A stretch of DNA of 64,000 bases from Thermoproteota archaeon (GTDB taxonomy: Archaea > Thermoproteota > Thermoprotei > Thermofilales > B9-G17). A model generated the notes under the pieces. The model was not told where the DNA came from. It saw nothing but the letters and a program-made list of their open reading frames with translations, and did no database searches. The stretch covers positions 192,001 through 256,000 of the forward strand of contig JAPDJW010000002.1 of the NCBI GenBank assembly GCA_029258885.1, in the 5' to 3' direction. How positions within the stretch are numbered: position 1 is the first letter of the stretch; the number at the start of each line of letters is the position of its first letter. This document shows positions 1 to 64,000 of this stretch, piece by piece. The position numbers and the translations under genes are program-made.

Positions 1-582
1 GGTGGTTAACTGATAGATGTCCTGTGTCGATGCATACCCCTATATTATCATACTTAACGTTTTCAATTAAACTCAGTAGATCGCCAGCTTTGCATCCGAA
101 AACTCTTTCAAGAGTATTTTCAACTGCTATAAGAATTCCTCTCTCATGAGCATACCTCAGAATTCTATTAAATATCCTTACGTTAACTTCCAGGGAATAC
201 TTATATGTATCTAGGCTTCTAAACCCTATATTTGGATCGGCTATCGCTGGATGAACTACCAACACTTCCGCTTCAAGCATCCTACAGTAGTCTATCCATC
301 TAAAAATCTTCTCTAAAGCTCTCTCTACCGTGTTTTTATCAGTCGAGGCGAGCTCTGCATTTACTGAACCAAATATGGCATGCATTTGAATAGGTTTAAG
401 AGAGGTTGTATTTAGTCTATCCCTAATTTTTCTGCTAATCTATCTTGGCCTTCTCTATCTAGGCCTCTAAAATGTTCATAGGCTATTTCAATAAACTTTA
501 TTCCCTCCTCGTCCAGTAAATCGAATGTTTCTTCAGCGTTTAAAACAGGATATCCTATCATAGTATCTACTCCCCAATCCAT
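1..582 (-). pseudogene. Sugar-phosphate isomerase/epimerase (xylose-isomerase-like TIM barrel), split by a frameshift; runs off the window edge
   Basis: Not in the ORF track. ATG at 582, 2 nt after the anmK stop, gives a 56-aa ORF (MDWGVDTMIG...EIAYEH...LAEKLGID*, stop 414-412). A second frame open to position 1 reads IRDRLNTTSLKPIQMHA...VVHP...IAVEN...VCIDTGH, which are AP-endonuclease-2/TIM-barrel motifs. One extra A in the A5 run (T5 at 427-431 on +) would join the two frames. Confidence 0.7.
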
Positions 583-584
583 AT

Positions 585-1790
585 CTATTCACCTAGTACT
601 ATCTTTCCCATAACAACTCTCCTTTTAGCACCAGTAGCAGTTGTGACATTATTATAGTTGCCGGATATGGTTTCGTTGGCCAGAATAGCTATGATCAGAG
701 GCTCCTTGGCCTGAGCTGGAATACCGTAATCCTCATGAACCCTAACCTCAGCTGGATAGAGATACTCCCTAAGCATCTTAAGCAATGTTTTATTATAGGA
801 TCCTCCCCCACCAACGATGACTTCATCCACCTTTCCAAGGTAGTTTTCATAGTTGTATTTTATGGATAACGCAGTGAATGCAGTTACTGTAGCTACTATA
901 TCTTCATCGCTAAGCCCCATTCTCTTACCCTCGCGATACACCTTTAACGCGTAATGTACTCCAAATTCCTCTCTGCCAGTGGTTTTTGGAGGCGGTCTCT
1001 TAATAAACTCATGCTCCATAAGCCTGCTTAAAAGCCTTTCGTTCACACGCCCCTTCGCAGCAATTTTCCCATCTGCATCAAAACTCATTTTACCGCCTGT
1101 AATGTGGCTTACAATAGCATCTATAATCATGTTTCCGGGTCCTGTATCAAAAGCCATAACATCGTCTATTGATGCTTGAGCAGGAATATATGTTACGTTA
1201 GCTATGCCCCCTATGTTCTGAATAGCCCTATTAACGTATTCACTTCTAAAAATTATGTAATCCACATATGCCGATATCGGAGCTCCCTGGCCACCCACCG
1301 CTACATCTTTATGTCTAAAATCAGCGACCGTAACAACGCCAGTTCTCGCGGCAATAACTGATGGCTCAACTATTTGAAGAGTAGATCTAACTCTATAGCT
1401 ATCTACAGTCACGGGATCTGGCATATGATATATTGTTTGACCATGTGATCCTATTAAATCGATGTCTCTCATACTTAGCCCCGCCTCCTCAACTATCCTA
1501 AAGCATGCATCCGCAAAAAGTTCAGCTAGGACGTAGTTCATTAAACATATTTTGTCAACTTTACCCGTATTTGGATCAAATAACTCGAAGACTCTACGCC
1601 TTATGCTCTCTGGGTAGGGATAGGTGTTGTAGGCCAGTATTTTAAACTTGGTGTTTATACCCGATCCACGTATCTTAACTACGACAGCCGACACTCCGTC
1701 GGCCGAGGTTCCAGACATGAGACCTATAACTAGCTTCTCCTCCTTCCTATGTATTTCAATTAGTTTCTCGAAGGGATTCATAACGGTCAC
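585..1790 (-). CDS. anmK: Anhydro-N-acetylmuramic acid kinase
   Basis: GLMSGTSADG, GSHGQTIYH, DFR..DVAVGGQGAP, NIGGIANVT, FDTGPGN and PPKTTGREEFG motifs. Likely start is ATG 1781, preceded by GGTGA. Confidence 0.95.
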   Translation of the reverse strand: MTVMNPFEKLIEIHRKEEKLVIGLMSGTSADGVSAVVVKIRGSGINTKFKILAYNTYPYPESIRRRVFELFDPNTGKVDKICLMNYVLAELFADACFRIVEEAGLSMRDIDLIGSHGQTIYHMPDPVTVDSYRVRSTLQIVEPSVIAARTGVVTVADFRHKDVAVGGQGAPISAYVDYIIFRSEYVNRAIQNIGGIANVTYIPAQASIDDVMAFDTGPGNMIIDAIVSHITGGKMSFDADGKIAAKGRVNERLLSRLMEHEFIKRPPPKTTGREEFGVHYALKVYREGKRMGLSDEDIVATVTAFTALSIKYNYENYLGKVDEVIVGGGGSYNKTLLKMLREYLYPAEVRVHEDYGIPAQAKEPLIIAILANETISGNYNNVTTATGAKRRVVMGKIVLGE

Positions 1791-1828
1791 CGTAAACTGT
1801 TATATACCGTATTAGGAAAATAAAATCT

Positions 1829-2923
1829 TTGGGTAATAACTTGAAGGGAGTTGAAAGGTTTCTTAAAGCATTAAATAGGGAAGAGCCCGATAGAGTCCCG
1901 ATATGGGAGCTTATTATTGATAGACCCGTGATTAAGTCCCTCTATGGGGATATAAGCTACGCTGATGTTGTTGAGATACTGGATTTAGATGGCATAACTG
2001 CTGGAGAGGACGTTAAAATGAGGGAGATTGAAAAGGGGAAATTCGTATGCGAATGGGGGATAACATGGGGCATAACCGAGTTTGGCGTAGTATATCCCCT
2101 TAAGGGTCCCATAAAAAGCAAGAAGGACTTAATCGACTATCAGCCTCCAGATCCCGATGCCGACTACAGGCTAAATACGCTTGAGGAGTATATCGATAGA
2201 TTTAAAGGCGAAAAAGCTATAGTTCTTTTAAGCCACGACGCCTTTGAATTCTCCCATTACTTGGTTGGCGGCATGGCGAATCTATTTAGGCTTTACTATA
2301 AGGATCCCGAGGCCGCACATACTCTAGCGGAGAAGATAGTCGAGTATAAATCAAGAGTCATAGAGAGAGCTATTAAGGCTGGGGCTGACGTTATATTAAG
2401 CGGAGACGACTACGCCGATAAAAACGGTCCGCTAGTATCACCCCGAATGTTCAAAATCTTCATTATGCCCTATCTTAAGAGGGTAGTTGATACGGCAAAA
2501 AGGTACGGGAAGCCGTTTATAAAACATACGGATGGAAAGATATGGAAAATCCTTGATATGATAGTTGCTACCGGTATAGATGGCCTACATCCAATAGAGC
2601 CCTGCGCAGGAATGGATATACTTAAGGTTAAGAGGATGTATGGAGATAGGATCTGCGTAATAGGCAATATAGATTGCTCCTATGTTCTTCCGTTAATGTC
2701 CCCAAATGACGTCGAGGAGGTTGTTAAGGAGACTATAGCTAAAGTGGGTCCCGGAGGAGGATATATATTATCCTCCAGCAACAGCATTCATCCAGGAGTT
2801 AAGCCAGAAAATTTTCTTGTAATGATTAAAGCTGCAAAAAGATATGGTCGTTATCCAATCAGTGAGGAGCTTATCAGGGAATATGGTAAGAGAAACTTTT
2901 ACAGTAAGATTTTCAAGTTTTAG
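1829..2923 (+). CDS. Uroporphyrinogen decarboxylase-like (URO-D/MtaA superfamily) protein
   Basis: ERFLKAL..EEPDRVP start, DD...GPLVSP.MF..F..PY, KHTDG, GNIDC and GGGYILSSSNSI motifs. TATA TTATATA at 1800-1806 fits a leaderless start. Confidence 0.85.
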   Translation: MGNNLKGVERFLKALNREEPDRVPIWELIIDRPVIKSLYGDISYADVVEILDLDGITAGEDVKMREIEKGKFVCEWGITWGITEFGVVYPLKGPIKSKKDLIDYQPPDPDADYRLNTLEEYIDRFKGEKAIVLLSHDAFEFSHYLVGGMANLFRLYYKDPEAAHTLAEKIVEYKSRVIERAIKAGADVILSGDDYADKNGPLVSPRMFKIFIMPYLKRVVDTAKRYGKPFIKHTDGKIWKILDMIVATGIDGLHPIEPCAGMDILKVKRMYGDRICVIGNIDCSYVLPLMSPNDVEEVVKETIAKVGPGGGYILSSSNSIHPGVKPENFLVMIKAAKRYGRYPISEELIREYGKRNFYSKIFKF

Positions 2924-4866
2924 AACGGCAATATCCACGTAGCTTTTGAAACCATGACAATAGCTGTTGCAAGCCCTATTAAAATACCTTCACCCGCTGC
3001 AACGCCCGCTACTATGAGTGCCTTATTTTCGTTCCACCACTCCTTTCCAACCACCTTGGGTGCTAGGTATTTGCTAATAAATGCGCCTATAAACGTAGGT
3101 ACTGCTGAAGTCGGTAGAATATAGGTACCCGTTAATAGACCTATAAGCGAGAACGGTATCCCCATTTTAGATAAAGCTTCGCCTATTATCCCTACCGAGA
3201 GCATAAGTGCGAAGGGATAGATCAGGGTTTCCGACCTGAACTTAAATATCTGCCCAGAAATCCATAGGCATGAGGACGCTGCTTGAACAGGCCATGAAAT
3301 CAATGTCTGAGGATAGACTGAGGAGGGTATTGGGGCTATGCTCCAATAGAACTGCACGTAAACGAAGCTCATTACGAAAAATACTATAGCTGTAAATATG
3401 AAGGCCTTGAAAAAGTCTGAGAGCCTGGTTTTAGTAAGATAAGCGGCCTTCATGCTTTGAGTCCAGTATGGAACAGCTGCTGCACTGACAATAGGTGCTG
3501 TCAACCACGGCTCTATTCCCTTATATCCACTTACGAGTATGGTCGCCTGCCAAACATAGGGTATCGATATAGAGTACCCTGTCTCACCTATAGTCCTTGT
3601 CCTTATGAGGGAGTCCATAAAGCTCCATCCAAGAGCTACAAGGAGGGAGAGCCATATCGGGAAGTCTAATCCCACTAAAGCATGGAACACTATAACGGAA
3701 AGTATAACTGTACCAGCATACCATAGGAGCAATATTTTAGGTGATGGGTATCCAGTGGCCTTCTCAGCCTTAGATAGCTTCGCTAAGCTCTTTATAGCCC
3801 TAATTATACTCTTATAACTTCTAGCTAAAACAATTATTGATACCGCTAACGTGAAGCCTATATGGGGAGCTATCCACACCCTTATGCTTGCCCTTTGGTA
3901 AACATAAGCTAACCCTGAGGCTGGAATCCACTCCTCAACCCATTCAGGGAACCAGTGGGCGAAAACTGTCAGCGCCAAATGATTACCTATAACCCACGTA
4001 GCTATGGATCCTATTAGCATGTAGAGGGCTGTGTCGAACGATATTAGAGTTCCCCCGAGAAATGCGAGTATATCCGTTGCTATACCAAATACCGCACCAG
4101 GCAATATATTCTCTATACCCATGTACCCAGATGTCAGATCAATCCATGGTATGGGTATCAACTCGACCCTTATACCCGTCATACCATAGGAAAGAGTAGG
4201 AACGCCATAAAGTAGTGTTGAGTATATTAGGCCGACCATAGCGCTTAGGATGAATACCCTAAGCTTTTTAGGGTCTCTTTCCGCTAGAGTGGAGCTCATT
4301 TCTGCCTGAACGCTAGCGAAGGGGAACGGCAGTTTCTCTATTTCAATGTATAGGTAACTAAAGAGAAAGGTTAATGAGATATCGTAGAATACATACATGA
4401 AGTATCCACCTACAAGTAGCAGTATGGGTATAAGCCACTCAGGTGCAAAGAATGTTCTAAGCTCATGTACTGGAGAATCGTACCTTGGAACCCACCATGT
4501 AGGTATTACTTCTGGTAGAGGTTTGCCAGTATAGGGGTCCTTAAAGGACCACGTTATAGGGGATCTGACAAAGTAAGATCTATAAACTAGTCCCTCAAAA
4601 GGGGCTGCGGTAGCGGCTATTCCAACCATGGAGTAAATTATAAACATTTCCTGCGTAGTGAGGGGGTTGCCTGTGAGAACGGCTATTTCGCTTAATAGTA
4701 TAGCTGTAACGTAGACTGCCGCGCTAGCGAGACCTCCGCCGCTTACTAAGCTTAGATATATTGATACTGGAAGGATCATTGCTGACGCGAAGAGTATAGC
4801 TAGGGCTGTTCTAGGGGTAAATCCAGGTTTAAATTCGAGCAATTCTTCAGACATGTAGAACACCAT
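2920..4866 (-). CDS. OPT-superfamily-like polytopic membrane protein (putative peptide/glycopeptide transporter), paralogue of 21458..23422
   Basis: Many hydrophobic segments; N-terminal GFTPRTALAILF; EIEKLPFP motif; C-terminal AGVAAGEG shared with 21458..23422. Confidence 0.7.
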   Translation of the reverse strand: MVFYMSEELLEFKPGFTPRTALAILFASAMILPVSIYLSLVSGGGLASAAVYVTAILLSEIAVLTGNPLTTQEMFIIYSMVGIAATAAPFEGLVYRSYFVRSPITWSFKDPYTGKPLPEVIPTWWVPRYDSPVHELRTFFAPEWLIPILLLVGGYFMYVFYDISLTFLFSYLYIEIEKLPFPFASVQAEMSSTLAERDPKKLRVFILSAMVGLIYSTLLYGVPTLSYGMTGIRVELIPIPWIDLTSGYMGIENILPGAVFGIATDILAFLGGTLISFDTALYMLIGSIATWVIGNHLALTVFAHWFPEWVEEWIPASGLAYVYQRASIRVWIAPHIGFTLAVSIIVLARSYKSIIRAIKSLAKLSKAEKATGYPSPKILLLWYAGTVILSVIVFHALVGLDFPIWLSLLVALGWSFMDSLIRTRTIGETGYSISIPYVWQATILVSGYKGIEPWLTAPIVSAAAVPYWTQSMKAAYLTKTRLSDFFKAFIFTAIVFFVMSFVYVQFYWSIAPIPSSVYPQTLISWPVQAASSCLWISGQIFKFRSETLIYPFALMLSVGIIGEALSKMGIPFSLIGLLTGTYILPTSAVPTFIGAFISKYLAPKVVGKEWWNENKALIVAGVAAGEGILIGLATAIVMVSKATWILPF

Positions 4867-5036
4867 TGCTGGTGGTCAATAACTTAGAGGATAATTAGCT
4901 TATTAATGTTATCATCACCATGGTACAGACAGCGCTAGTTATTCAATACATGCTATTCCAGCTAGTCCATAGGCCTACGGCAAATGATAAACAATATAAA
5001 ACGTAACTGGTATATCATGGTAGTATTTGAGGTGGT

Positions 5037-8000
5037 ATGTGCATGAACAAAAAACTATTGATCGTAATAATACCGCTATTATTAACCGTTCAACTAGTTG
5101 CCTCAAAACCGGAGGGGGAATCTATTTATAAAGAGCTATATGATAAAATAAACCTAGACAATATAAAGTATCATGTAAAGTATCTCTCATCCCTTGATAC
5201 CCTTTTCGTAGGCTATGAGGGCTATTATAAGGCGGCCGACTATATAGAGAGTAAGTTCAGGGAGTACGGCCTAAAAGTCTGGAGGCACGAGTTTAAAGTC
5301 GTCGTCCCCATCGACGAGGGATCGTATATAATATATAGGAAGACTGGAGAGAAGTTAAGGGCTTATGCCATGCTTCCAAACCTAGTGCAAACATGTTCAG
5401 GAAGGATTTCCGGTGAACTAGTATATGTTAAGGGGTATGATTTACAGGAACTTTCTGGGGTAAGCTTAGAGGACAAGATAGTTCTTATGGAGTACAACAC
5501 CTATAGAAACTGGCTGTATTTAGCAAATCTAGGAGCTAAAGCTGTAATTTTCATAGAACCCTCTGAAACGGATCTGCGGCAGTCGATAGCTAAGGTACTT
5601 TCAGTTCCATTGAATTTCACGAGAGTATACGTTACTGGAGATGTAGCTAGTAGATTAAAGGAGATAGCGAGAGAGGGTGGGGTGATAGATCTAGTAGTAA
5701 ACATGAAGTTTAAGGAGGTAGTAGGATACAATATAATTGGAGAGTTGAAGGGTGAGCTTGAAAACGATGTAATTCTAATGGTGTCGCATTACGATTCGTG
5801 GTCGGCAGTTCCAGGTAGATCCCTAGCGCTGGATGATATAGTTTCTGTTTCATCCCTACTTGAAATTGCCAGAATAATGTCTAAGTATAAACATAAGAGA
5901 ACTATATGGTTTGTAGCGTTCGGAGGACACTGGCAGGCACTAGCCGGTCCACGGAGTTTCGTGGAGGACTACTGCTTCAATGAAACCGTTCAAAGAGGAG
6001 AGCTTAAGCTATGGATGGCTATAGGCATAGATTTCTCCCTTAGAGGAAATAAGACGGCGTTAGTTGACGCCGGCTATTTCTATAGCTACGATGGAGGTAA
6101 TAGAGCTAATCTCCTAGCAAGATTTAGAGGCACATTAAGACCCCTAAGGACAGGCGAGGTATCTCCGATTGAAAGGTATCTAGCTAGGGTTATAGAGGAG
6201 ATATATGAAGGGAGAATAAAGCTTCCACAGCTCCTAGATAGTGGAATAGTTGAGGAAAATATAGGTTGGTGGGCGTCAATTCAAGAACCCTATATCCTAG
6301 ATACCGAGCCATTTATGGCTTCCGGAGGCATAGGATTCACCTTTTACACGGGCGATGTATTCAGGCCTGAGAGAGGCACAACGGTAATTCCTAAGAGAAG
6401 CTTTAACTATGAAAACCTTAAGCCGCAGATTATTGTTGCCCTGGCAACTCTCTATGGATTTGCAAACGAGGAGGATTGGGCCCTAAACTGGGACGAGGTT
6501 AAGGCCAGCAGAGCTTTCGTAGTTTCTGGAGGAGCTACAGCACTATATACCGCTAAGGGATTCAATTATATAGAGGGTAAGGTTGTTGAATACAGCTTAA
6601 TTCAAGGCAAGTATATTCCCGTACCCAATGCAATAGTAGTAATTCATAGGGGAGATCCCATAAACTTCCCATATAACGTGATATATACCTTCGCCGATAA
6701 GAACGGAACCTTCAGAATATACGGCTCTACGCCTAACACTGGAATAATGTCCCCCTACGGGGGATACGGTTCATATCACGTTAGCGCATATGTGCTGGAC
6801 GATAAAGGCAGGGTAATATACGCCCCCGACTATGGGATATATGGCCATAGAAGATTTCCGAGTACTGTTTTAGCTAGGCATGAAATTAACAGGATACAGG
6901 CGAGAGTATTCAGAGTTAAGGGTAGAATATATTTATATGGCCTTGTAGACCCCTATACCGTAAGCGTTAGGTCGGCTACAAGGTACGTAAATCCGTTTTC
7001 ATACTGGGCATCCCCGCCTACGTTTTACATAACGTTATTTAAATCTGAGACGCTAAGCGAGCCTATGAGCTTCTATGTCAGTGTTCAGCCTCCCGTTGCC
7101 GTCATATTTACGCCAAGGGAACTAAATAAGGTAACATTACTCATTAAATACGGTGCCCTAGGGAGAATAGTTGGACTCTTACAGGAGATACCGATAAGCG
7201 CGGAGGTACACGTGCATAGGACGATATATAACATTGCGATAAACTTATACAATATCTCAAGTGAAAGGTACCTTAAGCTAAAGAATTCCTTTATTGAAAT
7301 ATTCTTGGTCGAAGAAACCCTTTCCCACACACGCAAGCTAATAGATGAGGCTAAAGCTAACCTTATAAAGAGGGACTACAACGGATTCTTCAGTAGCGCC
7401 ATTTTCTCATGGCTATGGAGCATCGATAGCTATAGAAACGTAATGGCTGTTGTATTTGATGTCGCAAATACGAGCGCAATATTCTTCGTTCTATTGCTAC
7501 CCTTCACATTTTTCTTTGAACGGTTGGTGTTCCACGCAGAGGGCTATAAGAGGTTCGCTGTAATAGTATCTACGGCCATACTTTTGACCGTGTTCTTTTC
7601 GGTAATTCACCCATCCACAAAGCTTGCTTCGAACGCGTATGTAGGATTCCTGGGGGTAACTCTAGGTGGAATATTCATAGCGATAATAGTTCTATTCACC
7701 GAGGAGTTAAGGTCTTTCCTTAAAGAGATTAGGAAGAAGCTTAGGGGCGAACACTTTATAGAGAAGGGTCTAGTACCAATGACTACGATAGCCTTCTCGG
7801 TAGCTCTTGAAAACATGAGGGTTCGTAAGCTAAGAACCGTCCTAGTCCTATTTACGATAATAACAACAGTATTCAGTTTAATAGCGCTAGCATCATTTAG
7901 CTACGCGATAAGCGTATACGATAAATATCCGATAAAGTATGAGGGAGAACCGCCTTATGAAGGACTATTAGTTAAACTGGGAATAGGAGCGCCGTGGGAT

Positions 8001-9506
8001 TTAATGGGACAGGAGACGTTATCCAGCATACAGGCGATGGTTGGATTAAGGGCAAATATTTCGCCTAGAGTATGGCTTTATCCGACATCTAGAGTATTCT
8101 CGGCAGAGGGAGTTCTAATGAAAGTTAAAAGTACTCATGGGGAGACCTACATAAGAGCATTACTAGGTCTATCTCCAACAGAGCCTATGAATCCACTAGA
8201 TTTAGGCGTTATATATGAAGGTAAGGCGTTAAGGTGGTTTATAGAGGAAGACGAGTACGTATGCTATATTCCATCCGAAATTGCCTCCCAGCTAAACGTC
8301 GATGTAGGCGATACGATAAATGTTGCTGGAATAGACCTCAGGATCCTAGGAATATATGACGAAAAAATGTACGACTACTACCTCGATATTTTCGGCGATA
8401 AATTTACGCCACTAAATCCACAGAGAATAATTTCACTATCTCTAGAAACTCTGCCAGAGGAGGAGTTTGTTACCCTACCTTTCGGCGATGTAATTATAGT
8501 TCCATACGAGCTAGCACTAGAGCTTGGAGGAAACATAGCTAGCATTGCCATAACATCAAATGATGCAGAGTACATAGATAGCCTAGCATGGGAGCTTGCC
8601 GCTCATACAGCCTTTGACGTCATTTTGAGTAAAAACGGCGAAGTATTCATGTTACATAGAAGAGTAATATCGATGATAAGAGGACTTGAATACATAGCAT
8701 TCCCGTTGATCATAGGCTCACTCAATATATTTATAACAATACTTGGATCCATAAAGGAGAGGGAGAATGAAATAAAAATATACAGCTCCCTAGGCCTCTC
8801 CCCAACGGGAGTATTCGCTCTGTTCCTAGTCGAAACAATGACATACGCTTTTATAGCAATAGTTCCAGGATACATTTTAGGCATACTCTTCAACGTGTAC
8901 CTGGTGGCAAATGACATACTTCCACCAGGTTTCTCCGCAAACTACACCTCCTCCGCCGAAGTCTACACAGTTAGCATAACCTTGCTAGCTACGATCGCAG
9001 CATCCCTCTATCCTATAATGAGGGTATCAAGAACAGTCACGCCATCTTTTGAAAGAAAATGGAAGATACCGACCAAGCCCGTAGGAGATACATGGGAGAT
9101 ACCACTTCCATTTTCAGTAACAAATGAAAAATCTGTTAAGGGCATCATATATTACCTTCAAGAATTCTTTAAGGGGCTCATGATAGAAACCGATCAGCCC
9201 TACATAGTCAGGGCATTAAACTATGACCTATCCAAGAACGAAATAGATATGGTGGTAGCATTAAAGCCCATAGAATCTAATGTTACCCAGGATGTAATAA
9301 TTAGAGCTTTAAGAGTGGAAGAAAATAAGTTCTCTTTCACTATAATTGTAAAGAGAAGAACTGGAGCTAAACTTGTATGGAAATCTTCCAACTACAGGTT
9401 CATAGATGCTGTGAGGAAACAGCTGCTTACATGGCGCTTCATAGGTCCAGAGAAGAGGAGACGATACATAATGCTGGCATTAAAATCCTCTACCTCCACG
9501 AGCTAA
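5037..9506 (+). CDS. Giant membrane protein: signal peptide + PA domain + M28-peptidase-like fold + TM bundle + MacB/FtsX permease + C-terminal soluble domain
   Basis: Signal peptide; PA-like GELVYV...KIVL...GAKAVIFIEP; M28-like SHYDS and DD; FtsX motif SIKERENEIKIYSSLG; paralogue of 17059..21474. Confidence 0.8.
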   Translation: MCMNKKLLIVIIPLLLTVQLVASKPEGESIYKELYDKINLDNIKYHVKYLSSLDTLFVGYEGYYKAADYIESKFREYGLKVWRHEFKVVVPIDEGSYIIYRKTGEKLRAYAMLPNLVQTCSGRISGELVYVKGYDLQELSGVSLEDKIVLMEYNTYRNWLYLANLGAKAVIFIEPSETDLRQSIAKVLSVPLNFTRVYVTGDVASRLKEIAREGGVIDLVVNMKFKEVVGYNIIGELKGELENDVILMVSHYDSWSAVPGRSLALDDIVSVSSLLEIARIMSKYKHKRTIWFVAFGGHWQALAGPRSFVEDYCFNETVQRGELKLWMAIGIDFSLRGNKTALVDAGYFYSYDGGNRANLLARFRGTLRPLRTGEVSPIERYLARVIEEIYEGRIKLPQLLDSGIVEENIGWWASIQEPYILDTEPFMASGGIGFTFYTGDVFRPERGTTVIPKRSFNYENLKPQIIVALATLYGFANEEDWALNWDEVKASRAFVVSGGATALYTAKGFNYIEGKVVEYSLIQGKYIPVPNAIVVIHRGDPINFPYNVIYTFADKNGTFRIYGSTPNTGIMSPYGGYGSYHVSAYVLDDKGRVIYAPDYGIYGHRRFPSTVLARHEINRIQARVFRVKGRIYLYGLVDPYTVSVRSATRYVNPFSYWASPPTFYITLFKSETLSEPMSFYVSVQPPVAVIFTPRELNKVTLLIKYGALGRIVGLLQEIPISAEVHVHRTIYNIAINLYNISSERYLKLKNSFIEIFLVEETLSHTRKLIDEAKANLIKRDYNGFFSSAIFSWLWSIDSYRNVMAVVFDVANTSAIFFVLLLPFTFFFERLVFHAEGYKRFAVIVSTAILLTVFFSVIHPSTKLASNAYVGFLGVTLGGIFIAIIVLFTEELRSFLKEIRKKLRGEHFIEKGLVPMTTIAFSVALENMRVRKLRTVLVLFTIITTVFSLIALASFSYAISVYDKYPIKYEGEPPYEGLLVKLGIGAPWDLMGQETLSSIQAMVGLRANISPRVWLYPTSRVFSAEGVLMKVKSTHGETYIRALLGLSPTEPMNPLDLGVIYEGKALRWFIEEDEYVCYIPSEIASQLNVDVGDTINVAGIDLRILGIYDEKMYDYYLDIFGDKFTPLNPQRIISLSLETLPEEEFVTLPFGDVIIVPYELALELGGNIASIAITSNDAEYIDSLAWELAAHTAFDVILSKNGEVFMLHRRVISMIRGLEYIAFPLIIGSLNIFITILGSIKERENEIKIYSSLGLSPTGVFALFLVETMTYAFIAIVPGYILGILFNVYLVANDILPPGFSANYTSSAEVYTVSITLLATIAASLYPIMRVSRTVTPSFERKWKIPTKPVGDTWEIPLPFSVTNEKSVKGIIYYLQEFFKGLMIETDQPYIVRALNYDLSKNEIDMVVALKPIESNVTQDVIIRALRVEENKFSFTIIVKRRTGAKLVWKSSNYRFIDAVRKQLLTWRFIGPEKRRRYIMLALKSSTSTS

Positions 9507-9642
9507 CAACAATATATATTATAATATAATGATTTATTTGCAAATGAAATTTTTATTTCAAAACAAAAAAGATTTACATATATAAGCTCAACGTTAAAGC
9601 TTAAATAGACTTACGATTAATTTTCCCTCAGGGTGTTCTTTT

Positions 9643-11676
9643 ATGAGTTCTAGTACAGAGGTTCGGGAGGAAGTTATTGAGAAGGGATTAACGCCGAGAG
9701 CTATAATTCTGTCTTTCGCTATACTATTAGCGACTTTTGCTGAAGAGCTTATACTTTACATAAGCCCCGACTTACGCTGGTTTAATGCATGGTTCCCTCT
9801 TCCGCCATTCCTCTTAATATTCATAGACTATGCTTTGGGCAAGATTAATCCACGTTTTAAACTCAGGAGAGGCGAGTGGGTAGTAGTAATAGCTGCTGCC
9901 TCAGCAATAACATTCTCCACCTATCTACAGCATGGACCATCATACGTATTCATGATGCCGATATTAGCTCAAGGACCATTTATGCCTCTCTACTTTAAGA
10001 TGCATCCATCATTCAAGAAGTATGGGTTAGGCGATCTATATCCTGTATTCATGTGCCCGACAAGCCCTGAGGCCATAGATGCTTTCACCTATGGAGGCCC
10101 GTTCAATATAGGTGATTGGCTACCCTTCATAATCTTCTGGACACTGCAGTGGATATTCCTGGTAATGATATATGTCTTCTTCGGTTTCATGCTTAGAAAA
10201 CCGTTTGTAGAGATAGAGAGGATCCCATTCCCATACGTTATTGCTACAACTGAAGTAATCAAAATGTATACCACCGTAGAGGACAATAAGCCATCTATCT
10301 TCAATTTAAAGAACCCGAGGACTAAGATGTTCTATATAGGCTTTGCATTAGGTCTCTTCTTCACATTCCCGGGCTTTATTCAGAAGGTATTCTTCCCAGA
10401 GTTCTGGGGAGGAGTACCGTACAGCTACTCATTCGACCTCTCAACGTACGTCAGGTCCTTCCTGCCGGGCTCATACACCAGAGGGCTAATAGTACTCCAG
10501 GACATAGCCTTATCCTATCTAATAAACATAGATATTCTGGCAAGCGTAATAATATTCTACGTAATATTCTCAATAATATATCCAGTGCTCGGAGTAACTA
10601 TGGGATTTCTGCCCTACAAGGTAGGATACGAGAGAAGCCAATGGTACTATGGCAGAAGGTACGGTCCATTCCACTGGATAGATTTCATGTATTGGCTACC
10701 ATTTGCAATAGGATTGTGGGTCCTTCTAAATAACTGGAGCCACATAAAGGGTATATTAACAACATTCTATACTGGCAAGGATGTAGTTGAAAGCGGAGTA
10801 TCCTACAAGTTCATATCATGGGGAGCATTAATATCCTTCATAGGCTTCTGGCTTCTATGGATAATTGCTGGAGCACCAATAATAGCTTCACTAATACTAA
10901 TAGCCTTCATGATAATCTGCTTCTTCGGATACACCTACGCTAGGGCGGAGGCAGGCTTTGTTCCATGGAACCTGTACTCAAGGCTTAATCTACCCTACGA
11001 CATTGGAGCAGCTACTCTAGCATTCAACTGGACACAACCGGATCCAAGGGCTTTCACATATTCAACGATGTTCATGGCTTCATGGAACGATGGCCACAGA
11101 ATGACTGGCTTTGCTATGTGGAACCACATGGGTCTCTACAAGATGGCCGACGAGCTAAAGACCAGAGCCAAGGATATAGTTATAATCTTACTAATAATGG
11201 GTGTTGCTACAGCCATATTGGTACATACTGTCGGTATATGGGCGTACACGGCATACGGAGGATGGACTGGACCAATGGGTAAAGATACTATAGGCTATGC
11301 AGCATGGTATGCATGGTTCCCATTAATTGACGCTAAAACTGGAAAGAAGCCGGCGTTTTGGAACCCGGAGTGGGGATTCCCGTATAACTGGACATTATTC
11401 ATTACGGGTATACTATTCACGTTAGGCTGCTTCTTCGCTAGAGCAAGGTGGCCATGGTTCATACTGAATCCAATAGGTATCTTCGGAGCATACGGCTACT
11501 GGTTCTGGCCAAATGCCCTAATAGCGTTAATCCTCAAGTACTTAACACTAAAGATAGGTGGAACAGAGCTCTACTACAAGATAGGAATACCGCTAGCAGT
11601 AGGATTCATAGTGGGTGTAGGGTTCCTCACGACGTTCACGTACCTAATATTCTTCGTACAGGCCCTAACAAAATAA
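9643..11676 (+). CDS. DUF6785/DUF6784-type polytopic membrane protein (OPT-related), paralogue of 12930..14966
   Basis: GLTPRAII start; LRKPFVEIERIPFPY; WPWFILNPIG near the C-terminus; strongly hydrophobic. Confidence 0.65.
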   Translation: MSSSTEVREEVIEKGLTPRAIILSFAILLATFAEELILYISPDLRWFNAWFPLPPFLLIFIDYALGKINPRFKLRRGEWVVVIAAASAITFSTYLQHGPSYVFMMPILAQGPFMPLYFKMHPSFKKYGLGDLYPVFMCPTSPEAIDAFTYGGPFNIGDWLPFIIFWTLQWIFLVMIYVFFGFMLRKPFVEIERIPFPYVIATTEVIKMYTTVEDNKPSIFNLKNPRTKMFYIGFALGLFFTFPGFIQKVFFPEFWGGVPYSYSFDLSTYVRSFLPGSYTRGLIVLQDIALSYLINIDILASVIIFYVIFSIIYPVLGVTMGFLPYKVGYERSQWYYGRRYGPFHWIDFMYWLPFAIGLWVLLNNWSHIKGILTTFYTGKDVVESGVSYKFISWGALISFIGFWLLWIIAGAPIIASLILIAFMIICFFGYTYARAEAGFVPWNLYSRLNLPYDIGAATLAFNWTQPDPRAFTYSTMFMASWNDGHRMTGFAMWNHMGLYKMADELKTRAKDIVIILLIMGVATAILVHTVGIWAYTAYGGWTGPMGKDTIGYAAWYAWFPLIDAKTGKKPAFWNPEWGFPYNWTLFITGILFTLGCFFARARWPWFILNPIGIFGAYGYWFWPNALIALILKYLTLKIGGTELYYKIGIPLAVGFIVGVGFLTTFTYLIFFVQALTK

Positions 11677-11688
11677 ACAATATTTTTT

Positions 11689-12882
11689 CTATTTTCTTCT
11701 AATAATCCACCTACATAGAATAGCTATGGCAACTACTAGTAAGCCAGCCAGTATTATATATCTATTATTTACGGAATTTTCTTCAATATTTTCGCCTTGA
11801 ATAATAGATTTAATTGCCTCCGCCTTACCTGGATCCTTTATTAGCAAATCAACATTAAAGAAAACCACTCCATCTACGTTGCTTGAAAGAGCATATTTCA
11901 ACTCGTCGGCTATAGTTTTAGTATCGTATCCTAGGTATATACCTACTAAAAGAGGCACTTTACCGGAAACCGTATTTATCTCATCATCTACGTATACCTT
12001 AAATTTATCTACATCGCCTGTGTAAGCCATCGTGACAACATAGTCAAGCCACCCTTCTTCAACCCACCTCTTCCAGTCCTGAAGCTGGTATCTATAGCTG
12101 CTGCCGTATCCAGCTAAATTGTAGACGGGAAACACGGCGGCGGAAACCTTAACCTCAGGCTTTATTGATTTAACTTTCTCGTAGGTCAACCTAACTATCT
12201 CTGAGACACTATTTCTTCTAAAACTATCCCATAAATCTCGACTATAGCTAGGGTCTATATTATATATTTGAATAAATTTGTTTCTGCTTACTATACCGTA
12301 GGCATCTCTGTTGGGATACCTTATTCGGTCAAGCTGAATTCCCTCAATAGGATAATTTTTCACTATCTCCTCGACTACTGATAAAATCCTTGCTCTGGCC
12401 TCTTCAGCCTCGGGATCCATCCACCCTATAACATTACCATATCTATCACGTAATGCTATATCTCTGTGTTTGCTAAGCCAAGGGCTAGGCGTAGTCTCTC
12501 CTTCAGCTAAGGCATTAACATACACGTTAACGCTGATGTTATACTCTAAAGCTTTATTAACTATATACTCGAGTGGATCCCAACTATATTTAGGGCTGAG
12601 AGGGGCTATTAAGCTGTTATAGTAGGTGAAGCCCCAGGGGTCTTTAGCTAGGAAGAATATCGTATTTATGCCTATATCACTTAACATTTTAAAGACTTCA
12701 TCTACCTGCTTACACCAAACATCTTTTTCACTACTCCAATAATCCGAGTAAATGCCCCACCATATCCCTATAACCTTACTCTTGTTCTGATGATCCATAC
12801 AATCAGTATGCTTATGATAAATAGTTAAAGCTAAAACCACGGCTATAATAACCAGTAATGCTAGACGCATGGCGTTCACCAT
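11689..12882 (-). CDS. Surface-anchored glycosyl hydrolase-like 10 (DUF187; DigH/YddW-YngK family)
   Basis: WDPLEY, WMDP, YPIEGIQLDRIRYP, VSAAVFP and QDWKRWVEEGWLDY motifs. N-terminal signal/TM and C-terminal TM followed by RRK. Confidence 0.85.
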   Translation of the reverse strand: MVNAMRLALLVIIAVVLALTIYHKHTDCMDHQNKSKVIGIWWGIYSDYWSSEKDVWCKQVDEVFKMLSDIGINTIFFLAKDPWGFTYYNSLIAPLSPKYSWDPLEYIVNKALEYNISVNVYVNALAEGETTPSPWLSKHRDIALRDRYGNVIGWMDPEAEEARARILSVVEEIVKNYPIEGIQLDRIRYPNRDAYGIVSRNKFIQIYNIDPSYSRDLWDSFRRNSVSEIVRLTYEKVKSIKPEVKVSAAVFPVYNLAGYGSSYRYQLQDWKRWVEEGWLDYVVTMAYTGDVDKFKVYVDDEINTVSGKVPLLVGIYLGYDTKTIADELKYALSSNVDGVVFFNVDLLIKDPGKAEAIKSIIQGENIEENSVNNRYIILAGLLVVAIAILCRWIIRRK

Positions 12883-12929
12883 TAAGAGGGAAAACTCAAT
12901 TCATTAAAAAGATGCGAAATAATAAAAAA

Positions 12930-14966
12930 TTATAGTCTTCTTAATAATGAAGGTAACCCGATGTTGAAGAAGGCTATGAATGCTGAAACTATAGCACCCA
13001 CACCGTATCCGGCTAGCAGTCCGGCTGCTATCGGTACTAAATACTCTTCGTAGGCTCTAGCTCCACCGATTCTAAGAACCACGTACTTTATTATAAATGC
13101 CAGAAATATCGTTGCCCACCACCAGTCGGTTACCCAGCTTACAGCAATACCTACTGGATTTATGAAGAACCAGGCAAACCTTGATCTAAGGAGGTAGATT
13201 ATGAATACTAAAACTATTCCTCCAGCTGTTAGCATCATTCTCTCTTCGCTGGTTGTAGTAGGCGGTCTACCGAACGTAAGTTCCCATGTTCTACGCATAC
13301 CACCTTCGGTGTATACTGAGTGTAAACCTCCTAGTGCACTGTATCCTCCGAATCTAGAGTACCATATGGGCCATATTATTTCAGCTGAAAAGGCTGCCGA
13401 AATAAGTGTGATCAGCGAGATTATGAATACCAGCTTAGCGGGAACTTTACTCATTGACGCCATTCTATATAGTTTAAGTTGATGGGGCATAGCGATGGAG
13501 GCCATTCTTAGCCCTCCAGAGCCTAGCGATTGATACATGATCATAGTTCTGTATGCTAAAATTGACTGTGCTGGAGCTGGCCCCCACAGTCCCATGTAAT
13601 GTAGAAAGTCGAAAATTTGCTTCTGATGATGGTGTATTGCTGGAAGGTACTCGTGGCTTTCGCCTACAACTCTGCTCCAGGAGATCATTGTCAGTAAGTA
13701 CCATAGTACGGCTATTGCTGAGATATGTATTGGTATATTCGCCATTGAGAATAGTAAGATGCCGAGTACGAGGAAGAGTAGAGCTCCGATAGCCATAGTC
13801 CTATAGGATAACCCTTCATCCTCACCTCCTCCCTCTTCGATACCTAACCCTATCTTAAATACTTCTATAATGTATCTTCTGTGGTTATAGAGGGTCCATA
13901 GTCCCAGTCCTATTACTACTCCAAATAGTCCAAATAGTTCGAATTTAAATGGACCATATAGCCTCCCGTAGTACTGGTACGAGTAGCGTTCAATTCCTAC
14001 CCTATAGGGCAGCCATCCTCCTCTTATACCTATTACCGGATAAATTATGCAGAAAATGAGCCACCAGAGTAGGCACGTCATTAGCATATCAAGTGGCGCG
14101 AAAATTAACACTAACACATCTGGAGGTACTAAATATACTCTCGTGAAAGCTCCTGGCAGAAAGTCTCTCGTCATAGGTGTTATATCAAGCTCGTGAGTTC
14201 TGAAGTCTATAATGCCTCTAGGTAGCGTAGGCAGTACAAATGATCTTACAGCATCTTGTATACTTATAAGGAATCCTATGATGAAGCTTACAAAGAATAG
14301 CTTAGCTACCCTAGATTTAAGGTTGAATAATTTAGGTTTATCCTTGCTTCTCTCTACATACCACATTGTCATGTATGCAGACGGTAGTATGCCTGGAAAC
14401 GGCAATCTTTCAACGTCAACCAGTGGTTTTCTTAAAATGTAGCCCCAGAAATAGGTGCCTCCTATAAACACTACAACCCATATACTCCAGAATATAGCTG
14501 AATAAATGAATTCGATGGATAATGGTCCACCGAAATATATTGAATCAATTATCGAGTCAGGCGGCCTTACGGGAGTAGGCACGAGCATTCTAGTTATTTC
14601 TCTATAGGGATCTGTAGCTCCAGCATATACGAATATTGCTTGATTAAATGTTGGTAGAGGCGCTAGCGTCCATTGGAGTAGTCCATACTCCGCATATGCC
14701 TGACCAGCCACTAAATACATAATGGTGAATAGGAGCACTAAGTTTAATGGAGATATTCTAAGCTTAGGTGACGCTTTTTCCAGTAAAAATAGGATGAGCA
14801 GATTTATGAACCAAGGTAGGGGAAATATTCCAGGCCATGACGCCCAGTCAGTGAACGACTGCATAATAGTATTAAGTACAAAGGCTATTGGTGGAACTAT
14901 AATAGCAACAGCTATTATCCAAGGCTTTAACCTATATTCCACCTCACGCTCGGCCAAGAGCATCAC
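12930..14966 (-). CDS. DUF6785/DUF6784-type polytopic membrane protein (OPT-related)
   Basis: LRKPLVDVERLPFP; YGRLYGPF (YGRRYGPF in the paralogue); FAWFFINPVG. Confidence 0.65.
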   Translation of the reverse strand: MMLLAEREVEYRLKPWIIAVAIIVPPIAFVLNTIMQSFTDWASWPGIFPLPWFINLLILFLLEKASPKLRISPLNLVLLFTIMYLVAGQAYAEYGLLQWTLAPLPTFNQAIFVYAGATDPYREITRMLVPTPVRPPDSIIDSIYFGGPLSIEFIYSAIFWSIWVVVFIGGTYFWGYILRKPLVDVERLPFPGILPSAYMTMWYVERSKDKPKLFNLKSRVAKLFFVSFIIGFLISIQDAVRSFVLPTLPRGIIDFRTHELDITPMTRDFLPGAFTRVYLVPPDVLVLIFAPLDMLMTCLLWWLIFCIIYPVIGIRGGWLPYRVGIERYSYQYYGRLYGPFKFELFGLFGVVIGLGLWTLYNHRRYIIEVFKIGLGIEEGGGEDEGLSYRTMAIGALLFLVLGILLFSMANIPIHISAIAVLWYLLTMISWSRVVGESHEYLPAIHHHQKQIFDFLHYMGLWGPAPAQSILAYRTMIMYQSLGSGGLRMASIAMPHQLKLYRMASMSKVPAKLVFIISLITLISAAFSAEIIWPIWYSRFGGYSALGGLHSVYTEGGMRRTWELTFGRPPTTTSEERMMLTAGGIVLVFIIYLLRSRFAWFFINPVGIAVSWVTDWWWATIFLAFIIKYVVLRIGGARAYEEYLVPIAAGLLAGYGVGAIVSAFIAFFNIGLPSLLRRL

Positions 14967-15022
14967 CTAATTTACTTCATATATCTAATAGATAAAAATA
15001 TAAGAAAATATATTAAGGTTGT

Positions 15023-16843
15023 TTATTTCTTGGTTTCCTCCTCTTTTCTAGGCTTAGCCTTCCTTATCTTCAGGAATACGAAAACTATTATCAGTATTAT
15101 GATTATTACTGCTGCAGCTATTAGGTTCCCGTACTTAGTCATAAATGGTATCTCAATCTTAAACTTTACAACTGCTTCTGCCTTGTTTCCAGCTTTATCG
15201 TAGGCTACTATCTTAAGCTCATGCTCACCCTCGGGAACCTTTGCAAATATAGACGTTGTTGATGTAGTAGTCTCATGTAGCTGGCCATCAAGATATACCT
15301 CAAACTTATCTATGCCGGCCCCTTCGTCAGAAGCTGTCCATGTGGCTGTAAACTCTGTCTGAGGTATAGTTTCCCCAGACTTAGGTGAGGTAATGGTTAT
15401 TGTTGGTGGAGTAACGTCAACATTAAATATCCTGCTTGCCGACGTAGTCTCGCCCCTAACGTTATAAACAACTATGGTTACATTATGAGAACCTGTAGTG
15501 AGGCCTGTTAGTGTATATGTTGTTTGATTAACTGGAATGTTTGCCGCTATACGCTCTCCATCCAGATATATCTCTATCTTCTCCAATCCTACTCCCTGAA
15601 CAAGCCACTCAACCTCAACATCTCCAGTACTCCATCCAGCCTCTAAAGGCTTCAAAATCGTAACTATTGCTGGAGGTAAGGTGCCTATAGCGTATACGAA
15701 TCCATCATTAGACCCCACGAATAATATTCCATCTCCAAAGCTTACATCCTGGACATCAGCCCCAAATACCGTCAAATTCCAAAGCATTTCTCCAGTACTT
15801 GCATCAAGACAGTAAAGTATTGCATGGTCTGTACCAAAGTACAGTCTTCCCTCAGCATAAACCACATGCTGATAGAATGGCCCGCTCCCCTGGAACTCCC
15901 ATACGACCTCTCCAGTATCCTTATTAACGGCTATTATCTTAGCATCAGGCTTATACTCCTTAACAATAACATAGCCTTCAGGTATTACCAGAGGCTGATT
16001 ATATATACCTCTTCCAAACTTGTACTGCCATATAACCTCTCCCGTTTCAGCGTTAAGCGCATATAACGTGCTACCTCCACCAGTTATATCACCGACAACA
16101 TATACTACTCCATCGTGGAACGTTACTCCAAACGGCGCGCCGCCAGTATTAAACTCCCAGAGCTTATTGCCAGTATCTGGGTCAAGGCAGTAAACCTTGC
16201 CATCATAGCTTGCCCAGTAGAGCTTACCATTACCTAATGCGGCTGGACCTCTAACTTGTCCGCCAGTCTCAAACTGCCAAATAAGTTCTCCAGTAGTTGC
16301 ATTAACGCAGTACATGAAGTAATCCTTAGATCCAAAGTATAGTTTGCCATTATATACTAGCGGCGGTGTCATTATAGCTCCAGCAGTCTCAAACTGCCAT
16401 ATCAGCTCTCCGGTATAGAAGTCAAGGGCATACATTATGTTATCGTAGCTACCAATAAACACGTAAGTTCTTCCATCAGTCCCCTCCCATACACATGGCG
16501 TACTATAGATGGGTCCACCTGTTGGGAATGACCATATCCATTTACCAGTAAATTCCTCTAGGCAGTGAACTAAGCCATTTCTCTCACCATATATAACTCT
16601 ATCCTTATATACCAGTATTTGACCCCAGTGTTTAGCGCCATCTTCATACTTCCACAAGATGTTTGGCTCCTCAGGACCGTCTGTGGCAACGCCATTGCGT
16701 TCGGGACAGCCCATATACATTGTCCACCACGGTCTCTCCTGGGGCTGTGAATAAACTGCTGGCATATAAAACGGCGCTATACTGAACGAAAGAAGCAATA
16801 CTAACAACATTAAGATACTTTTTTTCATAAATTCTCCCCCCAC
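15023..16843 (-). CDS. Surface protein: PQQ-type (BamB-like) beta-propeller + two Ig/FN3-like domains + C-terminal TM anchor
   Basis: Repeated W.FETGG...LY.GS.D...YC.D..TG...W units; DVTPPTITITSP Ig-like junction; signal peptide; C-terminal hydrophobic helix with basic tail. Confidence 0.85.
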   Translation of the reverse strand: MGGEFMKKSILMLLVLLLSFSIAPFYMPAVYSQPQERPWWTMYMGCPERNGVATDGPEEPNILWKYEDGAKHWGQILVYKDRVIYGERNGLVHCLEEFTGKWIWSFPTGGPIYSTPCVWEGTDGRTYVFIGSYDNIMYALDFYTGELIWQFETAGAIMTPPLVYNGKLYFGSKDYFMYCVNATTGELIWQFETGGQVRGPAALGNGKLYWASYDGKVYCLDPDTGNKLWEFNTGGAPFGVTFHDGVVYVVGDITGGGSTLYALNAETGEVIWQYKFGRGIYNQPLVIPEGYVIVKEYKPDAKIIAVNKDTGEVVWEFQGSGPFYQHVVYAEGRLYFGTDHAILYCLDASTGEMLWNLTVFGADVQDVSFGDGILFVGSNDGFVYAIGTLPPAIVTILKPLEAGWSTGDVEVEWLVQGVGLEKIEIYLDGERIAANIPVNQTTYTLTGLTTGSHNVTIVVYNVRGETTSASRIFNVDVTPPTITITSPKSGETIPQTEFTATWTASDEGAGIDKFEVYLDGQLHETTTSTTSIFAKVPEGEHELKIVAYDKAGNKAEAVVKFKIEIPFMTKYGNLIAAAVIIIILIIVFVFLKIRKAKPRKEEETKK

Positions 16844-17058
16844 CTGGATTTATCTTTTAGCTTTAGAACTTATAAGTTTTAACATTAAATTTATATATTA
16901 GATGGCTAACTTTTTATCAAATTTTCTATCGAAGGAAATTATCAAAATATTATACTACATATTTCCCAAAACAATTTATGGTAAAAATATAAGTCTTAGG
17001 CGGGATAAGCGTTATTTAGGTAAAGATTTAATCTAGTATAAGCCGTGGAGGGACGGTT

Positions 17059-20000
17059 ATGAGGAGGAGGACTATAATATTGTTATTACTATTCTTCAGT
17101 CAAACCCTGGCATGGGCACATGGTTCCTCCTATGGGGCTTTTCCCATTGATAATATTAACTTCGACCACATAGCGGCTATGGCGGAGAAGATTTCAAGCT
17201 TTGAGTCCCGCGTTACGGGCTATCCGGGATATTATAGGACATTAACATATATAGAGAGACTAGCCGCAAATTTTGCGAATAAGCGTGGTTTAGATATTAT
17301 TAAACAGAATTTCACGGTTTTGGTGCCACTTGAGATAGAATCGTATCTAGTAGTTGGGAATACTAAATACAGGGCGTACGCTATGTGGCCTAATCTCGTG
17401 CATACTTGCAAGACCGTAAAGCCTATTTCGGGAAAGTTTGTCTACGCTAAAGGTGGTGGAATTGAAGAGATAAATGGTCTTCCATTAAATGGAAGTATAG
17501 CATTCCTTGATTTTAACTCGGGCTATAACTGGCTTAGGATAGCTAGTTTAGGGGCGAAAGCCATAGTGTTCGTGGAGCCGAACTCCACTAATACATACGA
17601 GTCTTTAACTAAGTTCATAGAGGTGCCTATAAACATTCCGAGACTATATGTAAGGAAAGATACATTCGAGGAAATACTGAGAATTAATCCCGAGGAGGTA
17701 AGCGTTTTTCTTAATATGGAGTTTAGGGAGGTTAATGCTACGAACATAGTAGTCGAAGTACCAGGTTCAAATGAGAATTTAAGGAATGAGATAATAGTGG
17801 TAGCAACGTATCTGGATTCTTTCTCACCAGTACCCATGCTTTCCCCCGGCTTTAGTGAGGCCATATCTACGGCATACCTACTAAACCTGCTTGAAATACT
17901 TGCCGAGAATCCCACCGAAAGAACGGTCTGGATAGTATTCCTTTCGGGACACTGGCAGGCATTAGCTGGAGCCAGATACTTCGTTGAAAAGTTTTTCCTA
18001 AATGAGGGTAGGAGGATTGTAGCCTTTATAGGACTGGATCTAAGCAACGATAAGGGCAAACTGGGACTAATGTACAAAGGCTATTTCTATGAGTTCTATG
18101 CGCCCAACGTTGAGAGGTGGATTTTCTGGCTTAAAAATAAGATCTTTGGAGATGGAGGCTATTTAGATAAGCTATCTGAGCTAAGCGACTTTGAGTACAG
18201 GGAGCTAATAGTTGATGCATTAGTTAAAAACTATGGATGGTGGGGTCAAATGTATGGACCGTACATCCTTGACAGCGAGCCCTTTGTAGTAGCTCACGGG
18301 CTAGGTTTTACGATAGCGGATCAGATAGAGTTTCCAACGCTCAAATTAACTCCAATAGACGAAGTTAGAAACTTAGATAGGGAGAATTTGCTACGGAAGT
18401 TGGAAATTGCGACAGCTATTATCTATGGGCTTGCTAACGAGCCGGACTATATTAGCTGGAGCGATATATCCCCCGAGAGGATTAAATGGAGTGCTGGAGG
18501 AGCTGACGTGGCAGGCTTTATTACAATGGAGGGGGAGGTTCTAGTATATAATGTAAGTAGCGGATGGTATACAGCGCTAGGGAACGCCATAGTTATAGTG
18601 TCTCGTTACGGTCTCGATTATCTAGAGTTCCCATTCACTAGAATATATGTTAAAAGCAATGAAAATGGTAAATTTAGGGTACTAGGACTTGGACATGGAT
18701 CGGCCGTAGGTTGGTACTACGTAGAAGCCTACGTCCTAGATAATACCACTGGAGACATAATTTATGCGCCGGATTACGGTGTTTACGGCTATAGACAGCT
18801 ATCCTTCGCATACTCTCCTGATAGCCATCCAGTTAAAGCATCAACCGTCGTCTTTAGGTGCGCTACCATAAACATATTTGATTTAGTTGATCCCCTCGGC
18901 CTTAGAAGAACGGTATATTATGATAGAAGGTTCATGAAGACATACACGAGATTCACGGGGGGCACAATTTACCACTTATGGCTAAACTTAGGCTCCTCGC
19001 TTTCAATACTCGATAAAAGCACTTTAAGTGAATACATTAGGTGGGGAGCATGCGTACATAGGGGAATTGGCGCGGCTTCAATATTTGTTCCATTAAACTC
19101 TACGACTGTTATACTATTTAAGATAGGGCAGCCAGCTGCCACGGTAGGTATTCTGGCAAATGCATCACGTGAGTACCCTAATGGGGTTGGCTTTAAGTGC
19201 CAGGCTAAATCGATTAGCGTTAAATTCTCCTCCTTTATATTTGCTAGAGATCTATATCTGGTGGCTTTAAAAAGATATTCTATACTTAAAGAGAACGGCA
19301 TAAGAGATCCATTAGCTGAAAAATACCTGGATCTAGCGGGGCTTTACCTTGCCGATATTAAACGTGAAATTAAAGAAAACAATTACGGCTATGCCTATAC
19401 TCTAAGCATTATAGCGTGGAATACTTCATTAAAAGCTTACAGAAGGATTATGGGAATGATAAGTGATACGATGACTGTAAACTTAATGTATTTCCTCCTA
19501 ACTGTTCTATTCATATTCTTCCTAGATTTAATATTATTTAAGAAAAGAACGATTAAGGAGATTGCCTTTATAGCCGGAGCAACTGCAGGATTAATACTGA
19601 TTTACTACCTAATACATCCGGCTCCCAAGATAAGTCAAAGCTTCATAATATCTCCGCTCTCAGTAACTCTCGAGATACTATTCTTGTTTGTCGCTGTACT
19701 ATTTCTGAGAAACTTCTCCCTCATAATTAAGGAGGCTGCTAAGAGGGTATCTGGGACACATAGGATAGAGGAGGATTTCTTTGCTTTAGCCTCTTTATCA
19801 TTTAAGTACTCGATAGAGAACGTTATGAGGCGTAAAATTAGGGCTATGCTGATAATGATTAACCTTACAACAATAATGTTTGCAATGGTTGCACTTACCT
19901 CAGCTTATCCATCTCAAATGACGGTGGAAGGTTACGTTGGAGGAAGCGCAATTTATGAGGGTGTAATGATAAGCTATGGGTTTGAAAACACACCGGCTAA

Positions 20001-21474
20001 CGTAATAGACTACGATCTCTCCAAGGCTATCCTACCGCTATTACGCGGGCTAGACTACAAGATAAGCTACAGGATCTGGCTCTACCCACAGTCATACAGG
20101 GGCTCTTCAGTATTTATCTTAGCTACATATAATGGCAGGACTTACAAGTTCAAGTCAATATTAGGCTTATCTCCCGACGAAATAGAGCTTAGATCCGGAA
20201 TAAAGGATATGATGATAGGCAGATGGTTTGAGCACTACGATGAGTACGTATGCATTATCTCAAGCAGCGCAGCCGAGAAACTTGGCATTAACATATACGA
20301 TAAGTTGAGTCTGGGAGGGCTCAATTTAACAGTAATAGGTATTCTAGATTCCTCAGCTATAGAGTATCTCAAGGATCTTGATGGAAGCTACATAGTCCCC
20401 GTGGATCCGGACGACGTCGTTAGCTTAAAGGTTGGCATAGTATCGGAGGAAGTTAGGAAGCCAGTATCGCTAGATGAAATAATCATAGTCCCCGATAGGT
20501 TGGCACTGAAGCTGGGAGGCTATGTCTCAAGCATAGCAGTTAAGGTAGACTATGAGCATGCACTTAACATAGCAAGGAATCTATCCCTAGTATTGGAGGG
20601 TCCAGCCATCTATCTGTCTGATGGATCGAGGGTAGTAACGGTAAGCGTTATTTCAGGTCTAGAAATATACGGATGGAACTACCTGCTAATTCCGCTCATA
20701 ATAGGTTCATTCACGGTAGTGATATCCATTATGGGCAATATTAGAGAGAGAAAATCTGAAATAGACGTATACTCGGCCATAGGCCTGCCTCCAAGCGGAA
20801 TAGTAGTGATGTTTATGACGGAAGCCTTAATATACGGGGTTATAGCTGCGGTCATAGGCTATATAGCTGGTGTCGCTACAAACAGAATCCTAGTAGGACG
20901 TGGCTTGCTTCCTCCAAGCTTTATGATAAACGTATCGTCCTCCTTCATGATTATAGCATTTGTAATTATAATGTTATCAACAATTCTTTCAGCGCTCTTC
21001 CCCTCTCTATCGGCATCAAAGATGGTTACTCCTTCGCTTAGAAGAAAATGGAGAGCTACCAAGCCTGTAGGGATAAGGTGGGAGGTCCCCTTACCATTCA
21101 CAGCTAGCAGTATAGCTGAGGCTAGGGGTATGCTTAGGTATCTAGCGGAATTCTTAGGATACCATAAGATAGAGACCCCCGATCCATTTTTCGTGGATGA
21201 ACTGAAGGTTGATCTCGATAACCTAAGGATAGATGCTAAAATGACACTTAAGCCCCTTGAGTCGGGAGTAAAGCAGAGCTTCGTTCTTTCCGCTAGAAGG
21301 TTTGGCGGTAGGTATACATTCGCCGTCTCGATAACTAGGCTGAGCGGTTCTAAGGAAATATGGAGAACCGTCAACTATAAGGTTATAGATGCCGTAAGGA
21401 AGCAGTTTCTACTATGGAGAAGCCTACCCGAGGAGGAGGCATTAAAGTACATTAGAGGTGAGAAGCATGTATGA
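17059..21474 (+). CDS. Second giant PA/M28-like-FtsX membrane protein
   Basis: Same architecture as 5037..9506. Shared GHWQALAG, YAPDYG.YG, RVWLYP/RIWLYP, ERKSEIDVYSAIG and TKPVG..WE.PLPF motifs. Confidence 0.8.
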   Translation: MRRRTIILLLLFFSQTLAWAHGSSYGAFPIDNINFDHIAAMAEKISSFESRVTGYPGYYRTLTYIERLAANFANKRGLDIIKQNFTVLVPLEIESYLVVGNTKYRAYAMWPNLVHTCKTVKPISGKFVYAKGGGIEEINGLPLNGSIAFLDFNSGYNWLRIASLGAKAIVFVEPNSTNTYESLTKFIEVPINIPRLYVRKDTFEEILRINPEEVSVFLNMEFREVNATNIVVEVPGSNENLRNEIIVVATYLDSFSPVPMLSPGFSEAISTAYLLNLLEILAENPTERTVWIVFLSGHWQALAGARYFVEKFFLNEGRRIVAFIGLDLSNDKGKLGLMYKGYFYEFYAPNVERWIFWLKNKIFGDGGYLDKLSELSDFEYRELIVDALVKNYGWWGQMYGPYILDSEPFVVAHGLGFTIADQIEFPTLKLTPIDEVRNLDRENLLRKLEIATAIIYGLANEPDYISWSDISPERIKWSAGGADVAGFITMEGEVLVYNVSSGWYTALGNAIVIVSRYGLDYLEFPFTRIYVKSNENGKFRVLGLGHGSAVGWYYVEAYVLDNTTGDIIYAPDYGVYGYRQLSFAYSPDSHPVKASTVVFRCATINIFDLVDPLGLRRTVYYDRRFMKTYTRFTGGTIYHLWLNLGSSLSILDKSTLSEYIRWGACVHRGIGAASIFVPLNSTTVILFKIGQPAATVGILANASREYPNGVGFKCQAKSISVKFSSFIFARDLYLVALKRYSILKENGIRDPLAEKYLDLAGLYLADIKREIKENNYGYAYTLSIIAWNTSLKAYRRIMGMISDTMTVNLMYFLLTVLFIFFLDLILFKKRTIKEIAFIAGATAGLILIYYLIHPAPKISQSFIISPLSVTLEILFLFVAVLFLRNFSLIIKEAAKRVSGTHRIEEDFFALASLSFKYSIENVMRRKIRAMLIMINLTTIMFAMVALTSAYPSQMTVEGYVGGSAIYEGVMISYGFENTPANVIDYDLSKAILPLLRGLDYKISYRIWLYPQSYRGSSVFILATYNGRTYKFKSILGLSPDEIELRSGIKDMMIGRWFEHYDEYVCIISSSAAEKLGINIYDKLSLGGLNLTVIGILDSSAIEYLKDLDGSYIVPVDPDDVVSLKVGIVSEEVRKPVSLDEIIIVPDRLALKLGGYVSSIAVKVDYEHALNIARNLSLVLEGPAIYLSDGSRVVTVSVISGLEIYGWNYLLIPLIIGSFTVVISIMGNIRERKSEIDVYSAIGLPPSGIVVMFMTEALIYGVIAAVIGYIAGVATNRILVGRGLLPPSFMINVSSSFMIIAFVIIMLSTILSALFPSLSASKMVTPSLRRKWRATKPVGIRWEVPLPFTASSIAEARGMLRYLAEFLGYHKIETPDPFFVDELKVDLDNLRIDAKMTLKPLESGVKQSFVLSARRFGGRYTFAVSITRLSGSKEIWRTVNYKVIDAVRKQFLLWRSLPEEEALKYIRGEKHV

Positions 21475-23422
21475 GAGACGCTTTAAATCAGGATTTACTA
21501 GAAGGTCTATACTAGCGCTCATATTTACCTCATTCACGATACTTCCTGTACAAATACTGCTTAGACTTACATCAGGAGAATCTATCGCCGCTGCAGCAGC
21601 ATACATAACTATAATTCTCTTTACTGAAATATCAGTATTCCTAGGAAATCCGCTAAGCAAGCAGGAGGTTTTCATAATATACTCGCTCGCAGCTCTTGCT
21701 GGAACAGCTGCGCCGTTTCTAGACTTCGTATACTACGCGTACTTTAAGACTTCAGAAATAGCGTGGTCGCTTAAGAATCCCTATACTGGAAGGCCCATAC
21801 CGCTTGAAATACCCTCCTTCTACGCCCCTCCAATAGGCTCTTCAGCCTATAGGTTTAGGTCGTTTATACATAGTGACTGGATACTGCCGATATTTGCATT
21901 CACGTTTCAATTCGGACTGCTTCTGGTACTAATGGAGTTTTCCCTAACATTTATGGGAGCGGCGTTATTCATAGATGTTGAAGAACTACCATTCCCCATA
22001 GCAAATGTTCAAGCACAGCTCATAAGCACACTAACTGAAAGAGATAGAGAAAGAATGAAGATATTTACGATAATGGCCGTAGTCTCTTCAATATACGCCT
22101 TCGTGCTTTACGGCATTCCAATATTATCCATGGGGATGTTCGGTACAAGCATTCAGATAATTCCTCTACCATGGCTGGATATGACCACGGGGCTAATAGG
22201 CATAGAGAAAATACTGCCTGGAGCCATGTTTGGAATTTCAACAGACCCCATAGCATGGGGAGTGGGGCTACTCCTATCCTCAGACACTTTAATATACATG
22301 ATTATTGGAAGCATAGCTGTATGGGTTATAGGAAATTACCTAGCTTTAAACGTATTCAGTAGCGAATTTCCCGAGTGGGCAGCTGAGTGGAAGCCTGGCA
22401 TGTCGCTTTCACTAATATGGCAGAGAAGCTACCTCAGGGTATGGTCCTTCATACACCTTGGCATATTTTTCGCTGTTTCAGCTATAATAGTTGCTTCAAA
22501 GTTTAAGAGTCTAATTAAGGCTTTTAAAATATTAATAAATCCTCCGAGAAGAGTGAAGGAGGCAGGATACATAGACATGCGAATACTAGTTTTAACGTAT
22601 GTATCAGCAAGCTTAGCGTCAGTATTATTCTTCCATTACCTAGTTAAAGACTATCCGCTACAGTACATGTGGGCAACAGTAGCATTATCCATGGGTGCGA
22701 GCTTCATATTTGCGCTAGTAAATACGGCTATGCTTGGAGAGACTGGAGCTACCGTCGGAACAATAGGGGGAATAGCTCCTCAGCACCTATTGTGGTATGG
22801 TACGCTATATACAACAGGCTATAAAGGAGTTGCTGCCTTCTTCTTTAACCCTGTTATAGGCGGTATACTATCCCCGAGTTGGGTGCAGGCAATTAAAGTT
22901 GCCCACCTCACCGAAACCAAGCCAATAGATTTCTTCAAGGCATACGCGATAGCTTTCATACTATACCACTTGTTCAGCTTCGTATACGTGTCGGCTTACT
23001 GGGCAATAGCTCCTATACCTTCCTCAGTGTACCCAGCAGCTATGGTTTTCTGGCCAATGGCAGTGCTAAACAAGGGAATGTGGGTAACGAGGAGGATAGT
23101 AGCTAAGCCTACTCTCACGGTATACAGCTTCATAACTATGCTATTACTCGGAGCAGCGGGAACTATTTTATCTAAATTTGGATTGCCGTTCAGCATAATA
23201 GGATTAACCGTAGGCATTACCACCCCGCCACCGTTTCCGGTAGCAGCCTTCCTGGGAGGCGTTATAGGAAGAGTTATAATTAGAAATCTGTATAGCGATG
23301 AATGGTTTAAGAAATATAGGGCGGTTATCGTGGCTGGAATAGCGGCTGGAGAAGGCATAGTCATCGGAATATTCTCAGCGATAGCTCTGATGTCTAAGTC
23401 GGCCTGGCTTCTCCCCTATTAA
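21458..23422 (+). CDS. OPT-superfamily-like polytopic membrane protein
   Basis: GFTRRSILAL; DVEELPFP; AGIAAGEG; overlaps the upstream FtsX gene by 17 nt. Confidence 0.7.
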   Translation: MRSMYERRFKSGFTRRSILALIFTSFTILPVQILLRLTSGESIAAAAAYITIILFTEISVFLGNPLSKQEVFIIYSLAALAGTAAPFLDFVYYAYFKTSEIAWSLKNPYTGRPIPLEIPSFYAPPIGSSAYRFRSFIHSDWILPIFAFTFQFGLLLVLMEFSLTFMGAALFIDVEELPFPIANVQAQLISTLTERDRERMKIFTIMAVVSSIYAFVLYGIPILSMGMFGTSIQIIPLPWLDMTTGLIGIEKILPGAMFGISTDPIAWGVGLLLSSDTLIYMIIGSIAVWVIGNYLALNVFSSEFPEWAAEWKPGMSLSLIWQRSYLRVWSFIHLGIFFAVSAIIVASKFKSLIKAFKILINPPRRVKEAGYIDMRILVLTYVSASLASVLFFHYLVKDYPLQYMWATVALSMGASFIFALVNTAMLGETGATVGTIGGIAPQHLLWYGTLYTTGYKGVAAFFFNPVIGGILSPSWVQAIKVAHLTETKPIDFFKAYAIAFILYHLFSFVYVSAYWAIAPIPSSVYPAAMVFWPMAVLNKGMWVTRRIVAKPTLTVYSFITMLLLGAAGTILSKFGLPFSIIGLTVGITTPPPFPVAAFLGGVIGRVIIRNLYSDEWFKKYRAVIVAGIAAGEGIVIGIFSAIALMSKSAWLLPY

Positions 23423-23485
23423 ATATTCCTTAAATTCTATTTTTGATGAAAATGCTTATATTAGTCAATAAATTTACCTTCTGGC

Positions 23486-24346
23486 ATGAGCCTGAGGAGC
23501 ACCTTAGTAATACTACTAGCGTTAGTTCTCATATTACCCGTAGTTAAAGCTTTACCGCCGGGTTCAGTTGTTCTAGATGTTCCGTATGTACATCAAGTAT
23601 ATGATGTTCCCGAGTGGTTTGATGGCCGCTATTCATGTGGGCCAACTTCGATAGTTATGGTGCTTGCATACTGGAAAGTTATAGAGCCATGGCCGTTCGA
23701 GGCCAGCATGCCATATAAACACACTTCGGAGTACGGAAGGTACGTATGTTGTATCTTTAAGGTTGGAGACTTCGTCTTCGATAAGGGGGAAGTAGATGCT
23801 TCCAGGAGGACTAAGGGGTACGGGGTGCATGGTTTCACATATATACCTGGAGCTGGCATGTCGTGGCAGAAGGCAGTAGATCTATTTAAGATATTCGGCT
23901 TCCAATCATACATAGACTACTCTCCAACATTCGAGGAACTTAAGAGGGAGATTGATAATGGCTATCCAGTATTAATGAGTACCCAGCTAACCAAAGCAGG
24001 ACATATAGTAGTTGCAATAGGATATACTCCGGATGGATGCATAATAGTCAATGATCCAGCTGGCGATAAAAATAGAGGGTCATACTTTAATTACTATGGG
24101 AAACAGGTAGTGTACGACTGGCCAGGCGTTAATAAGGGCCACGTGAACTTAAATAAAGTTAAAGCCTTTATAATAGTACATCCAACGGAAAACCTTAAGA
24201 AAGCAATACCCGTAAGCGAGAGGCCTGAAGAGGAGGATGGAATAAACGTTAAAACGTGGGTATCGCTGGCTATAATCATCGCAGCCGTGTGCCTCATAAT
24301 ATACCTGGGAGTAAGGGAGAAGCTTAAGGCTACACGACCAATCTAA
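23486..24346 (+). CDS. Surface-anchored C39-like (Peptidase_C39_2) cysteine peptidase
   Basis: LDVPYVHQ, SCGPTSIVMVLAYW (catalytic Cys), GHIVVAIGY (His) and VNDP motifs; signal peptide; C-terminal TM. Confidence 0.85.
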   Translation: MSLRSTLVILLALVLILPVVKALPPGSVVLDVPYVHQVYDVPEWFDGRYSCGPTSIVMVLAYWKVIEPWPFEASMPYKHTSEYGRYVCCIFKVGDFVFDKGEVDASRRTKGYGVHGFTYIPGAGMSWQKAVDLFKIFGFQSYIDYSPTFEELKREIDNGYPVLMSTQLTKAGHIVVAIGYTPDGCIIVNDPAGDKNRGSYFNYYGKQVVYDWPGVNKGHVNLNKVKAFIIVHPTENLKKAIPVSERPEEEDGINVKTWVSLAIIIAAVCLIIYLGVREKLKATRPI

Positions 24347-25562
24347 GTATATCCTCGTATCTCTCCCTCTTCCTTATGATTTTAACCTTGTCCTTAGATA
24401 CTAGTATCTCCATAGGTCTAGGCCTAGAGTTGTAGTTGCTTGCCATGGAATAGCCGTATGCTCCAACGTCTAGTATGGCTAGTATATCGCCCCGCCTGGT
24501 CTCAGGAAACTCGCCATCCAGCAGGAATACATCGGATGATTCACATATTGGACCGCCTATGCTGTATACCGCTTCTTCCCCATGTTCATTGCTTAAATTT
24601 ATTATCCTATGTTTTGCCCCATAGAGTGCAGGTCTAATTAAATCGTTCATTCCTGCATCGACGAGTATCCACCGTCGCCCTCCAGATTCTTTAACATAGT
24701 TAACTTTAGTAAGGAGTATTCCTGATTCTGCAACCAAGTACCTTCCCGGTTCAATGACTACCGTAGGTTCATTTAGCCCGTATTCGTTGCATTTCTCAAA
24801 GTATTTTCTCGATACTTCCTTGAGGCATTTATCTAAGTCTATTCCTTTATCGTAAGCATAAGATACTCCAAATCCTCCTCCTATGTCTACGTATTTAAGC
24901 TCTATTCCGAGCTTATCCAGAATCATACCAGCTATGTCCATAAGCTTACTCATATTCTGAACAAATGGATTAATCTCCCCTATCATCGAACCTATATGTG
25001 AATGTATTCCCAAGGCATTCAGCTTTCTCCATTTAAGAATTCTAGAGTACGCCTTAAACCAGTCTTTTAAATCAACTCCAAATTTACTCCCCCTAGTCCC
25101 TGTCCTAACGTATCTATGCGCTTTAATATGTATATCAAGATTAAATCTGACTCCTACTCTAGACTCCTTATCCAGCTTTTCCGTAATCCTACCTATAACA
25201 TCTATCTCCTCCAGGGACTCTACATTTATAATTAATACGTCGCTAAGAACAGCGTTCTCTATCTCATAATCGCATTTACTAACTCCATCAAAAATTATCT
25301 CCCTACCGCTATATCCGGCTCTAAACGCTGAGAGTATTTCTCCCCAGGACACAGCCTCTACCCCAAATCCATATCCTCGCATTATTTCGAGAATCCTTGG
25401 ATTGCTGTTCGCTTTACATGCATATGTTATCATAAAATTCCTAAAGTACTTACTCATTAACTCTTTTACATGCTCGCATCTATTTTTAATAATGTCTTCG
25501 AAGTAGACGTATAAAGGCGTACCATATTCTTCAGCTAGGCTAATAAGTAGGCTATGATCCAC
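24330..25562 (-). CDS. lysA: Diaminopimelate decarboxylase
   Basis: GTPLYVY, YACKAN (PLP Lys), HIGS, DIGGGFG, EPGRYLV, GPICESSD and GAYGYSMASNYNSRPRP motifs. Confidence 0.93.
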   Translation of the reverse strand: MDHSLLISLAEEYGTPLYVYFEDIIKNRCEHVKELMSKYFRNFMITYACKANSNPRILEIMRGYGFGVEAVSWGEILSAFRAGYSGREIIFDGVSKCDYEIENAVLSDVLIINVESLEEIDVIGRITEKLDKESRVGVRFNLDIHIKAHRYVRTGTRGSKFGVDLKDWFKAYSRILKWRKLNALGIHSHIGSMIGEINPFVQNMSKLMDIAGMILDKLGIELKYVDIGGGFGVSYAYDKGIDLDKCLKEVSRKYFEKCNEYGLNEPTVVIEPGRYLVAESGILLTKVNYVKESGGRRWILVDAGMNDLIRPALYGAKHRIINLSNEHGEEAVYSIGGPICESSDVFLLDGEFPETRRGDILAILDVGAYGYSMASNYNSRPRPMEILVSKDKVKIIRKRERYEDILRLVV

Positions 25563-27096
25563 CGCATATCACCTCAACCATAGCCTCCACGATAGCGGGG
25601 GAAATACCGTATGTTAATACGATCGTCTTTGCCTCCCTTATCATTAAGTAGTCTGTGGGCTCCTTTAATACTATAAGAGCCGATTTATCAAAGCTAGAAA
25701 TAATTCTCTTTGCAAGCTCCAACTGGCCCTTATATCTATAGGCATCATACGTTGCCACTATCACAGCATCCCCTCCCAGCCTATCAACCTCCATAATACA
25801 ATCCTCTACTTCCTCAATTAATGGATTTATGTCTATGGGAACTGTTAAACACTTTACCCCCTTATCCTCAAACTTCCTAATAACCTCTTCCTCCAGCCTA
25901 TTGAAGGGTAGCGGATACATGCTTCTGTATCGCGGCAGGAGAAGGACGATTTTCATTCCCTGTTTAAGCGGTAGGATTTTAGCGGAATCTCTAACGACCC
26001 TTATAGAGTTTAGGCAAATATTCCTGTTAATCTCCTTATGTCTAGTACATCCAACTACAGATAGTGGATAGCTTCTAGACTTTATTTGTAAAGCAAACTT
26101 TCTAAGATTCATAACCCTACTATATGCCTCTAGAATTCTCTTCCTCGAAATCCTCCCCGCCCTAACGTTATCAACTATACTATCCCTAATACTGTATATG
26201 AAGTTCTCATCGTAGCTCATCAGGAGGATGTCGCACCCAGCATTAAGAGCCATAGCCGCTATCTCGCTAGCCTCATATCTATCGTATACAGCTTTCATTA
26301 GTAGAGAATCTGTTATTACAGCGCCTCTAAATCCAAGCTCCCTCCTTAGTATTCCCTCAATAATTCTCCTTGAAAACGTCGCTGGTATAATTTCCTTGTC
26401 GATCTTTGGAAGGGCTACGTGGGCTGTCATTATAAGCTGTATACCAGCATCAACCGCCGCTTTAAAGGGCTTAAGCTCCCTGGATTTAAGAAGCTCTAAG
26501 TCGTGAGTTAGCACGGGAAGGTCTAGGTGTGAGTCTACGGAAGTATCTCCGTGTCCAGGGAAGTGCTTCCCGGTAGCAACAATCCCCTTCTCGTGGAGGC
26601 CACGTATAAACTCAACGCCCATAGATGAGACTAGTTCAGGCGTCGAGCCGAACGATCTTATCCCAATTATAGGGTTGTAGGGGTTAGTATTTATATCAAG
26701 TACTGGCGCAAAATCCACGTTAAATCCCATCGCATTAAGCTCCGCTCCAGCTATCTCCGCAACGGCCCTAGCATACCTGGGAGCTCCCGTGGAGCCTACA
26801 GCCATGTGGCTGGGAATAAATGTTACGTAGTCGTTAAATCGCATAATCAATCCTCCCTCGTGGTCTATAGCGTAGAGAAATCTTGGAATTTCAAGTTCCC
26901 TAGCATATCGGTTAAACTCCGACGTTAGACGTCTAACCTGCTCGGGGTTTCTTATATTACCTATGGTAAAGACAAGGCCGCATGGCTTAATATCCGATAT
27001 TAAATCCCTTGCTTCGTCAACGGAACTTCCCGGAAATCCTATAAACATCAGCTGACCAGCCAAATACTCAAGATCTACCTTTTCCATGGTAAACAT
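25552..27096 (-). CDS. nagZ: Beta-N-acetylglucosaminidase, GH3 two-domain type, no signal peptide
   Basis: IDHEGG, KHFPGHGDTSVDSH (NagZ-specific loop) and ITDSLLM nucleophile motifs. Confidence 0.93.
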   Translation of the reverse strand: MFTMEKVDLEYLAGQLMFIGFPGSSVDEARDLISDIKPCGLVFTIGNIRNPEQVRRLTSEFNRYARELEIPRFLYAIDHEGGLIMRFNDYVTFIPSHMAVGSTGAPRYARAVAEIAGAELNAMGFNVDFAPVLDINTNPYNPIIGIRSFGSTPELVSSMGVEFIRGLHEKGIVATGKHFPGHGDTSVDSHLDLPVLTHDLELLKSRELKPFKAAVDAGIQLIMTAHVALPKIDKEIIPATFSRRIIEGILRRELGFRGAVITDSLLMKAVYDRYEASEIAAMALNAGCDILLMSYDENFIYSIRDSIVDNVRAGRISRKRILEAYSRVMNLRKFALQIKSRSYPLSVVGCTRHKEINRNICLNSIRVVRDSAKILPLKQGMKIVLLLPRYRSMYPLPFNRLEEEVIRKFEDKGVKCLTVPIDINPLIEEVEDCIMEVDRLGGDAVIVATYDAYRYKGQLELAKRIISSFDKSALIVLKEPTDYLMIREAKTIVLTYGISPAIVEAMVEVICGGS

Positions 27097-27144
27097 CTAT
27101 CCCCCAAAAGTATATAACGATTGATTCGGTATAATGGCTACGTG
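27085..27144. promoter_or_regulatory. Compact divergent promoter with a central TATATA between nagZ and the kinase gene
   Basis: AAAAG-TATATAAC at 27106-27118. In-frame ATG of nagZ (27087, -) and in-frame GTG of the kinase (27142, +) both lie about 30 nt from the 5' edge of the box on their own strand. Confidence 0.5.
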
Positions 27145-28092
27145 ATAATACTAGCTATCGATGGGGGAGGCAGTAAAACAGAGGCAATAGCATTAAATGA
27201 TAAGGCAGACGTTTTAGGACGAGGCCTCGCAGGTCCCAGCAATCCAAATGTAGTTGGCCTCAAGTCATGTATAGAGGCAATACTTTTAGCCGCTCGAAGA
27301 GCCCTTAAAGAGGGAGGATTAGAGAAAGCGGACATACTTGTAGCCGGAATAGCTGGTGCTGGCAGATTTAAGACAAAATCGCTTATTAAGGATTCCCTAT
27401 CTAAAACCGGAATTGCGAAAAAATACCTCATATTTTCAGACGCCGAAATATACCTGGTTGCGTCCACTCGAGGTAGCTCCGGAATAATGGTAAACTCCGG
27501 AACTGGAATGATAGTCTTGGGAATGGATGATCGCGGGAGAATAGCTAGGAGCGGTGGATGGGGCTATCTCATAGACGATGAAGGAAGCGGGTTCTGGATA
27601 GGACGTGAGGCGCTAAACGCCGTGTTTAGATCATTGGATGGAAGGGGGCCGCCAACCCTACTTAGCGAGGAAGTATTAAGATTCTTCAACTCCGAGGATT
27701 TCGACGACCTTATAATCAAGATATATAGCAGTCTAACGCCTACAGATATCTCTAAGCTAACCCACGTAGTAGATAAGCTATATGAAACTGACGGGGTTTC
27801 CCGGGATATCGTTAGAAGGGCAGCACAAGAGCTCGCTAAGGCGGTAGAGGCAGTTAGAGCTAAACTTAATCTCAGATATCCAGTGAAGGTATACTGCGTT
27901 GGAGGGGCATTTGAGATGAAGTCGCTTTTAAGCGAATTCGAGAGAGCTCTAGGAGATAAGTATCTTATTTCAAAAGTTAAGCTAAGCCCTGTCGTTGGCG
28001 CTGCCATTTTAGGCTTAAAGGAGCTGCATGGAGGGAAAATAGATAAAAGATTATTGGACAAAATCTATTTAGAGTGTTTGAGGGTGGGATAG
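27121..28092 (+). CDS. BadF/BadG/BcrA/BcrD-family N-acetylhexosamine kinase (MurK/NagK-like)
   Basis: AIDGGGSKT, AGPSN, GIAGAG, SDAEI, NSGTG, GGWGYLIDDEGSGFWIG and VGG motifs. Probable start GTG 27142. Confidence 0.88.
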   Translation: MIRYNGYVIILAIDGGGSKTEAIALNDKADVLGRGLAGPSNPNVVGLKSCIEAILLAARRALKEGGLEKADILVAGIAGAGRFKTKSLIKDSLSKTGIAKKYLIFSDAEIYLVASTRGSSGIMVNSGTGMIVLGMDDRGRIARSGGWGYLIDDEGSGFWIGREALNAVFRSLDGRGPPTLLSEEVLRFFNSEDFDDLIIKIYSSLTPTDISKLTHVVDKLYETDGVSRDIVRRAAQELAKAVEAVRAKLNLRYPVKVYCVGGAFEMKSLLSEFERALGDKYLISKVKLSPVVGAAILGLKELHGGKIDKRLLDKIYLECLRVG

Positions 28093-28095
28093 ATT

Positions 28096-29076
28096 ATGGC
28101 TACTAGTGAGTTGGGTAGGAAGGATAGGGAGCTATTTAAGCTCCTAGAGAGGCTAACTACCGAGCAGATAAATCCGAGATCTACTAGATTAAGCGAGTTG
28201 TCAACAGTAGAGATACTAAAAATAATAAACGACGAGGATAAAAAGGTTGCATTTGCTGTGGAAAAAGAGATTCCAAATATAGCTAAAGCTGTAGATACGA
28301 TAGTAGACGCCATTAAGAGAGGAGGTAAATGGATATATGTTGGAGCTGGAACCAGTGGTAGATTAGGGATAATTGACGTAGCCGAACTTCTTCCAACATA
28401 CGATATAGGTCCTGAGGTAGCTGAAGCTATAATTGCAGGAGGACCTGGGGCTGTCTTTAGACCTATAGAGGGGGCTGAAGACGATGAGGAAATGGCTGTT
28501 AGGGAGCTTAAAGCTAAAAGACTATGCAGTAAGGATGTGGTTGTAGGCATATCGGCCAGCGGTAGGACGCCCTATGTAATTGCTGCACTGAGATACGCTA
28601 GAGAGATAGGAGCAAAGGCTATAGCTATAACCTGCGTTAGGGATTCACCTATAGTTAAACACGCAGATATAGTTATATGCCCCAATACGGGCCCTGAGGT
28701 CATAACAGGCTCCACGAGAATGAAAGCGGCTACAGCGCAGAAAATGATTTTAACGATGATGAGCACGGCCATTATGGTTAGACTCGGAAGAGTTAAGGGC
28801 AATTTAATGGTTACACTCGAGCCTGTCAGTAGGAAGCTAATTGAGAGAGCTAAGAGGATAATAATGATCGAGACTGGCGTTGACTATGATACAGCAACTA
28901 AACTGCTTGAGGAATCTAAGGGTAACGTGACAGCGGCGATAGTAATGGGGAAGGCGAACGTAAGCTACGAGAAGGCAATAGCATTATTAAATGCAACGAA
29001 CAATGTTCCCACTAAGGCTATAGAATTAGCCGAAAAACTTAGGAGAGAGGGTGTACTTGATAAGTGGAGCGGTTAA
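28096..29076 (+). CDS. murQ: N-acetylmuramic acid 6-phosphate etherase
   Basis: TTEQINP, YVGAGTSGRLG, DVAELLPTY and IEGAED (both catalytic Glu retained), GISASGRTPYV, TGSTRMKAATAQKMIL and GNLMV motifs. Confidence 0.95.
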   Translation: MATSELGRKDRELFKLLERLTTEQINPRSTRLSELSTVEILKIINDEDKKVAFAVEKEIPNIAKAVDTIVDAIKRGGKWIYVGAGTSGRLGIIDVAELLPTYDIGPEVAEAIIAGGPGAVFRPIEGAEDDEEMAVRELKAKRLCSKDVVVGISASGRTPYVIAALRYAREIGAKAIAITCVRDSPIVKHADIVICPNTGPEVITGSTRMKAATAQKMILTMMSTAIMVRLGRVKGNLMVTLEPVSRKLIERAKRIIMIETGVDYDTATKLLEESKGNVTAAIVMGKANVSYEKAIALLNATNNVPTKAIELAEKLRREGVLDKWSG

Positions 29077-30217
29077 AACAGGGTTAGATGTACTTGTCGA
29101 AGAGAAGCTTAGAAGCATAGAGGGAGACAAGGTAGGTTTAGTAATAAACCATACGGCTTTAACTAGAGACCTGGAGTTCATAGTTGATGTATTTCGAAGA
29201 TGTGGAAAGGAGATACCGGTAGTTTTTTCACCAGAGCACGGCTTAATGGGTGACGTTGCTGACGCCGTAAAGGTTGAGTCATATAGGGATCCCGATTTAG
29301 ACGTATATGTATATAGCTTATACGGGAAAACATATGAGCCACCCCTAGATCTCGTCAGGGATTTCGATGCACTAGTATATGATATCCAGGATTTAGGAGT
29401 TAGATGGTATACCTTTATTTCAACCCTCTACTACTCCCTAAGGGCAGCGGCAAAAGCCAATACACCGATTTATGTTCTGGATAGACCTAACCCTGTAACC
29501 GGAGTAGCTATAGAGGGTCCGGTTTTAGATCCCAGATTTAAGTCCTTTGTAGGAATATATAGGCTTCCGACGAGATACGCCTTAACATGCGGCGAGCTAG
29601 CCCTCCTCTACAATAAGGAGGAGGGATTTAATGCTGATTTAAAGGTAATAGAAATGAGAAACTGGAGAAGGAGCATGTGGTACGATGAAACAGGATTAAT
29701 ATGGGTTCCTCCCTCCCCCAACATACCGTCGCTTGAAACCGCAACAATATACCTTGGTACATGTCTAATAGAGGGCACGAACATTTCTGAAGGCAGGGGA
29801 ACTCCTAATCCATTCGTCTACATAGGAGCGCCCTGGATTAAGCCTAGGGATCTAGCAAGACGCATGAACTCGCTTAACCTTAAGGGGGTAAAGTTTAGAC
29901 CAATCTACTTCAGACCTTCTGTGTCCAAGTATGCTGGTGAAAGGTGCGGAGGAGTACAGGTCCATTTAATTGATAGAGAGAAATTTCAGCCTCTAAGGAC
30001 GGGCTTGTATCTAATAAAGACTATTATGGAAATGTATCCGGATAAGTTTGAGTGGAGGGTGTTTAAAGGGGAATACTTCTTCGATAAACTCATAGGTAGA
30101 GGCTACGTCAGAAAGTATCTCGAGGAGGGATATGATATAGAATACATTGAAGAGACCTGGCTTAAAGACCTACAGGAGTATAGGGATAGAATTAAGGATA
30201 TTATGCTGTATGGATAA
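29051..30217 (+). CDS. namZ: Exo-beta-N-acetylmuramidase (DUF1343), no signal peptide
   Basis: VKTGLDVL, FSPEHG, YSLYG, YDIQDLGVRWYT, LDRPNP, PSPNIP and EGTNISEGRGT motifs. Confidence 0.92.
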   Translation: MYLISGAVKTGLDVLVEEKLRSIEGDKVGLVINHTALTRDLEFIVDVFRRCGKEIPVVFSPEHGLMGDVADAVKVESYRDPDLDVYVYSLYGKTYEPPLDLVRDFDALVYDIQDLGVRWYTFISTLYYSLRAAAKANTPIYVLDRPNPVTGVAIEGPVLDPRFKSFVGIYRLPTRYALTCGELALLYNKEEGFNADLKVIEMRNWRRSMWYDETGLIWVPPSPNIPSLETATIYLGTCLIEGTNISEGRGTPNPFVYIGAPWIKPRDLARRMNSLNLKGVKFRPIYFRPSVSKYAGERCGGVQVHLIDREKFQPLRTGLYLIKTIMEMYPDKFEWRVFKGEYFFDKLIGRGYVRKYLEEGYDIEYIEETWLKDLQEYRDRIKDIMLYG

Positions 30218-30331
30218 AGCGGTGTTTTAAGGCATAATGTACCTGCACTATTCTCTTAGTGTTTTATACAATGGCTAGTAGATGCTATAACTGGAACAAT
30301 AAAGTTTAAAATAAATCCAGTAATATAGTCA

Positions 30332-31942
30332 TTGGACGGTGATCGCTTGAAGTTTAAAGGAATGCTTATACTTGAATTCAGCAAGCCCCTGACAGAAGAG
30401 CACAACGGGCTCATTAGACACGTGGTAGACGAATTAAATAATAATATATTGGTTAAGGGCGCGACATTACCTGAGGAGGCAGCTAAAGTAGTCGATTTCC
30501 GTATAGAGGACGGAAAGCTGGTACTAAATCTTGAGACTGGTAGACAGGTTAGGATACATAGTGCTGCTATGAGAATTAAAAACTACGTAGCTAAGATCTT
30601 TGGCTCAAAGCTAAAGGTTGGAGTAAGAGGCTTAACTCTGAAGGACACGGTTATAGAGCTTGATGGAGAGTTTTCAGTCTCACCTAAGATACCTTTAATA
30701 AGGAAGCTATTAGTGGACGAGGGTAAAACGTACGTATACCTGGATGTTATGGATGAGAGCGTATTAAAGAAGCCGGTGCTGGATAGGCTTATTAAGCTAC
30801 TTAACGATAAGGAGATGAGGGCGAAGTGGAAGGGTAAGGCCGAACACTGGCAGCTTATTAAGAGGAGCAGGGAGAAGGAGCCCCTGTTTAAAGAGGATCC
30901 TAATAAAATCTTCGAGGAGATAGGATGGATAAAGAGGTTTTCGATAGGTCAGTGGATATACACTCCGCCGGCCATATACTTAATAAACATGATAAAACAA
31001 CTCTTCTTGGAGGAGGTAGTTAAGCCTCTAGGGTTTGAGGAGGTAGTATTCCCGAAGATATATCCTCCGGAGATAGGGCTTAAAACAGGGCATTTAAAGG
31101 GCACCATAAACTCGATGCTCTTCGCTTCACTACCGATCTCCTACGATATATCAGCCTTCGAGGAGCTTATAGACTACATGTCCGTAATGAACGAGGTTCC
31201 TCAGGAGGATCTTAGGGATTATCTTAGGCCACCATCCTACTTCCTCTGTTTTGCACAGTGCGAGCCATTCTACCAGTTCTTCAGTGGAGAAATAGTTGAC
31301 GATAGAGCGCTTCCTATCAAGTGGTTCGACCAGAGCGGTCCATCATTTAGGTGGGAGGCGGGAGGCCTACATGGAGTTGAGAGGCTAATAGAGTTCCACA
31401 GAATAGAGGTTGTTTGGCTTGGAAAGCCCGAGCAAGTTGTTGAAATAAGGAATCAGCTACTGGAGAGATACGAGCACTTCATGGATAAGGTGCTGGATCT
31501 AGAGTGGAGGTGGGCTTGGGTAACACCATGGTACCTTGAGCACGCAGGCGTAATAGAGAAAATAAGTGAGGAGATTAATAGACCAGGAACAATAGATTTC
31601 GAGGCCTGGCTGCCGTATAAGGGATCTAGGGATGACGCTAAAGCATGGCTTGAAATAGGGAATATATCAATTCACGGAACGAAGTTCACAGACCCATTTA
31701 AGATAAAATACAGCAAGAAGAACATGAAGCTGTGGACCGGTTGTTCAGGGTTTGGAGTAGAACGCTGGATGCTAGTTTTCATAGCGCAGAAGGGATTTGA
31801 CCCCGAGAACTGGCCAAGTAAGCCGAGAGAATACGTTAAGAAGAACCCAATGCCTAAGTCGTTACTAATGGTAACCTATCCTAAGACTAAGGAAGGAAAA
31901 GAATTACTCAAGAAAATTGTAGATTTATATTCTAATCCTTGA
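30332..31942 (+). CDS. serS: Seryl-tRNA synthetase, methanogen-type (SerRS2, Zn-dependent)
   Basis: AQCEPF, FRWEAGG..G.ER..EF.RIE and WTGCSGFGVERW carry the Cys/Glu/Cys Zn ligands; full N-terminal domain present. Probable start TTG 30347 after GGTGA. Confidence 0.9.
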   Translation: MDGDRLKFKGMLILEFSKPLTEEHNGLIRHVVDELNNNILVKGATLPEEAAKVVDFRIEDGKLVLNLETGRQVRIHSAAMRIKNYVAKIFGSKLKVGVRGLTLKDTVIELDGEFSVSPKIPLIRKLLVDEGKTYVYLDVMDESVLKKPVLDRLIKLLNDKEMRAKWKGKAEHWQLIKRSREKEPLFKEDPNKIFEEIGWIKRFSIGQWIYTPPAIYLINMIKQLFLEEVVKPLGFEEVVFPKIYPPEIGLKTGHLKGTINSMLFASLPISYDISAFEELIDYMSVMNEVPQEDLRDYLRPPSYFLCFAQCEPFYQFFSGEIVDDRALPIKWFDQSGPSFRWEAGGLHGVERLIEFHRIEVVWLGKPEQVVEIRNQLLERYEHFMDKVLDLEWRWAWVTPWYLEHAGVIEKISEEINRPGTIDFEAWLPYKGSRDDAKAWLEIGNISIHGTKFTDPFKIKYSKKNMKLWTGCSGFGVERWMLVFIAQKGFDPENWPSKPREYVKKNPMPKSLLMVTYPKTKEGKELLKKIVDLYSNP

Positions 31943-33044
31943 TCGATGAAGCAACTATGTTATGAAGCAGGGGTCTAATCCTTAAAATAGCCCTGTTTTC
32001 TCTTGTAGGGTGTACTCTATTCGTCAGAAACACTACGAACAGCTCCTCCTCTGGATCGATCCAAAGGGAGGTTCCAGTAAATCCGGTATGTCCATACGAT
32101 CTATCGCTAAATAAGTCCCCGCAGGATGAACCCCTAGTTTTTAGGGCCCATCCAATACCTCGTCTGTCGTTTAACCCCTCCGTATGGCATTGAGTCATTA
32201 AATCGACGCTTTTCCTAGAAAGTATCGTTACATTACCTAAGGAGCCTCTATTCAGCATAAATAAGGCAAATTTAGCTATATCTAGAGCTGTTGAGAAAAG
32301 ACCAGCATGTCCGGATATACCATCCATTCTATAGGCGTTTTCGTCATGCACCTCGCCCACGAGTATGCGTTTCCTGAATTTACAGAACTCCGTTGCAGCT
32401 ATTCTATCTGCGACCTCCTTGCTAGGATTATACGTTGTATCGTTCATTCCAAGGGGATTAAATATCAGATCTCTAGCTAGAACGTCGATCCTCTTACCCG
32501 TCAAATACTCAATTATATATGTGAGGAGAATTATACCCAGATCGCTGTAGACAACCTTATCACCAGGAGAATATTTCAACGGCATCCTTATAACGTACCT
32601 AAAGACTTCATCTCTAGAGCTACAGTACGAGTATAGAGGAAGCCAAGCCGGAAGACCGCTAGTATGCGTAAGCAAGTGTAGGACGGATACCTTCTGTTTA
32701 TCGCCTTCACTGTAGAGGGGGGCTAAACCCGGAGACACCAGATCAATAACTTTATCATCAAGCCTCAAAACACCCTCCTCAACCAGTATCATGGTTAAAG
32801 TTGCGGCGACGATAGGCTTAGTCAAAGACGCTAGGTCAAATATCGTATCCTTACGCATCTCCACACGCCTAGGAGTGATCATCGAGTATCCGAAGGCCTT
32901 ATGGTAAACTATCCTACTTCTTCTTCCAACTAAGACCACAGCTCCAGGGAAAGCTCCATTCTCAATACACTTGCATAGAAATTCATCAAGCCTACTAAGC
33001 CTACTAGAGCTCAATCCGACGTCTTCCGGTCTAGCGGTTTCCAT
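31932..33044 (-). CDS. Beta-lactamase-fold serine hydrolase (AmiE/YbbE-like MurNAc-L-Ala amidase candidate), cytoplasmic
   Basis: FDLASLTKP (SxxK), LLTHTSGLP, YSDLG, GHAGLFSTA and HTGFTG motifs; no signal peptide. Confidence 0.85.
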   Translation of the reverse strand: METARPEDVGLSSSRLSRLDEFLCKCIENGAFPGAVVLVGRRSRIVYHKAFGYSMITPRRVEMRKDTIFDLASLTKPIVAATLTMILVEEGVLRLDDKVIDLVSPGLAPLYSEGDKQKVSVLHLLTHTSGLPAWLPLYSYCSSRDEVFRYVIRMPLKYSPGDKVVYSDLGIILLTYIIEYLTGKRIDVLARDLIFNPLGMNDTTYNPSKEVADRIAATEFCKFRKRILVGEVHDENAYRMDGISGHAGLFSTALDIAKFALFMLNRGSLGNVTILSRKSVDLMTQCHTEGLNDRRGIGWALKTRGSSCGDLFSDRSYGHTGFTGTSLWIDPEEELFVVFLTNRVHPTRENRAILRIRPLLHNIVASSIKD

Positions 33045-33224
33045 GGCAAAAATATATTCTGTATCGCATAAATAGATTTCAGTAAAAGTTCAGGCTATGA
33101 AGTTATTTGAAGCAGACAAGACATGGAAATCTCGTTGAAACCTCAAGTACTATATGGATGGCTAAATGCTACAAAATAAATATTTATTAAGGATGCTTTA
33201 CATGAAGATAGTGGAGGATTCAAA

Positions 33225-33398
33225 ATGCTGTCGGAGAAGCTCGAGGAACTACCTGACGATGAACTAGACGAGTTGGAGGAGGATATTGAAAGGGTAGAGG
33301 AGATTATCGAGAAAAAAGTGAAGAGTAAGGGTAGGAAGAGAAGGAGCAGAGGACCCTATAGGAAGGCTTGGCTTGGAGGAAAAATGGTTAAATTCTAA
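33225..33398 (+). CDS. Small 57-aa protein, acidic N-half and basic C-half
   Basis: Read manually: GGAGG then ATG 33225, MLSEKLEELPDDELDELEEDIERVEEIIEKKVKSKGRKRRSRGPYRKAWLGGKMVKF*. Confidence 0.5.
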   Translation: MLSEKLEELPDDELDELEEDIERVEEIIEKKVKSKGRKRRSRGPYRKAWLGGKMVKF

Positions 33399-33527
33399 AA
33401 TCTCTCAAACAAGAAATAATTTAATTTTCTAGGTGGATGAATTTCTTGCTAATACTTAGCTGATATCTAGAGAACACTTTCACCTAACTCTTGATAATTA
33501 ACATAAGTGTTTAGTTAGTGAATAACT

Positions 33528-36500
33528 TTGCCAGAGGTTATGCTCATGGTCATACAGCAAGAGGAGGCTCTCGAAAGAGAGTCTGATGAGGTAAGCCTCA
33601 AGAAGTATGAGCAGCAGTATGTGGAGATGATTGACTGGGAGGTTAGAGAGAATGCAAACACCAATAGGTCGTATGGAAATTTCCTCGGATACATACTTGA
33701 TAAAACAATGAAGAAACCCGAGGTACTGGCCAGCTACCTCCCTCCGGATGCAGTTGAATATCACTTTAAAGGTTGGCTTCACATTCACAAGCTACCTCAT
33801 TCACTTTATATACCCTATTGTGCTGGCTGGAGCATAGAGAAGATACTGAGAATGGGACTAAAGACTCCAACTATAATTTCGAGGCCGGCTAGACACCTGG
33901 ATACAGCCGTAAGTCACCTAATAAACTTCTTCTTCCTAACGGCACAGGAGTGGACAGGAGCAGTAGCAGTATCAGCGTTCGACCTCTTCATGGCTCCATT
34001 TGTAAGGAAGGATAACCTCAATTATAAGCAAGTTAAACAGTGTCTACAGAAAATGCTTTTCGAACTAAACTATCCCAGCAGAATGGGTTATCAAAGCCCC
34101 TTCACTAACATAACATTGGTTATTGATACGAGCGATTCTATGCTTAACGGCTCAGCTATAACGGATGGTAAAGTTTCTGGCAAATTAGGCGATTACGTAG
34201 ATGAAGCCATATTGATAGATAACGCGTTGCTAGACTTGTATTCTGAGGGGGATGCCTTAGGGCAGCCATTTAGCGTATCGGGCGATACCTATACGATCAT
34301 AGTTGAGAACGGCGAGTATAAGGTTGTAAAGATAGGCGAATACGTAGACTCCCTGTTCAGAAGATATAAGGATAGGGCTGTGAAGCGGCACGAGTACGAG
34401 GTGCTATCTCTGAATGGATTAGATATTAGGACGTTTGGATTTGATGAACATAAGCAGGTATTAATGCATAAGGTGAAGTACGTCGTCAGGCATAGGACGC
34501 ATAAAATATTAAAGATTACATGTGAGGGAGGCTTCGAGGTTAAGGTCACTCCTACTCATTCGGTTTTCACGTATAGGGGCGGAAAGATAGTAGCTGTAAG
34601 GGCCTCAGATCTCGGGGAGGGAGACTACATACTGGGCATAGGTCGGCTTCCCAGCGAGAATATAAGGCTGGAAATTAACGTACCGAAGCTATTAGCTTTA
34701 CATGGCCTAATGGAAAACGTCTTTCTCTCACTCGATGACGATGGGAGAATAAGGCTAAAGGAGGTTCAGGATAAGATTGATGAAATGAATTTAGAGGAAT
34801 GCTACGTGTATCTCGGCGGATCTAAACACAAAGTACCGTGCATCGTAGATGTGGACGAGGAGCTAGCCTATTTCCTAGGCTTTTTCCTATCGGGTGGGCG
34901 CATAGAGGGCAGGGTATTTGATGTCAGTAGAAGAGCTGGCAGCGTTGAACTTGTCTTAAGGCTTAACATAAAACCCGGAGAGGATGTTGTAGGCAGAATA
35001 ATTGGGATAATTAGAAGGAAATTCAATATTGAACCCAAGGTAAAAGTGGATAAGCTAAGAAACTTAATCGAAGTAAGGATTTGCAGTAGGCTATTAGCTA
35101 GAATATTTACTTTACTCCTTGGTTCTCGCGGAAGGACTATTCCCTCCGCTATCTATAGGGCACCATATACGGTTAAAGTAGCCCTTCTTGCCGGGTATTT
35201 AGATGGAGATAGGACAGCGGAGATAAGGATCGATAGAGTAAAATGGGATAGTTTCAGCATAGCATTCCACTCAACAGAGGCTGGTCTTGCTTATAGCATA
35301 GCCTACCTTCTCCTACAGATGGGAATACCCATTAAGCTCTATAGATATTATCCCGGAGGATATATGTCTTCACGTGAATACTACTATGTCATAGCTCCAG
35401 CAAGTAGATTGCCTTCGGAAATATTGGAGTATAGCTACAAGCTGAGTGAGCTCAAAAAACATGCTCTAAAGACGGAGCTTACGGAGAATGCTTGGAGACG
35501 AGCCGTAGAGGTTATTGCAATGTGTGATGGAGGTATAAGCGAAGCTAAGCCGAGTGGAAGGGATGGTGATCTAGTATTCATGCGCATTAGGAAGATAGAG
35601 GAGATTGAGGGCGATTTCACAGTATATGATTTATCGACTGAAGAGGGGGCATTCATAGCTAACAACTTCATAGTACATAACACGTTTCCTATACCAACTA
35701 TAATGTTAACTAAGAAATTCGATTGGAATGGAAGAAGATGGGGTGAACTAACGGACAAAATCTTCACCGCACTAGCAAGAAAGGGTACAGCCTACCTCTT
35801 AAACGGAAATGCAACGAACGTAGAGGCATTATACTCCATGTGCTGTAGGCTTACAATAAATATAAGCAGGCTAAATAACAATAACTTTAGCTTAAAACTT
35901 ATTCCTACAGTGAAGCCTGGGGGAGATGGCAACTATACGTCCGTGCTGAAGGAGAATAGGCAGGCCTTCGGTATATGGGCTCTCCCCGACGCTACGGGAA
36001 GCATAGGGGTAGTAACCATAAACATGCCTAGGATAGCAATATTGAGTAAGGGAGAATGGGATAAATTCGAGGAACTGCTGGAGAAACTCTTATTAAAGGC
36101 TAGAAAGGTGCTACAGACCTGGAGGAGCAGATACAATTTAAACCTTAGTAGAGGATTCATGCCCCTCACCAAGACATACCTCGGCCATTTCATGAATCAC
36201 TTCAACACATTCGGAATAATAGGCTTACCTGAAGCAGCAGCAAACTTTATGAGGGATCCGGAGCTATGGATCGAGTGCAACAAGAAGAGGATTGATGAAG
36301 CCGTAGCAATAATGAGGAGAATGGTATCCTACGTTAGACGTAAAGCTAAAGAGTTTGAGCAGATGGACGGCGTCCTATATAACGTTGAGGAAATACCTGG
36401 CGAAAGCACGGGATACAGGCTGGCGTCAATAGACGCGGCAAGATTTAAGGAGGAGATTAGACGCGGAGAGGTATTCATGCCCATGTACGATGGAGTACCA

Positions 36501-36905
36501 TTCTACAGCAACTCGGTCATACCCTACTATGCGGACGTACCCATATACAGGAGAGCGGTATGGGAGGGCACGGTTCAGGGAGAGTTCACAGGCGGAGTAA
36601 TGATGCACTTATTCCTTAACGAAAGCCCAGATCCAAGGGCTCTAAAGAACCTAATATACAGGATTGTACACGATACAAGGGTAGTATACTTCAGCATAAC
36701 GCCAACATTAGCTGTCTGTAGGAAGTGTGGATGGAAAGCAGTGGGAGTATATGACAAATGTCCCAGTTGCGGCAACGAGAACGTAGACCACTGGAGTAGG
36801 ATCGTTGGATACTACAGGCCAGTTAGAAACTGGAACATAGGTAAGAAGGCAGAGTTTAAACTTAGGGTGCATTATGGAATTAACTCTATAGTTTCCGCCT
36901 CCTAA
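33528..36905 (+). CDS. nrdD: Class III anaerobic ribonucleoside-triphosphate reductase, intein-containing, no N-terminal ATP cone
   Basis: HIHKL, PYCAG, QSPFTN, MCCRL, CRKCG...CPSCG zinc ribbon and WSRIVGYYRP glycyl-radical motif. Confidence 0.95.
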   Translation: MPEVMLMVIQQEEALERESDEVSLKKYEQQYVEMIDWEVRENANTNRSYGNFLGYILDKTMKKPEVLASYLPPDAVEYHFKGWLHIHKLPHSLYIPYCAGWSIEKILRMGLKTPTIISRPARHLDTAVSHLINFFFLTAQEWTGAVAVSAFDLFMAPFVRKDNLNYKQVKQCLQKMLFELNYPSRMGYQSPFTNITLVIDTSDSMLNGSAITDGKVSGKLGDYVDEAILIDNALLDLYSEGDALGQPFSVSGDTYTIIVENGEYKVVKIGEYVDSLFRRYKDRAVKRHEYEVLSLNGLDIRTFGFDEHKQVLMHKVKYVVRHRTHKILKITCEGGFEVKVTPTHSVFTYRGGKIVAVRASDLGEGDYILGIGRLPSENIRLEINVPKLLALHGLMENVFLSLDDDGRIRLKEVQDKIDEMNLEECYVYLGGSKHKVPCIVDVDEELAYFLGFFLSGGRIEGRVFDVSRRAGSVELVLRLNIKPGEDVVGRIIGIIRRKFNIEPKVKVDKLRNLIEVRICSRLLARIFTLLLGSRGRTIPSAIYRAPYTVKVALLAGYLDGDRTAEIRIDRVKWDSFSIAFHSTEAGLAYSIAYLLLQMGIPIKLYRYYPGGYMSSREYYYVIAPASRLPSEILEYSYKLSELKKHALKTELTENAWRRAVEVIAMCDGGISEAKPSGRDGDLVFMRIRKIEEIEGDFTVYDLSTEEGAFIANNFIVHNTFPIPTIMLTKKFDWNGRRWGELTDKIFTALARKGTAYLLNGNATNVEALYSMCCRLTINISRLNNNNFSLKLIPTVKPGGDGNYTSVLKENRQAFGIWALPDATGSIGVVTINMPRIAILSKGEWDKFEELLEKLLLKARKVLQTWRSRYNLNLSRGFMPLTKTYLGHFMNHFNTFGIIGLPEAAANFMRDPELWIECNKKRIDEAVAIMRRMVSYVRRKAKEFEQMDGVLYNVEEIPGESTGYRLASIDAARFKEEIRRGEVFMPMYDGVPFYSNSVIPYYADVPIYRRAVWEGTVQGEFTGGVMMHLFLNESPDPRALKNLIYRIVHDTRVVYFSITPTLAVCRKCGWKAVGVYDKCPSCGNENVDHWSRIVGYYRPVRNWNIGKKAEFKLRVHYGINSIVSAS
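34272..35681 (+). mobile_element. Intein (470 aa) with a DOD/LAGLIDADG homing-endonuclease domain
   Basis: Inserted at GQPF|SVSGDT...FIVHN|TFPIPT. Block B VTPTH; blocks F/G VYDLST...VHN; LAGLIDADG-like FLGFFLSGG and LAGYLDGDR. Confidence 0.92.
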
Positions 36906-37046
36906 CACAATAATTCTAAACGATTGCGAGGCTTGTTCTCTAAAATTTAATTCCTATAATTCAACCAAGACTTCCTTATATAAGTATGCGGCGTATAGAA
37001 TGTAGAGGAGCTAGTAAGCTTAATATTCAAGCTCTCTCTTCCGCAT

Positions 37047-37940
37047 TTGGTGTTAAGATTGTATATAGCTTTAGATGCACTACTTAAATTCTATACACCG
37101 CTTTTGCTCGGATACATATACGGCAGAGTATTCAGAGTAGATGAGAAATTTACGATGAGGCTATCAAGGCTGGTACTCTATATACTACTGCCGCTCCTAT
37201 TGTTTGATTCAATATATAGCAAGGGTAGGAAGGGAGATTTCAGCGAACTTGGGCTAATAACGATAGTAGCTATAGCGGGGGTAGCAATTTCCCTAGCTGT
37301 ATCAATAGCGGTATTCCGTAATTCATTCGATAAGGTAATGTGCACCTTTTATCCTAATTCAGGCTACCTCCCAATACCCATAGCAATAAGCATGTGGGGA
37401 AAGGATGCAGTATCCTACGTAGGCTTCTTCATAATAGGAAGTAATGTGACATCAAACATTCTAATACCGCTATTATCAGCCTTAGATCTAAAGAGGGGGT
37501 TGAGAAGGCTAAAATACTATCCTCCAATATACGCTGCTCTCTCGGCGCTAGCTCTCGCAGTTCTCGGAGTAGAGGTGCCAACAACAATTCTTGACGTACT
37601 AGAACCTATCGGAGAGACAGCTCCAATAATAGCGTTAATAGTGCTGGGGATAGAGACAACATACCTGAAGGAATTCGAATATGATGGCCTAAAAGTATAT
37701 CTAGTTAGACTAATGCTAGCGCCAGTTATGGTCACATTAGCAATGTTCCTCAACCTAACCGAGCTAGCGGTAAAGGTAGTTGAACTAGAAAGCATAATGC
37801 CGCCAGCCGTGACAAACATAATATTATCAAACGAATACAACATAAATCCGAGGAAAGTAGCGGGAATAGTACTTACATCAACACTTATATCAACATTCAT
37901 AGTAATACCGATGGCAATATTTAGATTTCTAGCATGCTAA
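37047..37940 (+). CDS. AEC (auxin efflux carrier)-family transporter
   Basis: LYILLPLLLF, YPNSGYLPIP, YPPIYA, ALIVLG and ESIMPPAV motifs; about 10 TM segments. Confidence 0.85.
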   Translation: MVLRLYIALDALLKFYTPLLLGYIYGRVFRVDEKFTMRLSRLVLYILLPLLLFDSIYSKGRKGDFSELGLITIVAIAGVAISLAVSIAVFRNSFDKVMCTFYPNSGYLPIPIAISMWGKDAVSYVGFFIIGSNVTSNILIPLLSALDLKRGLRRLKYYPPIYAALSALALAVLGVEVPTTILDVLEPIGETAPIIALIVLGIETTYLKEFEYDGLKVYLVRLMLAPVMVTLAMFLNLTELAVKVVELESIMPPAVTNIILSNEYNINPRKVAGIVLTSTLISTFIVIPMAIFRFLAC

Positions 37941-37971
37941 AACTATTTATAATAGTCTACCGTATAGGAAC

Positions 37972-38026
37972 CTAGTGATGATGCGAGCAGACTCTGACAA
38001 ATGATGTATACCAAACCATCTGAAGC
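37972..38026 (+). ncRNA. Box C/D methylation-guide sRNA
   Basis: C GTGATGA 37975-81; 12-nt guide TGCGAGCAGACT; D' CTGA 37994-97; 3-nt spacer; C' ATGATGT 38001-07; 12-nt guide ATACCAAACCAT; D CTGA 38020-23. TTTATAA box just upstream. Confidence 0.85.
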
Positions 38027-38181
38027 TTTCTGCCCCCTGATATTTTTCACTAAGCTTCTAATACTGTTTATGAAACGCGTATAATTCCTTAATACTTTAA
38101 AATAAGTATTACCCCTATGCAATAGTATTAGATTAACTATTAAAAGAAAAGTTTATATGTATCTTTGACAAAACATATATT

Positions 38182-38436
38182 GAATGAAGCAGGCAACCAG
38201 GATAGCCTCGGTTGCCTGCAGAGGGAGAAGTAATGATGATCCCCGTAGGGTCGAGGGCCCAAACATCATTGAATTCATAGTTTGAAAGTACCGATGTCCT
38301 TCTTACGTCCTCCGGTAAAATGCGGAGGGAATTAATATCCCCCGGGGGAGCGGGCTCAACCATTATTCGGGGTTCACGGATATTTTCTGCCATAAACGGC
38401 TTCAACTGCTATCAGTACTCAGAAATTACATTGCTT
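38182..38436 (+). ncRNA. Candidate structured non-coding RNA, family not recognised
   Basis: BRE/TATA (AAAAG-TTTATAT, box 38152-58) upstream. Stems: GCAGGCAACC 38189-98/GGTTGCCTGC 38210-19; AATGATG 38232-38/CATCATT 38264-70; CCTCCG 38309-14/CGGAGG 38323-28. Confidence 0.4.
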
Positions 38437-38437
38437 A

Positions 38438-39319
38438 CTACGTCTTCTCTATTTTTTTCAGTGATGGGGTAGACCTCGACCCTACGGGTTCTCTGAATTC
38501 CGCTACTTTTGCTATCTCTATTAGATCATCCATGCTTAGCTCATATACTCTCTTACTAAGTATCCCTTCTATCTCATGGTAATTTACCTTTACACTAAGG
38601 TAATGCTTTAGAACTTTTGATAGTAGTTTATTCCTATAGGAGAATAGCATTCTAGTTATTTCAAATAGCTTTTCTTCTTGATCCTGAGTTAAGTTGTATT
38701 TACGCTTTACTTTAAGCTCTACAATGGCTGATTCTACTTTAGGTGGGGGTATGAAGCTTGAGGTAGGCAATATCCTTATAATCTTAGGCTCTGAGTAGTA
38801 TTGAACAAGAACAGTGAGCCTCCCATAATTTCTCGTTGAGGGCTGTGCTATCATTCTATATGCAAATTCCTTTTGAAGCGAGAGTACGGCAAGTCTAAAG
38901 CTACATTCCTTCAAAAGTTTAACAAGTATTTTGGAGGATATGTGGTAGGGAATATTTGAAACCACCTTATCGATGGGAGGGATTTTCAACCTAAGAAAAT
39001 CCCCACATATTATCTCCACGTTGCCATATTGCTTAAGTACTTCCTCAGAGGCTTTAACGAGTTTCTTATCTATTTCGATTGCGATAACTCTTTTAGCCTT
39101 CTCAGCGAGGAAGCTCGTTAATATGCCTAAGCCGCTGCCTATCTCAAGAACTACATCGTCTTTCTTAATCCTAGAAACCATTATACGTATGGCAGATGGA
39201 TCCACTATAAAGTTCTGACTAAGCCTCTTCCTAGGCCTTATGCCGTATTTCCTCATTAGGAACAGTGTTTTTCTAACTAGATATTCCCTAGTAACTGTGT
39301 CAAGCTTCATTCTTACCAA
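38438..39319 (-). CDS. rsmA: 16S rRNA adenine dimethyltransferase (KsgA/Dim1)
   Basis: LSQNFIVD, VLEIGSGLG, VSNIPYHIS and FIPPPKVESA motifs. Confidence 0.95.
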   Translation of the reverse strand: MVRMKLDTVTREYLVRKTLFLMRKYGIRPRKRLSQNFIVDPSAIRIMVSRIKKDDVVLEIGSGLGILTSFLAEKAKRVIAIEIDKKLVKASEEVLKQYGNVEIICGDFLRLKIPPIDKVVSNIPYHISSKILVKLLKECSFRLAVLSLQKEFAYRMIAQPSTRNYGRLTVLVQYYSEPKIIRILPTSSFIPPPKVESAIVELKVKRKYNLTQDQEEKLFEITRMLFSYRNKLLSKVLKHYLSVKVNYHEIEGILSKRVYELSMDDLIEIAKVAEFREPVGSRSTPSLKKIEKT

Positions 39320-39749
39320 CGTTCTCTAAGCCTTTACTCTCCATCTTTTCAAATAATTTAAGGTTTAATATAATGAATGTGAGAACGCTCGTAACTACAG
39401 CCGTTATATAAAAGCCTACGCCCACAGCCATCCCGATAGCTGTAACTATCCATAGGGTAGCTGCCGTAGTTAATCCTACAACCATGGCTCCCCTACGTAG
39501 AATTACGCCAGCACCTATAAAACCTATGCCAGCAACAACATACGATGCTATTCTCGAAGGATCTGAGCCGGGAAAGGCTATATATGATAGCGATGTAAAG
39601 AGGGTGGATCCCATACAAACCAGGATATGTGTTCTAAAGCCAGCCGGCTTATGTCTAACCTCCCTTTCCAGCCCTATGATCCCTCCAAGGATAGCTGCAA
39701 TCAACACCTTCTCAATAATCTCTATCTCAATGCTCGCCGTCTCTACCAT
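39300..39749 (-). CDS. MgtC/SapB-family membrane protein
   Basis: IGLERE, AGFRTHILV, DPSRIA, GIGFIGAG and GLTTAATLW motifs. Confidence 0.92.
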   Translation of the reverse strand: MVETASIEIEIIEKVLIAAILGGIIGLEREVRHKPAGFRTHILVCMGSTLFTSLSYIAFPGSDPSRIASYVVAGIGFIGAGVILRRGAMVVGLTTAATLWIVTAIGMAVGVGFYITAVVTSVLTFIILNLKLFEKMESKGLENVGKNEA

Positions 39750-39887
39750 GGATAAATAGTGTATAGTATGGTATTTATCTGTTCTATTTTTGAACTAAGG
39801 GATTGCCAGTTTTCTGTTCCACGTTCTACAGTTGTACGCTGGAAACCGTTTAATAGCTTCTCAAGAGTTTCTCACACGGTGATATTG

Positions 39888-40736
39888 TTGAGAAAGTATC
39901 TTATTCCGGCGTTAATTATAATTGCCGTAGTAGCGGCTGTTGGACTATTATTTCCGTTCAGGGAGCCCATTCAAGGCCCAGAAATAATATATCAGGGCGT
40001 TATTCTCCCAGTATATGCCGTGCCATACACGAGCGACGAGGGAACTACTACATATATATTCACACAAAACTTCAATACCCTACAGGACACAGAGCTACCA
40101 ACTATCTCGGTATCGGCTTCCTGGAGCATTGATGTTGAGACAAACATAGTCATCGTCTCATATACCGTTAGAGTTAGAGCATTAACGGCAAGCGAGGCCG
40201 TATCATCAGTAGCCGAGAAAATAAACAATATAGTAGATAAGCTGAAGTCCTTAGGCATCCCAGAGGATCAAATATATACCAAAAGATATTCGCTCAATCC
40301 AGTGTATGACTACGACGTAAGCCCACCGAAGCTGATCGGATACGAGGCGGAGCACACAATCTCAGTGGAATATACGGATAAGGAACTAGCTGCAAAAAGC
40401 ATAGATGAAGTATCATCCCTCGGTGTCACAAGTATATCAATAGCATTCACCATAAGCAAGGAGGACTTCATGAATGCGTATAAGGAAGCACTAGCTGCGG
40501 CTGTCAGCCAAGCCCTAGAGAAGGCGCAGGTTATAGCCAATGCGGCAAAAGTAAGGTTTGGGAGGATAATCTCAATAAGTGAGGTGGGATACACCTCCAT
40601 CCCGAGGACAGGTATAGCGCTAGCTGAAGCCGGAAAGGGCACCCAATTTTATAGGACAGAACTAGGAATTACGGCATCTGTTACTCTCGTCATAGAGATA
40701 ATTCAGGACTACGTCGTAGAGATATTTCAGGACTAG
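39888..40736 (+). CDS. SIMPL (DUF541) domain protein with signal/anchor
   Basis: LKSLGIPEDQIYT..YSLNPVYDY, GYEAEH.ISV and ALAAAV..A..KA..IA motifs. Start moved from 39759 to TTG ~39888, after GGTGA at 39878-82. Confidence 0.85.
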   Translation: MRKYLIPALIIIAVVAAVGLLFPFREPIQGPEIIYQGVILPVYAVPYTSDEGTTTYIFTQNFNTLQDTELPTISVSASWSIDVETNIVIVSYTVRVRALTASEAVSSVAEKINNIVDKLKSLGIPEDQIYTKRYSLNPVYDYDVSPPKLIGYEAEHTISVEYTDKELAAKSIDEVSSLGVTSISIAFTISKEDFMNAYKEALAAAVSQALEKAQVIANAAKVRFGRIISISEVGYTSIPRTGIALAEAGKGTQFYRTELGITASVTLVIEIIQDYVVEIFQD

Positions 40737-41568
40737 ATGATAAATAATCTAAAACTTTTTTCGCTTTTCTTTTAAGCTGTATCATCCTGCATCTGGGAAT
40801 ACCTATGCTCATACTTGGATCAATTTTAGTTAAATCCATTAGGAGGATGATTCCGGAGTCTAAAAGCTTATACATCTCCTCGTTATCGAGGTTCTTTAAG
40901 ATCGACACCGGATATAGGTGACCTTTTCTAATAATATCCTCTATACCTCTACTTTTTGGATATCTCCACGCCATCAGCTTAATTCCCTTACATTCCGCAA
41001 ACCTAATAGCATGTTCAGTAAACTTAGTATTGCATACAATAATAACTCCAGCCGGGTTAATAGTGTGTATTCCCTCCCTAAATCCCTCGACTATATCCAT
41101 ATATTTGGAGAATATTGCCATTACATCCTCAAGTTTAGTATACGTATGAGGATTGGAATGATGCTTAGCCTCAACTATATATACTTCGCCATTACTGTAG
41201 GCTAGCCCGTCCACATCATACTCCAAGCATTTACCTTTAATCATTAAATTAGGTTTAGTTTTAAAGCCTATACTCCTAAGCAGAATTCTAGCATACACTT
41301 CGAAATCAGGCTTAGACCTAAGCCTACCTAGAGCAGAGCGTAGATCAACTATTTCCAGGAATATAGGCTCTACCTTAGCAAGCTCCTCAAAGACTATATC
41401 CAGTAGCTCCCTCGTAGATATGCCATCATACGCACGCCTCTCCACCAGCAGGGAAACTCTACGTGCAACATCATCCGGTACACCAAGTTTAATACAGGTA
41501 TACTCTATCTTCCTTCTATCAAAAGGCTCCCTTCTACCATCACGCTTTAAAACATATTTAACATTAAT
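40690..41568 (-). CDS. ATP-cone domain fused to an Mrr-like PD-(D/E)xK nuclease domain
   Basis: The frame stays open upstream of the called GTG 41445, to 41571: INVKYVLKRDGRREPFDRRKI (ATP cone). Nuclease motif DVDG...IVEAKHH. No ATG/GTG/TTG lies 5' of the cone, so the start is probably ATT 41568. Confidence 0.75.
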   Translation of the reverse strand: MNVKYVLKRDGRREPFDRRKIEYTCIKLGVPDDVARRVSLLVERRAYDGISTRELLDIVFEELAKVEPIFLEIVDLRSALGRLRSKPDFEVYARILLRSIGFKTKPNLMIKGKCLEYDVDGLAYSNGEVYIVEAKHHSNPHTYTKLEDVMAIFSKYMDIVEGFREGIHTINPAGVIIVCNTKFTEHAIRFAECKGIKLMAWRYPKSRGIEDIIRKGHLYPVSILKNLDNEEMYKLLDSGIILLMDLTKIDPSMSIGIPRCRMIQLKRKAKKVLDYLSSSPEISLRRSPELSL

Positions 41569-41802
41569 GATTCATCACCGCATCAGCCGCCCAACGGCTC
41601 CTCACAACTCAGCCAATTAAAATTTATAGAAAGTGGAAATTAAAGCTTTAATGATCAGATATCCAGCCTGATAGAGCTTAAATTTCCAGTAATTAAAATT
41701 TGTTTAAATATATAACGATTACTAAATTACATAAAAATATTTTAAATTAAAGAAAAAAATAGGGTTAAGAGGATACGCCAAAAATGAATTTAATAAAAAT
41801 GG

Positions 41803-42375
41803 ATGGTCTGCAAAAACGACATATATATATCGAAAAATCATAAAAATTATATTGATATGTGTAGAGAATCTTTATTATTGAGTATTGCCTTAATATTAAT
41901 TCTTGCAATGCCTTTTGTAACATACAGTATACCAACTAATCTATGTGAATGTACTACTGCTGGCGATGATGAGCATTGTGTAGAGGATATTAAGTGTAAC
42001 GAGTATCGTGTTAATTATCCATATCCTAATGTATCATGGGCTGTTGTTTGTGCAAAAGCAAAGCTTTGCTATGCTTATTGTGTGTGTGCATATTGTGAAT
42101 CGCGTAGGGAGTATGGTGGATACTGTGAACCTCTGGGTCCCACAATTTTAAGATATAAAATTAAACGTAAATATGGAGGAATACTAGAGGGTGAAGTGAA
42201 AAGTTCCGCCGCATATCCCGATATAGCATGGATTGTTTCATATTGGGGCTTTGGGCACGAGTGGGCGAAATCCCAGGGAGAGTCCAGTTTTCGAGATAAC
42301 TTTGCTCTTGATCCTCCAGCTAATGAATTCGTTCTAATAACATCTTGGGCATATATTTCTTGCCCGGGTGATTAA
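41803..42375 (+). CDS. Secreted cysteine-rich hypothetical protein
   Basis: Signal-peptide-like LLLSIALILILAMPFVTYS followed by 11 Cys in the mature part. Confidence 0.7.
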   Translation: MVCKNDIYISKNHKNYIDMCRESLLLSIALILILAMPFVTYSIPTNLCECTTAGDDEHCVEDIKCNEYRVNYPYPNVSWAVVCAKAKLCYAYCVCAYCESRREYGGYCEPLGPTILRYKIKRKYGGILEGEVKSSAAYPDIAWIVSYWGFGHEWAKSQGESSFRDNFALDPPANEFVLITSWAYISCPGD

Positions 42376-42380
42376 AAGTC

Positions 42381-43496
42381 ATGAAAATAGGAGTAAAGTA
42401 TATTATAAGGTTAATAGCCATAGCATTAGTATTCTGCTTATTTATCAATACTATTAAGATTGTTTCCGCATATTACTCGGGTGTCCCTCATTGGCTTAGA
42501 GAGGGGGCCTACGCTATCTACAAAATAGAGCACATAAGTGAAATAATGTTCTTAAATGGTACATGGATGGATTTCCGTCCACCCACAAGGTCGGGTTATT
42601 TAAAGTGGTCTGTGGATAAAGTGGTCGGCGACTATGCCCATATAACCGTAGAGCTTCATATAGAGCTTAATAACACTAAGGTAGTGGAGTATAGGGGTTT
42701 TGAGGTACCGCTTCAGGAAGTCGGGAGCAGACTCATTAAAAGTGGTGTAATAAACCTTAAGGCTAATGTGAAGGTTAACGTTAAGACTAGGGATGTGTAC
42801 TTGAATGGTGTAAAGGTTGGTAGAACTGGCTTCTGGCTTCCGTTAGGCTCCCTATATAACGGCTCGAGTATAAGGCCTGGTGAGGTGTTTAATCATCCTC
42901 AAGTTAGGGTTGTGCTTAGGGGACCTATATCACTAAAATATGGTGATGAAGGCTGGTTTTACGTATATACCCCCGAAATAGACCCTAATGACAGCATGTA
43001 TGTTCTCTGCATACACGTAAATATGGTGAATGCTACGCTGGGCTATAAGCAGAAATTTGAGGGGTACGATTTCGAGGTGGTTAATGTAACATACGTCCCC
43101 GAGCGTAACGTAACAATTGTTGCAGTTAGGTGGTACTTTGAGAAGGATGCTATAACTATAATAGGAACAGAACTGAAGGGTAATTATGAGAATAAACCGT
43201 TTAACTGGGAGTTTATAATCAAGAATATTCGAGGTCCTAGCGGACGTTACTACTATGATCCAACTTCAGGACTTGCATTAATAGCTGAAATAGGAAGAGC
43301 GGGAGAGATCTGCGTGGGAGGCGATGGTTTAACGGCAGGACTAGGATTAAGGGTATTTGATGGAGTGCTGATATTATCTAGCACAAATATTCCCTTAATA
43401 CAAAACGAAATCTTCCAGTTCGCCGTTATCAGCGGGGCGATAATAGCTACAATAATCATAGATAGAAGGATCACAGTGAGGAGATCAGTAAATTAA
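42381..43496 (+). CDS. Hypothetical exported protein with C-terminal membrane anchor
   Basis: Signal peptide, VPHWLREGAYAIY start of the mature region, beta-rich body, C-terminal TM followed by RR. Confidence 0.75.
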   Translation: MKIGVKYIIRLIAIALVFCLFINTIKIVSAYYSGVPHWLREGAYAIYKIEHISEIMFLNGTWMDFRPPTRSGYLKWSVDKVVGDYAHITVELHIELNNTKVVEYRGFEVPLQEVGSRLIKSGVINLKANVKVNVKTRDVYLNGVKVGRTGFWLPLGSLYNGSSIRPGEVFNHPQVRVVLRGPISLKYGDEGWFYVYTPEIDPNDSMYVLCIHVNMVNATLGYKQKFEGYDFEVVNVTYVPERNVTIVAVRWYFEKDAITIIGTELKGNYENKPFNWEFIIKNIRGPSGRYYYDPTSGLALIAEIGRAGEICVGGDGLTAGLGLRVFDGVLILSSTNIPLIQNEIFQFAVISGAIIATIIIDRRITVRRSVN

Positions 43497-43616
43497 TAAA
43501 ATAATTTTTAATTTTTTATTTTAATATGCCAACTTTACCTACATTTACAATCGGCGGTTTGTCGTTGCGATTAAATTTATAGAGAGAGGAAAATTAAAAC
43601 TTAACTCGTGAGTTAA

Positions 43617-44372
43617 ATGTTTGATCCAATAGAGCTTACCGAGAAGATACGTGAGCTTGTAGTCCGCGGCAATATGAGGAAGTACTATAGGGTTGCTAGG
43701 GGAGGAAGGTGGTATGGAGGAATAAGTACTGCCGACTGCGTTGGATGTAATCTAAAGTGCGTCTTCTGCTGGAGCGGGCGCCCTAGGGATAGGCCGGATA
43801 AGGTCGGAAGATTCTACACGCCAGAGCAGATATTTAGTGCTCTGGATAGAGTGGCTAGAAGGAGAGGATATAGGCTGCTAAGAGTTAGTGGAAACGAGCC
43901 AACTATAGGGAAGAGACACCTATTGGAGCTGCTCGAGTTTGTAGAGCAGTCCAACTACCAGTTCATACTGGAGACTAACGGCATATTAATAGGATACGAT
44001 AAAAGCTATGCTAAAGCTTTATCCAAGTACAGTAGAGTGCACGTTAGAGTATCCCTAAAGGGGACGTCTGAGGACGAGTTCTCCAGGCTTACTGGTGCAA
44101 AGCCTGAGTTCTTCAGCTATCAGCTGAAGGCTCTTGAAAACCTCCTAGACTATGGAGTTAGTTGTCATCCAGCTGTAATGTTATCGTTCTCAACAAAAGG
44201 TAGCCTAAGGAAGCTGTTGTTTAGGCTTGAGGAAATAGATAGGGTTTTAGTTGAGGATTTTGAGGAGGAGTACGTGTTCCTTTATCCGCACGTTGTCGAA
44301 AGACTGAAGAAGGCTGGAATAAAGCCATTGATAGCTTTTTCTCCAAATAATATCCCTAAGGAGCTAATCTAG
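43617..44372 (+). CDS. Radical SAM protein (archaeal COG5014-like)
   Basis: CVGCNLKCVFCWS (CxxxCxxC), RVSGNEP and LETNG motifs. Confidence 0.9.
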   Translation: MFDPIELTEKIRELVVRGNMRKYYRVARGGRWYGGISTADCVGCNLKCVFCWSGRPRDRPDKVGRFYTPEQIFSALDRVARRRGYRLLRVSGNEPTIGKRHLLELLEFVEQSNYQFILETNGILIGYDKSYAKALSKYSRVHVRVSLKGTSEDEFSRLTGAKPEFFSYQLKALENLLDYGVSCHPAVMLSFSTKGSLRKLLFRLEEIDRVLVEDFEEEYVFLYPHVVERLKKAGIKPLIAFSPNNIPKELI

Positions 44373-46586
44373 CCTTTTCCTTGTATGGAAGATAAACCTT
44401 ACATTAATCTTTTTAGTGAATTTCGCCCTTGCTTTTAAAGCTGTATCATCATACTGCATCAGAATGTCTCCTTCAAAATCGTCATCATACACGTGGTACG
44501 CGTATTCTCCTGCCTTCTCCGGCTCGTATATATGTACCACTAGCCTCCCTACGGGATGCTCACCGATGTAGTTCGGTGCCTTGTCTAGCATTGGTACTAT
44601 TGCCCCAGCCCTAACGTATATAGGCATCTTGTTTAATGGCGCCTCGACACGTAGCCATCTTCCACCTCTAATCACCTTATCGCTCCAGAAGTCGTACCAT
44701 AGTCCTTCAGGCAGATAAACGTCACTCTCGCACTCCCTGTTCATGACGGGAGCTACAAGCATAAACCTGCCGAAATAGAATTCATAATCGATATTTTTAA
44801 CCGCAGGATCCCTCGGATGCACAGTTACGAGGGGCTTAACCAGCGGCTCGCCAACATCAACACAGTACTTTGCCTCAGAGTATATGTAGGGAAGCAGCCT
44901 ATACCTCAGTTCAATAAATTTCTTAGCTATAACTTCAGCTTCCACGCCGTACTCCCAAGGCTCCCTAGGAGAGGTACCGTGAGCCCTCGAGTGAGATACA
45001 AACAATCCTGCCTGAAGCCATCTGACGTAGAGGTCGGGGTCAGGCTTGCCTATAAATCCGCCTATATCGAAGGATGAGAAAACAGCTCCGCTACACGAAT
45101 AGCTTAACACGCCCCTTACTGATGTATACAGGTCCTGCCACGTCGAATAAGTATCCCCACCCCACTGGACGGGATACTTCTGTATTCCCGTATATCCCGA
45201 CCTACCCCAGACCAGCCCAACGCCATATACCTCTTCAACTGCTTCATAGACCGTAGATTGATAGAGTAGTGGATACAGGTTATGCATCTTCTCCCCCTCC
45301 TCACCGTTCGAATATACGGCATCAGCAGGCGCAGCTTCACCGTAATCCGACTTAAAGACGGCAACGCCCATCTTAAGCAACTCCTTAAGTTTATCCTTAA
45401 GGAACTCCCTAGCTTCAGGCATAGTTAAGTCTAAAAGCCCAGCACCAAGCTTCTTCTGACAACATTGGTCGGGAGTAGCTATGCTTCCATCTCTCCTCTT
45501 CAATAATAGTCCTCTCTCACAAGCCTCATTAAACAGCTTGCTTCCAGGCTCTAGGTATGGATTAATCCATAAACACAGTTTAAACCCCATTTCCTTTAAC
45601 TCGTTAATCATCCGCTGGGGATCCGGGAACTCCTGTCTATCCCACTCAAGGCATATAACGTCGTTTCTAAGCCTCCTCCAGACACCCATCCAAGGTGGAT
45701 CGATGTGTATAACATCACATGGAATATTCTTCTCCCTAAACTTTCTGGCTACCTCAAGCACCTCCTTCTGGTTCATGTAGGAGCATCTACTAATCCAGAA
45801 CCCAAAGCTCCACTTAGGGGGAAGCCTAGGCCATCCAGACACCCTATAATACTTCCTTATGATGCCCAAGGGATCGTCGTCCAGAAATAGGTAGTAGTCA
45901 AGCTTTTCATCCCTAACTACAATAGTTAAAATACCGTAGTGGAAGTGTCCAACGTCAAAGTAGCTTGGAGCAGACGTATTAAGCAGAATGCCGTAGCCCC
46001 TAGTACTCCAGATAAAGGGTATCGGTATGTACGTTGAAATGCTTGGCGTACATGGACTATCCACGCTATAACAGTAGAATTCTTGGCCACGCTTATTTAA
46101 TGGACCGAAGTTCTCTCCAAGACCATAGAGGGCTTCATCATTCTCAAGATATAGCGATAAAGTCCAGACTTCACCCTTAACTGTACGTCCGAGGCCTGTG
46201 GAGCTTACCCTAAAGCCGTACATAGGTATATGTTCTCCATTAAACCCACATTCCCTTAATATCAGCCTATCTCCCTTAGTGACCATGAGCCTGAAGGGTT
46301 TAAACGATACCCTAACCGTATAATCTCCGAGGCTAATATCGTATGTTTCCCTATCAGCATTCTCCTCAAACTGTCCCTTAAATTTCTCAATAGTAATCCT
46401 TAGTATCCCTTCATCCACCTTTCTCAGAAACACCCTAGCATCATAGTCCAAGTCCTTAAGCTCCACTATAAACATGTAGCTTCCTGAATCTATACTGTAT
46501 CTTAAAACCTTGTCCAATGGAAATATTTCAGTTGGCTCGAAATAGCTTCTCGGGATAAGCCTATTTGGATAGAAATATGATCTCAT
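44364..46586 (-). CDS. GH31 glycosidase (alpha-xylosidase YicI-like / alpha-glucosidase)
   Basis: YGLGE, PPKWSFG.W.SR, HIDPPW, FKSDYGE nucleophile, QWGGD, FDIGGF and ELRYRLLPYIY motifs. Confidence 0.92.
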   Translation of the reverse strand: MRSYFYPNRLIPRSYFEPTEIFPLDKVLRYSIDSGSYMFIVELKDLDYDARVFLRKVDEGILRITIEKFKGQFEENADRETYDISLGDYTVRVSFKPFRLMVTKGDRLILRECGFNGEHIPMYGFRVSSTGLGRTVKGEVWTLSLYLENDEALYGLGENFGPLNKRGQEFYCYSVDSPCTPSISTYIPIPFIWSTRGYGILLNTSAPSYFDVGHFHYGILTIVVRDEKLDYYLFLDDDPLGIIRKYYRVSGWPRLPPKWSFGFWISRCSYMNQKEVLEVARKFREKNIPCDVIHIDPPWMGVWRRLRNDVICLEWDRQEFPDPQRMINELKEMGFKLCLWINPYLEPGSKLFNEACERGLLLKRRDGSIATPDQCCQKKLGAGLLDLTMPEAREFLKDKLKELLKMGVAVFKSDYGEAAPADAVYSNGEEGEKMHNLYPLLYQSTVYEAVEEVYGVGLVWGRSGYTGIQKYPVQWGGDTYSTWQDLYTSVRGVLSYSCSGAVFSSFDIGGFIGKPDPDLYVRWLQAGLFVSHSRAHGTSPREPWEYGVEAEVIAKKFIELRYRLLPYIYSEAKYCVDVGEPLVKPLVTVHPRDPAVKNIDYEFYFGRFMLVAPVMNRECESDVYLPEGLWYDFWSDKVIRGGRWLRVEAPLNKMPIYVRAGAIVPMLDKAPNYIGEHPVGRLVVHIYEPEKAGEYAYHVYDDDFEGDILMQYDDTALKARAKFTKKINVRFIFHTRKRLD

Positions 46587-46606
46587 AATAGCATTAACTG
46601 TCGATA

Positions 46607-47251
46607 ATGTATAAAAAGCTATTACCTAAATTAAGATACGTGAGAATAATAGTTGCATCATCCTCCAAGAATAGAGTGACGTTGCTGAGAAGTATAGGAC
46701 TATATTTTATAGAATTCGTGGATAGCGGCGTTAAGGAGAGCAGTGACAGCGATAGTCCGTATAAAATAGCTGTTAATAACGCCTTAAGGAAGGCTAAAGC
46801 AGTAGCGGCTAAAGTAAAGGACGCTATAGTCATAGGAGTTGATACCATAGTATACATTAATGGTGAGGTCTTAGGGAAGCCTAAAAGCGTAGAGGAAGCT
46901 GAGGATATGCTCAGGAAGCTACGTGGACGAAAACATAAGGTTATCTCCGGAATTGCTATTATTGACAGCGATACGGGAAGGCTTGTAACAGACTATGAGG
47001 AAACAACAGTCTATGTTAAGGAGTTATCTGATGAAGCGATTAAAAACTACGTATTAACGGGAGAACCTCTAGGCAAGGCTGGAGGCTACGGTATTCAAGG
47101 ATTAGGTTCGTTCATAATAGATAGAATAGAGGGTTGCTACTATAATGTCGTAGGCTTTCCACTAACTAAAGTAAACGATATTCTAGTTAAACATTTCAAT
47201 ATAGATCTTATCAAGGAATATCTAAGACATACAGGAAGGAATCCTATTTAA
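46607..47251 (+). CDS. maf: Maf-family nucleoside triphosphate pyrophosphatase
   Basis: ASSSKNR, IGVDTIV, GKPKS, GKAGGYGIQG and NVVGFP motifs. Confidence 0.93.
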   Translation: MYKKLLPKLRYVRIIVASSSKNRVTLLRSIGLYFIEFVDSGVKESSDSDSPYKIAVNNALRKAKAVAAKVKDAIVIGVDTIVYINGEVLGKPKSVEEAEDMLRKLRGRKHKVISGIAIIDSDTGRLVTDYEETTVYVKELSDEAIKNYVLTGEPLGKAGGYGIQGLGSFIIDRIEGCYYNVVGFPLTKVNDILVKHFNIDLIKEYLRHTGRNPI

Positions 47252-48739
47252 TGCATCAAGTCCATTTACTTCTTCTAAATATAAGTACTTTGATAGCGCA
47301 TTCCTATACCTCTTGTACCTACTATCAGCTAGGAGTATGAGGGGTTTGGCGTCGGGTGTACGTGTTGCACGGCCTATGCACTGTAGCGTGGTTATAAGCA
47401 TGGGTATCTCCGCCGCCAACATCCAGGGATTGCTGAAGCCAGCCTTCCTGTATATACTTTCAAGCCTACCTATAATCTCGGGAGGCATGAAGGGGCATCC
47501 CAGCATGACTATACAGTCACACGGTATATCGACACCCTCGCTAAATCTGCCGCGTGCCCTAAGCAGTATGAGTCCCTCAAGTCCCTCGACTTTCTCGGGC
47601 TCATAGTAGTCACACCTATTTTTAAAATATCTTAGAATTCTATCGGCTCCAAAAACCACTATTTTCCTAAAGTATTTTCTCAGTGTGAAAAGCAACCTAC
47701 CATACTCATCAATAGTCTCCTCCCCATACCTACTAGTAACCCAATCCAAGACATACGCTGGCCTTCTAACGGGAGGAACCTCGACGACTCTGACGTCACC
47801 TATAAGCTTATTTAATTCATTTATCCATGTACCCGAAGCCATTATAAACGGCGATGGAACGAAGGGGTTAAAATGTTTAATACCCTTAAGATACTCTCCT
47901 TCGAGATATATTACCTTACACCTAGCCAGCCTTATAAAGTTCTTTAACTCAACGAGAAGCCCTTCGGGTGCGCCGTTTTCTATCGAGTATATGAGCGCTG
48001 CTTTCATAGCATTTAAATCCTCCTCGTCAAAAGCGCTGTTAATAACCCCTCCTCCGTAATCTAAAGCTCTACGCTTTATCCTCCTAATTTTCTCAAGAGT
48101 ATATTTCTCTGTAAAGGGATACCTTTCCAGCATAACTTCAACATCGTCCAATACGGATACGTGAATCCTTACCTCCTTAGGCAACCACAGGTTATGAGCC
48201 TCATCAACCACGAATATCCTGAATATTCTCCCACGACGTCTATTGTAGTTCTGGACGACTATATCGCAGTCAAAGATATCCTGGGCATAGTAGGGGCAGA
48301 AGCCCATATCCTCCCCCATACGCCTAATAGTCATCCAGTCAACCGTAAGCCTATTATCCAAGGGATTTACGATGTTCTCAAATAATCCTCTAAAAAACCT
48401 ACAATTTAGCTTCTTAAGCCTACAGACCTCATCGGCTAAATCCCTCCTCTTAGCGAGAATACACATCCTATTTCTTCCAGCAGCAATTATTGTCCTAAGC
48501 CCAGCCTTAGTTGCATCCTCAGCTATACGAAAACCTATCGAAAGAGAACGTACGAGCCACAGCGCTGGAAACATCCTAGTAGCCATGAGAGCGGCAATAA
48601 TAGTTAATGTCTTACCCCAGCCGGTCGGAGCACTTAACACAACCTTTGAGTGTTCTATTAATAGTTGCGTTAACTTCTGAAACGCCTCCACCTGTCCGGG
48701 TCTTGGATCTACTCCCTTAATAGGCCATTTTCCAGCCAT
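47222..48739 (-). CDS. XPD/Rad3/DinG-like Fe-S DNA helicase (compact)
   Basis: APTGWGKT, GRNRMC...C...C...CPYY cluster, DEAHN, MASGT, SEGVD and QCIGRATR motifs. Confidence 0.85.
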   Translation of the reverse strand: MAGKWPIKGVDPRPGQVEAFQKLTQLLIEHSKVVLSAPTGWGKTLTIIAALMATRMFPALWLVRSLSIGFRIAEDATKAGLRTIIAAGRNRMCILAKRRDLADEVCRLKKLNCRFFRGLFENIVNPLDNRLTVDWMTIRRMGEDMGFCPYYAQDIFDCDIVVQNYNRRRGRIFRIFVVDEAHNLWLPKEVRIHVSVLDDVEVMLERYPFTEKYTLEKIRRIKRRALDYGGGVINSAFDEEDLNAMKAALIYSIENGAPEGLLVELKNFIRLARCKVIYLEGEYLKGIKHFNPFVPSPFIMASGTWINELNKLIGDVRVVEVPPVRRPAYVLDWVTSRYGEETIDEYGRLLFTLRKYFRKIVVFGADRILRYFKNRCDYYEPEKVEGLEGLILLRARGRFSEGVDIPCDCIVMLGCPFMPPEIIGRLESIYRKAGFSNPWMLAAEIPMLITTLQCIGRATRTPDAKPLILLADSRYKRYRNALSKYLYLEEVNGLDALNRIPSCMS

Positions 48740-48790
48740 CCATATAACATTATCAAAAAGTTTAAAGGTAATGGTAAATTAGGATAATCT

Positions 48791-49069
48791 ATGGATAAGA
48801 AAAGGGTACACATCTACGTAAGTGGTAGAGTTCAGGGAGTAGGCTTCAGATTCTTCACAATTAGAGTAGCTAAAGACTTAAATCTGAAGGGCTTCGTAAA
48901 AAACCTCCCCAACGGAAGGGTTGAAATCGTAGCAGAGGGAGATGCGGAATCTCTTGCAAGGCTGATTGAAGCTGTCAGAAGAGGACCTAGGTTAGCTAGG
49001 GTCGATAATATAGAGGTAAAGTGGGAAACCCCCACGGGAGAATTTAAAGGGTTCTATATAGAGTGGTAG
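48791..49069 (+). CDS. acyP: Acylphosphatase
   Basis: GRVQGVGFR and GFVKNLPNGRVE motifs. Confidence 0.95.
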   Translation: MDKKRVHIYVSGRVQGVGFRFFTIRVAKDLNLKGFVKNLPNGRVEIVAEGDAESLARLIEAVRRGPRLARVDNIEVKWETPTGEFKGFYIEW

Positions 49070-49344
49070 CAATGGAAAATTGTTTCAGCGACTACGCACG
49101 TAACTTAATTATAGAGCTCCTTGAAAATATCGACGTATATTTCTCATATGATATATTAAATTCTGAGGGAAGGAAGATATTCAGCAGGTTAGCATATGAA
49201 ATACTGAAAAGCCGCCCAGAATATAAAAAGTATATAGGTAGAGTATGGAGGAAGCCGACCCTAAATAACGTCCTAAAAGTAGCTGAGCTAATACTCGGAG
49301 AGGAACTATATAAGGTCTACATGAAAAACTATGTCCAATTCTAG
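49063..49344 (+). CDS. Hypothetical protein
   Basis: 93-aa ORF overlapping acyP, with codon usage typical of the window. Confidence 0.65.
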   Translation: MVAMENCFSDYARNLIIELLENIDVYFSYDILNSEGRKIFSRLAYEILKSRPEYKKYIGRVWRKPTLNNVLKVAELILGEELYKVYMKNYVQF

Positions 49345-50215
49345 GAGAATAAAGATAGGAAAGTGGTCGCTATACCTATCAATATGGCCCTCCTTCATAT
49401 ATCCACTATTTAGAGTAGATGGAGAAAAATGGATAAAGGAGTACGGATGCCATAAAGGCGAGGTTTTCTGGCTTGATGACGAATACCTAGTATACAGTAG
49501 CGAGGAGGCTCTATATTGGAGTGGGGCATGGTTTAATAAGAGCGAGATACTGAATAGGCTACGCGGCAAGTATAGGGAAATTGCAGGCAGATTCCTTAAA
49601 ATGTATGGACATGTAGGTCTCTCCATCAGCAGATGCGACGATCACCTCATTTTCATAGCAATATTCCTCTCAAGGCGAACGAGCTGGGAGATAAACACTA
49701 TAAGATGGTGTAAAGCTATCTTTTCAGTAACTGATGATCCATTTAAGCTAGCTGAATTAAAGCCATTTAATGTAGCCCGCAGTTACCAGCTTAAACAATT
49801 ACATACAGCATATGAAGCATACCTTGAGAGAATATATGGAAGAAGCTTTAAGCCCGAAGCCCTAAGAAAGGAGCTAATGAAAATACCATACGTTGGACCG
49901 AAGACTGCGGACGCATACCTCCTATTCACCGGAAGCGATGTATCAGCCGTGCCAATAGATGTCCATCTAGTCAAAATGATTAAAAGACTTAATTTAGCCA
50001 AAAACTTCACGCTACCCAACAAGAGCAAGTGTATAACCTATGGATGTAACAGCTGTCCTATAGCTGATAGATGCATCAAAAATATACTAAGCATGAAATT
50101 CGGCAAGCTTGCGGGATGGATACAGACAGTCATCTACATCCACGATAACTTGTACTGTTCAAAGCATAAGTGTCAATTCTGTACGTTAAATAAGTACTGT
50201 GGAAGCTTACCCTAA
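49331..50215 (-). CDS. HhH-GPD superfamily DNA glycosylase-like protein with a Cys cluster
   Basis: LMKIPYVGPKTAD (HhH), VPIDVH and C-terminal C....C..C.....C. Confidence 0.75.
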
Positions 50216-50752
50216 CTCGGAGATCAGTTCATCTAACGTGGTTATTTTAGCTCCAATAAACTCCTTCATATACTTTATGCCATATTCATGCCATTCATCG
50301 CTAAAAGCAGCAACACAATCTCTCGGGACAATAACCTTATAGCCCCTATAAAAGGCGCCCAGAGCAGTATTCTGGACGCAAATATGAGTGTGTATTCCTG
50401 TTAAAATCACTGTATCGACGCCAAGCTCCCTCAAAAGCATGTCTAAATCCGTGAACATGAAGCCATCATATCTCCTCTTATAAATCACGTAGTCCCCGTC
50501 CCTAGGTTTAAGCTCATCGATAATCTTTGACTCAGGAGAGCCCTTTATGGCGTGATCGCCCCACAGCTTCAGCTCAAAATCAACCCCCTTATAGTGACTA
50601 TCCGCCAGATATATCACGGGAATATTCTTTGAACGTGCATGTTCAAGAAGCCTGCTTATCTTCGGAACAATCTTTTCCGCAGCAGGAGCCTTTAATCGTC
50701 CCTTAACGAATTCTTCAAGCATATCTATAACTAGTACAGTGTACCTCGCCAT
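50207..50752 (-). CDS. Isochorismatase/nicotinamidase-family cysteine hydrolase
   Basis: LVIDM, KRRYDGF, TGIHTHICV and DCVA motifs. Confidence 0.92.
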   Translation of the reverse strand: MARYTVLVIDMLEEFVKGRLKAPAAEKIVPKISRLLEHARSKNIPVIYLADSHYKGVDFELKLWGDHAIKGSPESKIIDELKPRDGDYVIYKRRYDGFMFTDLDMLLRELGVDTVILTGIHTHICVQNTALGAFYRGYKVIVPRDCVAAFSDEWHEYGIKYMKEFIGAKITTLDELISELG

Positions 50753-50861
50753 GGTTTAATAAATATGCTTACCCATTAATTATCTTTAACATCTCCACTA
50801 TGGCCATAATAAGTAGTTAATTAGAGCTTTCAATATATAAGTAAAGCATTTTATATGGAAG

Positions 50862-51614
50862 TTGCATTTATTTCGATGGGGGAAATATTTGACCTATACC
50901 TATCGGGTATTAGGTCTGGCGCATGCATTTAGTCAGTTCTGTCAGCTCTTCATAAACAGGCTAGTGGAGCAGGGAGTAGAGATTAAAGACAAGGATATTG
51001 GAGCTCAGCTAATGAAGCTTAAGCTAAGACACGGGGATGAGGTTGCAGATGTGGAAGCAAGGTTAGTAGGGCCGGACATAGAGATAAGGTTCAATGTAGG
51101 TGAATCGTTGGAGAAGAAGGGAGCTGAAATGCTTAGAACAGGACTAACCTTTCTGGGTAATATAATATCCGGTGGAAGCATAGCGGATGCTACAATCTAT
51201 GCAGCAGAGGAAAGCATCGATAAAGCCCTCAGTGGAGAAGCAGGATACCTAGCCTCAACCATAGCCAATACAGCGAAAAGTGTAGAGGAAGAAATAAGGA
51301 GCAAGAGAATGGAGCTACCGCCTCCCCCGCCTCCCGGATATGGCGCGCCCACCGTCTCGGGAGAACTACAGAGGTATGTAAGTGAAATAAGATCCAGGAT
51401 CATAAGCATAAGAGAGGAAATGGAGATAGCTAGAGAGGAAGGCAGAAACGTAGAGCCTGTTGAGAGGAGACTAGAGCGGGCGGACGCATTATTTAACGAG
51501 GCGCTGACAGACATGAATAGAGGGGATATAAGCATAGCTGAGGCTAAGCTTAAAGCAGCCGAGAGGCTGATCGAGAGAGCTGAAAGAGTACTCGAGGAAA
51601 TAATGTACAGATAA
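50862..51614 (+). CDS. Hypothetical protein with a poly-Pro linker and C-terminal coiled coil
   Basis: PPPPPPG linker then an E/R/A-rich helical tail. True start is probably downstream (e.g. ATG 51012). Confidence 0.65.
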   Translation: MHLFRWGKYLTYTYRVLGLAHAFSQFCQLFINRLVEQGVEIKDKDIGAQLMKLKLRHGDEVADVEARLVGPDIEIRFNVGESLEKKGAEMLRTGLTFLGNIISGGSIADATIYAAEESIDKALSGEAGYLASTIANTAKSVEEEIRSKRMELPPPPPPGYGAPTVSGELQRYVSEIRSRIISIREEMEIAREEGRNVEPVERRLERADALFNEALTDMNRGDISIAEAKLKAAERLIERAERVLEEIMYR

Positions 51615-51926
51615 CATTCTGATCAAATAAGATCTAAAAAATCTTAGCTAGAGGCGCGAGCTTTAAAATCCTCGTATACCACCTGTAGTCTCTACTCTGA
51701 ATGCCAAATACACGGATACTCACTTAGTACCAATACTAGAGAATTATGAAACACGCTCGTAAGGTGAGTTAAATTTTCTGAGAACTGTTGTTTTTAGAGA
51801 GTTATATGAAAGTGTATTTGTGTTTAATAGGGGTAGTGCCCGTGAATTCTAATGGTGGTTTCATTTTTACTGTGATAAAATGTAGTAAAGTTTTTATTAG
51901 TCTCTTAATCATATTTATAGTTAGCA

Positions 51927-52108
51927 TGTCTGAGACTTTGCTTAAGGATATTCGGGAGAGACTTATTAGGATTGAAGCTAAGTTAGATGCGCTTATGGGT
52001 GAGGAGGAAGTTTTAGAAGAGTTTGCTGAAGAGCTTAAAGAGATTATGGAAGATATGGAGAAAGGGAACAAGATTCCAGCAGAAAAGGTTCTAGAAGACG
52101 AGGAATGA
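51927..52108 (+). CDS. Putative antitoxin (acidic, ~60 aa)
   Basis: MSETLLKDIRERLIRIEAKLD...EKVLEDEE; ATGA overlap with the RelE-like gene. The longer 51788 start looks spurious. Confidence 0.6.
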
Positions 52109-52370
52109 AGGTATATTTCTCTCGAAAAGCAACTAGAGATTTTAAACGTCTACCTTCTGAAGTTAGGCAGAGAGTAAGGAAAGCTATTATTGCCTTATAT
52201 GAAACTCCATTTCCGCGGGGTGTTAAGAAGCTTAAAGGATTCTCGAATACTTATAGGCTACGTGTAGGAGATTACCAAATTGTTTACAAGCATTAATTTC
52301 ATTAACTTTGAAGTTAAGTTATTTAGTATTAGGGCATGGAGGTGAAGAAGTGTTGTTCTGGATATTAAAA
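52105..52370 (+). pseudogene. relE: RelE/ParE-family toxin, truncated
   Basis: KVYFSRKATRDFKRLP...VKKLKG..NTYRLRVGDYQIVY, then a premature TAA at 52294-96. C-terminal-like remnants (SINFINFEVKFI; VLGHGGEEV) continue in other frames. Confidence 0.65.
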
Positions 52371-52621
52371 TAAGACGACTATGATATTTAGTGGTATTTA
52401 AGTAGTGTTGTAAAATTTTACTTCGTGAGGAAGTTGTCTGTTATTTTTGTTAATGCGTTTCCGAAAGATGTTTCCAGTATTTTGTGGGGGTTCCTATGTA
52501 GTCTTCTATTTCTGGTATGTAAGGTATGTTTCCCGGATACTTTGCTTATGTTTCTTCAGTTAGTTTAAGGACTTCTTGTGAAGGGGCACCTTGAGTGCGA
52601 TGGCAAGAGACTTCACTGACT

Positions 52622-54031
52622 TCACCTAATATACAGCTTAGGGCTAGGCTTAGATCCCTGAAAACCACCAATATCGTGGCTCCAGAATCTTTCCTTGATT
52701 TCTCTAAATAATGCCTTGTTTCTATTCTCCCATTCACTAAAGCCCTCAGGCTTCTCAGGGAACTCCTCAAATAGTTTTCTGGCTTTATCAAGATATCCTT
52801 TAGCGGCCTTTATATCGAAGAGTATGGATGGCTTAGTTAAAAGCTTAACTGCCTTAAGCGCCTTAGATATTATCGACGGCAGTAGTTCGCCCTTATATCC
52901 CATCTCGGAGAGCTCTTCATCCGATACTATACCCTTCTCAAGGATGAAGTTTAAATCATCGCTTGAAAGACTCTGAAGGTATATCCTTAGAGCATCCAAT
53001 CCAGCCTGCTTAATACCGTAGGTTTCATGGTAAGCCTTATGATAACGCCACAAATTATCCATAGATGCCTCACCCTTATCAAGAGCCTCCACTATGACCT
53101 GAGAAGCATAGTAGCTGCTCAGTAACGATGGACCTATTCCTCCTCCGTGTATTGGATTAGCCGTAGCGGCAGCATCACCTACAGCTACAAGACCATTCCA
53201 AACCATACATGAAATAGTCCTACGTGTAGGACACAATCCAGTACCCTCATTCAATATCCTGCCGCCAGCCTTCTCGATAAGCGGTAAAATGTATTTCCTA
53301 AACTGATCCCTAGGATTAGGAGCACTTGGACCAGGCTTTACACCAAGCCCCGTATTAACAATATGCTCACCCTTAGGGAACCACCACCAGTATCCTCCAG
53401 GAGCTACGTCAGGGTTAAGGTAAATTAACGCAAGACCTGTATCCTGAGGCTCCTCGACCTCGGCAATAACCCTATAGGCTATATTAAAGTCCTCAAGGGG
53501 AACCTTCTCCGAAACCCACCATTCACTAGGGAGCTTCGTTCTAACAGCTGCGGCAGCGCCAGTAGCCTCCACAACCACCTTACTATATAACTCAAACCTG
53601 CCTGCACCTATTTTCTCGGCAACAATACCCTTAACCCACTTGCCCTCAACTATAGGCTCAAGTATCCTATGGGAATCAAGCAGCTCAGCACCCGCATTAA
53701 CAGCTAGCCTTAGAAGCCTCTGTCCAAAGGCCTTCCTATCTATAGCATAGCCCTTACCCCATGCAGTCACATAAGCCTTCTTATTAGGGGAATAAACTCT
53801 AACACCCTTAAACAGTGATACGGCGTCAACTCCCAGCCTAGGCGGCTCAAGACCGACCTTAATAAAGTGGTGTTCACCCACCGCGTCACCACAGACCTTC
53901 TCACCTATCTTCTCGGCAGACTTCAATTCGACAACCGCCACCGATAAGCCTGAACTAGCCAGCCTATACGCAGCGAAGAGGCCCGCCGTACCTCCTCCAG
54001 CGACAATCACATCATACTTCATATTTAACAC
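52622..54031 (-). CDS. Geranylgeranyl reductase (digeranylgeranylglycerophospholipid reductase family)
   Basis: YDVIVAGGGTAG, CGDA, GYWWWFPKG and VGDAAATANPIHGGGI motifs. Confidence 0.88.
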   Translation of the reverse strand: MLNMKYDVIVAGGGTAGLFAAYRLASSGLSVAVVELKSAEKIGEKVCGDAVGEHHFIKVGLEPPRLGVDAVSLFKGVRVYSPNKKAYVTAWGKGYAIDRKAFGQRLLRLAVNAGAELLDSHRILEPIVEGKWVKGIVAEKIGAGRFELYSKVVVEATGAAAAVRTKLPSEWWVSEKVPLEDFNIAYRVIAEVEEPQDTGLALIYLNPDVAPGGYWWWFPKGEHIVNTGLGVKPGPSAPNPRDQFRKYILPLIEKAGGRILNEGTGLCPTRRTISCMVWNGLVAVGDAAATANPIHGGGIGPSLLSSYYASQVIVEALDKGEASMDNLWRYHKAYHETYGIKQAGLDALRIYLQSLSSDDLNFILEKGIVSDEELSEMGYKGELLPSIISKALKAVKLLTKPSILFDIKAAKGYLDKARKLFEEFPEKPEGFSEWENRNKALFREIKERFWSHDIGGFQGSKPSPKLYIR

Positions 54032-54082
54032 CTAGTATAATTAATAAACCAGATCTAACTAATAAATTATGAGGTAAAAGCC

Positions 54083-54529
54083 ATGAAACCAGGTATTCCA
54101 CAGGTAACTTTAAGCAGTGAAATAGCGAGGAAAATAGAGGAGAAAATGTCCCATACAATTAAAGGCATAGAGGAGACGCTAAACGAGATACTAAGGCGCG
54201 GCGAAATAGAGTTCACTGAATTTAAAGCAATGCTAGAATCCCTAGAACCAGGCTTCACACTCCTATCCCAGAAATGGGTGCTCGAAATACTATACTCACT
54301 CCTAGTAAAGGGTCCGCTGGGATTCAATGAATTAAAATCCTTAACGGGCGCAAGCTCCAGAAGCCTATCCCTAAAATTAAAGTCTCTAATAAAATTAAGG
54401 TATGTAGAAAGACGCGTAAAGACAGAGCCACCCATGAGGACAACATATTATCTAACGGAGAAGGGGAAGAATGCAGCCTTACTATCGCTACCCCTAATAT
54501 ACTACATAGCTAAAACACGAGATGAATAA
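54083..54529 (+). CDS. HxlR-family winged-helix regulator
   Basis: KWVLEILY, GFNELK, SRSLSLKLK.L and EPPMRTTYYLTEKG motifs. Confidence 0.88.
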   Translation: MKPGIPQVTLSSEIARKIEEKMSHTIKGIEETLNEILRRGEIEFTEFKAMLESLEPGFTLLSQKWVLEILYSLLVKGPLGFNELKSLTGASSRSLSLKLKSLIKLRYVERRVKTEPPMRTTYYLTEKGKNAALLSLPLIYYIAKTRDE

Positions 54530-54530
54530 G

Positions 54531-54917
54531 TCATTCCAATAGCCTAAGCTCTAGCTTAGGGAAAAACATCTTAATTTTCTCATAGTCGGTATCCCTAGTC
54601 CATAGCTCCAAGTTATGAGCTATCGCCGTAGCAGCAATGTATATGTCGTTTTCGCTTACAGGTTTACCTCTTCTCTTTAAAGCCTCGAATATTAGTGCAG
54701 ATTCAAGTAATGTCTCATTGTTGAGGCCGAGCACTATAAACGATTCCTCAAGCTTTTTCTTAAAAAACTCTTTATTCTTCTTATACCTAATGTACTCATA
54801 AATGCTAATTACTGAAATATAGAGCTCTTCCTTCTCAATTAAATCCAAGAGAGATCCTTTATCCAGAATATCAATTAAAACGCTAGTATCTAGGAGAATT
54901 CCCTTGCCCGCCCCCAT
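54531..54917 (-). CDS. vapC: PIN-domain toxin
   Basis: ILLDTSVLID, SVISIYE, NDIYIAATA and LWTRD motifs. Confidence 0.9.
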   Translation of the reverse strand: MGAGKGILLDTSVLIDILDKGSLLDLIEKEELYISVISIYEYIRYKKNKEFFKKKLEESFIVLGLNNETLLESALIFEALKRRGKPVSENDIYIAATAIAHNLELWTRDTDYEKIKMFFPKLELRLLE

Positions 54918-55132
54918 GCTCTCCTATCCTCAAGCAATTCTTCCAGACTAATCTTTCTCTCGACCTTATTCTTTTCAATCATCTCAAGAACAGCCATAAT
55001 TCTCCTTAACCTCCTGTACTCGGATAGTATTCTCTCTACGGCTTCCCCGATGCTCCTAGCACCTAATTTCTCCTTCTCCTTTAAAAGCTCAACATAAACC
55101 CTCTTCGGAATAGCTATAGTCGTCTTACTCAT
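54890..55132 (-). CDS. Cognate antitoxin (ribbon-helix-helix-like)
   Basis: KTTIAIPKRVYVELLKEK; overlaps vapC. Confidence 0.75.
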   Translation of the reverse strand: MSKTTIAIPKRVYVELLKEKEKLGARSIGEAVERILSEYRRLRRIMAVLEMIEKNKVERKISLEELLEDRRAWGRAREFS

Positions 55133-55274
55133 ATAATTTCATAAGCTTATAGAATTATATTAAACTTATCATTATAGGAATTAACAGTAAATTAGCTACA
55201 GTTATCGAATAGCGGAAAAGAATACATGTTCTCTAGAGGCAAAATCCTTATATAGGAGTATATACTTTAAATTA

Positions 55275-55305
55275 GATAGCTATATCAAAAATTTGATAGC
55301 TATAT
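55275..55305. promoter_or_regulatory. Putative operator upstream of the ArsR-type gene
   Basis: GATAGCTATAT repeated at 55275-85 and 55295-305 (20-bp period); each copy contains the palindrome ATAGCTAT. TATCAAA-AA-TTTGATA inverted repeat spans the junction. Confidence 0.6.
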
Positions 55306-55331
55306 GAAACATTTAATTGGGTGTTTAGGGT

Positions 55332-55652
55332 GTGTCCGAGGAATACGAGTTTAAGAGTATTCGAGAGGTGAAGGCTGTCTTGAGCCTCCTCTCAAAACCC
55401 ATATGTATGAAGATAATTGCTATGTTGAGGGAGAGGCCCATGTACATTAGGGAGATAGCTAGAGAGCTCGGCGCCCCCTACGCCCTAATACACCTATACC
55501 TATCCAACCTCGAGAAGTATGGAATAGTTAAAAGCGAGTACGAATTTGTAAGGGGCAATAAGCCTCACGTCAGGAGATACTATAAGCTCAGCGACTTTAA
55601 GATCGTCATTACCCCCGAAATTATAGCTAGGCTCGTGGGTGAGGAGAAATGA
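55332..55652 (+). CDS. ArsR-like winged-helix regulator
   Basis: PICMKIIAML, MYIREIARELG, HLYLSNLEKYGIV and RRYY motifs. Confidence 0.85.
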   Translation: MSEEYEFKSIREVKAVLSLLSKPICMKIIAMLRERPMYIREIARELGAPYALIHLYLSNLEKYGIVKSEYEFVRGNKPHVRRYYKLSDFKIVITPEIIARLVGEEK

Positions 55653-55987
55653 GCGTTGAGGCGGTAATTGTAGGTTTAACGGTTATAGCCCTTGGAGTAA
55701 TATTCCCCATGTTCCTCATACACTACATGGTCGTATGTGGTCTCGTATGGTATATAGCTCTACCACTTATAGTATTATCGCTGATAGGTGCGAGTATCTT
55801 AGGTGTTGTGGGATTTACACTTATATTTGAGTGGGGGGTGCCTATAAGGACTCCGAAATCCGATAGACTACTTGCGGAAAAGCTTAGGATAATGAGAGCT
55901 AGACAAAGAGCTATGCTCGAGGAGCTGGACGAGATAGTTGAATTACTTAAGGAGATTAGGGATATCCTGAAGTCTGTTGAGGGGTGA
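55649..55987 (+). CDS. Membrane protein (2 TM) with C-terminal coiled coil
   Basis: Two hydrophobic helices, then LEELDEIVELLKEIRDILK. Confidence 0.7.
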   Translation: MSVEAVIVGLTVIALGVIFPMFLIHYMVVCGLVWYIALPLIVLSLIGASILGVVGFTLIFEWGVPIRTPKSDRLLAEKLRIMRARQRAMLEELDEIVELLKEIRDILKSVEG

Positions 55988-56130
55988 TGCGCATGAGCAG
56001 GAAGGAGCTCAAATACGCTGATCTCTCGGATGAGGAGGTCGAACGCCTTATCCAGAAGAGGCTTGAGGAAATTAAGGAGCTCCTAAAGGAGATTCGCGAT
56101 ATATTCAGAAAAGCCGGGGGTGAGGAGTAG
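55987..56130 (+). CDS. Small 47-aa coiled-coil protein
   Basis: Read manually: MRMSRKELKYADLSDEEVERLIQKRLEEIKELLKEIRDIFRKAGGEE*. TGATG and TAGTG overlaps with both neighbours. Confidence 0.65.
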   Translation: MRMSRKELKYADLSDEEVERLIQKRLEEIKELLKEIRDIFRKAGGEE

Positions 56131-56951
56131 TGGCCGAAAAGTTTGATAAATATGAGGAGGCGCTCGGAGAGCCTCGATTTAAAGTTAGCGGTTCCTCTGT
56201 CTTTACATACAAGGGCTCTATGGTTAAAATTTCGGGTAGTGGTAGCCTAGAAGACGGAATCCTAAGGGCGTCAGGCTCATGTTCCATCGAAGGCTTTATC
56301 AACGTTAAGGAAATACATGTTTCGGGGAGCTTTAGAGCAGGGGATGGCGTTAAGGCAGAGTTCATATCCGTTTCAGGCTCAGCAAAATTTGGTGGAGAAG
56401 TTTCCTGTAACTCCATAAAGGTTTCGGGTAGCTGTTCCATTAATGGTTCACTTGAGGCCGATGAAGCCAGATTCAGCGGTTCATCTAAGATTTCCGGCGA
56501 TGTCACGGGGCAGCTGCTTAATTGCTCTGGATCATTTAAGGCCGAGAACCTAAACTTAAATAGTTGCTCTCTATCAGGCGCCTTTTCATTAAACTCCGTA
56601 AAGTGTAAAGACATGTTTAAAGCGTATCTTCGAGGAAAATCCCGAATAAGGGATGGGTTAACTGCAAGAATTATAAGTATAAGAGGAAAAGGCGGTGGGA
56701 GATCCTTTAAGATATCAGTTTTCGGAATTCCAATAATTAGCGTTACTACAGGAAATGGTGAAGGCGAGCTTGAGGTCGGCTATATCAAGGGCGAGGACAT
56801 ATACATAGAATATACTAAGTGTGAGCGCATAGAGGGTGCAAACGTTAACATCGGACCCCACTGTACAATTAGGGGCGACGTAATATACACATCCAGTTTC
56901 TCAATAGACCCTACCTCCAAGGTACTAGGCAAGGTTATCAAGAGTGAGTAA
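56130..56951 (+). CDS. Bactofilin-like polymer-forming protein (YhbE/YhbF-like)
   Basis: Periodic (V/I/A)SGS repeats typical of a beta-helix; C-terminal I.G..V.IGP.C.I...V.Y. Confidence 0.75.
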   Translation: MAEKFDKYEEALGEPRFKVSGSSVFTYKGSMVKISGSGSLEDGILRASGSCSIEGFINVKEIHVSGSFRAGDGVKAEFISVSGSAKFGGEVSCNSIKVSGSCSINGSLEADEARFSGSSKISGDVTGQLLNCSGSFKAENLNLNSCSLSGAFSLNSVKCKDMFKAYLRGKSRIRDGLTARIISIRGKGGGRSFKISVFGIPIISVTTGNGEGELEVGYIKGEDIYIEYTKCERIEGANVNIGPHCTIRGDVIYTSSFSIDPTSKVLGKVIKSE

Positions 56952-57993
56952 TATGCCAGCCCACGCAATTAAGGCTGTAAATCTAACTAAAATATTCTAC
57001 AGCAAGGAGAGAAGGGGATGGTTTAAGAGAGGAAGGACCAAAAAGATAGTTGCGGTAGATCACATAAGTTTTAAGGTTAGATACGGCGAAATATTCGGTT
57101 TCCTAGGCCCAAACGGCGCTGGTAAAACTACTACGATCAAGATGCTAACAACCCTGCTTATACCGGATGAAGGAGATGCTTGGGTATGCGGCTATCATGT
57201 AGTGAATGAGGCTAATAGGGTTAGGGAGGTTATCGGATTAAGCCTATACAGCGATAGAGGATTTTACTGGAAGCTTACCGGAAGGGAGAACCTCAGGTAC
57301 TTCGCCTACCTCTATCATATTCCGCCGAAACAGGCTGAGAAGAGAATTGATGAGCTATTAAAGTTAGTAGGGCTTCAGGATAAAGCGGATGTTCTCGTCG
57401 AGGAATACAGCACTGGGATGAAGTCGAAGCTTAATTTCGCTAGGGCTCTACTGAATGATCCAGAGGTAGTGTTCCTCGATGAACCGACCATAGGATTGGA
57501 TCCGAACTCCGCTAGAGCTATAAGAGAGATAATACTCGACCTAAAGAAGCAGGGTAAAACCATATTCCTCACGACGCATAACATGGAGGAGGCAGACTAT
57601 CTATGTGACAGAATAGCTATCATAAGTAGGGGGAAGATAATAGCTACGGGTACCTCCAGCGAGCTTAAAAGCCTAATTGAAAGGAGGGATATCATAGTTG
57701 TCGAGGCGTCTAATATATCCGATAAAGTTATAGAGAAAATTAAGGGAGTTGACGGAGTCGCCTATGTCTCTAAAACGATAAAGGATCCAGTATCTATGTC
57801 CGGAGTCCTAAGGATAGGCTTAAACGGTAACAGCAGGGATCTTCTGCCATCAATACTCAGGGTGCTCGTAAACTCACATATAAAAGTCAACTTCATCAAG
57901 CCATCCGAACCCACATTAGAGGACGTATTCATCAAGCTTACTGGAAGGGGGTTCTATGAGGAGGAGGTCAATAGTCAGAGAGCTACAAAATAA
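56944..57993 (+). CDS. ABC-2 type exporter ATP-binding subunit
   Basis: GPNGAGKTT, YSTGM, LDEPTIGLD and TTHNMEEA motifs. Confidence 0.95.
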   Translation: MSNMPAHAIKAVNLTKIFYSKERRGWFKRGRTKKIVAVDHISFKVRYGEIFGFLGPNGAGKTTTIKMLTTLLIPDEGDAWVCGYHVVNEANRVREVIGLSLYSDRGFYWKLTGRENLRYFAYLYHIPPKQAEKRIDELLKLVGLQDKADVLVEEYSTGMKSKLNFARALLNDPEVVFLDEPTIGLDPNSARAIREIILDLKKQGKTIFLTTHNMEEADYLCDRIAIISRGKIIATGTSSELKSLIERRDIIVVEASNISDKVIEKIKGVDGVAYVSKTIKDPVSMSGVLRIGLNGNSRDLLPSILRVLVNSHIKVNFIKPSEPTLEDVFIKLTGRGFYEEEVNSQRATK

Positions 57994-58807
57994 CCTACTT
58001 GTGGTATGGGCGGTTTTTGTCAGGGATATAACTTTCTGGCTTAGGTATCCAAGCTGGATATTCACATTCATAGCACTACCATATATGCTTTCTGGGCTAT
58101 TCTACGGCATGGGCTACGCGTTAGCTGGCCCAAGCTCCTTAAAGAACTTTGCAAGTAAAACGGGAACTGAAAATGCTTTTCTATACTACACCATAGGATG
58201 CTTCATTCTACTCTTCACGGAACTTGTATTAGGTGAGGTTAGCGCAAGTATAAGGTCGGAGCAGCTTCGAGGAACATTCGAGATAAACTATGTTACTCCA
58301 ACAAACAAGCTAGTGCTTTGGTCTGCTCCAGTAATCCCCCATGGATTAATGTCCTCGGGGATAATGATAGCTTCAACGCTTCCAGTAGTTATAATTGAGG
58401 CTGGTAAGCTTGATCCAGTAAACTTCTTCATAGCAGTAATAGTGCTATTCCTAGGCATCCTACCTCTCCTAGGCCTGGGAATGGCTATGGCAGCGTTAAC
58501 TATGAGGTTTAAGGAGCCGTGGGCCGTTATAAATATGGTTAGGGTTATACTATATCTCCTATCGGGGATATACTACCCCCTAACAGTTCTGCCCGAATAT
58601 TTAAGGTACATGGCTGTAGTAGTTCCTCCAAACTATATGGTGGATATTCTGAGGGACCTCTTAATCTTCCAAAGGAAAGTAATCCTCTCCGACTATAGGA
58701 TACTGGCTTTATTCATACTATCCTCAATCTACCTCATCCTAGGGTTTAGCCTATATAGGAGGTGGGAGCAGAATGCTAGGAGAACTGGTGAGATTTCAAA
58801 GTATTAG
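57956..58807 (+). CDS. ABC-2 type permease
   Basis: EQLRGTFE motif, SGIYYP and about 6 TM segments. Confidence 0.88.
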   Translation: MRRRSIVRELQNNLLVVWAVFVRDITFWLRYPSWIFTFIALPYMLSGLFYGMGYALAGPSSLKNFASKTGTENAFLYYTIGCFILLFTELVLGEVSASIRSEQLRGTFEINYVTPTNKLVLWSAPVIPHGLMSSGIMIASTLPVVIIEAGKLDPVNFFIAVIVLFLGILPLLGLGMAMAALTMRFKEPWAVINMVRVILYLLSGIYYPLTVLPEYLRYMAVVVPPNYMVDILRDLLIFQRKVILSDYRILALFILSSIYLILGFSLYRRWEQNARRTGEISKY

Positions 58808-59606
58808 AAGTAGACTACTTGAAGTCTATGCATCAGCCTACGCTAGCATGAAGATATACTTCAGGTATCCAATGTGGTTTATATCAGATATCGTTACAAC
58901 CCCCCTCTGGATAGTTATCATATTTATGCCCATACTCCTATTTCTCCCCGAGTCTGAGTGGAGGAACCCTGAAATTATTGAGGCGATGTACTGGGGAATG
59001 ATATTTCTAGACCTCATATCCCTAACTCTCTGGGGAATAGGCATGAGCATAAGGAGGGAGCAACAGCAGGGAACCATAGAGTACCTCTTCATAACAAACG
59101 CTAGTAGAGCCGTAATATTTTCCAATAGAGTATTTTCTCGTATTCTAAGCCTATTGATGGATGTAGCCTACATAGCGTTAATCATAAACCTAATATTTGG
59201 CGTTAGCATTACAATCGTGAATCCTATCGAACTTTTCGTATACCTGGCTATATCAGTTCTTCTAGCACTTGGACTTGGAATGATGTATGGTGCAGTAGTC
59301 CTATACCTTAAGAATCCGGGGGCACTAAACAATATACTGCAGTTCATCATACTGGGCTTAGGAGGGATATTTATTCCACCCTCAAGAATGCCCTATCCAC
59401 TCAACATAGTTTCGTTGGCAATACCATTCTCTTATGCAATAGATCTTGTGAGAAACGCGGCAATGGGTACGCAAACTATGATAGACAAAAATCTTGAGAT
59501 ATTTATACTTCTAGTATCAACTATGGCGAGTATTATTACTGGCAGATACATATTGAGTAAACTTGAGGAGGTAAATAAGAGAAGCGGCAAGCTAGGCACA
59601 TACTAA
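58773..59606 (+). CDS. ABC-2 type permease
   Basis: REQQQGTIEYL, GGIFIP and PFSYAIDLVR motifs. Confidence 0.88.
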   Translation: MLGELVRFQSIRSRLLEVYASAYASMKIYFRYPMWFISDIVTTPLWIVIIFMPILLFLPESEWRNPEIIEAMYWGMIFLDLISLTLWGIGMSIRREQQQGTIEYLFITNASRAVIFSNRVFSRILSLLMDVAYIALIINLIFGVSITIVNPIELFVYLAISVLLALGLGMMYGAVVLYLKNPGALNNILQFIILGLGGIFIPPSRMPYPLNIVSLAIPFSYAIDLVRNAAMGTQTMIDKNLEIFILLVSTMASIITGRYILSKLEEVNKRSGKLGTY

Positions 59607-59662
59607 CCTAGTTAATTTTTAACTTAACCTTATTATAACTGTACCTTTATGATTAATTGTAG

Positions 59663-61003
59663 GTGTTTAGCGTGTGTTCTGAGTGGTTTGAGAAGGAATA
59701 TTGGATAAACATATTTACTGCCGAGGAGAGCGATATAGATCCCGACGACAATATCATAGCTTTGTATTACGTTAAGCCTTCGGGTAACCTTAGCCTGAAG
59801 TCAGCTGGCATAAACATTGCAGCCGAGGAGTCCATCGGAACATGGACGGAAGTTGGGACAATAACTAAGGACGTGTTAAGGCTCGCTGCAAGGGTCTTTA
59901 AAGTGGAGAAAATGAATGGATCAGGCATAGTTAAGATAGCCTATCCGCTTGAACTATTCGATCTTGATGCTGGAATTTCCCACCTATTATCTATAGTGGC
60001 TGGAAACCTATTTGGCATGGGGGTTCTCGAGGGAGTTAAACTGCTCGATCTACATCTACCTAAAGAATACGTTAAACAGTTTAAGGGACCAAAATTCGGG
60101 ATAGAAGGCATTAGGAAAATAGTGGGTACATACGACAACCCGAGGCCACATCTGGGAACTATAGTGAAGCCCAAGGTGGGTTTGGATCCAAAGCAGACAG
60201 CTAAGGTCGCATATGAGGCGGCAATGGGGGGAGTAGACCTTGTAAAGGACGACGAAACCCTAACAAGCCAGAAGTTCTGCCCTCTTGAGGAGAGAGTTGC
60301 TAGGGTAATGGAGGCGCTAGATAGAGTTAAGGAGGAAACTGGGAGAATTGTTCTCTATGCTGTAGACGTTACAGCTGATTTAAACCAGCTATGGAAGAAC
60401 GTGGATACAGCCCTTGAAAATGGTGTAAACTGTATAATGGTCGATGTAATATGCGATGGTTTCCCTGTCTTGAGGGCGCTAGCCGAAGATCCCTCGGTAA
60501 AGGTTCCAATACACGTACATAGAACCATGCACGCTGCCATGACGAGGAATCCGGAACACGGAATACATATGATGGTTCTAGCTAAGCTAGTTAGATTAGC
60601 TGGCGGAGACCAGCTCCACACAGGAACAGCAAAGGGTAAGATGGAGAAGCCTATGGTAGGTAAGCTGAAAATACTGGAGGATTACTCTGGAGTAAAGGGA
60701 ATAAGGAGAATAAACGACTTTCTGAGATCCGAGTGGTACGGCATTAAAAGAGTACTTCCAGTAGCATCGGGTGGAATACACCCGGCATTAGTTCCAGCTA
60801 ACCTAGAGCTACTGGGCTACCCGGATATTCAGCTTAATGCAGGCGGAGGTATACACGGTCACCCGGACGGTACGCTTGCGGGAGCTAAGGCTATGAAGCA
60901 GGCAATCGAAGCCTTCATGAGGGGAATAAAGCTTGAGGAATACGCTAAGGATCATCCGGAGCTAAGGAGAGCTCTCGAGCACTGGGGATACAAGTATGCT
61001 TAA
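59663..61003 (+). CDS. rbcL: RuBisCO large subunit, form III
   Basis: AAEESIGTW, GTIVKPKVG, DLVKDDE (carbamylation site), HVHRTMHAA, HTGTAKGKME, SGG and GGG; the catalytic set appears intact. Confidence 0.9.
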   Translation: MFSVCSEWFEKEYWINIFTAEESDIDPDDNIIALYYVKPSGNLSLKSAGINIAAEESIGTWTEVGTITKDVLRLAARVFKVEKMNGSGIVKIAYPLELFDLDAGISHLLSIVAGNLFGMGVLEGVKLLDLHLPKEYVKQFKGPKFGIEGIRKIVGTYDNPRPHLGTIVKPKVGLDPKQTAKVAYEAAMGGVDLVKDDETLTSQKFCPLEERVARVMEALDRVKEETGRIVLYAVDVTADLNQLWKNVDTALENGVNCIMVDVICDGFPVLRALAEDPSVKVPIHVHRTMHAAMTRNPEHGIHMMVLAKLVRLAGGDQLHTGTAKGKMEKPMVGKLKILEDYSGVKGIRRINDFLRSEWYGIKRVLPVASGGIHPALVPANLELLGYPDIQLNAGGGIHGHPDGTLAGAKAMKQAIEAFMRGIKLEEYAKDHPELRRALEHWGYKYA

Positions 61004-61035
61004 ATCCACTAAATATTAAATTTCTGTTTTTCTAG

Positions 61036-61530
61036 GTGTTTAGCATGACTATAAACGCCGTAGTCTGCTATCTGATATCTGGAGATAAGGTGCTACTTAT
61101 AGAGAAGCTTAGAGGCTTTGGCGCGGGTAAGGTCAATGCTCCTGGGGGTAGGATAAAGCCTGGGGAAAGCATTATTGAAGCCGCTAAACGAGAGGTAATG
61201 GAGGAGGTAGGGTTAGAAATATATGATCCGGAGGTCTACGGAGTTCTTGAGTTCTACTTCGGCGAAAATAAAAGGGTTCCGGATTGGAGAGTCTATGTTC
61301 TATTATCGGAAAACTTTCAAGGCGAGCCGCGAGCTAGTGACGAAGCTAAGCCGTTCTGGGTTAGTATTGAAAGAATACCTCTCTCACTTATGTGGAGCGA
61401 TGATAGGTTCTGGCTACCCTGGCTGTTGGATAAGAGATACTTTAGAGGAATATTCGTCTTTGATGAGAAGGCTGAAGCTCTCCTAAAAGCATCCGTATAT
61501 CAGGTATCTAAGGAAGATGTAGTAGGGTGA
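61036..61530 (+). CDS. Nudix hydrolase (8-oxo-dGTPase, MTH1-like)
   Basis: KLRGFGAGK.NAPGGRIKPGESIIEAAKREVMEEVG Nudix box; MWSDD..W. Confidence 0.9.
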   Translation: MFSMTINAVVCYLISGDKVLLIEKLRGFGAGKVNAPGGRIKPGESIIEAAKREVMEEVGLEIYDPEVYGVLEFYFGENKRVPDWRVYVLLSENFQGEPRASDEAKPFWVSIERIPLSLMWSDDRFWLPWLLDKRYFRGIFVFDEKAEALLKASVYQVSKEDVVG

Positions 61531-61534
61531 CGTA

Positions 61535-62992
61535 TTGCGGCATCGACGAATTTTTCTCTTCTTTCTGATAACGCTTCTATTAACGGTACTGTTAGCTCCA
61601 TCAGTTATCCGTGAGGTAAGGTTCCAGGAGAGATTCTGTACATCCGCTGTCATATCGCCAGCTATCTCTACAAACGGTTTATCGATTATGTGGAAGAATA
61701 GGGATAATCCCAATAGACCGTATATTCCACAGGTACTTGTCCTCGGCGGCGGAAAATACAGGTTCATAGGCGTTGCAACAGTGGGGTCAAGCGGTATCTC
61801 ATTCGGCTTAAATGAGGCAGGGCTAGCCGTAGGCAATACCTACATAGAGGTGGTAAATGAGGGCGGAGAAATAGGTAACTTAGCATTGAATAGAATGATT
61901 CTATCGAATGCATCCTCTATTGATGAGGCCATAGAGTTAATACTAAACACCTACGGCAAGGCTTCCGGCTCCTCTATAGTGATGGCTGACCCTAGGGGAG
62001 TGGCTGTGCTCGACATATGTATGGACATAGCCTATAACCTGGAGAGAACGGAGGAAGGCTGGATAGTTAGGTCAAATCATTGGAGAAACGTGTCATCCAG
62101 TGAACTGGCGAAGTACGAGGCCTACTCTCCCGGCGAATCCTCCATTAAACGGTATGAGGCGGCATACAGCCTAATTAGAGATATGGCTGAGGATGGAGGA
62201 GTAAGCGTCATCGATATGCTTAAGGTAGCGAAAAGCCACGTCTACGGGATTGGGAGATTATCCATTTGTAGACATGAAAGTAGTAGATGGAGTATTGCAA
62301 GCCAGTCGACGACCGTTAGCTCCGGAGTATGCGTAATCTATAGAGATAATCCCTCCTTTTCAGTCATGTGGGTATCCCTAGGACAGCCGTGTATATGCAT
62401 ATATACTCCCGTTTTCGCAGCAGTAGCTAAGCTAAATATTTCTTCCATAGACTACTGGTCTACCGAGGATGTCTGGAGAAATAACGAGAAGATAAGGGAT
62501 ATTATGTACGGAGATAAGGGGCTATATTACAGCAATAAAACCCTAGCATACACATACTTCAACTTCACGTATAGGATTGAGGATGCATTGGTAGACTATG
62601 TGGAGGTCATATGGAGCAATAATAGCGATCCAGTGAACGCCACGGGCAAGTTAATAGGTCTAATAGAGGGAGAAAGGCTGAACATAACGGCTATATTTCT
62701 AAGCTGTAACAGAAGGAAGCTGGCAAAGGCCATAAATCTATCTATAAAATACATCTACGTAATTTTAACCGTAGACCTGAAGGCGTTATTTCACGAGACG
62801 GGGGATATAAGATACCTTAATGCAAGCCATATTGTTGAAGGGAGGCTACAGGCTATAGAGGATATTATAGCAGAACTTGGAGACGAGGAAACAGTCTTAA
62901 CATATCATCTAGTATTAACTATAGCGTTATCTGCCGTAGTAGTTATATTAGTAATAAAGAAAAAGAAAGGAAGTATTTTATTTCTTAAGTAG
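61535..62992 (+). CDS. Surface-anchored Ntn-hydrolase (C45/C69-like peptidase/amidase)
   Basis: Signal peptide, then RF|CTSAV (Cys nucleophile), WKNRD, GLNEAGLAVGN and RSNH; C-terminal TM followed by KKKK. Confidence 0.75.
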   Translation: MRHRRIFLFFLITLLLTVLLAPSVIREVRFQERFCTSAVISPAISTNGLSIMWKNRDNPNRPYIPQVLVLGGGKYRFIGVATVGSSGISFGLNEAGLAVGNTYIEVVNEGGEIGNLALNRMILSNASSIDEAIELILNTYGKASGSSIVMADPRGVAVLDICMDIAYNLERTEEGWIVRSNHWRNVSSSELAKYEAYSPGESSIKRYEAAYSLIRDMAEDGGVSVIDMLKVAKSHVYGIGRLSICRHESSRWSIASQSTTVSSGVCVIYRDNPSFSVMWVSLGQPCICIYTPVFAAVAKLNISSIDYWSTEDVWRNNEKIRDIMYGDKGLYYSNKTLAYTYFNFTYRIEDALVDYVEVIWSNNSDPVNATGKLIGLIEGERLNITAIFLSCNRRKLAKAINLSIKYIYVILTVDLKALFHETGDIRYLNASHIVEGRLQAIEDIIAELGDEETVLTYHLVLTIALSAVVVILVIKKKKGSILFLK

Positions 62993-63529
62993 CTTAAGGA
63001 ACTCCCTCATGAAAGCTGGTAGATCGGGCCATGCCCTGCTGGTAACTAGGTTTCCGTCGACAACTATCTCTTTGTCCTCGTATATTCCGCCCGCGTTCTC
63101 TATATCGGGTTTTAGCACCTTGTATGCTGTCATACGCTTACCTTTAACTAGCCCGTAGGCTAGGAGTACTAGTGGTCCATGGCAGATTGCAGCGACGGGC
63201 TTGTTTTTCTCAAAGAAGTGTTTAACTATCTTCTCTAGCTCAGGGCTAAGCCTCATATATTCGGGTGCTCTACCCCCGGGAATAATTAGGCCATCATACT
63301 CCTCGGGGTTAACGTCCTTATATGCTAGGTCAACCCACCTAAAGCAGTAGCCGGGCTTTTCGGTATAAGTTTCAACTCCTTCTTCGAAGTCATGGACTAC
63401 TGTATAGAGGTCCTTCTTGCTTGGGGCTGCCACGTGGACTTCTATACCCTCCTCCTTAAGCCTCCAGTATGGATAGAATATTTCCTGGGCTTCAACAGCG
63501 TCTCCAGCAATAATAAGAACCTTAACCAT
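62978..63529 (-). CDS. pfpI: PfpI/DJ-1 family protease/deglycase
   Basis: GDAVEAQE, IPGGRAPE, AICHGP and VDGNLVTSR motifs. Confidence 0.92.
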   Translation of the reverse strand: MVKVLIIAGDAVEAQEIFYPYWRLKEEGIEVHVAAPSKKDLYTVVHDFEEGVETYTEKPGYCFRWVDLAYKDVNPEEYDGLIIPGGRAPEYMRLSPELEKIVKHFFEKNKPVAAICHGPLVLLAYGLVKGKRMTAYKVLKPDIENAGGIYEDKEIVVDGNLVTSRAWPDLPAFMREFLKLLKK

Positions 63530-63593
63530 GAAATCACCACGTAAAATATATACGTTTTGATTAAAAAATTTAAGGGATTTTCAGTTCGTGCAG

Positions 63594-64000
63594 GTGGGTC
63601 TATTGCTAAAGGAGAGGATTGAGGTTCTCGATAACGGCTTAAGAGTCATTATAGTAGAGAATCACAGAGTGCCCGTTGCATCGCTTTTCATATTCTATAG
63701 GGTTGGATCTAGGAACGAGAGGCCCGGAATCACCGGTATATCGCATTTCATTGAGCATATGCTGTTTAAGGGGGCTGGAAAGTACGGCAAGGGTGATATA
63801 GATAGGCTAGTCTGTGAGAGAGGCGGGAGAAATAACGGTATGACGTGCGAGGATTTTACAGTTTATTTAATGACTATACCAGCTCCCTTCATAGATCTTG
63901 TTATTGATATTGAGGCGGAGAGGATGAGGAATGCAGTATTTGATGAGAGGGAAGTTGAGGCTGAAAGAACGGTAATTCTATCGGAGAGGGAGGGTGCCGA
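63594..64000 (+). CDS. M16 (pitrilysin/insulinase) metallopeptidase, 5' part only
   Basis: Read manually: LDNGLRVII, VGSRNERPGITGISHFIEHMLFKG (HxxEH); runs off the window edge. Confidence 0.9.
   Translation, partial: MGLLLKERIEVLDNGLRVIIVENHRVPVASLFIFYRVGSRNERPGITGISHFIEHMLFKGAGKYGKGDIDRLVCERGGRNNGMTCEDFTVYLMTIPAPFIDLVIDIEAERMRNAVFDEREVEAERTVILSEREGA

Follow-up and report, generated by a model that had tools for sequence, protein, structure and literature searches.

In Escherichia coli, cytoplasmic recycling of peptidoglycan runs through AmpG, NagZ, AmpD, AnmK and MurQ, with MpaA and LdcA, and the PBP4B gene (yfeW) adjoins murQP. The Bacillus subtilis operon for recycling peptidoglycan and catabolising MurNAc is murQ-murR-murP-amiE-nagZ-namZ (PMC8054146). 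A PTS-independent MurNAc route, MurT-MurK-MurQ, is described in Tannerella forsythia, and MurK in Clostridium acetobutylicum (PMC5790795; PDB 8zo3). Cwp19 of Clostridioides difficile is a demonstrated GHL10 lytic transglycosylase (PMC6016235; PDB 5oq2), and bacterivorous anaerobic ciliates have laterally acquired pbp4b, NamZ, anmK, nagB-PIGL, murQ and lysA (PMC13198582). A literature search found no description of an archaeal pathway of this kind, in line with the preliminary description of this DNA, and murein salvage by an archaeon without a bacterial-type wall is a lifestyle that was found described nowhere for archaea.

The window, a stretch of 64,000 nucleotides, covers 192-256 kb of a 647-kb contig from a marine hydrothermal member of the archaeal phylum Thermoproteota. 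The genome is 99.9% complete and 0.6% contaminated, and the host's GTDB order also holds genomes with proteins that best match Ignisphaera MAGs. The features of the window are collected in Table 1. This archaeon likely salvages bacterial peptidoglycan fragments via an anciently acquired bacterial-type pathway, and debris from the walls of nearby bacteria is probably what it feeds on.

Table 1. Features of the proposed cell-wall salvage block and its surroundings, in window coordinates.
Feature	Position	Strand	Remarks
Xylose-isomerase-like TIM-barrel (AP_endonuc_2), 5' part	1-385	-	Remainder left of window
AnmK, anhydro-MurNAc kinase	585-1790	-	NCBIfam equivalogs NF007148, NF007142
9-mer GTATATAAC, copy 1	1799-1807	-	38-bp divergent AnmK/URO-D intergenic region
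URO-D/MtaA-like protein	1829-2923	+	Divergent from AnmK
OPT-like membrane protein	2920-4866	-	~11 predicted TM segments
Giant surface/membrane protein	5037-9506	+	M28-like, MacB_PCD and FtsX domains
DUF6785/DUF6784 polytopic membrane protein	9643-11676	+	
GHL10 TIM-barrel protein	11689-12882	-	107 bits; N-terminal signal/anchor, C-terminal TM segment
DUF6785/DUF6784 membrane protein, second copy	12930-14966	-	
Surface-anchored PQQ-type beta-propeller	15023-16843	-	Ig domains
Second giant protein	17059-21474	+	M28-like, MacB_PCD and FtsX domains
OPT-family transporter-like protein	21458-23422	+	~12 predicted TM segments
Surface-anchored papain-like cysteine peptidase (Peptidase_C39_2)	23486-24346	+	Cys and His motifs present
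LysA, diaminopimelate decarboxylase	24330-25562	-	TIGR01048, 456 bits (cut-off 298)
NagZ-type GH3 beta-N-acetylglucosaminidase	25552-27096	-	NF003740, 209 (cut-off 207)
9-mer GTATATAAC, copy 2	27110-27118	+	24-bp divergent NagZ/kinase intergenic region
BadF-family sugar kinase, MurK-like	27121-28092	+	MurNAc/GlcNAc 6-kinase candidate
MurQ, MurNAc-6-phosphate etherase	28096-29076	+	TIGR00274, 336 (cut-off 302)
NamZ (GH171) exo-beta-N-acetylmuramidase	29051-30217	+	Both Pfam domains
Methanogen-type SerRS	30332-31942	+	64% identical to a Thermoproteota MAG
AmiE/PBP4B-family beta-lactamase-fold serine hydrolase	31932-33044	-	Closest to PBP4B

AnmK, NagZ, NamZ, MurQ, the BadF-type kinase, the AmiE-like hydrolase and LysA are each present where the preliminary description had placed them. 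As judged from their sequences, AnmK, MurQ, NagZ and LysA pass curated models with intact motifs, AnmK scoring 486 bits against NF007148 (cut-off 387) and 443 against NF007142 (cut-off 435). NagZ contains the KHFPGHGDTSVDSH motif and scores 293 bits against PDB 6k5j, and its gene overlaps that of LysA by 11 nt. MurQ scores 262 bits against 4s12, with the glutamates E97, E125 and E128 invariant, and NamZ 272 bits against 4k05. The best solved relative of the kinase is the MurNAc/GlcNAc kinase 8zo3, and its score against a broad-specificity Sulfolobus hexokinase nearly equals its score against MurK. The AmiE-like protein carries an S-x-x-K motif and scores under the PBP4B cut-off; its best solved relatives are esterases. 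Signal peptides were looked for in AnmK, NagZ, NamZ and the AmiE-like enzyme, and none was found. AnmK is predicted to be cytoplasmic, and the exo-degradation by the other three would therefore be cytoplasmic as well, unlike in B. subtilis.

The proposal that ~33 kb form one functional block did not hold up, since ~20 kb of it is taken up by a three-gene membrane set, present here in two copies and in the whole genome at least seven times. The M28-like/MacB_PCD/FtsX giants belong to a group of at least seven paralogues and the DUF6785/DUF6784 proteins to one of at least six. The two OPT-like proteins of the block are 44% identical; the left one had no match of its own in a Pfam search, and the right one may be an importer. 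In the relatives examined, no such set lies beside the cassette, save one distant DUF6785 homologue in L052. The two surface hydrolases and the duplicated membrane modules of the preliminary description do exist; as members of a family with at least seven copies, they are not specific to murein. The M28-like giants were considered as murein cleavers and are disfavoured; better candidates for cleavage at the surface are the GHL10 protein and a PGRP-type Amidase_2 encoded immediately to the left of the window. The GHL10 protein matches Cwp19 with an E value of 5e-9 and a modest 39 bits, and is a candidate surface lytic transglycosylase. GHL10 and Amidase_2 are fused in a single ORF in two relatives and are neighbours in three others. 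The block runs ~3 kb beyond the left edge of the window, where it holds genes for a GH18 protein, a surface Amidase_2 and the TIM-barrel protein (L150:17744-18385). The last is an accessory gene, with homologues inside the G010 cluster and at two f23 loci. In this Amidase_2, which bears a signal sequence and an anchor at its C-terminus, the His, Tyr, His, Thr and Cys residues found in catalytic PGRPs are all present; a second PGRP-type Amidase_2 is encoded on contig C5. The two Amidase_2 proteins, the GHL10 and GH18 proteins and the C39_2 peptidase each combine a signal/anchor with a TM segment at the C-terminus.

The MurNAc enzymes are a conserved archaeal cassette. Among 400 sampled genomes of the phylum Thermoproteota, MurQ was found in 37 and NamZ in 41; both exceed their cut-offs in the same genome in 36 cases, a co-occurrence count that is not phylogenetically independent, and the genes are mostly adjacent. 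The MurK-MurQ-NamZ core is present in ~9% of the sample, and some of these loci add genes for NagZ, AnmK, AmiE-like and PIG-L proteins. In 22 other archaeal loci the kinase occurs 21 times, adjoining MurQ each time; the other counts are NamZ (19), PIG-L (10), AnmK (8), the AmiE-like protein (8) and NagZ (7). The 37 MurQ-positive genomes include 10 of the 14 that are Amidase_2-positive and 17 of the 27 that are GHL10-positive, again as counts that are not phylogenetically independent. In trees whose bacterial sequences were a small sample selected by MurQ similarity, archaeal AnmK forms one clade (100, starred), archaeal NamZ one group (96, starred) and archaeal MurQ two starred groups.

No Mur ligase or MurA, and no murein or pseudomurein synthesis gene, was found in the genome, as the preliminary description had expected. 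DapB, DapF and LysW were not found in the genome either, and LysX not above its cut-off, so that self-recycling of an own wall is very unlikely. LysA is an orphan because no further gene of the DAP or AAA pathway was found. It also occurs within the G010 cluster, and fits meso-DAP salvage. Catabolism of the stem peptide, which had been part of the original proposal, finds partial support. LdcA and the suggested racemases (Glu and Ala) were not found in the genome, and for the other steps there are candidates only. A possible L-Ala-D/L-Glu epimerase is coupled to an aminopeptidase, and a second BadF kinase adjoins an M14 peptidase.

From these genes a pathway can be proposed. At the surface, the anchored GHL10 protein, as a Cwp19-like lytic transglycosylase, and the PGRP-type MurNAc-L-Ala amidases would cut murein and release anhydro-muropeptides, fragments of glycan and free stem peptides. 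Candidates for importing these products are the OPT-like and DUF6785 proteins here and Opp-type ABC systems in relatives; the genome yielded no AmpG, no recognised MurNAc or muropeptide transporter and no SLT. In the cytoplasm, NagZ would take off GlcNAc, NamZ non-reducing MurNAc and the AmiE/PBP4B-like hydrolase the peptide. AnmK and the MurK-like kinase would then yield MurNAc-6-P, which MurQ would convert to GlcNAc-6-P and D-lactate. D-2-hydroxyacid dehydrogenase homologues are present, and neither NagA nor NagB was found in the genome. As a guess, GlcNAc-6-P might be deacetylated by a PIG-L protein that is paired with a GNAT protein on contig C6 and whose counterparts in other archaea lie within the cassette; the model that it matches best is bacillithiol BshB1, under the cut-off. 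A stand-alone GlmS-isomerase-type deaminase, whose gene on contig C2 adjoins a GlmU-like gene, could then pass the sugar to fructose-6-P or to UDP-GlcNAc synthesis. The orphan LysA would turn released meso-DAP into lysine.

TATA-like elements and GGTG(A) motifs are visible, as first reported, the latter preceding the internal genes for LysA, MurQ and the first giant protein. The 9-mer GTATATAAC occurs 23 times in the genome, and only the two copies in Table 1 are 70 nt or less from the start of an ORF. Copy 1 is a candidate for a shared TATA-type element or operator, and the two divergent murein promoters may possibly be under common control through this 9-mer. The URO-D/MtaA-like partner of AnmK has a homologue (28%) near the cassette of L052.

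That a bacterial fragment was joined to an archaeal contig by an assembly or binning error might be suggested by the best bacterial relatives, which are 42-56% identical, and by a gene order like that of Bacillota clusters. There is practically no chance of this, and the chimeric join was rejected. A 16.1-kb contig from a separate study is colinear with window positions 20001-35614 at ~99.3% identity, and two further studies have contigs, 6.1-6.4 kb long, that run from the kinase gene through the AmiE-like gene. These independent assemblies, from vent and sediment, reproduce the block colinearly, its junctions with SerRS and NrdD included. The composition of the block is normal, its tetranucleotide signature falling between the 12th and 51st percentiles of the genome; more than 20 genomes carry the same cassette in an archaeal context, and the archaeal copies fall into their own clades. 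SerRS, the archaeal-type serS recognised earlier, is a housekeeping gene within the block and outside the pathway. The block is truly archaeal, as had been argued.

What the archaeon gains from the block is a separate question. A possible reading, although a minority one, is that the salvage is chiefly anabolic: a strongly auxotrophic archaeon would draw from it GlcN-6-P for its own glycans and lysine from meso-DAP, neither of which its genome could otherwise make, rather than energy. The sole GlmS-like protein is isomerase-only and no glutaminase half of GlmS was found, nor any lysine pathway beyond LysA, nor any EPSP-synthase-fold protein at all, which suggests broad auxotrophy. However, the isomerase-only protein could produce GlcN-6-P from ammonia, the D-2-hydroxyacid dehydrogenase homologues are available for D-lactate use, and this reading is compatible with a catabolic one; the genes suit both. 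Killing of live bacteria on contact, with a cytoplasmic cassette that only mops up the products, seems unlikely. The five anchored surface proteins and the Amidase_2-GHL10 fusions of relatives would suit it, but they are equally suited to debris capture, nothing indicates that the murein of live cells can be reached, for instance across an outer membrane, and no secretion or toxin-delivery apparatus is seen in the block. Still less probable is that the enzymes act on something else than bacterial murein, for example HexNAc oligomers of the chitin type, different lactyl-ether sugars or glycans of the archaeon itself. The kinase resembles a broad hexokinase, NagZ and GH18 also suit the use of chito-oligosaccharides, and archaeal chitin pathways employ PIG-L deacetylases. 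Yet AnmK, MurQ and NamZ pass curated models of MurNAc-specific enzymes, the host has no MurA or Mur ligase to make MurNAc, and the cassette is linked to a PGRP-type amidase and LysA.

Salvage of bacterial peptidoglycan, the preferred reading, resembles several known systems in part. As in B. subtilis, MurQ, AmiE-like, NagZ and NamZ genes are linked in a single locus, and the predicted logic is sequential exo-degradation to GlcNAc, MurNAc and peptide. The archaeal block differs in that it has no MurR-type regulator gene, uses a kinase in place of the PTS and adds AnmK, LysA and GHL10; B. subtilis secretes NagZ, NamZ and AmiE, whereas the archaeal counterparts carry no signal peptide. Since the host has no murein synthesis, recycling as in B. 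subtilis is very unlikely. With T. forsythia it shares a BadF-family kinase gene immediately upstream of murQ and a reliance on MurNAc from other bacteria, but in T. forsythia MurNAc also goes into the cell's own wall, and the archaeon has no wall synthesis. As in E. coli, NagZ, an amidase, AnmK and MurQ would process anhydro-muropeptides in the cytoplasm, whereas AmpG, LdcA and an SLT-type transglycosylase were not found in the archaeal genome, its Amidase_2 proteins are anchored at the surface and not cytoplasmic, and NamZ is present. As in Cwp19, the catalytic domain of the GHL10 protein is exposed on the outside of the cell, and AnmK would be needed for what it releases. The similarity is distant, Cwp19 is anchored by CWB2 repeats rather than TM segments, and it acts on its own wall, while the archaeal target would be foreign murein. 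The set acquired by the ciliates is nearly identical, in hosts that likewise have no murein of their own, but these are eukaryotes that ingest bacteria, their genes are dispersed, and their deacetylase is fused to nagB.

Pfam and NCBIfam scans of the window confirmed the presence of every gene named in the preliminary description, which had proposed an archaeal gene cluster for eating bacterial peptidoglycan. These genes make up a real, conserved archaeal system, predicted from sequence and genomic context to serve in the salvage of bacterial cell-wall fragments. AnmK scored 486 against NF007148 (cut-off 387) and 443 against NF007142 (cut-off 435), with 327 bits for the Pfam AnmK domain. The motif K-H-(F/I)-P-G-H-G-x4-D-(S/T)-H is found in the NagZ-type GH3 as KHFPGHGDTSVDSH, in a structure-relative alignment. 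MurQ matches PDB 4s12 with 262 bits across residues 18-299. Sixteen archaeal MurQ sequences all share its E97 and E125/E128 (in an EGAEDD motif), and these residues line up with the solved enzymes. The catalytic glutamates of E. coli MurQ are Glu83 and Glu114; both positions are conserved in archaeal MurQ, and etherase activity is predicted. The MurK-like kinase is less sharply placed: the S. tokodaii hexokinase 2e2n, at 137.6 bits, is a close second to its best solved relative, and the NagK_SO3507 model stays below its cut-off. The AmiE-like hydrolase likewise scored 226 bits against the curated PBP4B model NF002968 (cut-off 385), and its best solved relatives are esterases.

Features of the murein-salvage block, its surroundings and related loci. 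Plain positions are window coordinates; C1 to C6 are host contigs, L150 and L065 are host locus stretches, and G022, G008 and G157 are genomes of relatives.
Feature	Location	Strand	Evidence or remark
Membrane-anchored GH18, surface-anchored PGRP-type Amidase_2, TIM-barrel gene	L150:15202-18385 = C1:189202-192385		just left of window
Amidase_2	L150:16331-17773		480 aa, surface-anchored, Pfam 76.7 bits
AnmK	585-1790	(-)	above cut-off for NF007148 and NF007142 (curated equivalogs)
GTATATAAC 9-mer	1799-1807; 27110-27118		intergenic AnmK|URO-D (38 bp); NagZ|kinase (24 bp)
Three-gene set members in window	2920-11676; 12930-23422		giant, OPT-like, DUF6785/6784
Other paralogous sets	C1:75490-87244; C1:163062-174661; C2:104616-111368; C4:99914-108461; C5:90606-99080		
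LysA (DAP decarboxylase)	24330-25562	(-)	TIGR01048 456 bits vs 298, curated equivalog
GH3 NagZ	25552-27096	(-)	NF003740 209.1 vs 207; KHFPGHGDTSVDSH motif; 293 bits to PDB 6k5j
BadF-family kinase, MurK-like	27121-28092	(+)	best solved relative MurNAc/GlcNAc kinase 8zo3, 148.6 bits
MurQ (MurNAc-6-P etherase)	28096-29076	(+)	TIGR00274 336.5 bits vs 302; full-length equivalog match
NamZ / GH171	29051-30217	(+)	NamZ_N + NamZ_C domains, full length, 253 + 193 bits; PDB 4k05 272 bits
Methanogen-type SerRS	30332-31942	(+)	housekeeping gene within block
Beta-lactamase-fold serine hydrolase, AmiE/PBP4B-like	31932-33044	(-)	Pfam 239 bits; S-x-x-K motif (S-L-T-K); closest to PBP4B
NrdD with intein	33528-36905		
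NrdD paralogue without intein	C4:83210-85102		
PIG-L deacetylase + 318-aa double-GNAT pair	L065:13612-15293 = C6:46612-48293		pair also at L053-L057, in relatives
AnmK C-terminus remnant (locus L011)	G022:C1:139784-139921		46 codons
Amidase_2 + GHL10 in one reading frame	G008:C13:3307-4563		585 aa
Amidase_2 + GHL10 in one reading frame	G157:C131:5397-6758		531 aa

The block belongs to the archaeon, as the preliminary description had argued against a bacterial contig. The host genome has a size of 2.10 Mb, with 99.9% completeness and 0.6% contamination, and the window takes up C1:192001-256000 of a 647-kb contig. A bacterial fragment joined to it by chimeric assembly is ruled out by normal composition and by colinear contigs from independent assemblies. 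By tetranucleotide signature the block is unremarkable within the host genome (12th-51st percentile). Metagenomes from hydrothermal vents and marine sediments contain near-identical DNA, eleven runs from ten studies having at least 63% of the sampled words. One 16.1-kb contig from an independent study is colinear from the second giant (an M28-like/MacB_PCD/FtsX protein) through LysA, NagZ, kinase, MurQ, NamZ, SerRS and the AmiE-like gene to NrdD, and 6.1-6.4-kb contigs in two further studies cover the kinase through the AmiE-like gene. SerRS shares 64% identity with its counterpart in a Thermoproteota MAG, and the right half of the window encodes an intein-bearing NrdD, KsgA, a geranylgeranyl reductase and form III RuBisCO. 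For a genome from the same GTDB order the best matches are Ignisphaera MAGs. Of the listed runs that contain the 8.7-kb core, none is recorded as RNA. One marine-sediment metatranscriptome contains 9% of sampled words from the kinase-MurQ stretch, which speaks neither for nor against expression. The intein that splits NrdD, an anaerobic ribonucleotide reductase, carries a LAGLIDADG homing-endonuclease domain, and the host has an intein-free paralogue.

The cassette recurs across the phylum. MurQ was found in 37 and NamZ in 41 of 400 sampled genomes; both exceeded their cut-offs in 36 genomes, where the two genes are mostly adjacent. Among 22 other archaeal loci, the neighbours of MurQ include the kinase (adjoining it in 21), NamZ (19), a PIG-L deacetylase (10), a 318-aa double-GNAT protein (9), AnmK (8), the AmiE-like hydrolase (8, and also in Bacillaceae loci) and NagZ (7). 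The cluster of G010, a genome of the same order, also contains LysA, an M28+PA peptidase, two TIM-barrel genes and an Opp-type ABC transporter. AnmK of archaea forms one starred group against the bacterial sequences (support 100), as does NamZ (96); archaeal MurQ falls into two starred groups, a split compatible with a single origin, and branching within archaea is alike in all three trees. The bacterial sequences in these trees are a small sample picked by MurQ similarity, so no donor is named. An alignment-based scan gave only bacterial loci among the matches listed. AnmK, NagZ, kinase, MurQ and AmiE/NamZ occur together in Bacillaceae and Clostridia loci, which makes it plausible that the cassette moved between domains as one unit. 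Two cassette-type MAGs carry the depositor label 'Nitrososphaerota archaeon'. In G022, a complete same-order genome that lacks MurQ and NamZ, a remnant of the AnmK C-terminus is possibly a relic of cassette loss.

No match to the Mur-ligase family (PF08245) or to MurA (TIGR01072) was found in the 99.9%-complete host genome, while control genomes were positive, and this absence, anticipated in the preliminary description, makes self-recycling very unlikely. Pseudomurein is unlikely in the host as well. DapB, DapF and LysW were not found in the host genome, and LysX was found only far below cut-off. LysA is therefore an orphan, a predicted meso-DAP decarboxylase lacking a DAP-making route, which fits DAP salvage from stem peptides. 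It overlaps NagZ by 11 nt, and an orphan LysA in this position is the strongest argument here that the peptide parts are used alongside the sugars. Within the sampled set, LysA occurs in the host's order only in cassette-bearing genomes. Across the phylum a co-occurrence test is uninformative, because LysA is common in other families (88 of 401 genomes).

The cutting of murein would be divided between the cell surface and the cytoplasm. No signal peptide or transmembrane segment was found in AnmK, NagZ, kinase, MurQ, NamZ, the AmiE-like protein or LysA; NamZ lacks an N-terminal hydrophobic segment, and its Pfam domain begins at residue 28. Since NagZ, NamZ and the AmiE-like protein lack signal peptides, exo-degradation should be cytoplasmic. 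The GHL10 protein, the C39_2 cysteine peptidase, the PQQ-propeller protein and the giants each have an N-terminal signal or anchor and a C-terminal transmembrane segment. The GHL10 protein (PF02638, 106.9 vs cut-off 27.9) has a sole solved relative, Cwp19 of C. difficile (PDB 5oq2, E 5e-9, ~250 residues), whose GHL10 domain is a lytic transglycosylase yielding 1,6-anhydro-muropeptides (PMC6016235). By analogy, the host protein is predicted to form 1,6-anhydroMurNAc products, as demonstrated for Cwp19 itself only, and release of this type would be a substrate source for AnmK.

The genes just left of the window indicate that the murein locus begins about 3 kb before it. In the Amidase_2 encoded there, the IHH, DIGYHF and GHRD...T.CPG segments align with PGRPs and T7 lysozyme at the catalytic His, Tyr, His, Thr and Cys, and its Zn-binding/catalytic set includes the Cys whose presence distinguishes amidases from PGRPs without catalytic activity. 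Contig C5 encodes another anchored Amidase_2. In the phylum sample, 10 of the 14 Amidase_2-positive and 17 of the 27 GHL10-positive genomes are among the 37 with MurQ, counts that are phylogenetically non-independent. Amidase_2 adjoins GHL10 in three relatives (G141, G079, G071), and in two others the single reading frames are natural archaeal fusions that join a MurNAc-L-Ala amidase to a putative lytic transglycosylase. These fusions are direct evidence for murein as the probable target of archaeal GHL10 proteins.

About 20 kb separate AnmK from LysA. This interval carries two giants, two OPT-like and two DUF6785/6784 proteins, together with the GHL10 protein, the PQQ-propeller surface protein and the C39_2 peptidase; a URO-D-like gene adjoins AnmK (the C39_2 and URO-D-like proteins have family names alone, from atlas look-ups). 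A giant of ~1500 aa (M28-like + MacB_PCD + FtsX), an OPT-like protein of ~650 aa and a DUF6785/6784 protein of ~680 aa form a three-gene set with at least seven copies in the host genome (on C1, C2, C4 and C5), none with an ABC ATPase beside it. In the relatives examined no such set adjoins the cassette, except for one distant DUF6785 homologue at locus L052. The giants were therefore rejected as specific murein hydrolases, and the surface cleavage proposed in the preliminary description is better assigned to the GHL10 protein and the PGRP-type Amidase_2. The most natural reading of the sets is as general surface-peptidase/uptake modules, and they look like an undescribed archaeal module for surface capture and uptake. 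No AmpG was found in the host genome; that the window's sets import muropeptides would be a guess. The 9-mer GTATATAAC has 23 copies in the host genome, and the two in the block, both in divergent intergenic regions, are the only ones no more than 70 nt away from an ORF start. By this post-hoc observation, it would place the two parts of the locus in one regulon together with the URO-D-like gene.

Searches of the host genome for NagA, NagB, Glu racemase and Ala racemase, as the preliminary description had suggested for nagA/nagB and racemases, found none of them. The host has the PIG-L and GNAT pair on C6, with a second BadF kinase and an M14 peptidase close by; in family f20 the pair is flanked by NamZ and MurQ. 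PIG-L and the double-GNAT protein always come as a pair, in the host and at L053-L057. The pair is also similar to MshB/MshD of mycothiol synthesis, and C6 carries a myo-inositol-1-P synthase gene 4 kb away from it. The M14 peptidase showed no MpaA similarity among solved structures, and neither LdcA nor SLT was found in the host genome. An L-Ala-D/L-Glu epimerase coupled to an aminopeptidase is probable in the host. A GlmS-isomerase-only protein on C2 adjoins a GlmU-like gene, and neither a GlmS glutaminase half nor an EPSP-synthase-fold protein (AroA/MurA) was found in the whole genome. The host looks, from its gene content, like a strongly auxotrophic scavenger, and cell-wall salvage would explain the amino-sugar and lysine supply of such vent archaea.

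In sediments, peptidoglycan forms a large store of carbon and nitrogen that persists rather well, and bacteria and eukaryotic grazers are usually held responsible for degrading it. With an ancient, conserved pathway for this, archaea that lack murein would have to be counted among its degraders in the carbon and nitrogen cycle. A bolder reading, which we consider improbable, is that several Thermoproteota lineages are specialised consumers of bacterial cell walls: the surface PGRP-type amidase and GHL10 lytic transglycosylase, fused in some species, would lyse or strip neighbours on contact, the products would enter the cytoplasmic MurNAc pathway, and lysine would come from meso-DAP. This would be true archaeal bacterivory and an unrecognised peptidoglycan sink in hot sediments. 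For the salvage of cell-wall fragments, the directly testable components are the heat-stable MurQ, AnmK and NamZ, a proposed PIG-L substitute for NagA, and the surface amidase and lytic-transglycosylase enzymes, which could serve as thermostable murein-cutting reagents.

The open-access full-text literature yielded no account of a MurNAc pathway in archaea, and the founding NamZ paper lists bacterial phyla only and does not mention archaea (PMC8054146). The enzyme families are known, and their arrangement appears to be new: cytoplasmic exo-enzymes, a kinase in place of a PTS, a PIG-L protein that would stand in for NagA, an orphan LysA, and a surface PGRP-type amidase with GHL10. The B. subtilis ybb operon has the regulator MurR, whereas the host block has no RpiR/SIS regulator among its genes; nor do these genes include a PTS transporter domain, as in MurP of the B. 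subtilis operon. B. subtilis secretes its NagZ, AmiE and NamZ (PMC8054146), and the host NamZ lacks the secretion signal of its B. subtilis counterpart. Gram-negative recycling is the closer likeness in this respect, with cytoplasmic exo-degradation as predicted for the host. Almost the same gene set was acquired by anaerobic bacterivorous ciliates (PMC13198582).

Follow-up and report, generated by a model that had tools for sequence, protein, structure and literature searches.

A recurrent FtsX–OPT gene set at an archaeal murein-catabolism locus and its candidate ATP motor encoded elsewhere

Gene organization of the locus

The window, that is, the whole stretch of 64,000 nucleotides analyzed from a Thermofilales archaeon, carries two sets of three membrane-protein genes, designated A, F and B, which are interleaved with anmK and with genes for GHL10, C39, an upstream amidase and GH18. 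An earlier note on this DNA had described the layout A<- FtsX-> B-> GH<- B<- propeller<- FtsX-> A->, and an ORF check agreed with it in gene order, coordinates and orientation. The genes were as follows, with the basis of each assignment in brackets.

585..1790, minus strand: AnmK anhydro-MurNAc kinase, cytoplasmic, context (Pfam, termini)
1829..2923, plus strand: URO-D-family protein, convergent with A1, context (Pfam)
2920..4866, minus strand: A1, putative OPT/YSL-fold permease, 648 aa (resemblance to A2; 74% ortholog in genome G008)
5037..9506, plus strand: F1, signal peptide, degenerate PA/M28 domain and permease, 1489 aa (Pfam, alignment, motifs)
9643..11676, plus strand: B1, DUF6785+DUF6784 membrane protein, predicted full-length A homolog, 677 aa (Pfam, profile alignment)
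11689..12882, minus strand: GHL10 glycosidase, surface-anchored (Pfam E 1.5e-30; hydrophobic N- and C-termini)
12930..14966, minus strand: B2, DUF6785+DUF6784 membrane protein, 678 aa (Pfam, profile alignment)
15023..16843, minus strand: PQQ-type beta-propeller with Ig domains, surface-anchored (Pfam, hydrophobic termini)
17059..21474, plus strand: F2, architecture as in F1, 1471 aa (Pfam, Foldseek, motifs)
21458..23422, plus strand: A2, predicted OPT/YSL-fold permease, 654 aa (Pfam OPT, model, Foldseek)
23486..24346, plus strand: C39-like cysteine peptidase, surface-anchored, context (Pfam, motifs, termini)
24330..25562, minus strand: LysA-type diaminopimelate decarboxylase, context (Pfam)
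25552..27096, minus strand: NagZ-type GH3 without signal peptide, context (Pfam, motifs, termini)
27121..28092, plus strand: MurK-like BadF-family kinase, context (Pfam)
28096..29076, plus strand: MurQ etherase, context (Pfam, motifs)
29051..30217, plus strand: NamZ exo-muramidase without signal peptide, context (Pfam, termini)
31932..33044, minus strand: AmiE-like beta-lactamase-fold amidase without signal peptide, context (Pfam, motifs, termini)

The reading frames of F2 and A2 overlap by 17 bases, B2 lies on the same strand as the GHL10 gene (gap of 47 bases) and A2 on the same strand as the C39 gene (gap of 63 bases). GHL10 is the family to which E. coli DigH belongs, and the propeller is a possible binding protein. 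Two further assembly records, from this species or one very close to it, contain the locus with every gene in place, and its intergenic regions yielded no convincing shared palindrome. As the earlier note had observed, genes for ABC ATPases, the PTS and sugar ABC transporters are absent from the cluster by the Pfam scan, a result that says nothing against an ATPase encoded elsewhere.

A and B as an OPT/YSL-related pair

The likeness of the membrane proteins to OPT/YSL transporters, proposed earlier from their N-termini, was borne out by profile and structure comparisons. A2 matched the Pfam OPT family (E 2e-14; 53 bits against a cut-off of 25.8), with no OPT match in A1, B1 or B2. A1 had no Pfam match at all, yet it is about 44-45% identical to A2; B1 and B2 matched DUF6785 and DUF6784. 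The A2 model (pLDDT 92.7) was compared by Foldseek with barley YS1 (PDB 7WSR/7WST), and a probability of 1.0 and a TM score of 0.64-0.70 were obtained at 16% identity. When the A profile was aligned with the B profile, 580 columns were aligned at 99.9%. As modeled, A has the OPT/YSL fold, and B is by its profile a full-length A homolog, its own fold being assigned through that homology with A only.

All four proteins carry the previously noticed motif [ED][IV]E[KRE][LI]PFP, at residue 175 in A1, 173 in A2, 190 in B1 and 184 in B2, and G[FL]T[PR]R is present in three of them (A1, A2 and B1). The first pattern occurs seven times in the predicted proteome (2091 ORFs), exclusively in A- or B-family proteins, and is thus not due to chance. 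Since B is a full-length homolog of A, an A/B pair would mirror the homodimer of YS1, with which A2 shares its fold (PMC9691689). The module differs from YS1 in that its two subunits are dissimilar and go together with a receptor and an ABC motor, and this constant linkage to the motor argues against stand-alone action of A and B.

The F protein: a degenerate peptidase head on an FtsX-type permease

F1 and F2 both matched Pfam M28, MacB_PCD and FtsX; the FtsX match was above the cut-off in both and the MacB_PCD match at or near it, and the transmembrane profile fits an FtsX-type permease of four helices. The architecture comprises a signal peptide, a PA/M28 domain, beta-sandwiches with a helical stalk, three extra transmembrane helices, the MacB/FtsX permease and a cytoplasmic tail. 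Between TM2 and TM3 of the permease, the coupling motif ERxxEI...LG was recognized at the sequence level in F1, F2, a short FtsX protein encoded outside the window and a classical FtsX.

The head, at about residues 24-800 of F1 and F2, has the fold of PA/M28 aminopeptidases and of the transferrin receptor (Foldseek E 6e-24 and 1e-19, respectively). It differs from the aminopeptidases in being fused to a permease and in having lost the catalytic and zinc-binding glutamates, as in a receptor: the M28 'GEE' motif is gone in 21 of 21 aligned F homologs, replaced by GH[WYNQ] or similar, and the histidine of the HxD zinc-ligand motif is a tyrosine in F2 and variable among homologs. An active M28 peptidase was rejected, given that the EE pair is missing in every aligned homolog. 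A complex prediction for the F2 membrane helices with A2 returned a score of 0.02, a 'no answer' that is evidence neither for nor against contact.

Eight sets in one genome

The genome contains eight A, eight B and eight full-length F genes spread over seven loci, and the three make up a gene set of constant 1:1:1 composition, which upholds their earlier treatment as one module. The word 'duplicated', applied earlier to the two window sets, was misleading, as there are eight paralogous sets and in the tree the two belong to different clades and are not sisters. A recent tandem duplication was rejected: A1 is nearer to the copy on contig C4 (50%) than to A2, with starred branches between. Over the eight sets, F divergence followed A divergence (rho 0.65, permutation p 0.01), and B divergence was unrelated to it (rho 0.06), so that cognate B pairing is unreadable from similarity.

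A glycosidase- or phosphorylase-family gene adjoins the module in six of the seven loci, and the neighbors include a GH57 enzyme, cytoplasmic phosphorylases (GH94, GH130) and TrmB regulators. The system ranges over Thermofilales and Bathyarchaeia- and Heimdallarchaeota-labelled matches in the archaea, and over Lentisphaerae, Phycisphaerae and Desulfobacterota in the bacteria. In a literature search of incomplete coverage, no paper naming DUF6785, no description of the system and none of MurQ/AnmK catabolism in archaea was found.

A candidate motor encoded outside the window

The bacterial operons carry B, F, A, a PqqD-like gene, a short FtsX and one or two ATPases. Among the 42 bacterial loci with full flanks, F was present in 42, the short FtsX in 40, a LolD-type ATPase in 39 and B in 38. 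In the genome studied here, the closest matches to the additional subunits lie outside the window.

Contig C2, 342683-343423: LolD/MacB-type ATPase
Contig C2, 376287-377009: second LolD/MacB-type ATPase
Contig C2, 377013-377675: short FtsX, TM-only, 220 aa
Contig C2, 253424-253864: PqqD-like protein

The operonic ATPases share 55-65% identity with the two C2 ATPases, as against 41-49% with other LolD paralogs, and the short FtsX and the PqqD-like protein each have a single clear best match in the archaeal genome. Both C2 ATPases retain intact Walker A, signature, Walker B and H-loop motifs; one of them has no permease close by and is 78-90% conserved among relatives. Over 41 genomes, which include kin and are not independent, module and ATPase subfamily were both present in 23, both absent in 14 and discordant in four (two with the motor and no A gene, two with an A gene and no motor); module and short FtsX, in the same non-independent set, were both present in 21 and both absent in 14. 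Neither the eight modules here nor the 40 archaeal modules in relatives have an ATPase of the dedicated subfamily as a neighbor, and an ABC ATPase near the C4 module was rejected as a partner, being on the opposite strand and paired with its own small permease.

On genomic evidence, the two ATPases, the short FtsX and the PqqD-like protein very probably belong to the module system, and the eight modules most likely share this one ATP motor. Such a motor resembles type VII ABC systems (MacB, LolCDE, FtsEX, HrtBA; PMC5985334) in the FtsX permease domain and coupling motif of F and the short FtsX, in the MacB-like periplasmic core of F and in the LolD/MacB-type ATPases. It departs from them in the 800-residue pseudo-peptidase head, extra helices and cytoplasmic tail of F, in a partner subunit without an outer domain, in always being encoded with two OPT-fold proteins and, in these archaea, in one motor apparently serving many permeases.

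Murein catabolism and the candidate cargo

Homologs of MurQ, AmiE, NagZ and NamZ, all with their catalytic motifs, are clustered with a transporter here as in the murQ-murR-murP-amiE-nagZ-namZ operon of B. subtilis, in which NagZ, NamZ and AmiE are secreted (PMC8054146). Unlike that operon and the E. coli AmpG route, the host is an archaeon, NagZ, NamZ and AmiE have neither a signal peptide nor a hydrophobic N-terminus and are seemingly cytoplasmic, and kinases replace the PTS. The genome, 99.9% complete, yielded neither a PTS EIIC (the family of MurP) nor AmpG, an MFS protein, which extends the earlier observation from the cluster to the genome; the module is unrelated to both. These features support the need for a wall-fragment importer, a role that three MalK-type and one Opp-type ABC systems elsewhere in the genome could also fill.

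Among 24 other murein clusters, several on short contigs, only that of G013 encloses a full module, which belongs to another clade and is flanked by murQ and an Amidase_2 gene; in G024 a module is some 12 kb from the cluster, and G030 and G081 each have a lone B gene. The murein genes of G010 and G111 instead adjoin an Opp-type ABC importer. The set 1 ortholog in G008 (74/57/51% identity) has no murein neighbors and, by best hit, adjoins a nucleoside phosphorylase and an ECF-like transporter. The nearest A2 relatives likewise have no murein neighbors and adjoin GH2-FtsX fusion or URO-D genes. For the 40 archaeal modules, a limited set of CAZyme seeds matched 6 of 98 neighbors as against 1 of 103 controls (p 0.052); GH51, GH38 and apiosidase-like neighbors were picked by eye, the controls not being treated alike, and were left out of this count. 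Surface-tethered proteins were enriched beside modules (9/98 against 1/103), and among recurrent neighbors of Desulfobacterota modules, read by eye, no CAZyme was prominent. The module was present in 14 of 15 murQ genomes and in 11 of 26 without murQ, again a non-independent comparison.

The muropeptide importer proposed in the earlier note stands as plausible at the window locus, where the chance that one copy imports wall fragments is put at about even from gene context, and has little support as a conserved link. As a hypothesis, specificity for muropeptides is reasonable for this locus and does not extend to the family, given that most homologous modules have other neighbors.

Proposed machine and alternative explanations

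The F, A and B set may well be the substrate-specific half of an ATP-driven uptake machine with a shared type VII ABC motor, a reading put at slightly better than even; that the machine is an importer at all is somewhat more probable. In the scheme that we infer, with its contacts, direction and cargo, the degenerate head of F would capture an oligomer outside the cell, and F and the short FtsX would form a LolC/LolE-like heterodimer docking the ATPases. ATP-driven mechanotransmission would hand the ligand to, or gate, the A/B pair, which with its YS1 elevator fold would move it over the membrane. At least one window copy would likely carry fragments of peptidoglycan that surface enzymes (the amidase, GHL10, GH18 and C39) release and whose breakdown NagZ, NamZ, AmiE, AnmK/MurK, MurQ and LysA complete in the cytoplasm. 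In group II ECF transporters, an ATPase pair and one membrane subunit, encoded apart, are common to many substrate-specific components. One motor could serve the eight modules in the same manner; the likeness is in logic only, a trans-encoded motor being shared here and dedicated operons occurring in other genomes, the folds differ on both sides and no homology is claimed.

In the earlier model, ions and not ATP drive a heteromeric, muropeptide-specific importer made of F, A and B alone; this model draws on the lack of a dedicated ATPase beside any archaeal module, on YS1 being a proton-coupled elevator (PMC9691689) and on the cell's requirement for a fragment importer. It appears already largely refuted by operon and profile data, and is now very improbable: the ATPase is operonic at 39/42 bacterial loci, its closest matches exist in trans in archaea and co-occur with the module, so that at the genomic level the FtsX domains do have a dedicated partner; F retains the coupling motif, and the cargo link shows little sign of conservation. 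A less distant alternative, although still an unlikely one, keeps the same ATP machine and lets the window copies carry other glycans, peptides or chelates, or makes their position in the murein cluster incidental, with an Opp/MalK-type ABC importing muropeptides. The neighbors of the G008 ortholog and of the A2 relatives would fit, as would the Opp-type ABCs flanking murein genes in G010 and G111, and with several modules per genome some murQ adjacency is expected by chance; the interleaving of the window modules with murein genes, the co-orientation of B2 with GHL10 and of A2 with C39, and the excess of modules in murQ genomes speak against it.

The importer reading itself is challenged by the finding that MacB moves no substrate through its membrane and that reviewed type VII systems serve efflux, sensing, division and lipoprotein trafficking (PMC5985334). 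The work of the motor might lie outside the membrane: it could place or free surface hydrolases, draw out a lipid-linked substrate or act as a sensor, with A/B as scaffold, exporter or flippase; the surface-tethered neighbors and the retention of the system in sulfate reducers without evident catabolic neighbors would suit such an envelope or signaling device. We consider it improbable, since eight diverged copies, most with differing sugar-degrading neighbors, including GH94, GH130 and TrmB, suit uptake better, and YS1, the OPT-family protein of solved structure, imports its substrate (PMC9691689).

Implications

We know of no type VII ABC importer. If the machine takes up its ligand, it would be without a type VII precedent known to us, and its pairing of an ABC motor with an elevator-type carrier would be rare. 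In its fullest form, which we regard as possible and distinctly tentative, the motor would physically drive or gate an OPT-fold elevator heterodimer with a pseudo-peptidase receptor and be swapped among modules forming archaeal polysaccharide-utilisation-like loci, the window copies being the route by which a wall-less archaeon eats bacterial peptidoglycan fragments. The locus supplies a concrete, purchasable test ligand for the family, and since the operon is carried by cultured sulfate reducers, among them Halodesulfovibrio aestuarii DSM 17919, Solidesulfovibrio aerotolerans DSM 16695 and Desulfogranum marinum DSM 2058, genetics is possible. It also bears on a question stated as open in PMC12352652, namely whether archaea use their peptidoglycan hydrolases to kill or to feed.

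Gene content and copy number of the modules

The eight ORFs lie at the coordinates and in the arrangement that the earlier note had given, and the PFP and N-terminal motifs of the membrane proteins are as it described; across the whole predicted proteome of the genome, the PFP pattern was confined to A- and B-family proteins. The giant FtsX proteins F1 and F2 matched the Pfam families M28, MacB_PCD and FtsX, A2 matched OPT, and B1 and B2 matched DUF6785 and DUF6784. The host genome is 2.1 Mb in size and 99.9% complete, and an identical gene order was present in two further assembly records. A URO-D-family gene was located at 1829-2923 of the window; such genes recur next to modules, with three around one module in locus L166.

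Profile searches of the genome revealed exactly eight A, eight B and eight full-length F genes, spread over seven loci. The two window sets had been regarded as a duplicated pair, but they do not represent a local duplication: A1 is nearer to the copy on contig C4 (50% identity) than to A2 (45%), and well-supported branches lie between A1 and A2 in the tree. Homologs of A were found in 25 of 41 relatives, with at most eight copies each. Glycosidase or phosphorylase family genes adjoin the module at six of the seven loci, while the seventh has a C25-like peptidase gene instead.

Enzyme genes beside the modules, by locus
GH130
glucoamylase-like/DUF3131 and GH94
melibiase-like with galactokinase
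DUF6259/GHL6
GH57
GHL10/GH18/GH3 (window locus)

A lone A-family gene (L040:10001-11986), with neither F nor B within 10 kb, has a pectate-lyase-like gene and a GH2 gene as neighbors.

Predicted architecture of A, B and F

The sole PDB match of the A2 model (pLDDT 92.7) was barley YS1 (probability 1.0, TM 0.64-0.70), a homodimeric proton-coupled elevator (PMC9691689). The profiles of A and B align over 580 columns (99.9%), which points to B as a second OPT-fold subunit. In the outer part of F2 (model pLDDT 88.3), the fold of PA/M28 aminopeptidases and the transferrin receptor precedes several beta-rich domains and a stalk of helices. Given that the M28 catalytic 'GEE' motif is gone in 21/21 aligned homologs and that the first zinc His is variable, the F head is probably a receptor rather than an enzyme. 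The ERxxEI coupling motif is kept in F between FtsX TM2 and TM3; in type VII ABC systems, the coupling site between these two helices binds the ATPase (PMC5985334). An enzyme head on an F-type permease was seen in L164:1-3524, where a GH2 glycosidase is fused to MacB_PCD and FtsX (1813 aa) and a closely related counterpart of module 2 lies alongside.

A probable ATPase motor encoded outside the window

The modules had been called ATPase-less, with a partner ATPase named as the finding that would speak against this; the genomic data point to such an ATPase. In bacteria, A is encoded in an operon that also comprises the B and F genes, one or two LolD-type ATPase genes, and genes for a PqqD-like protein and a short FtsX. 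Among the 42 bacterial loci with full flanks, F was present in 42, the short FtsX in 40, the ATPase in 39 and B in 38. The host genome carries an orphan LolD-type ATPase at C2:342683 and a second one at C2:376287, which is 73% identical to it and adjoins a 220-aa TM-only FtsX. The ATPases of the bacterial operons show 55-65% identity to these two, versus 41-49% to other LolD paralogs, and for both the short FtsX and the PqqD-like protein of the operons a single host protein stands out as the closest match, again encoded on C2. Of the 41 compared genomes, 23 encode both A and a member of the ATPase subfamily, 14 encode neither and 4 are discordant (21, 14 and 6 for the short FtsX and the A gene), although these genomes are kin and the p-values of co-occurrence are therefore too strong. 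The motor ATPase subfamily was not found adjoining any of 40 archaeal modules. Based on the bacterial operon linkage, the best matches on C2, the co-occurrence and the lack of an adjacent ATPase of this subfamily at all 40 archaeal modules, we conclude that in these archaea every module is probably powered by a single motor encoded in trans.

Six more large FtsX proteins of the host genome (957-1351 aa), with neither an M28 head nor an adjacent ATPase, may also be served by the shared motor, and the genes of two of them adjoin F/A/B modules.

Large FtsX genes without an M28 head in the host genome
C2:159914-163969
C2:99812-102685
C3:29551-32688
C1:266426-269827
C14:9067-11991
C4:94913-97876

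Two relatives (G002 and G029) encode the short FtsX and an ATPase of this subfamily, and no A gene was found in them; other FtsX proteins may be what the motor serves there. The host genome also has a classical LolD-type ATPase gene interrupted by a frameshift or stop (C1:604430-605887), with an FtsX gene in fragments next to it. In the Desulfobacterota loci L071-L122, read by eye, the operon is often followed on the opposite strand by genes for an ∼840-aa ABC protein and for cyclic-nucleotide-binding-like and anti-sigma-antagonist-like proteins.

Murein catabolism and the possible cargo of the modules

The locus reaches upstream of the window to Amidase_2 and GH18 genes. The Amidase_2 (L004:13202-15773, just upstream of the window) is membrane-anchored, with intact zinc motifs, and divergent from the GH18 gene. 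Judged from sequence, the peptidoglycan-sugar route is complete in the locus, with catalytic motifs present where checked. Hydrophobic N- and C-termini were found in the amidase, GHL10 and C39, and a hydrophobic N-terminus in GH18, with none in NagZ, NamZ, AmiE, AnmK, MurK, MurQ and LysA. B. subtilis, by contrast, secretes its NagZ, NamZ and AmiE and takes up monosaccharides via the PTS (PMC8054146), so that here oligomers must enter the cell.

Between namZ and amiE (window 30332-31942) lies a tRNA synthetase with a tRNA_bind_4 domain. We take it to be the methanogen-type SerRS. The window also encodes the anaerobic ribonucleotide reductase NrdD (33528-36905), whose intein carries a LAGLIDADG-like domain, and, away from any module, a 740-aa protein that is GH31 glycosidase-like by eye (44364-46586).

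The proposal that the modules import muropeptides is favored by their being the only transporters inside the murein cluster; in the host genome, PTS EIIC and AmpG were both looked for and not found. However, murein genes are missing from the surroundings of the set 1 ortholog in G008 and of the closest A2 relatives, and the other ABC importers in the host genome also count against the proposal. The murQ gene was found in 15/41 relatives and 38/401 genomes of the phylum. When 24 other murein clusters were read, one of them (G013) had a complete module, belonging to another clade, between murQ and the amidase, and a sister of that module lay ∼12 kb from the murein cluster of G024; the clusters of G030 and G081 held a lone B gene only, and those of G010 and G111 an Opp-type ABC importer in place of the module. 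Around the 40 archaeal modules, CAZyme neighbors were only moderately enriched (6/98 versus 1/103 in controls, p 0.052), tethered-protein neighbors numbered 9/98 versus 1/103, and no CAZyme was prominent among the neighbors of sulfate-reducer modules. The chances that at least one window copy imports muropeptides are about even. In some relatives (L187, L190 and L197), RuBisCO large-chain and trimethylamine methyltransferase family genes flank the module.

Discussion

F, A and B together with the motor make up a genuine composite system, as yet undescribed, in which a type VII ABC motor is combined with two OPT-fold proteins. In the most likely cycle, an oligomer would be captured by the F head, a LolC/LolE-like pair of F and the short FtsX would sit on the two ATPases, and the ATP stroke would hand the ligand to, or gate, the A/B elevator pair. 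The analysis establishes the folds, the gene linkage and the co-occurrence of motor and modules, whereas these contacts, the direction of transport and the cargo are inferences. The motor would be common to several modules. Group II ECF transporters offer an analogy, in that a motor is common to several modules. The observations of the earlier note are confirmed and its interpretation holds in part, its ATPase-less carrier and local duplication being abandoned.

In the literature searched, coverage of which was incomplete, no mention of DUF6785 and no description of the F/A/B-plus-motor gene set was found. Archaeal peptidoglycan hydrolases have been described, with feeding versus killing left undecided and MurQ and NamZ unmentioned (PMC12352652). 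The value of the window locus is that it provides a concrete, testable cargo hypothesis for the module family.
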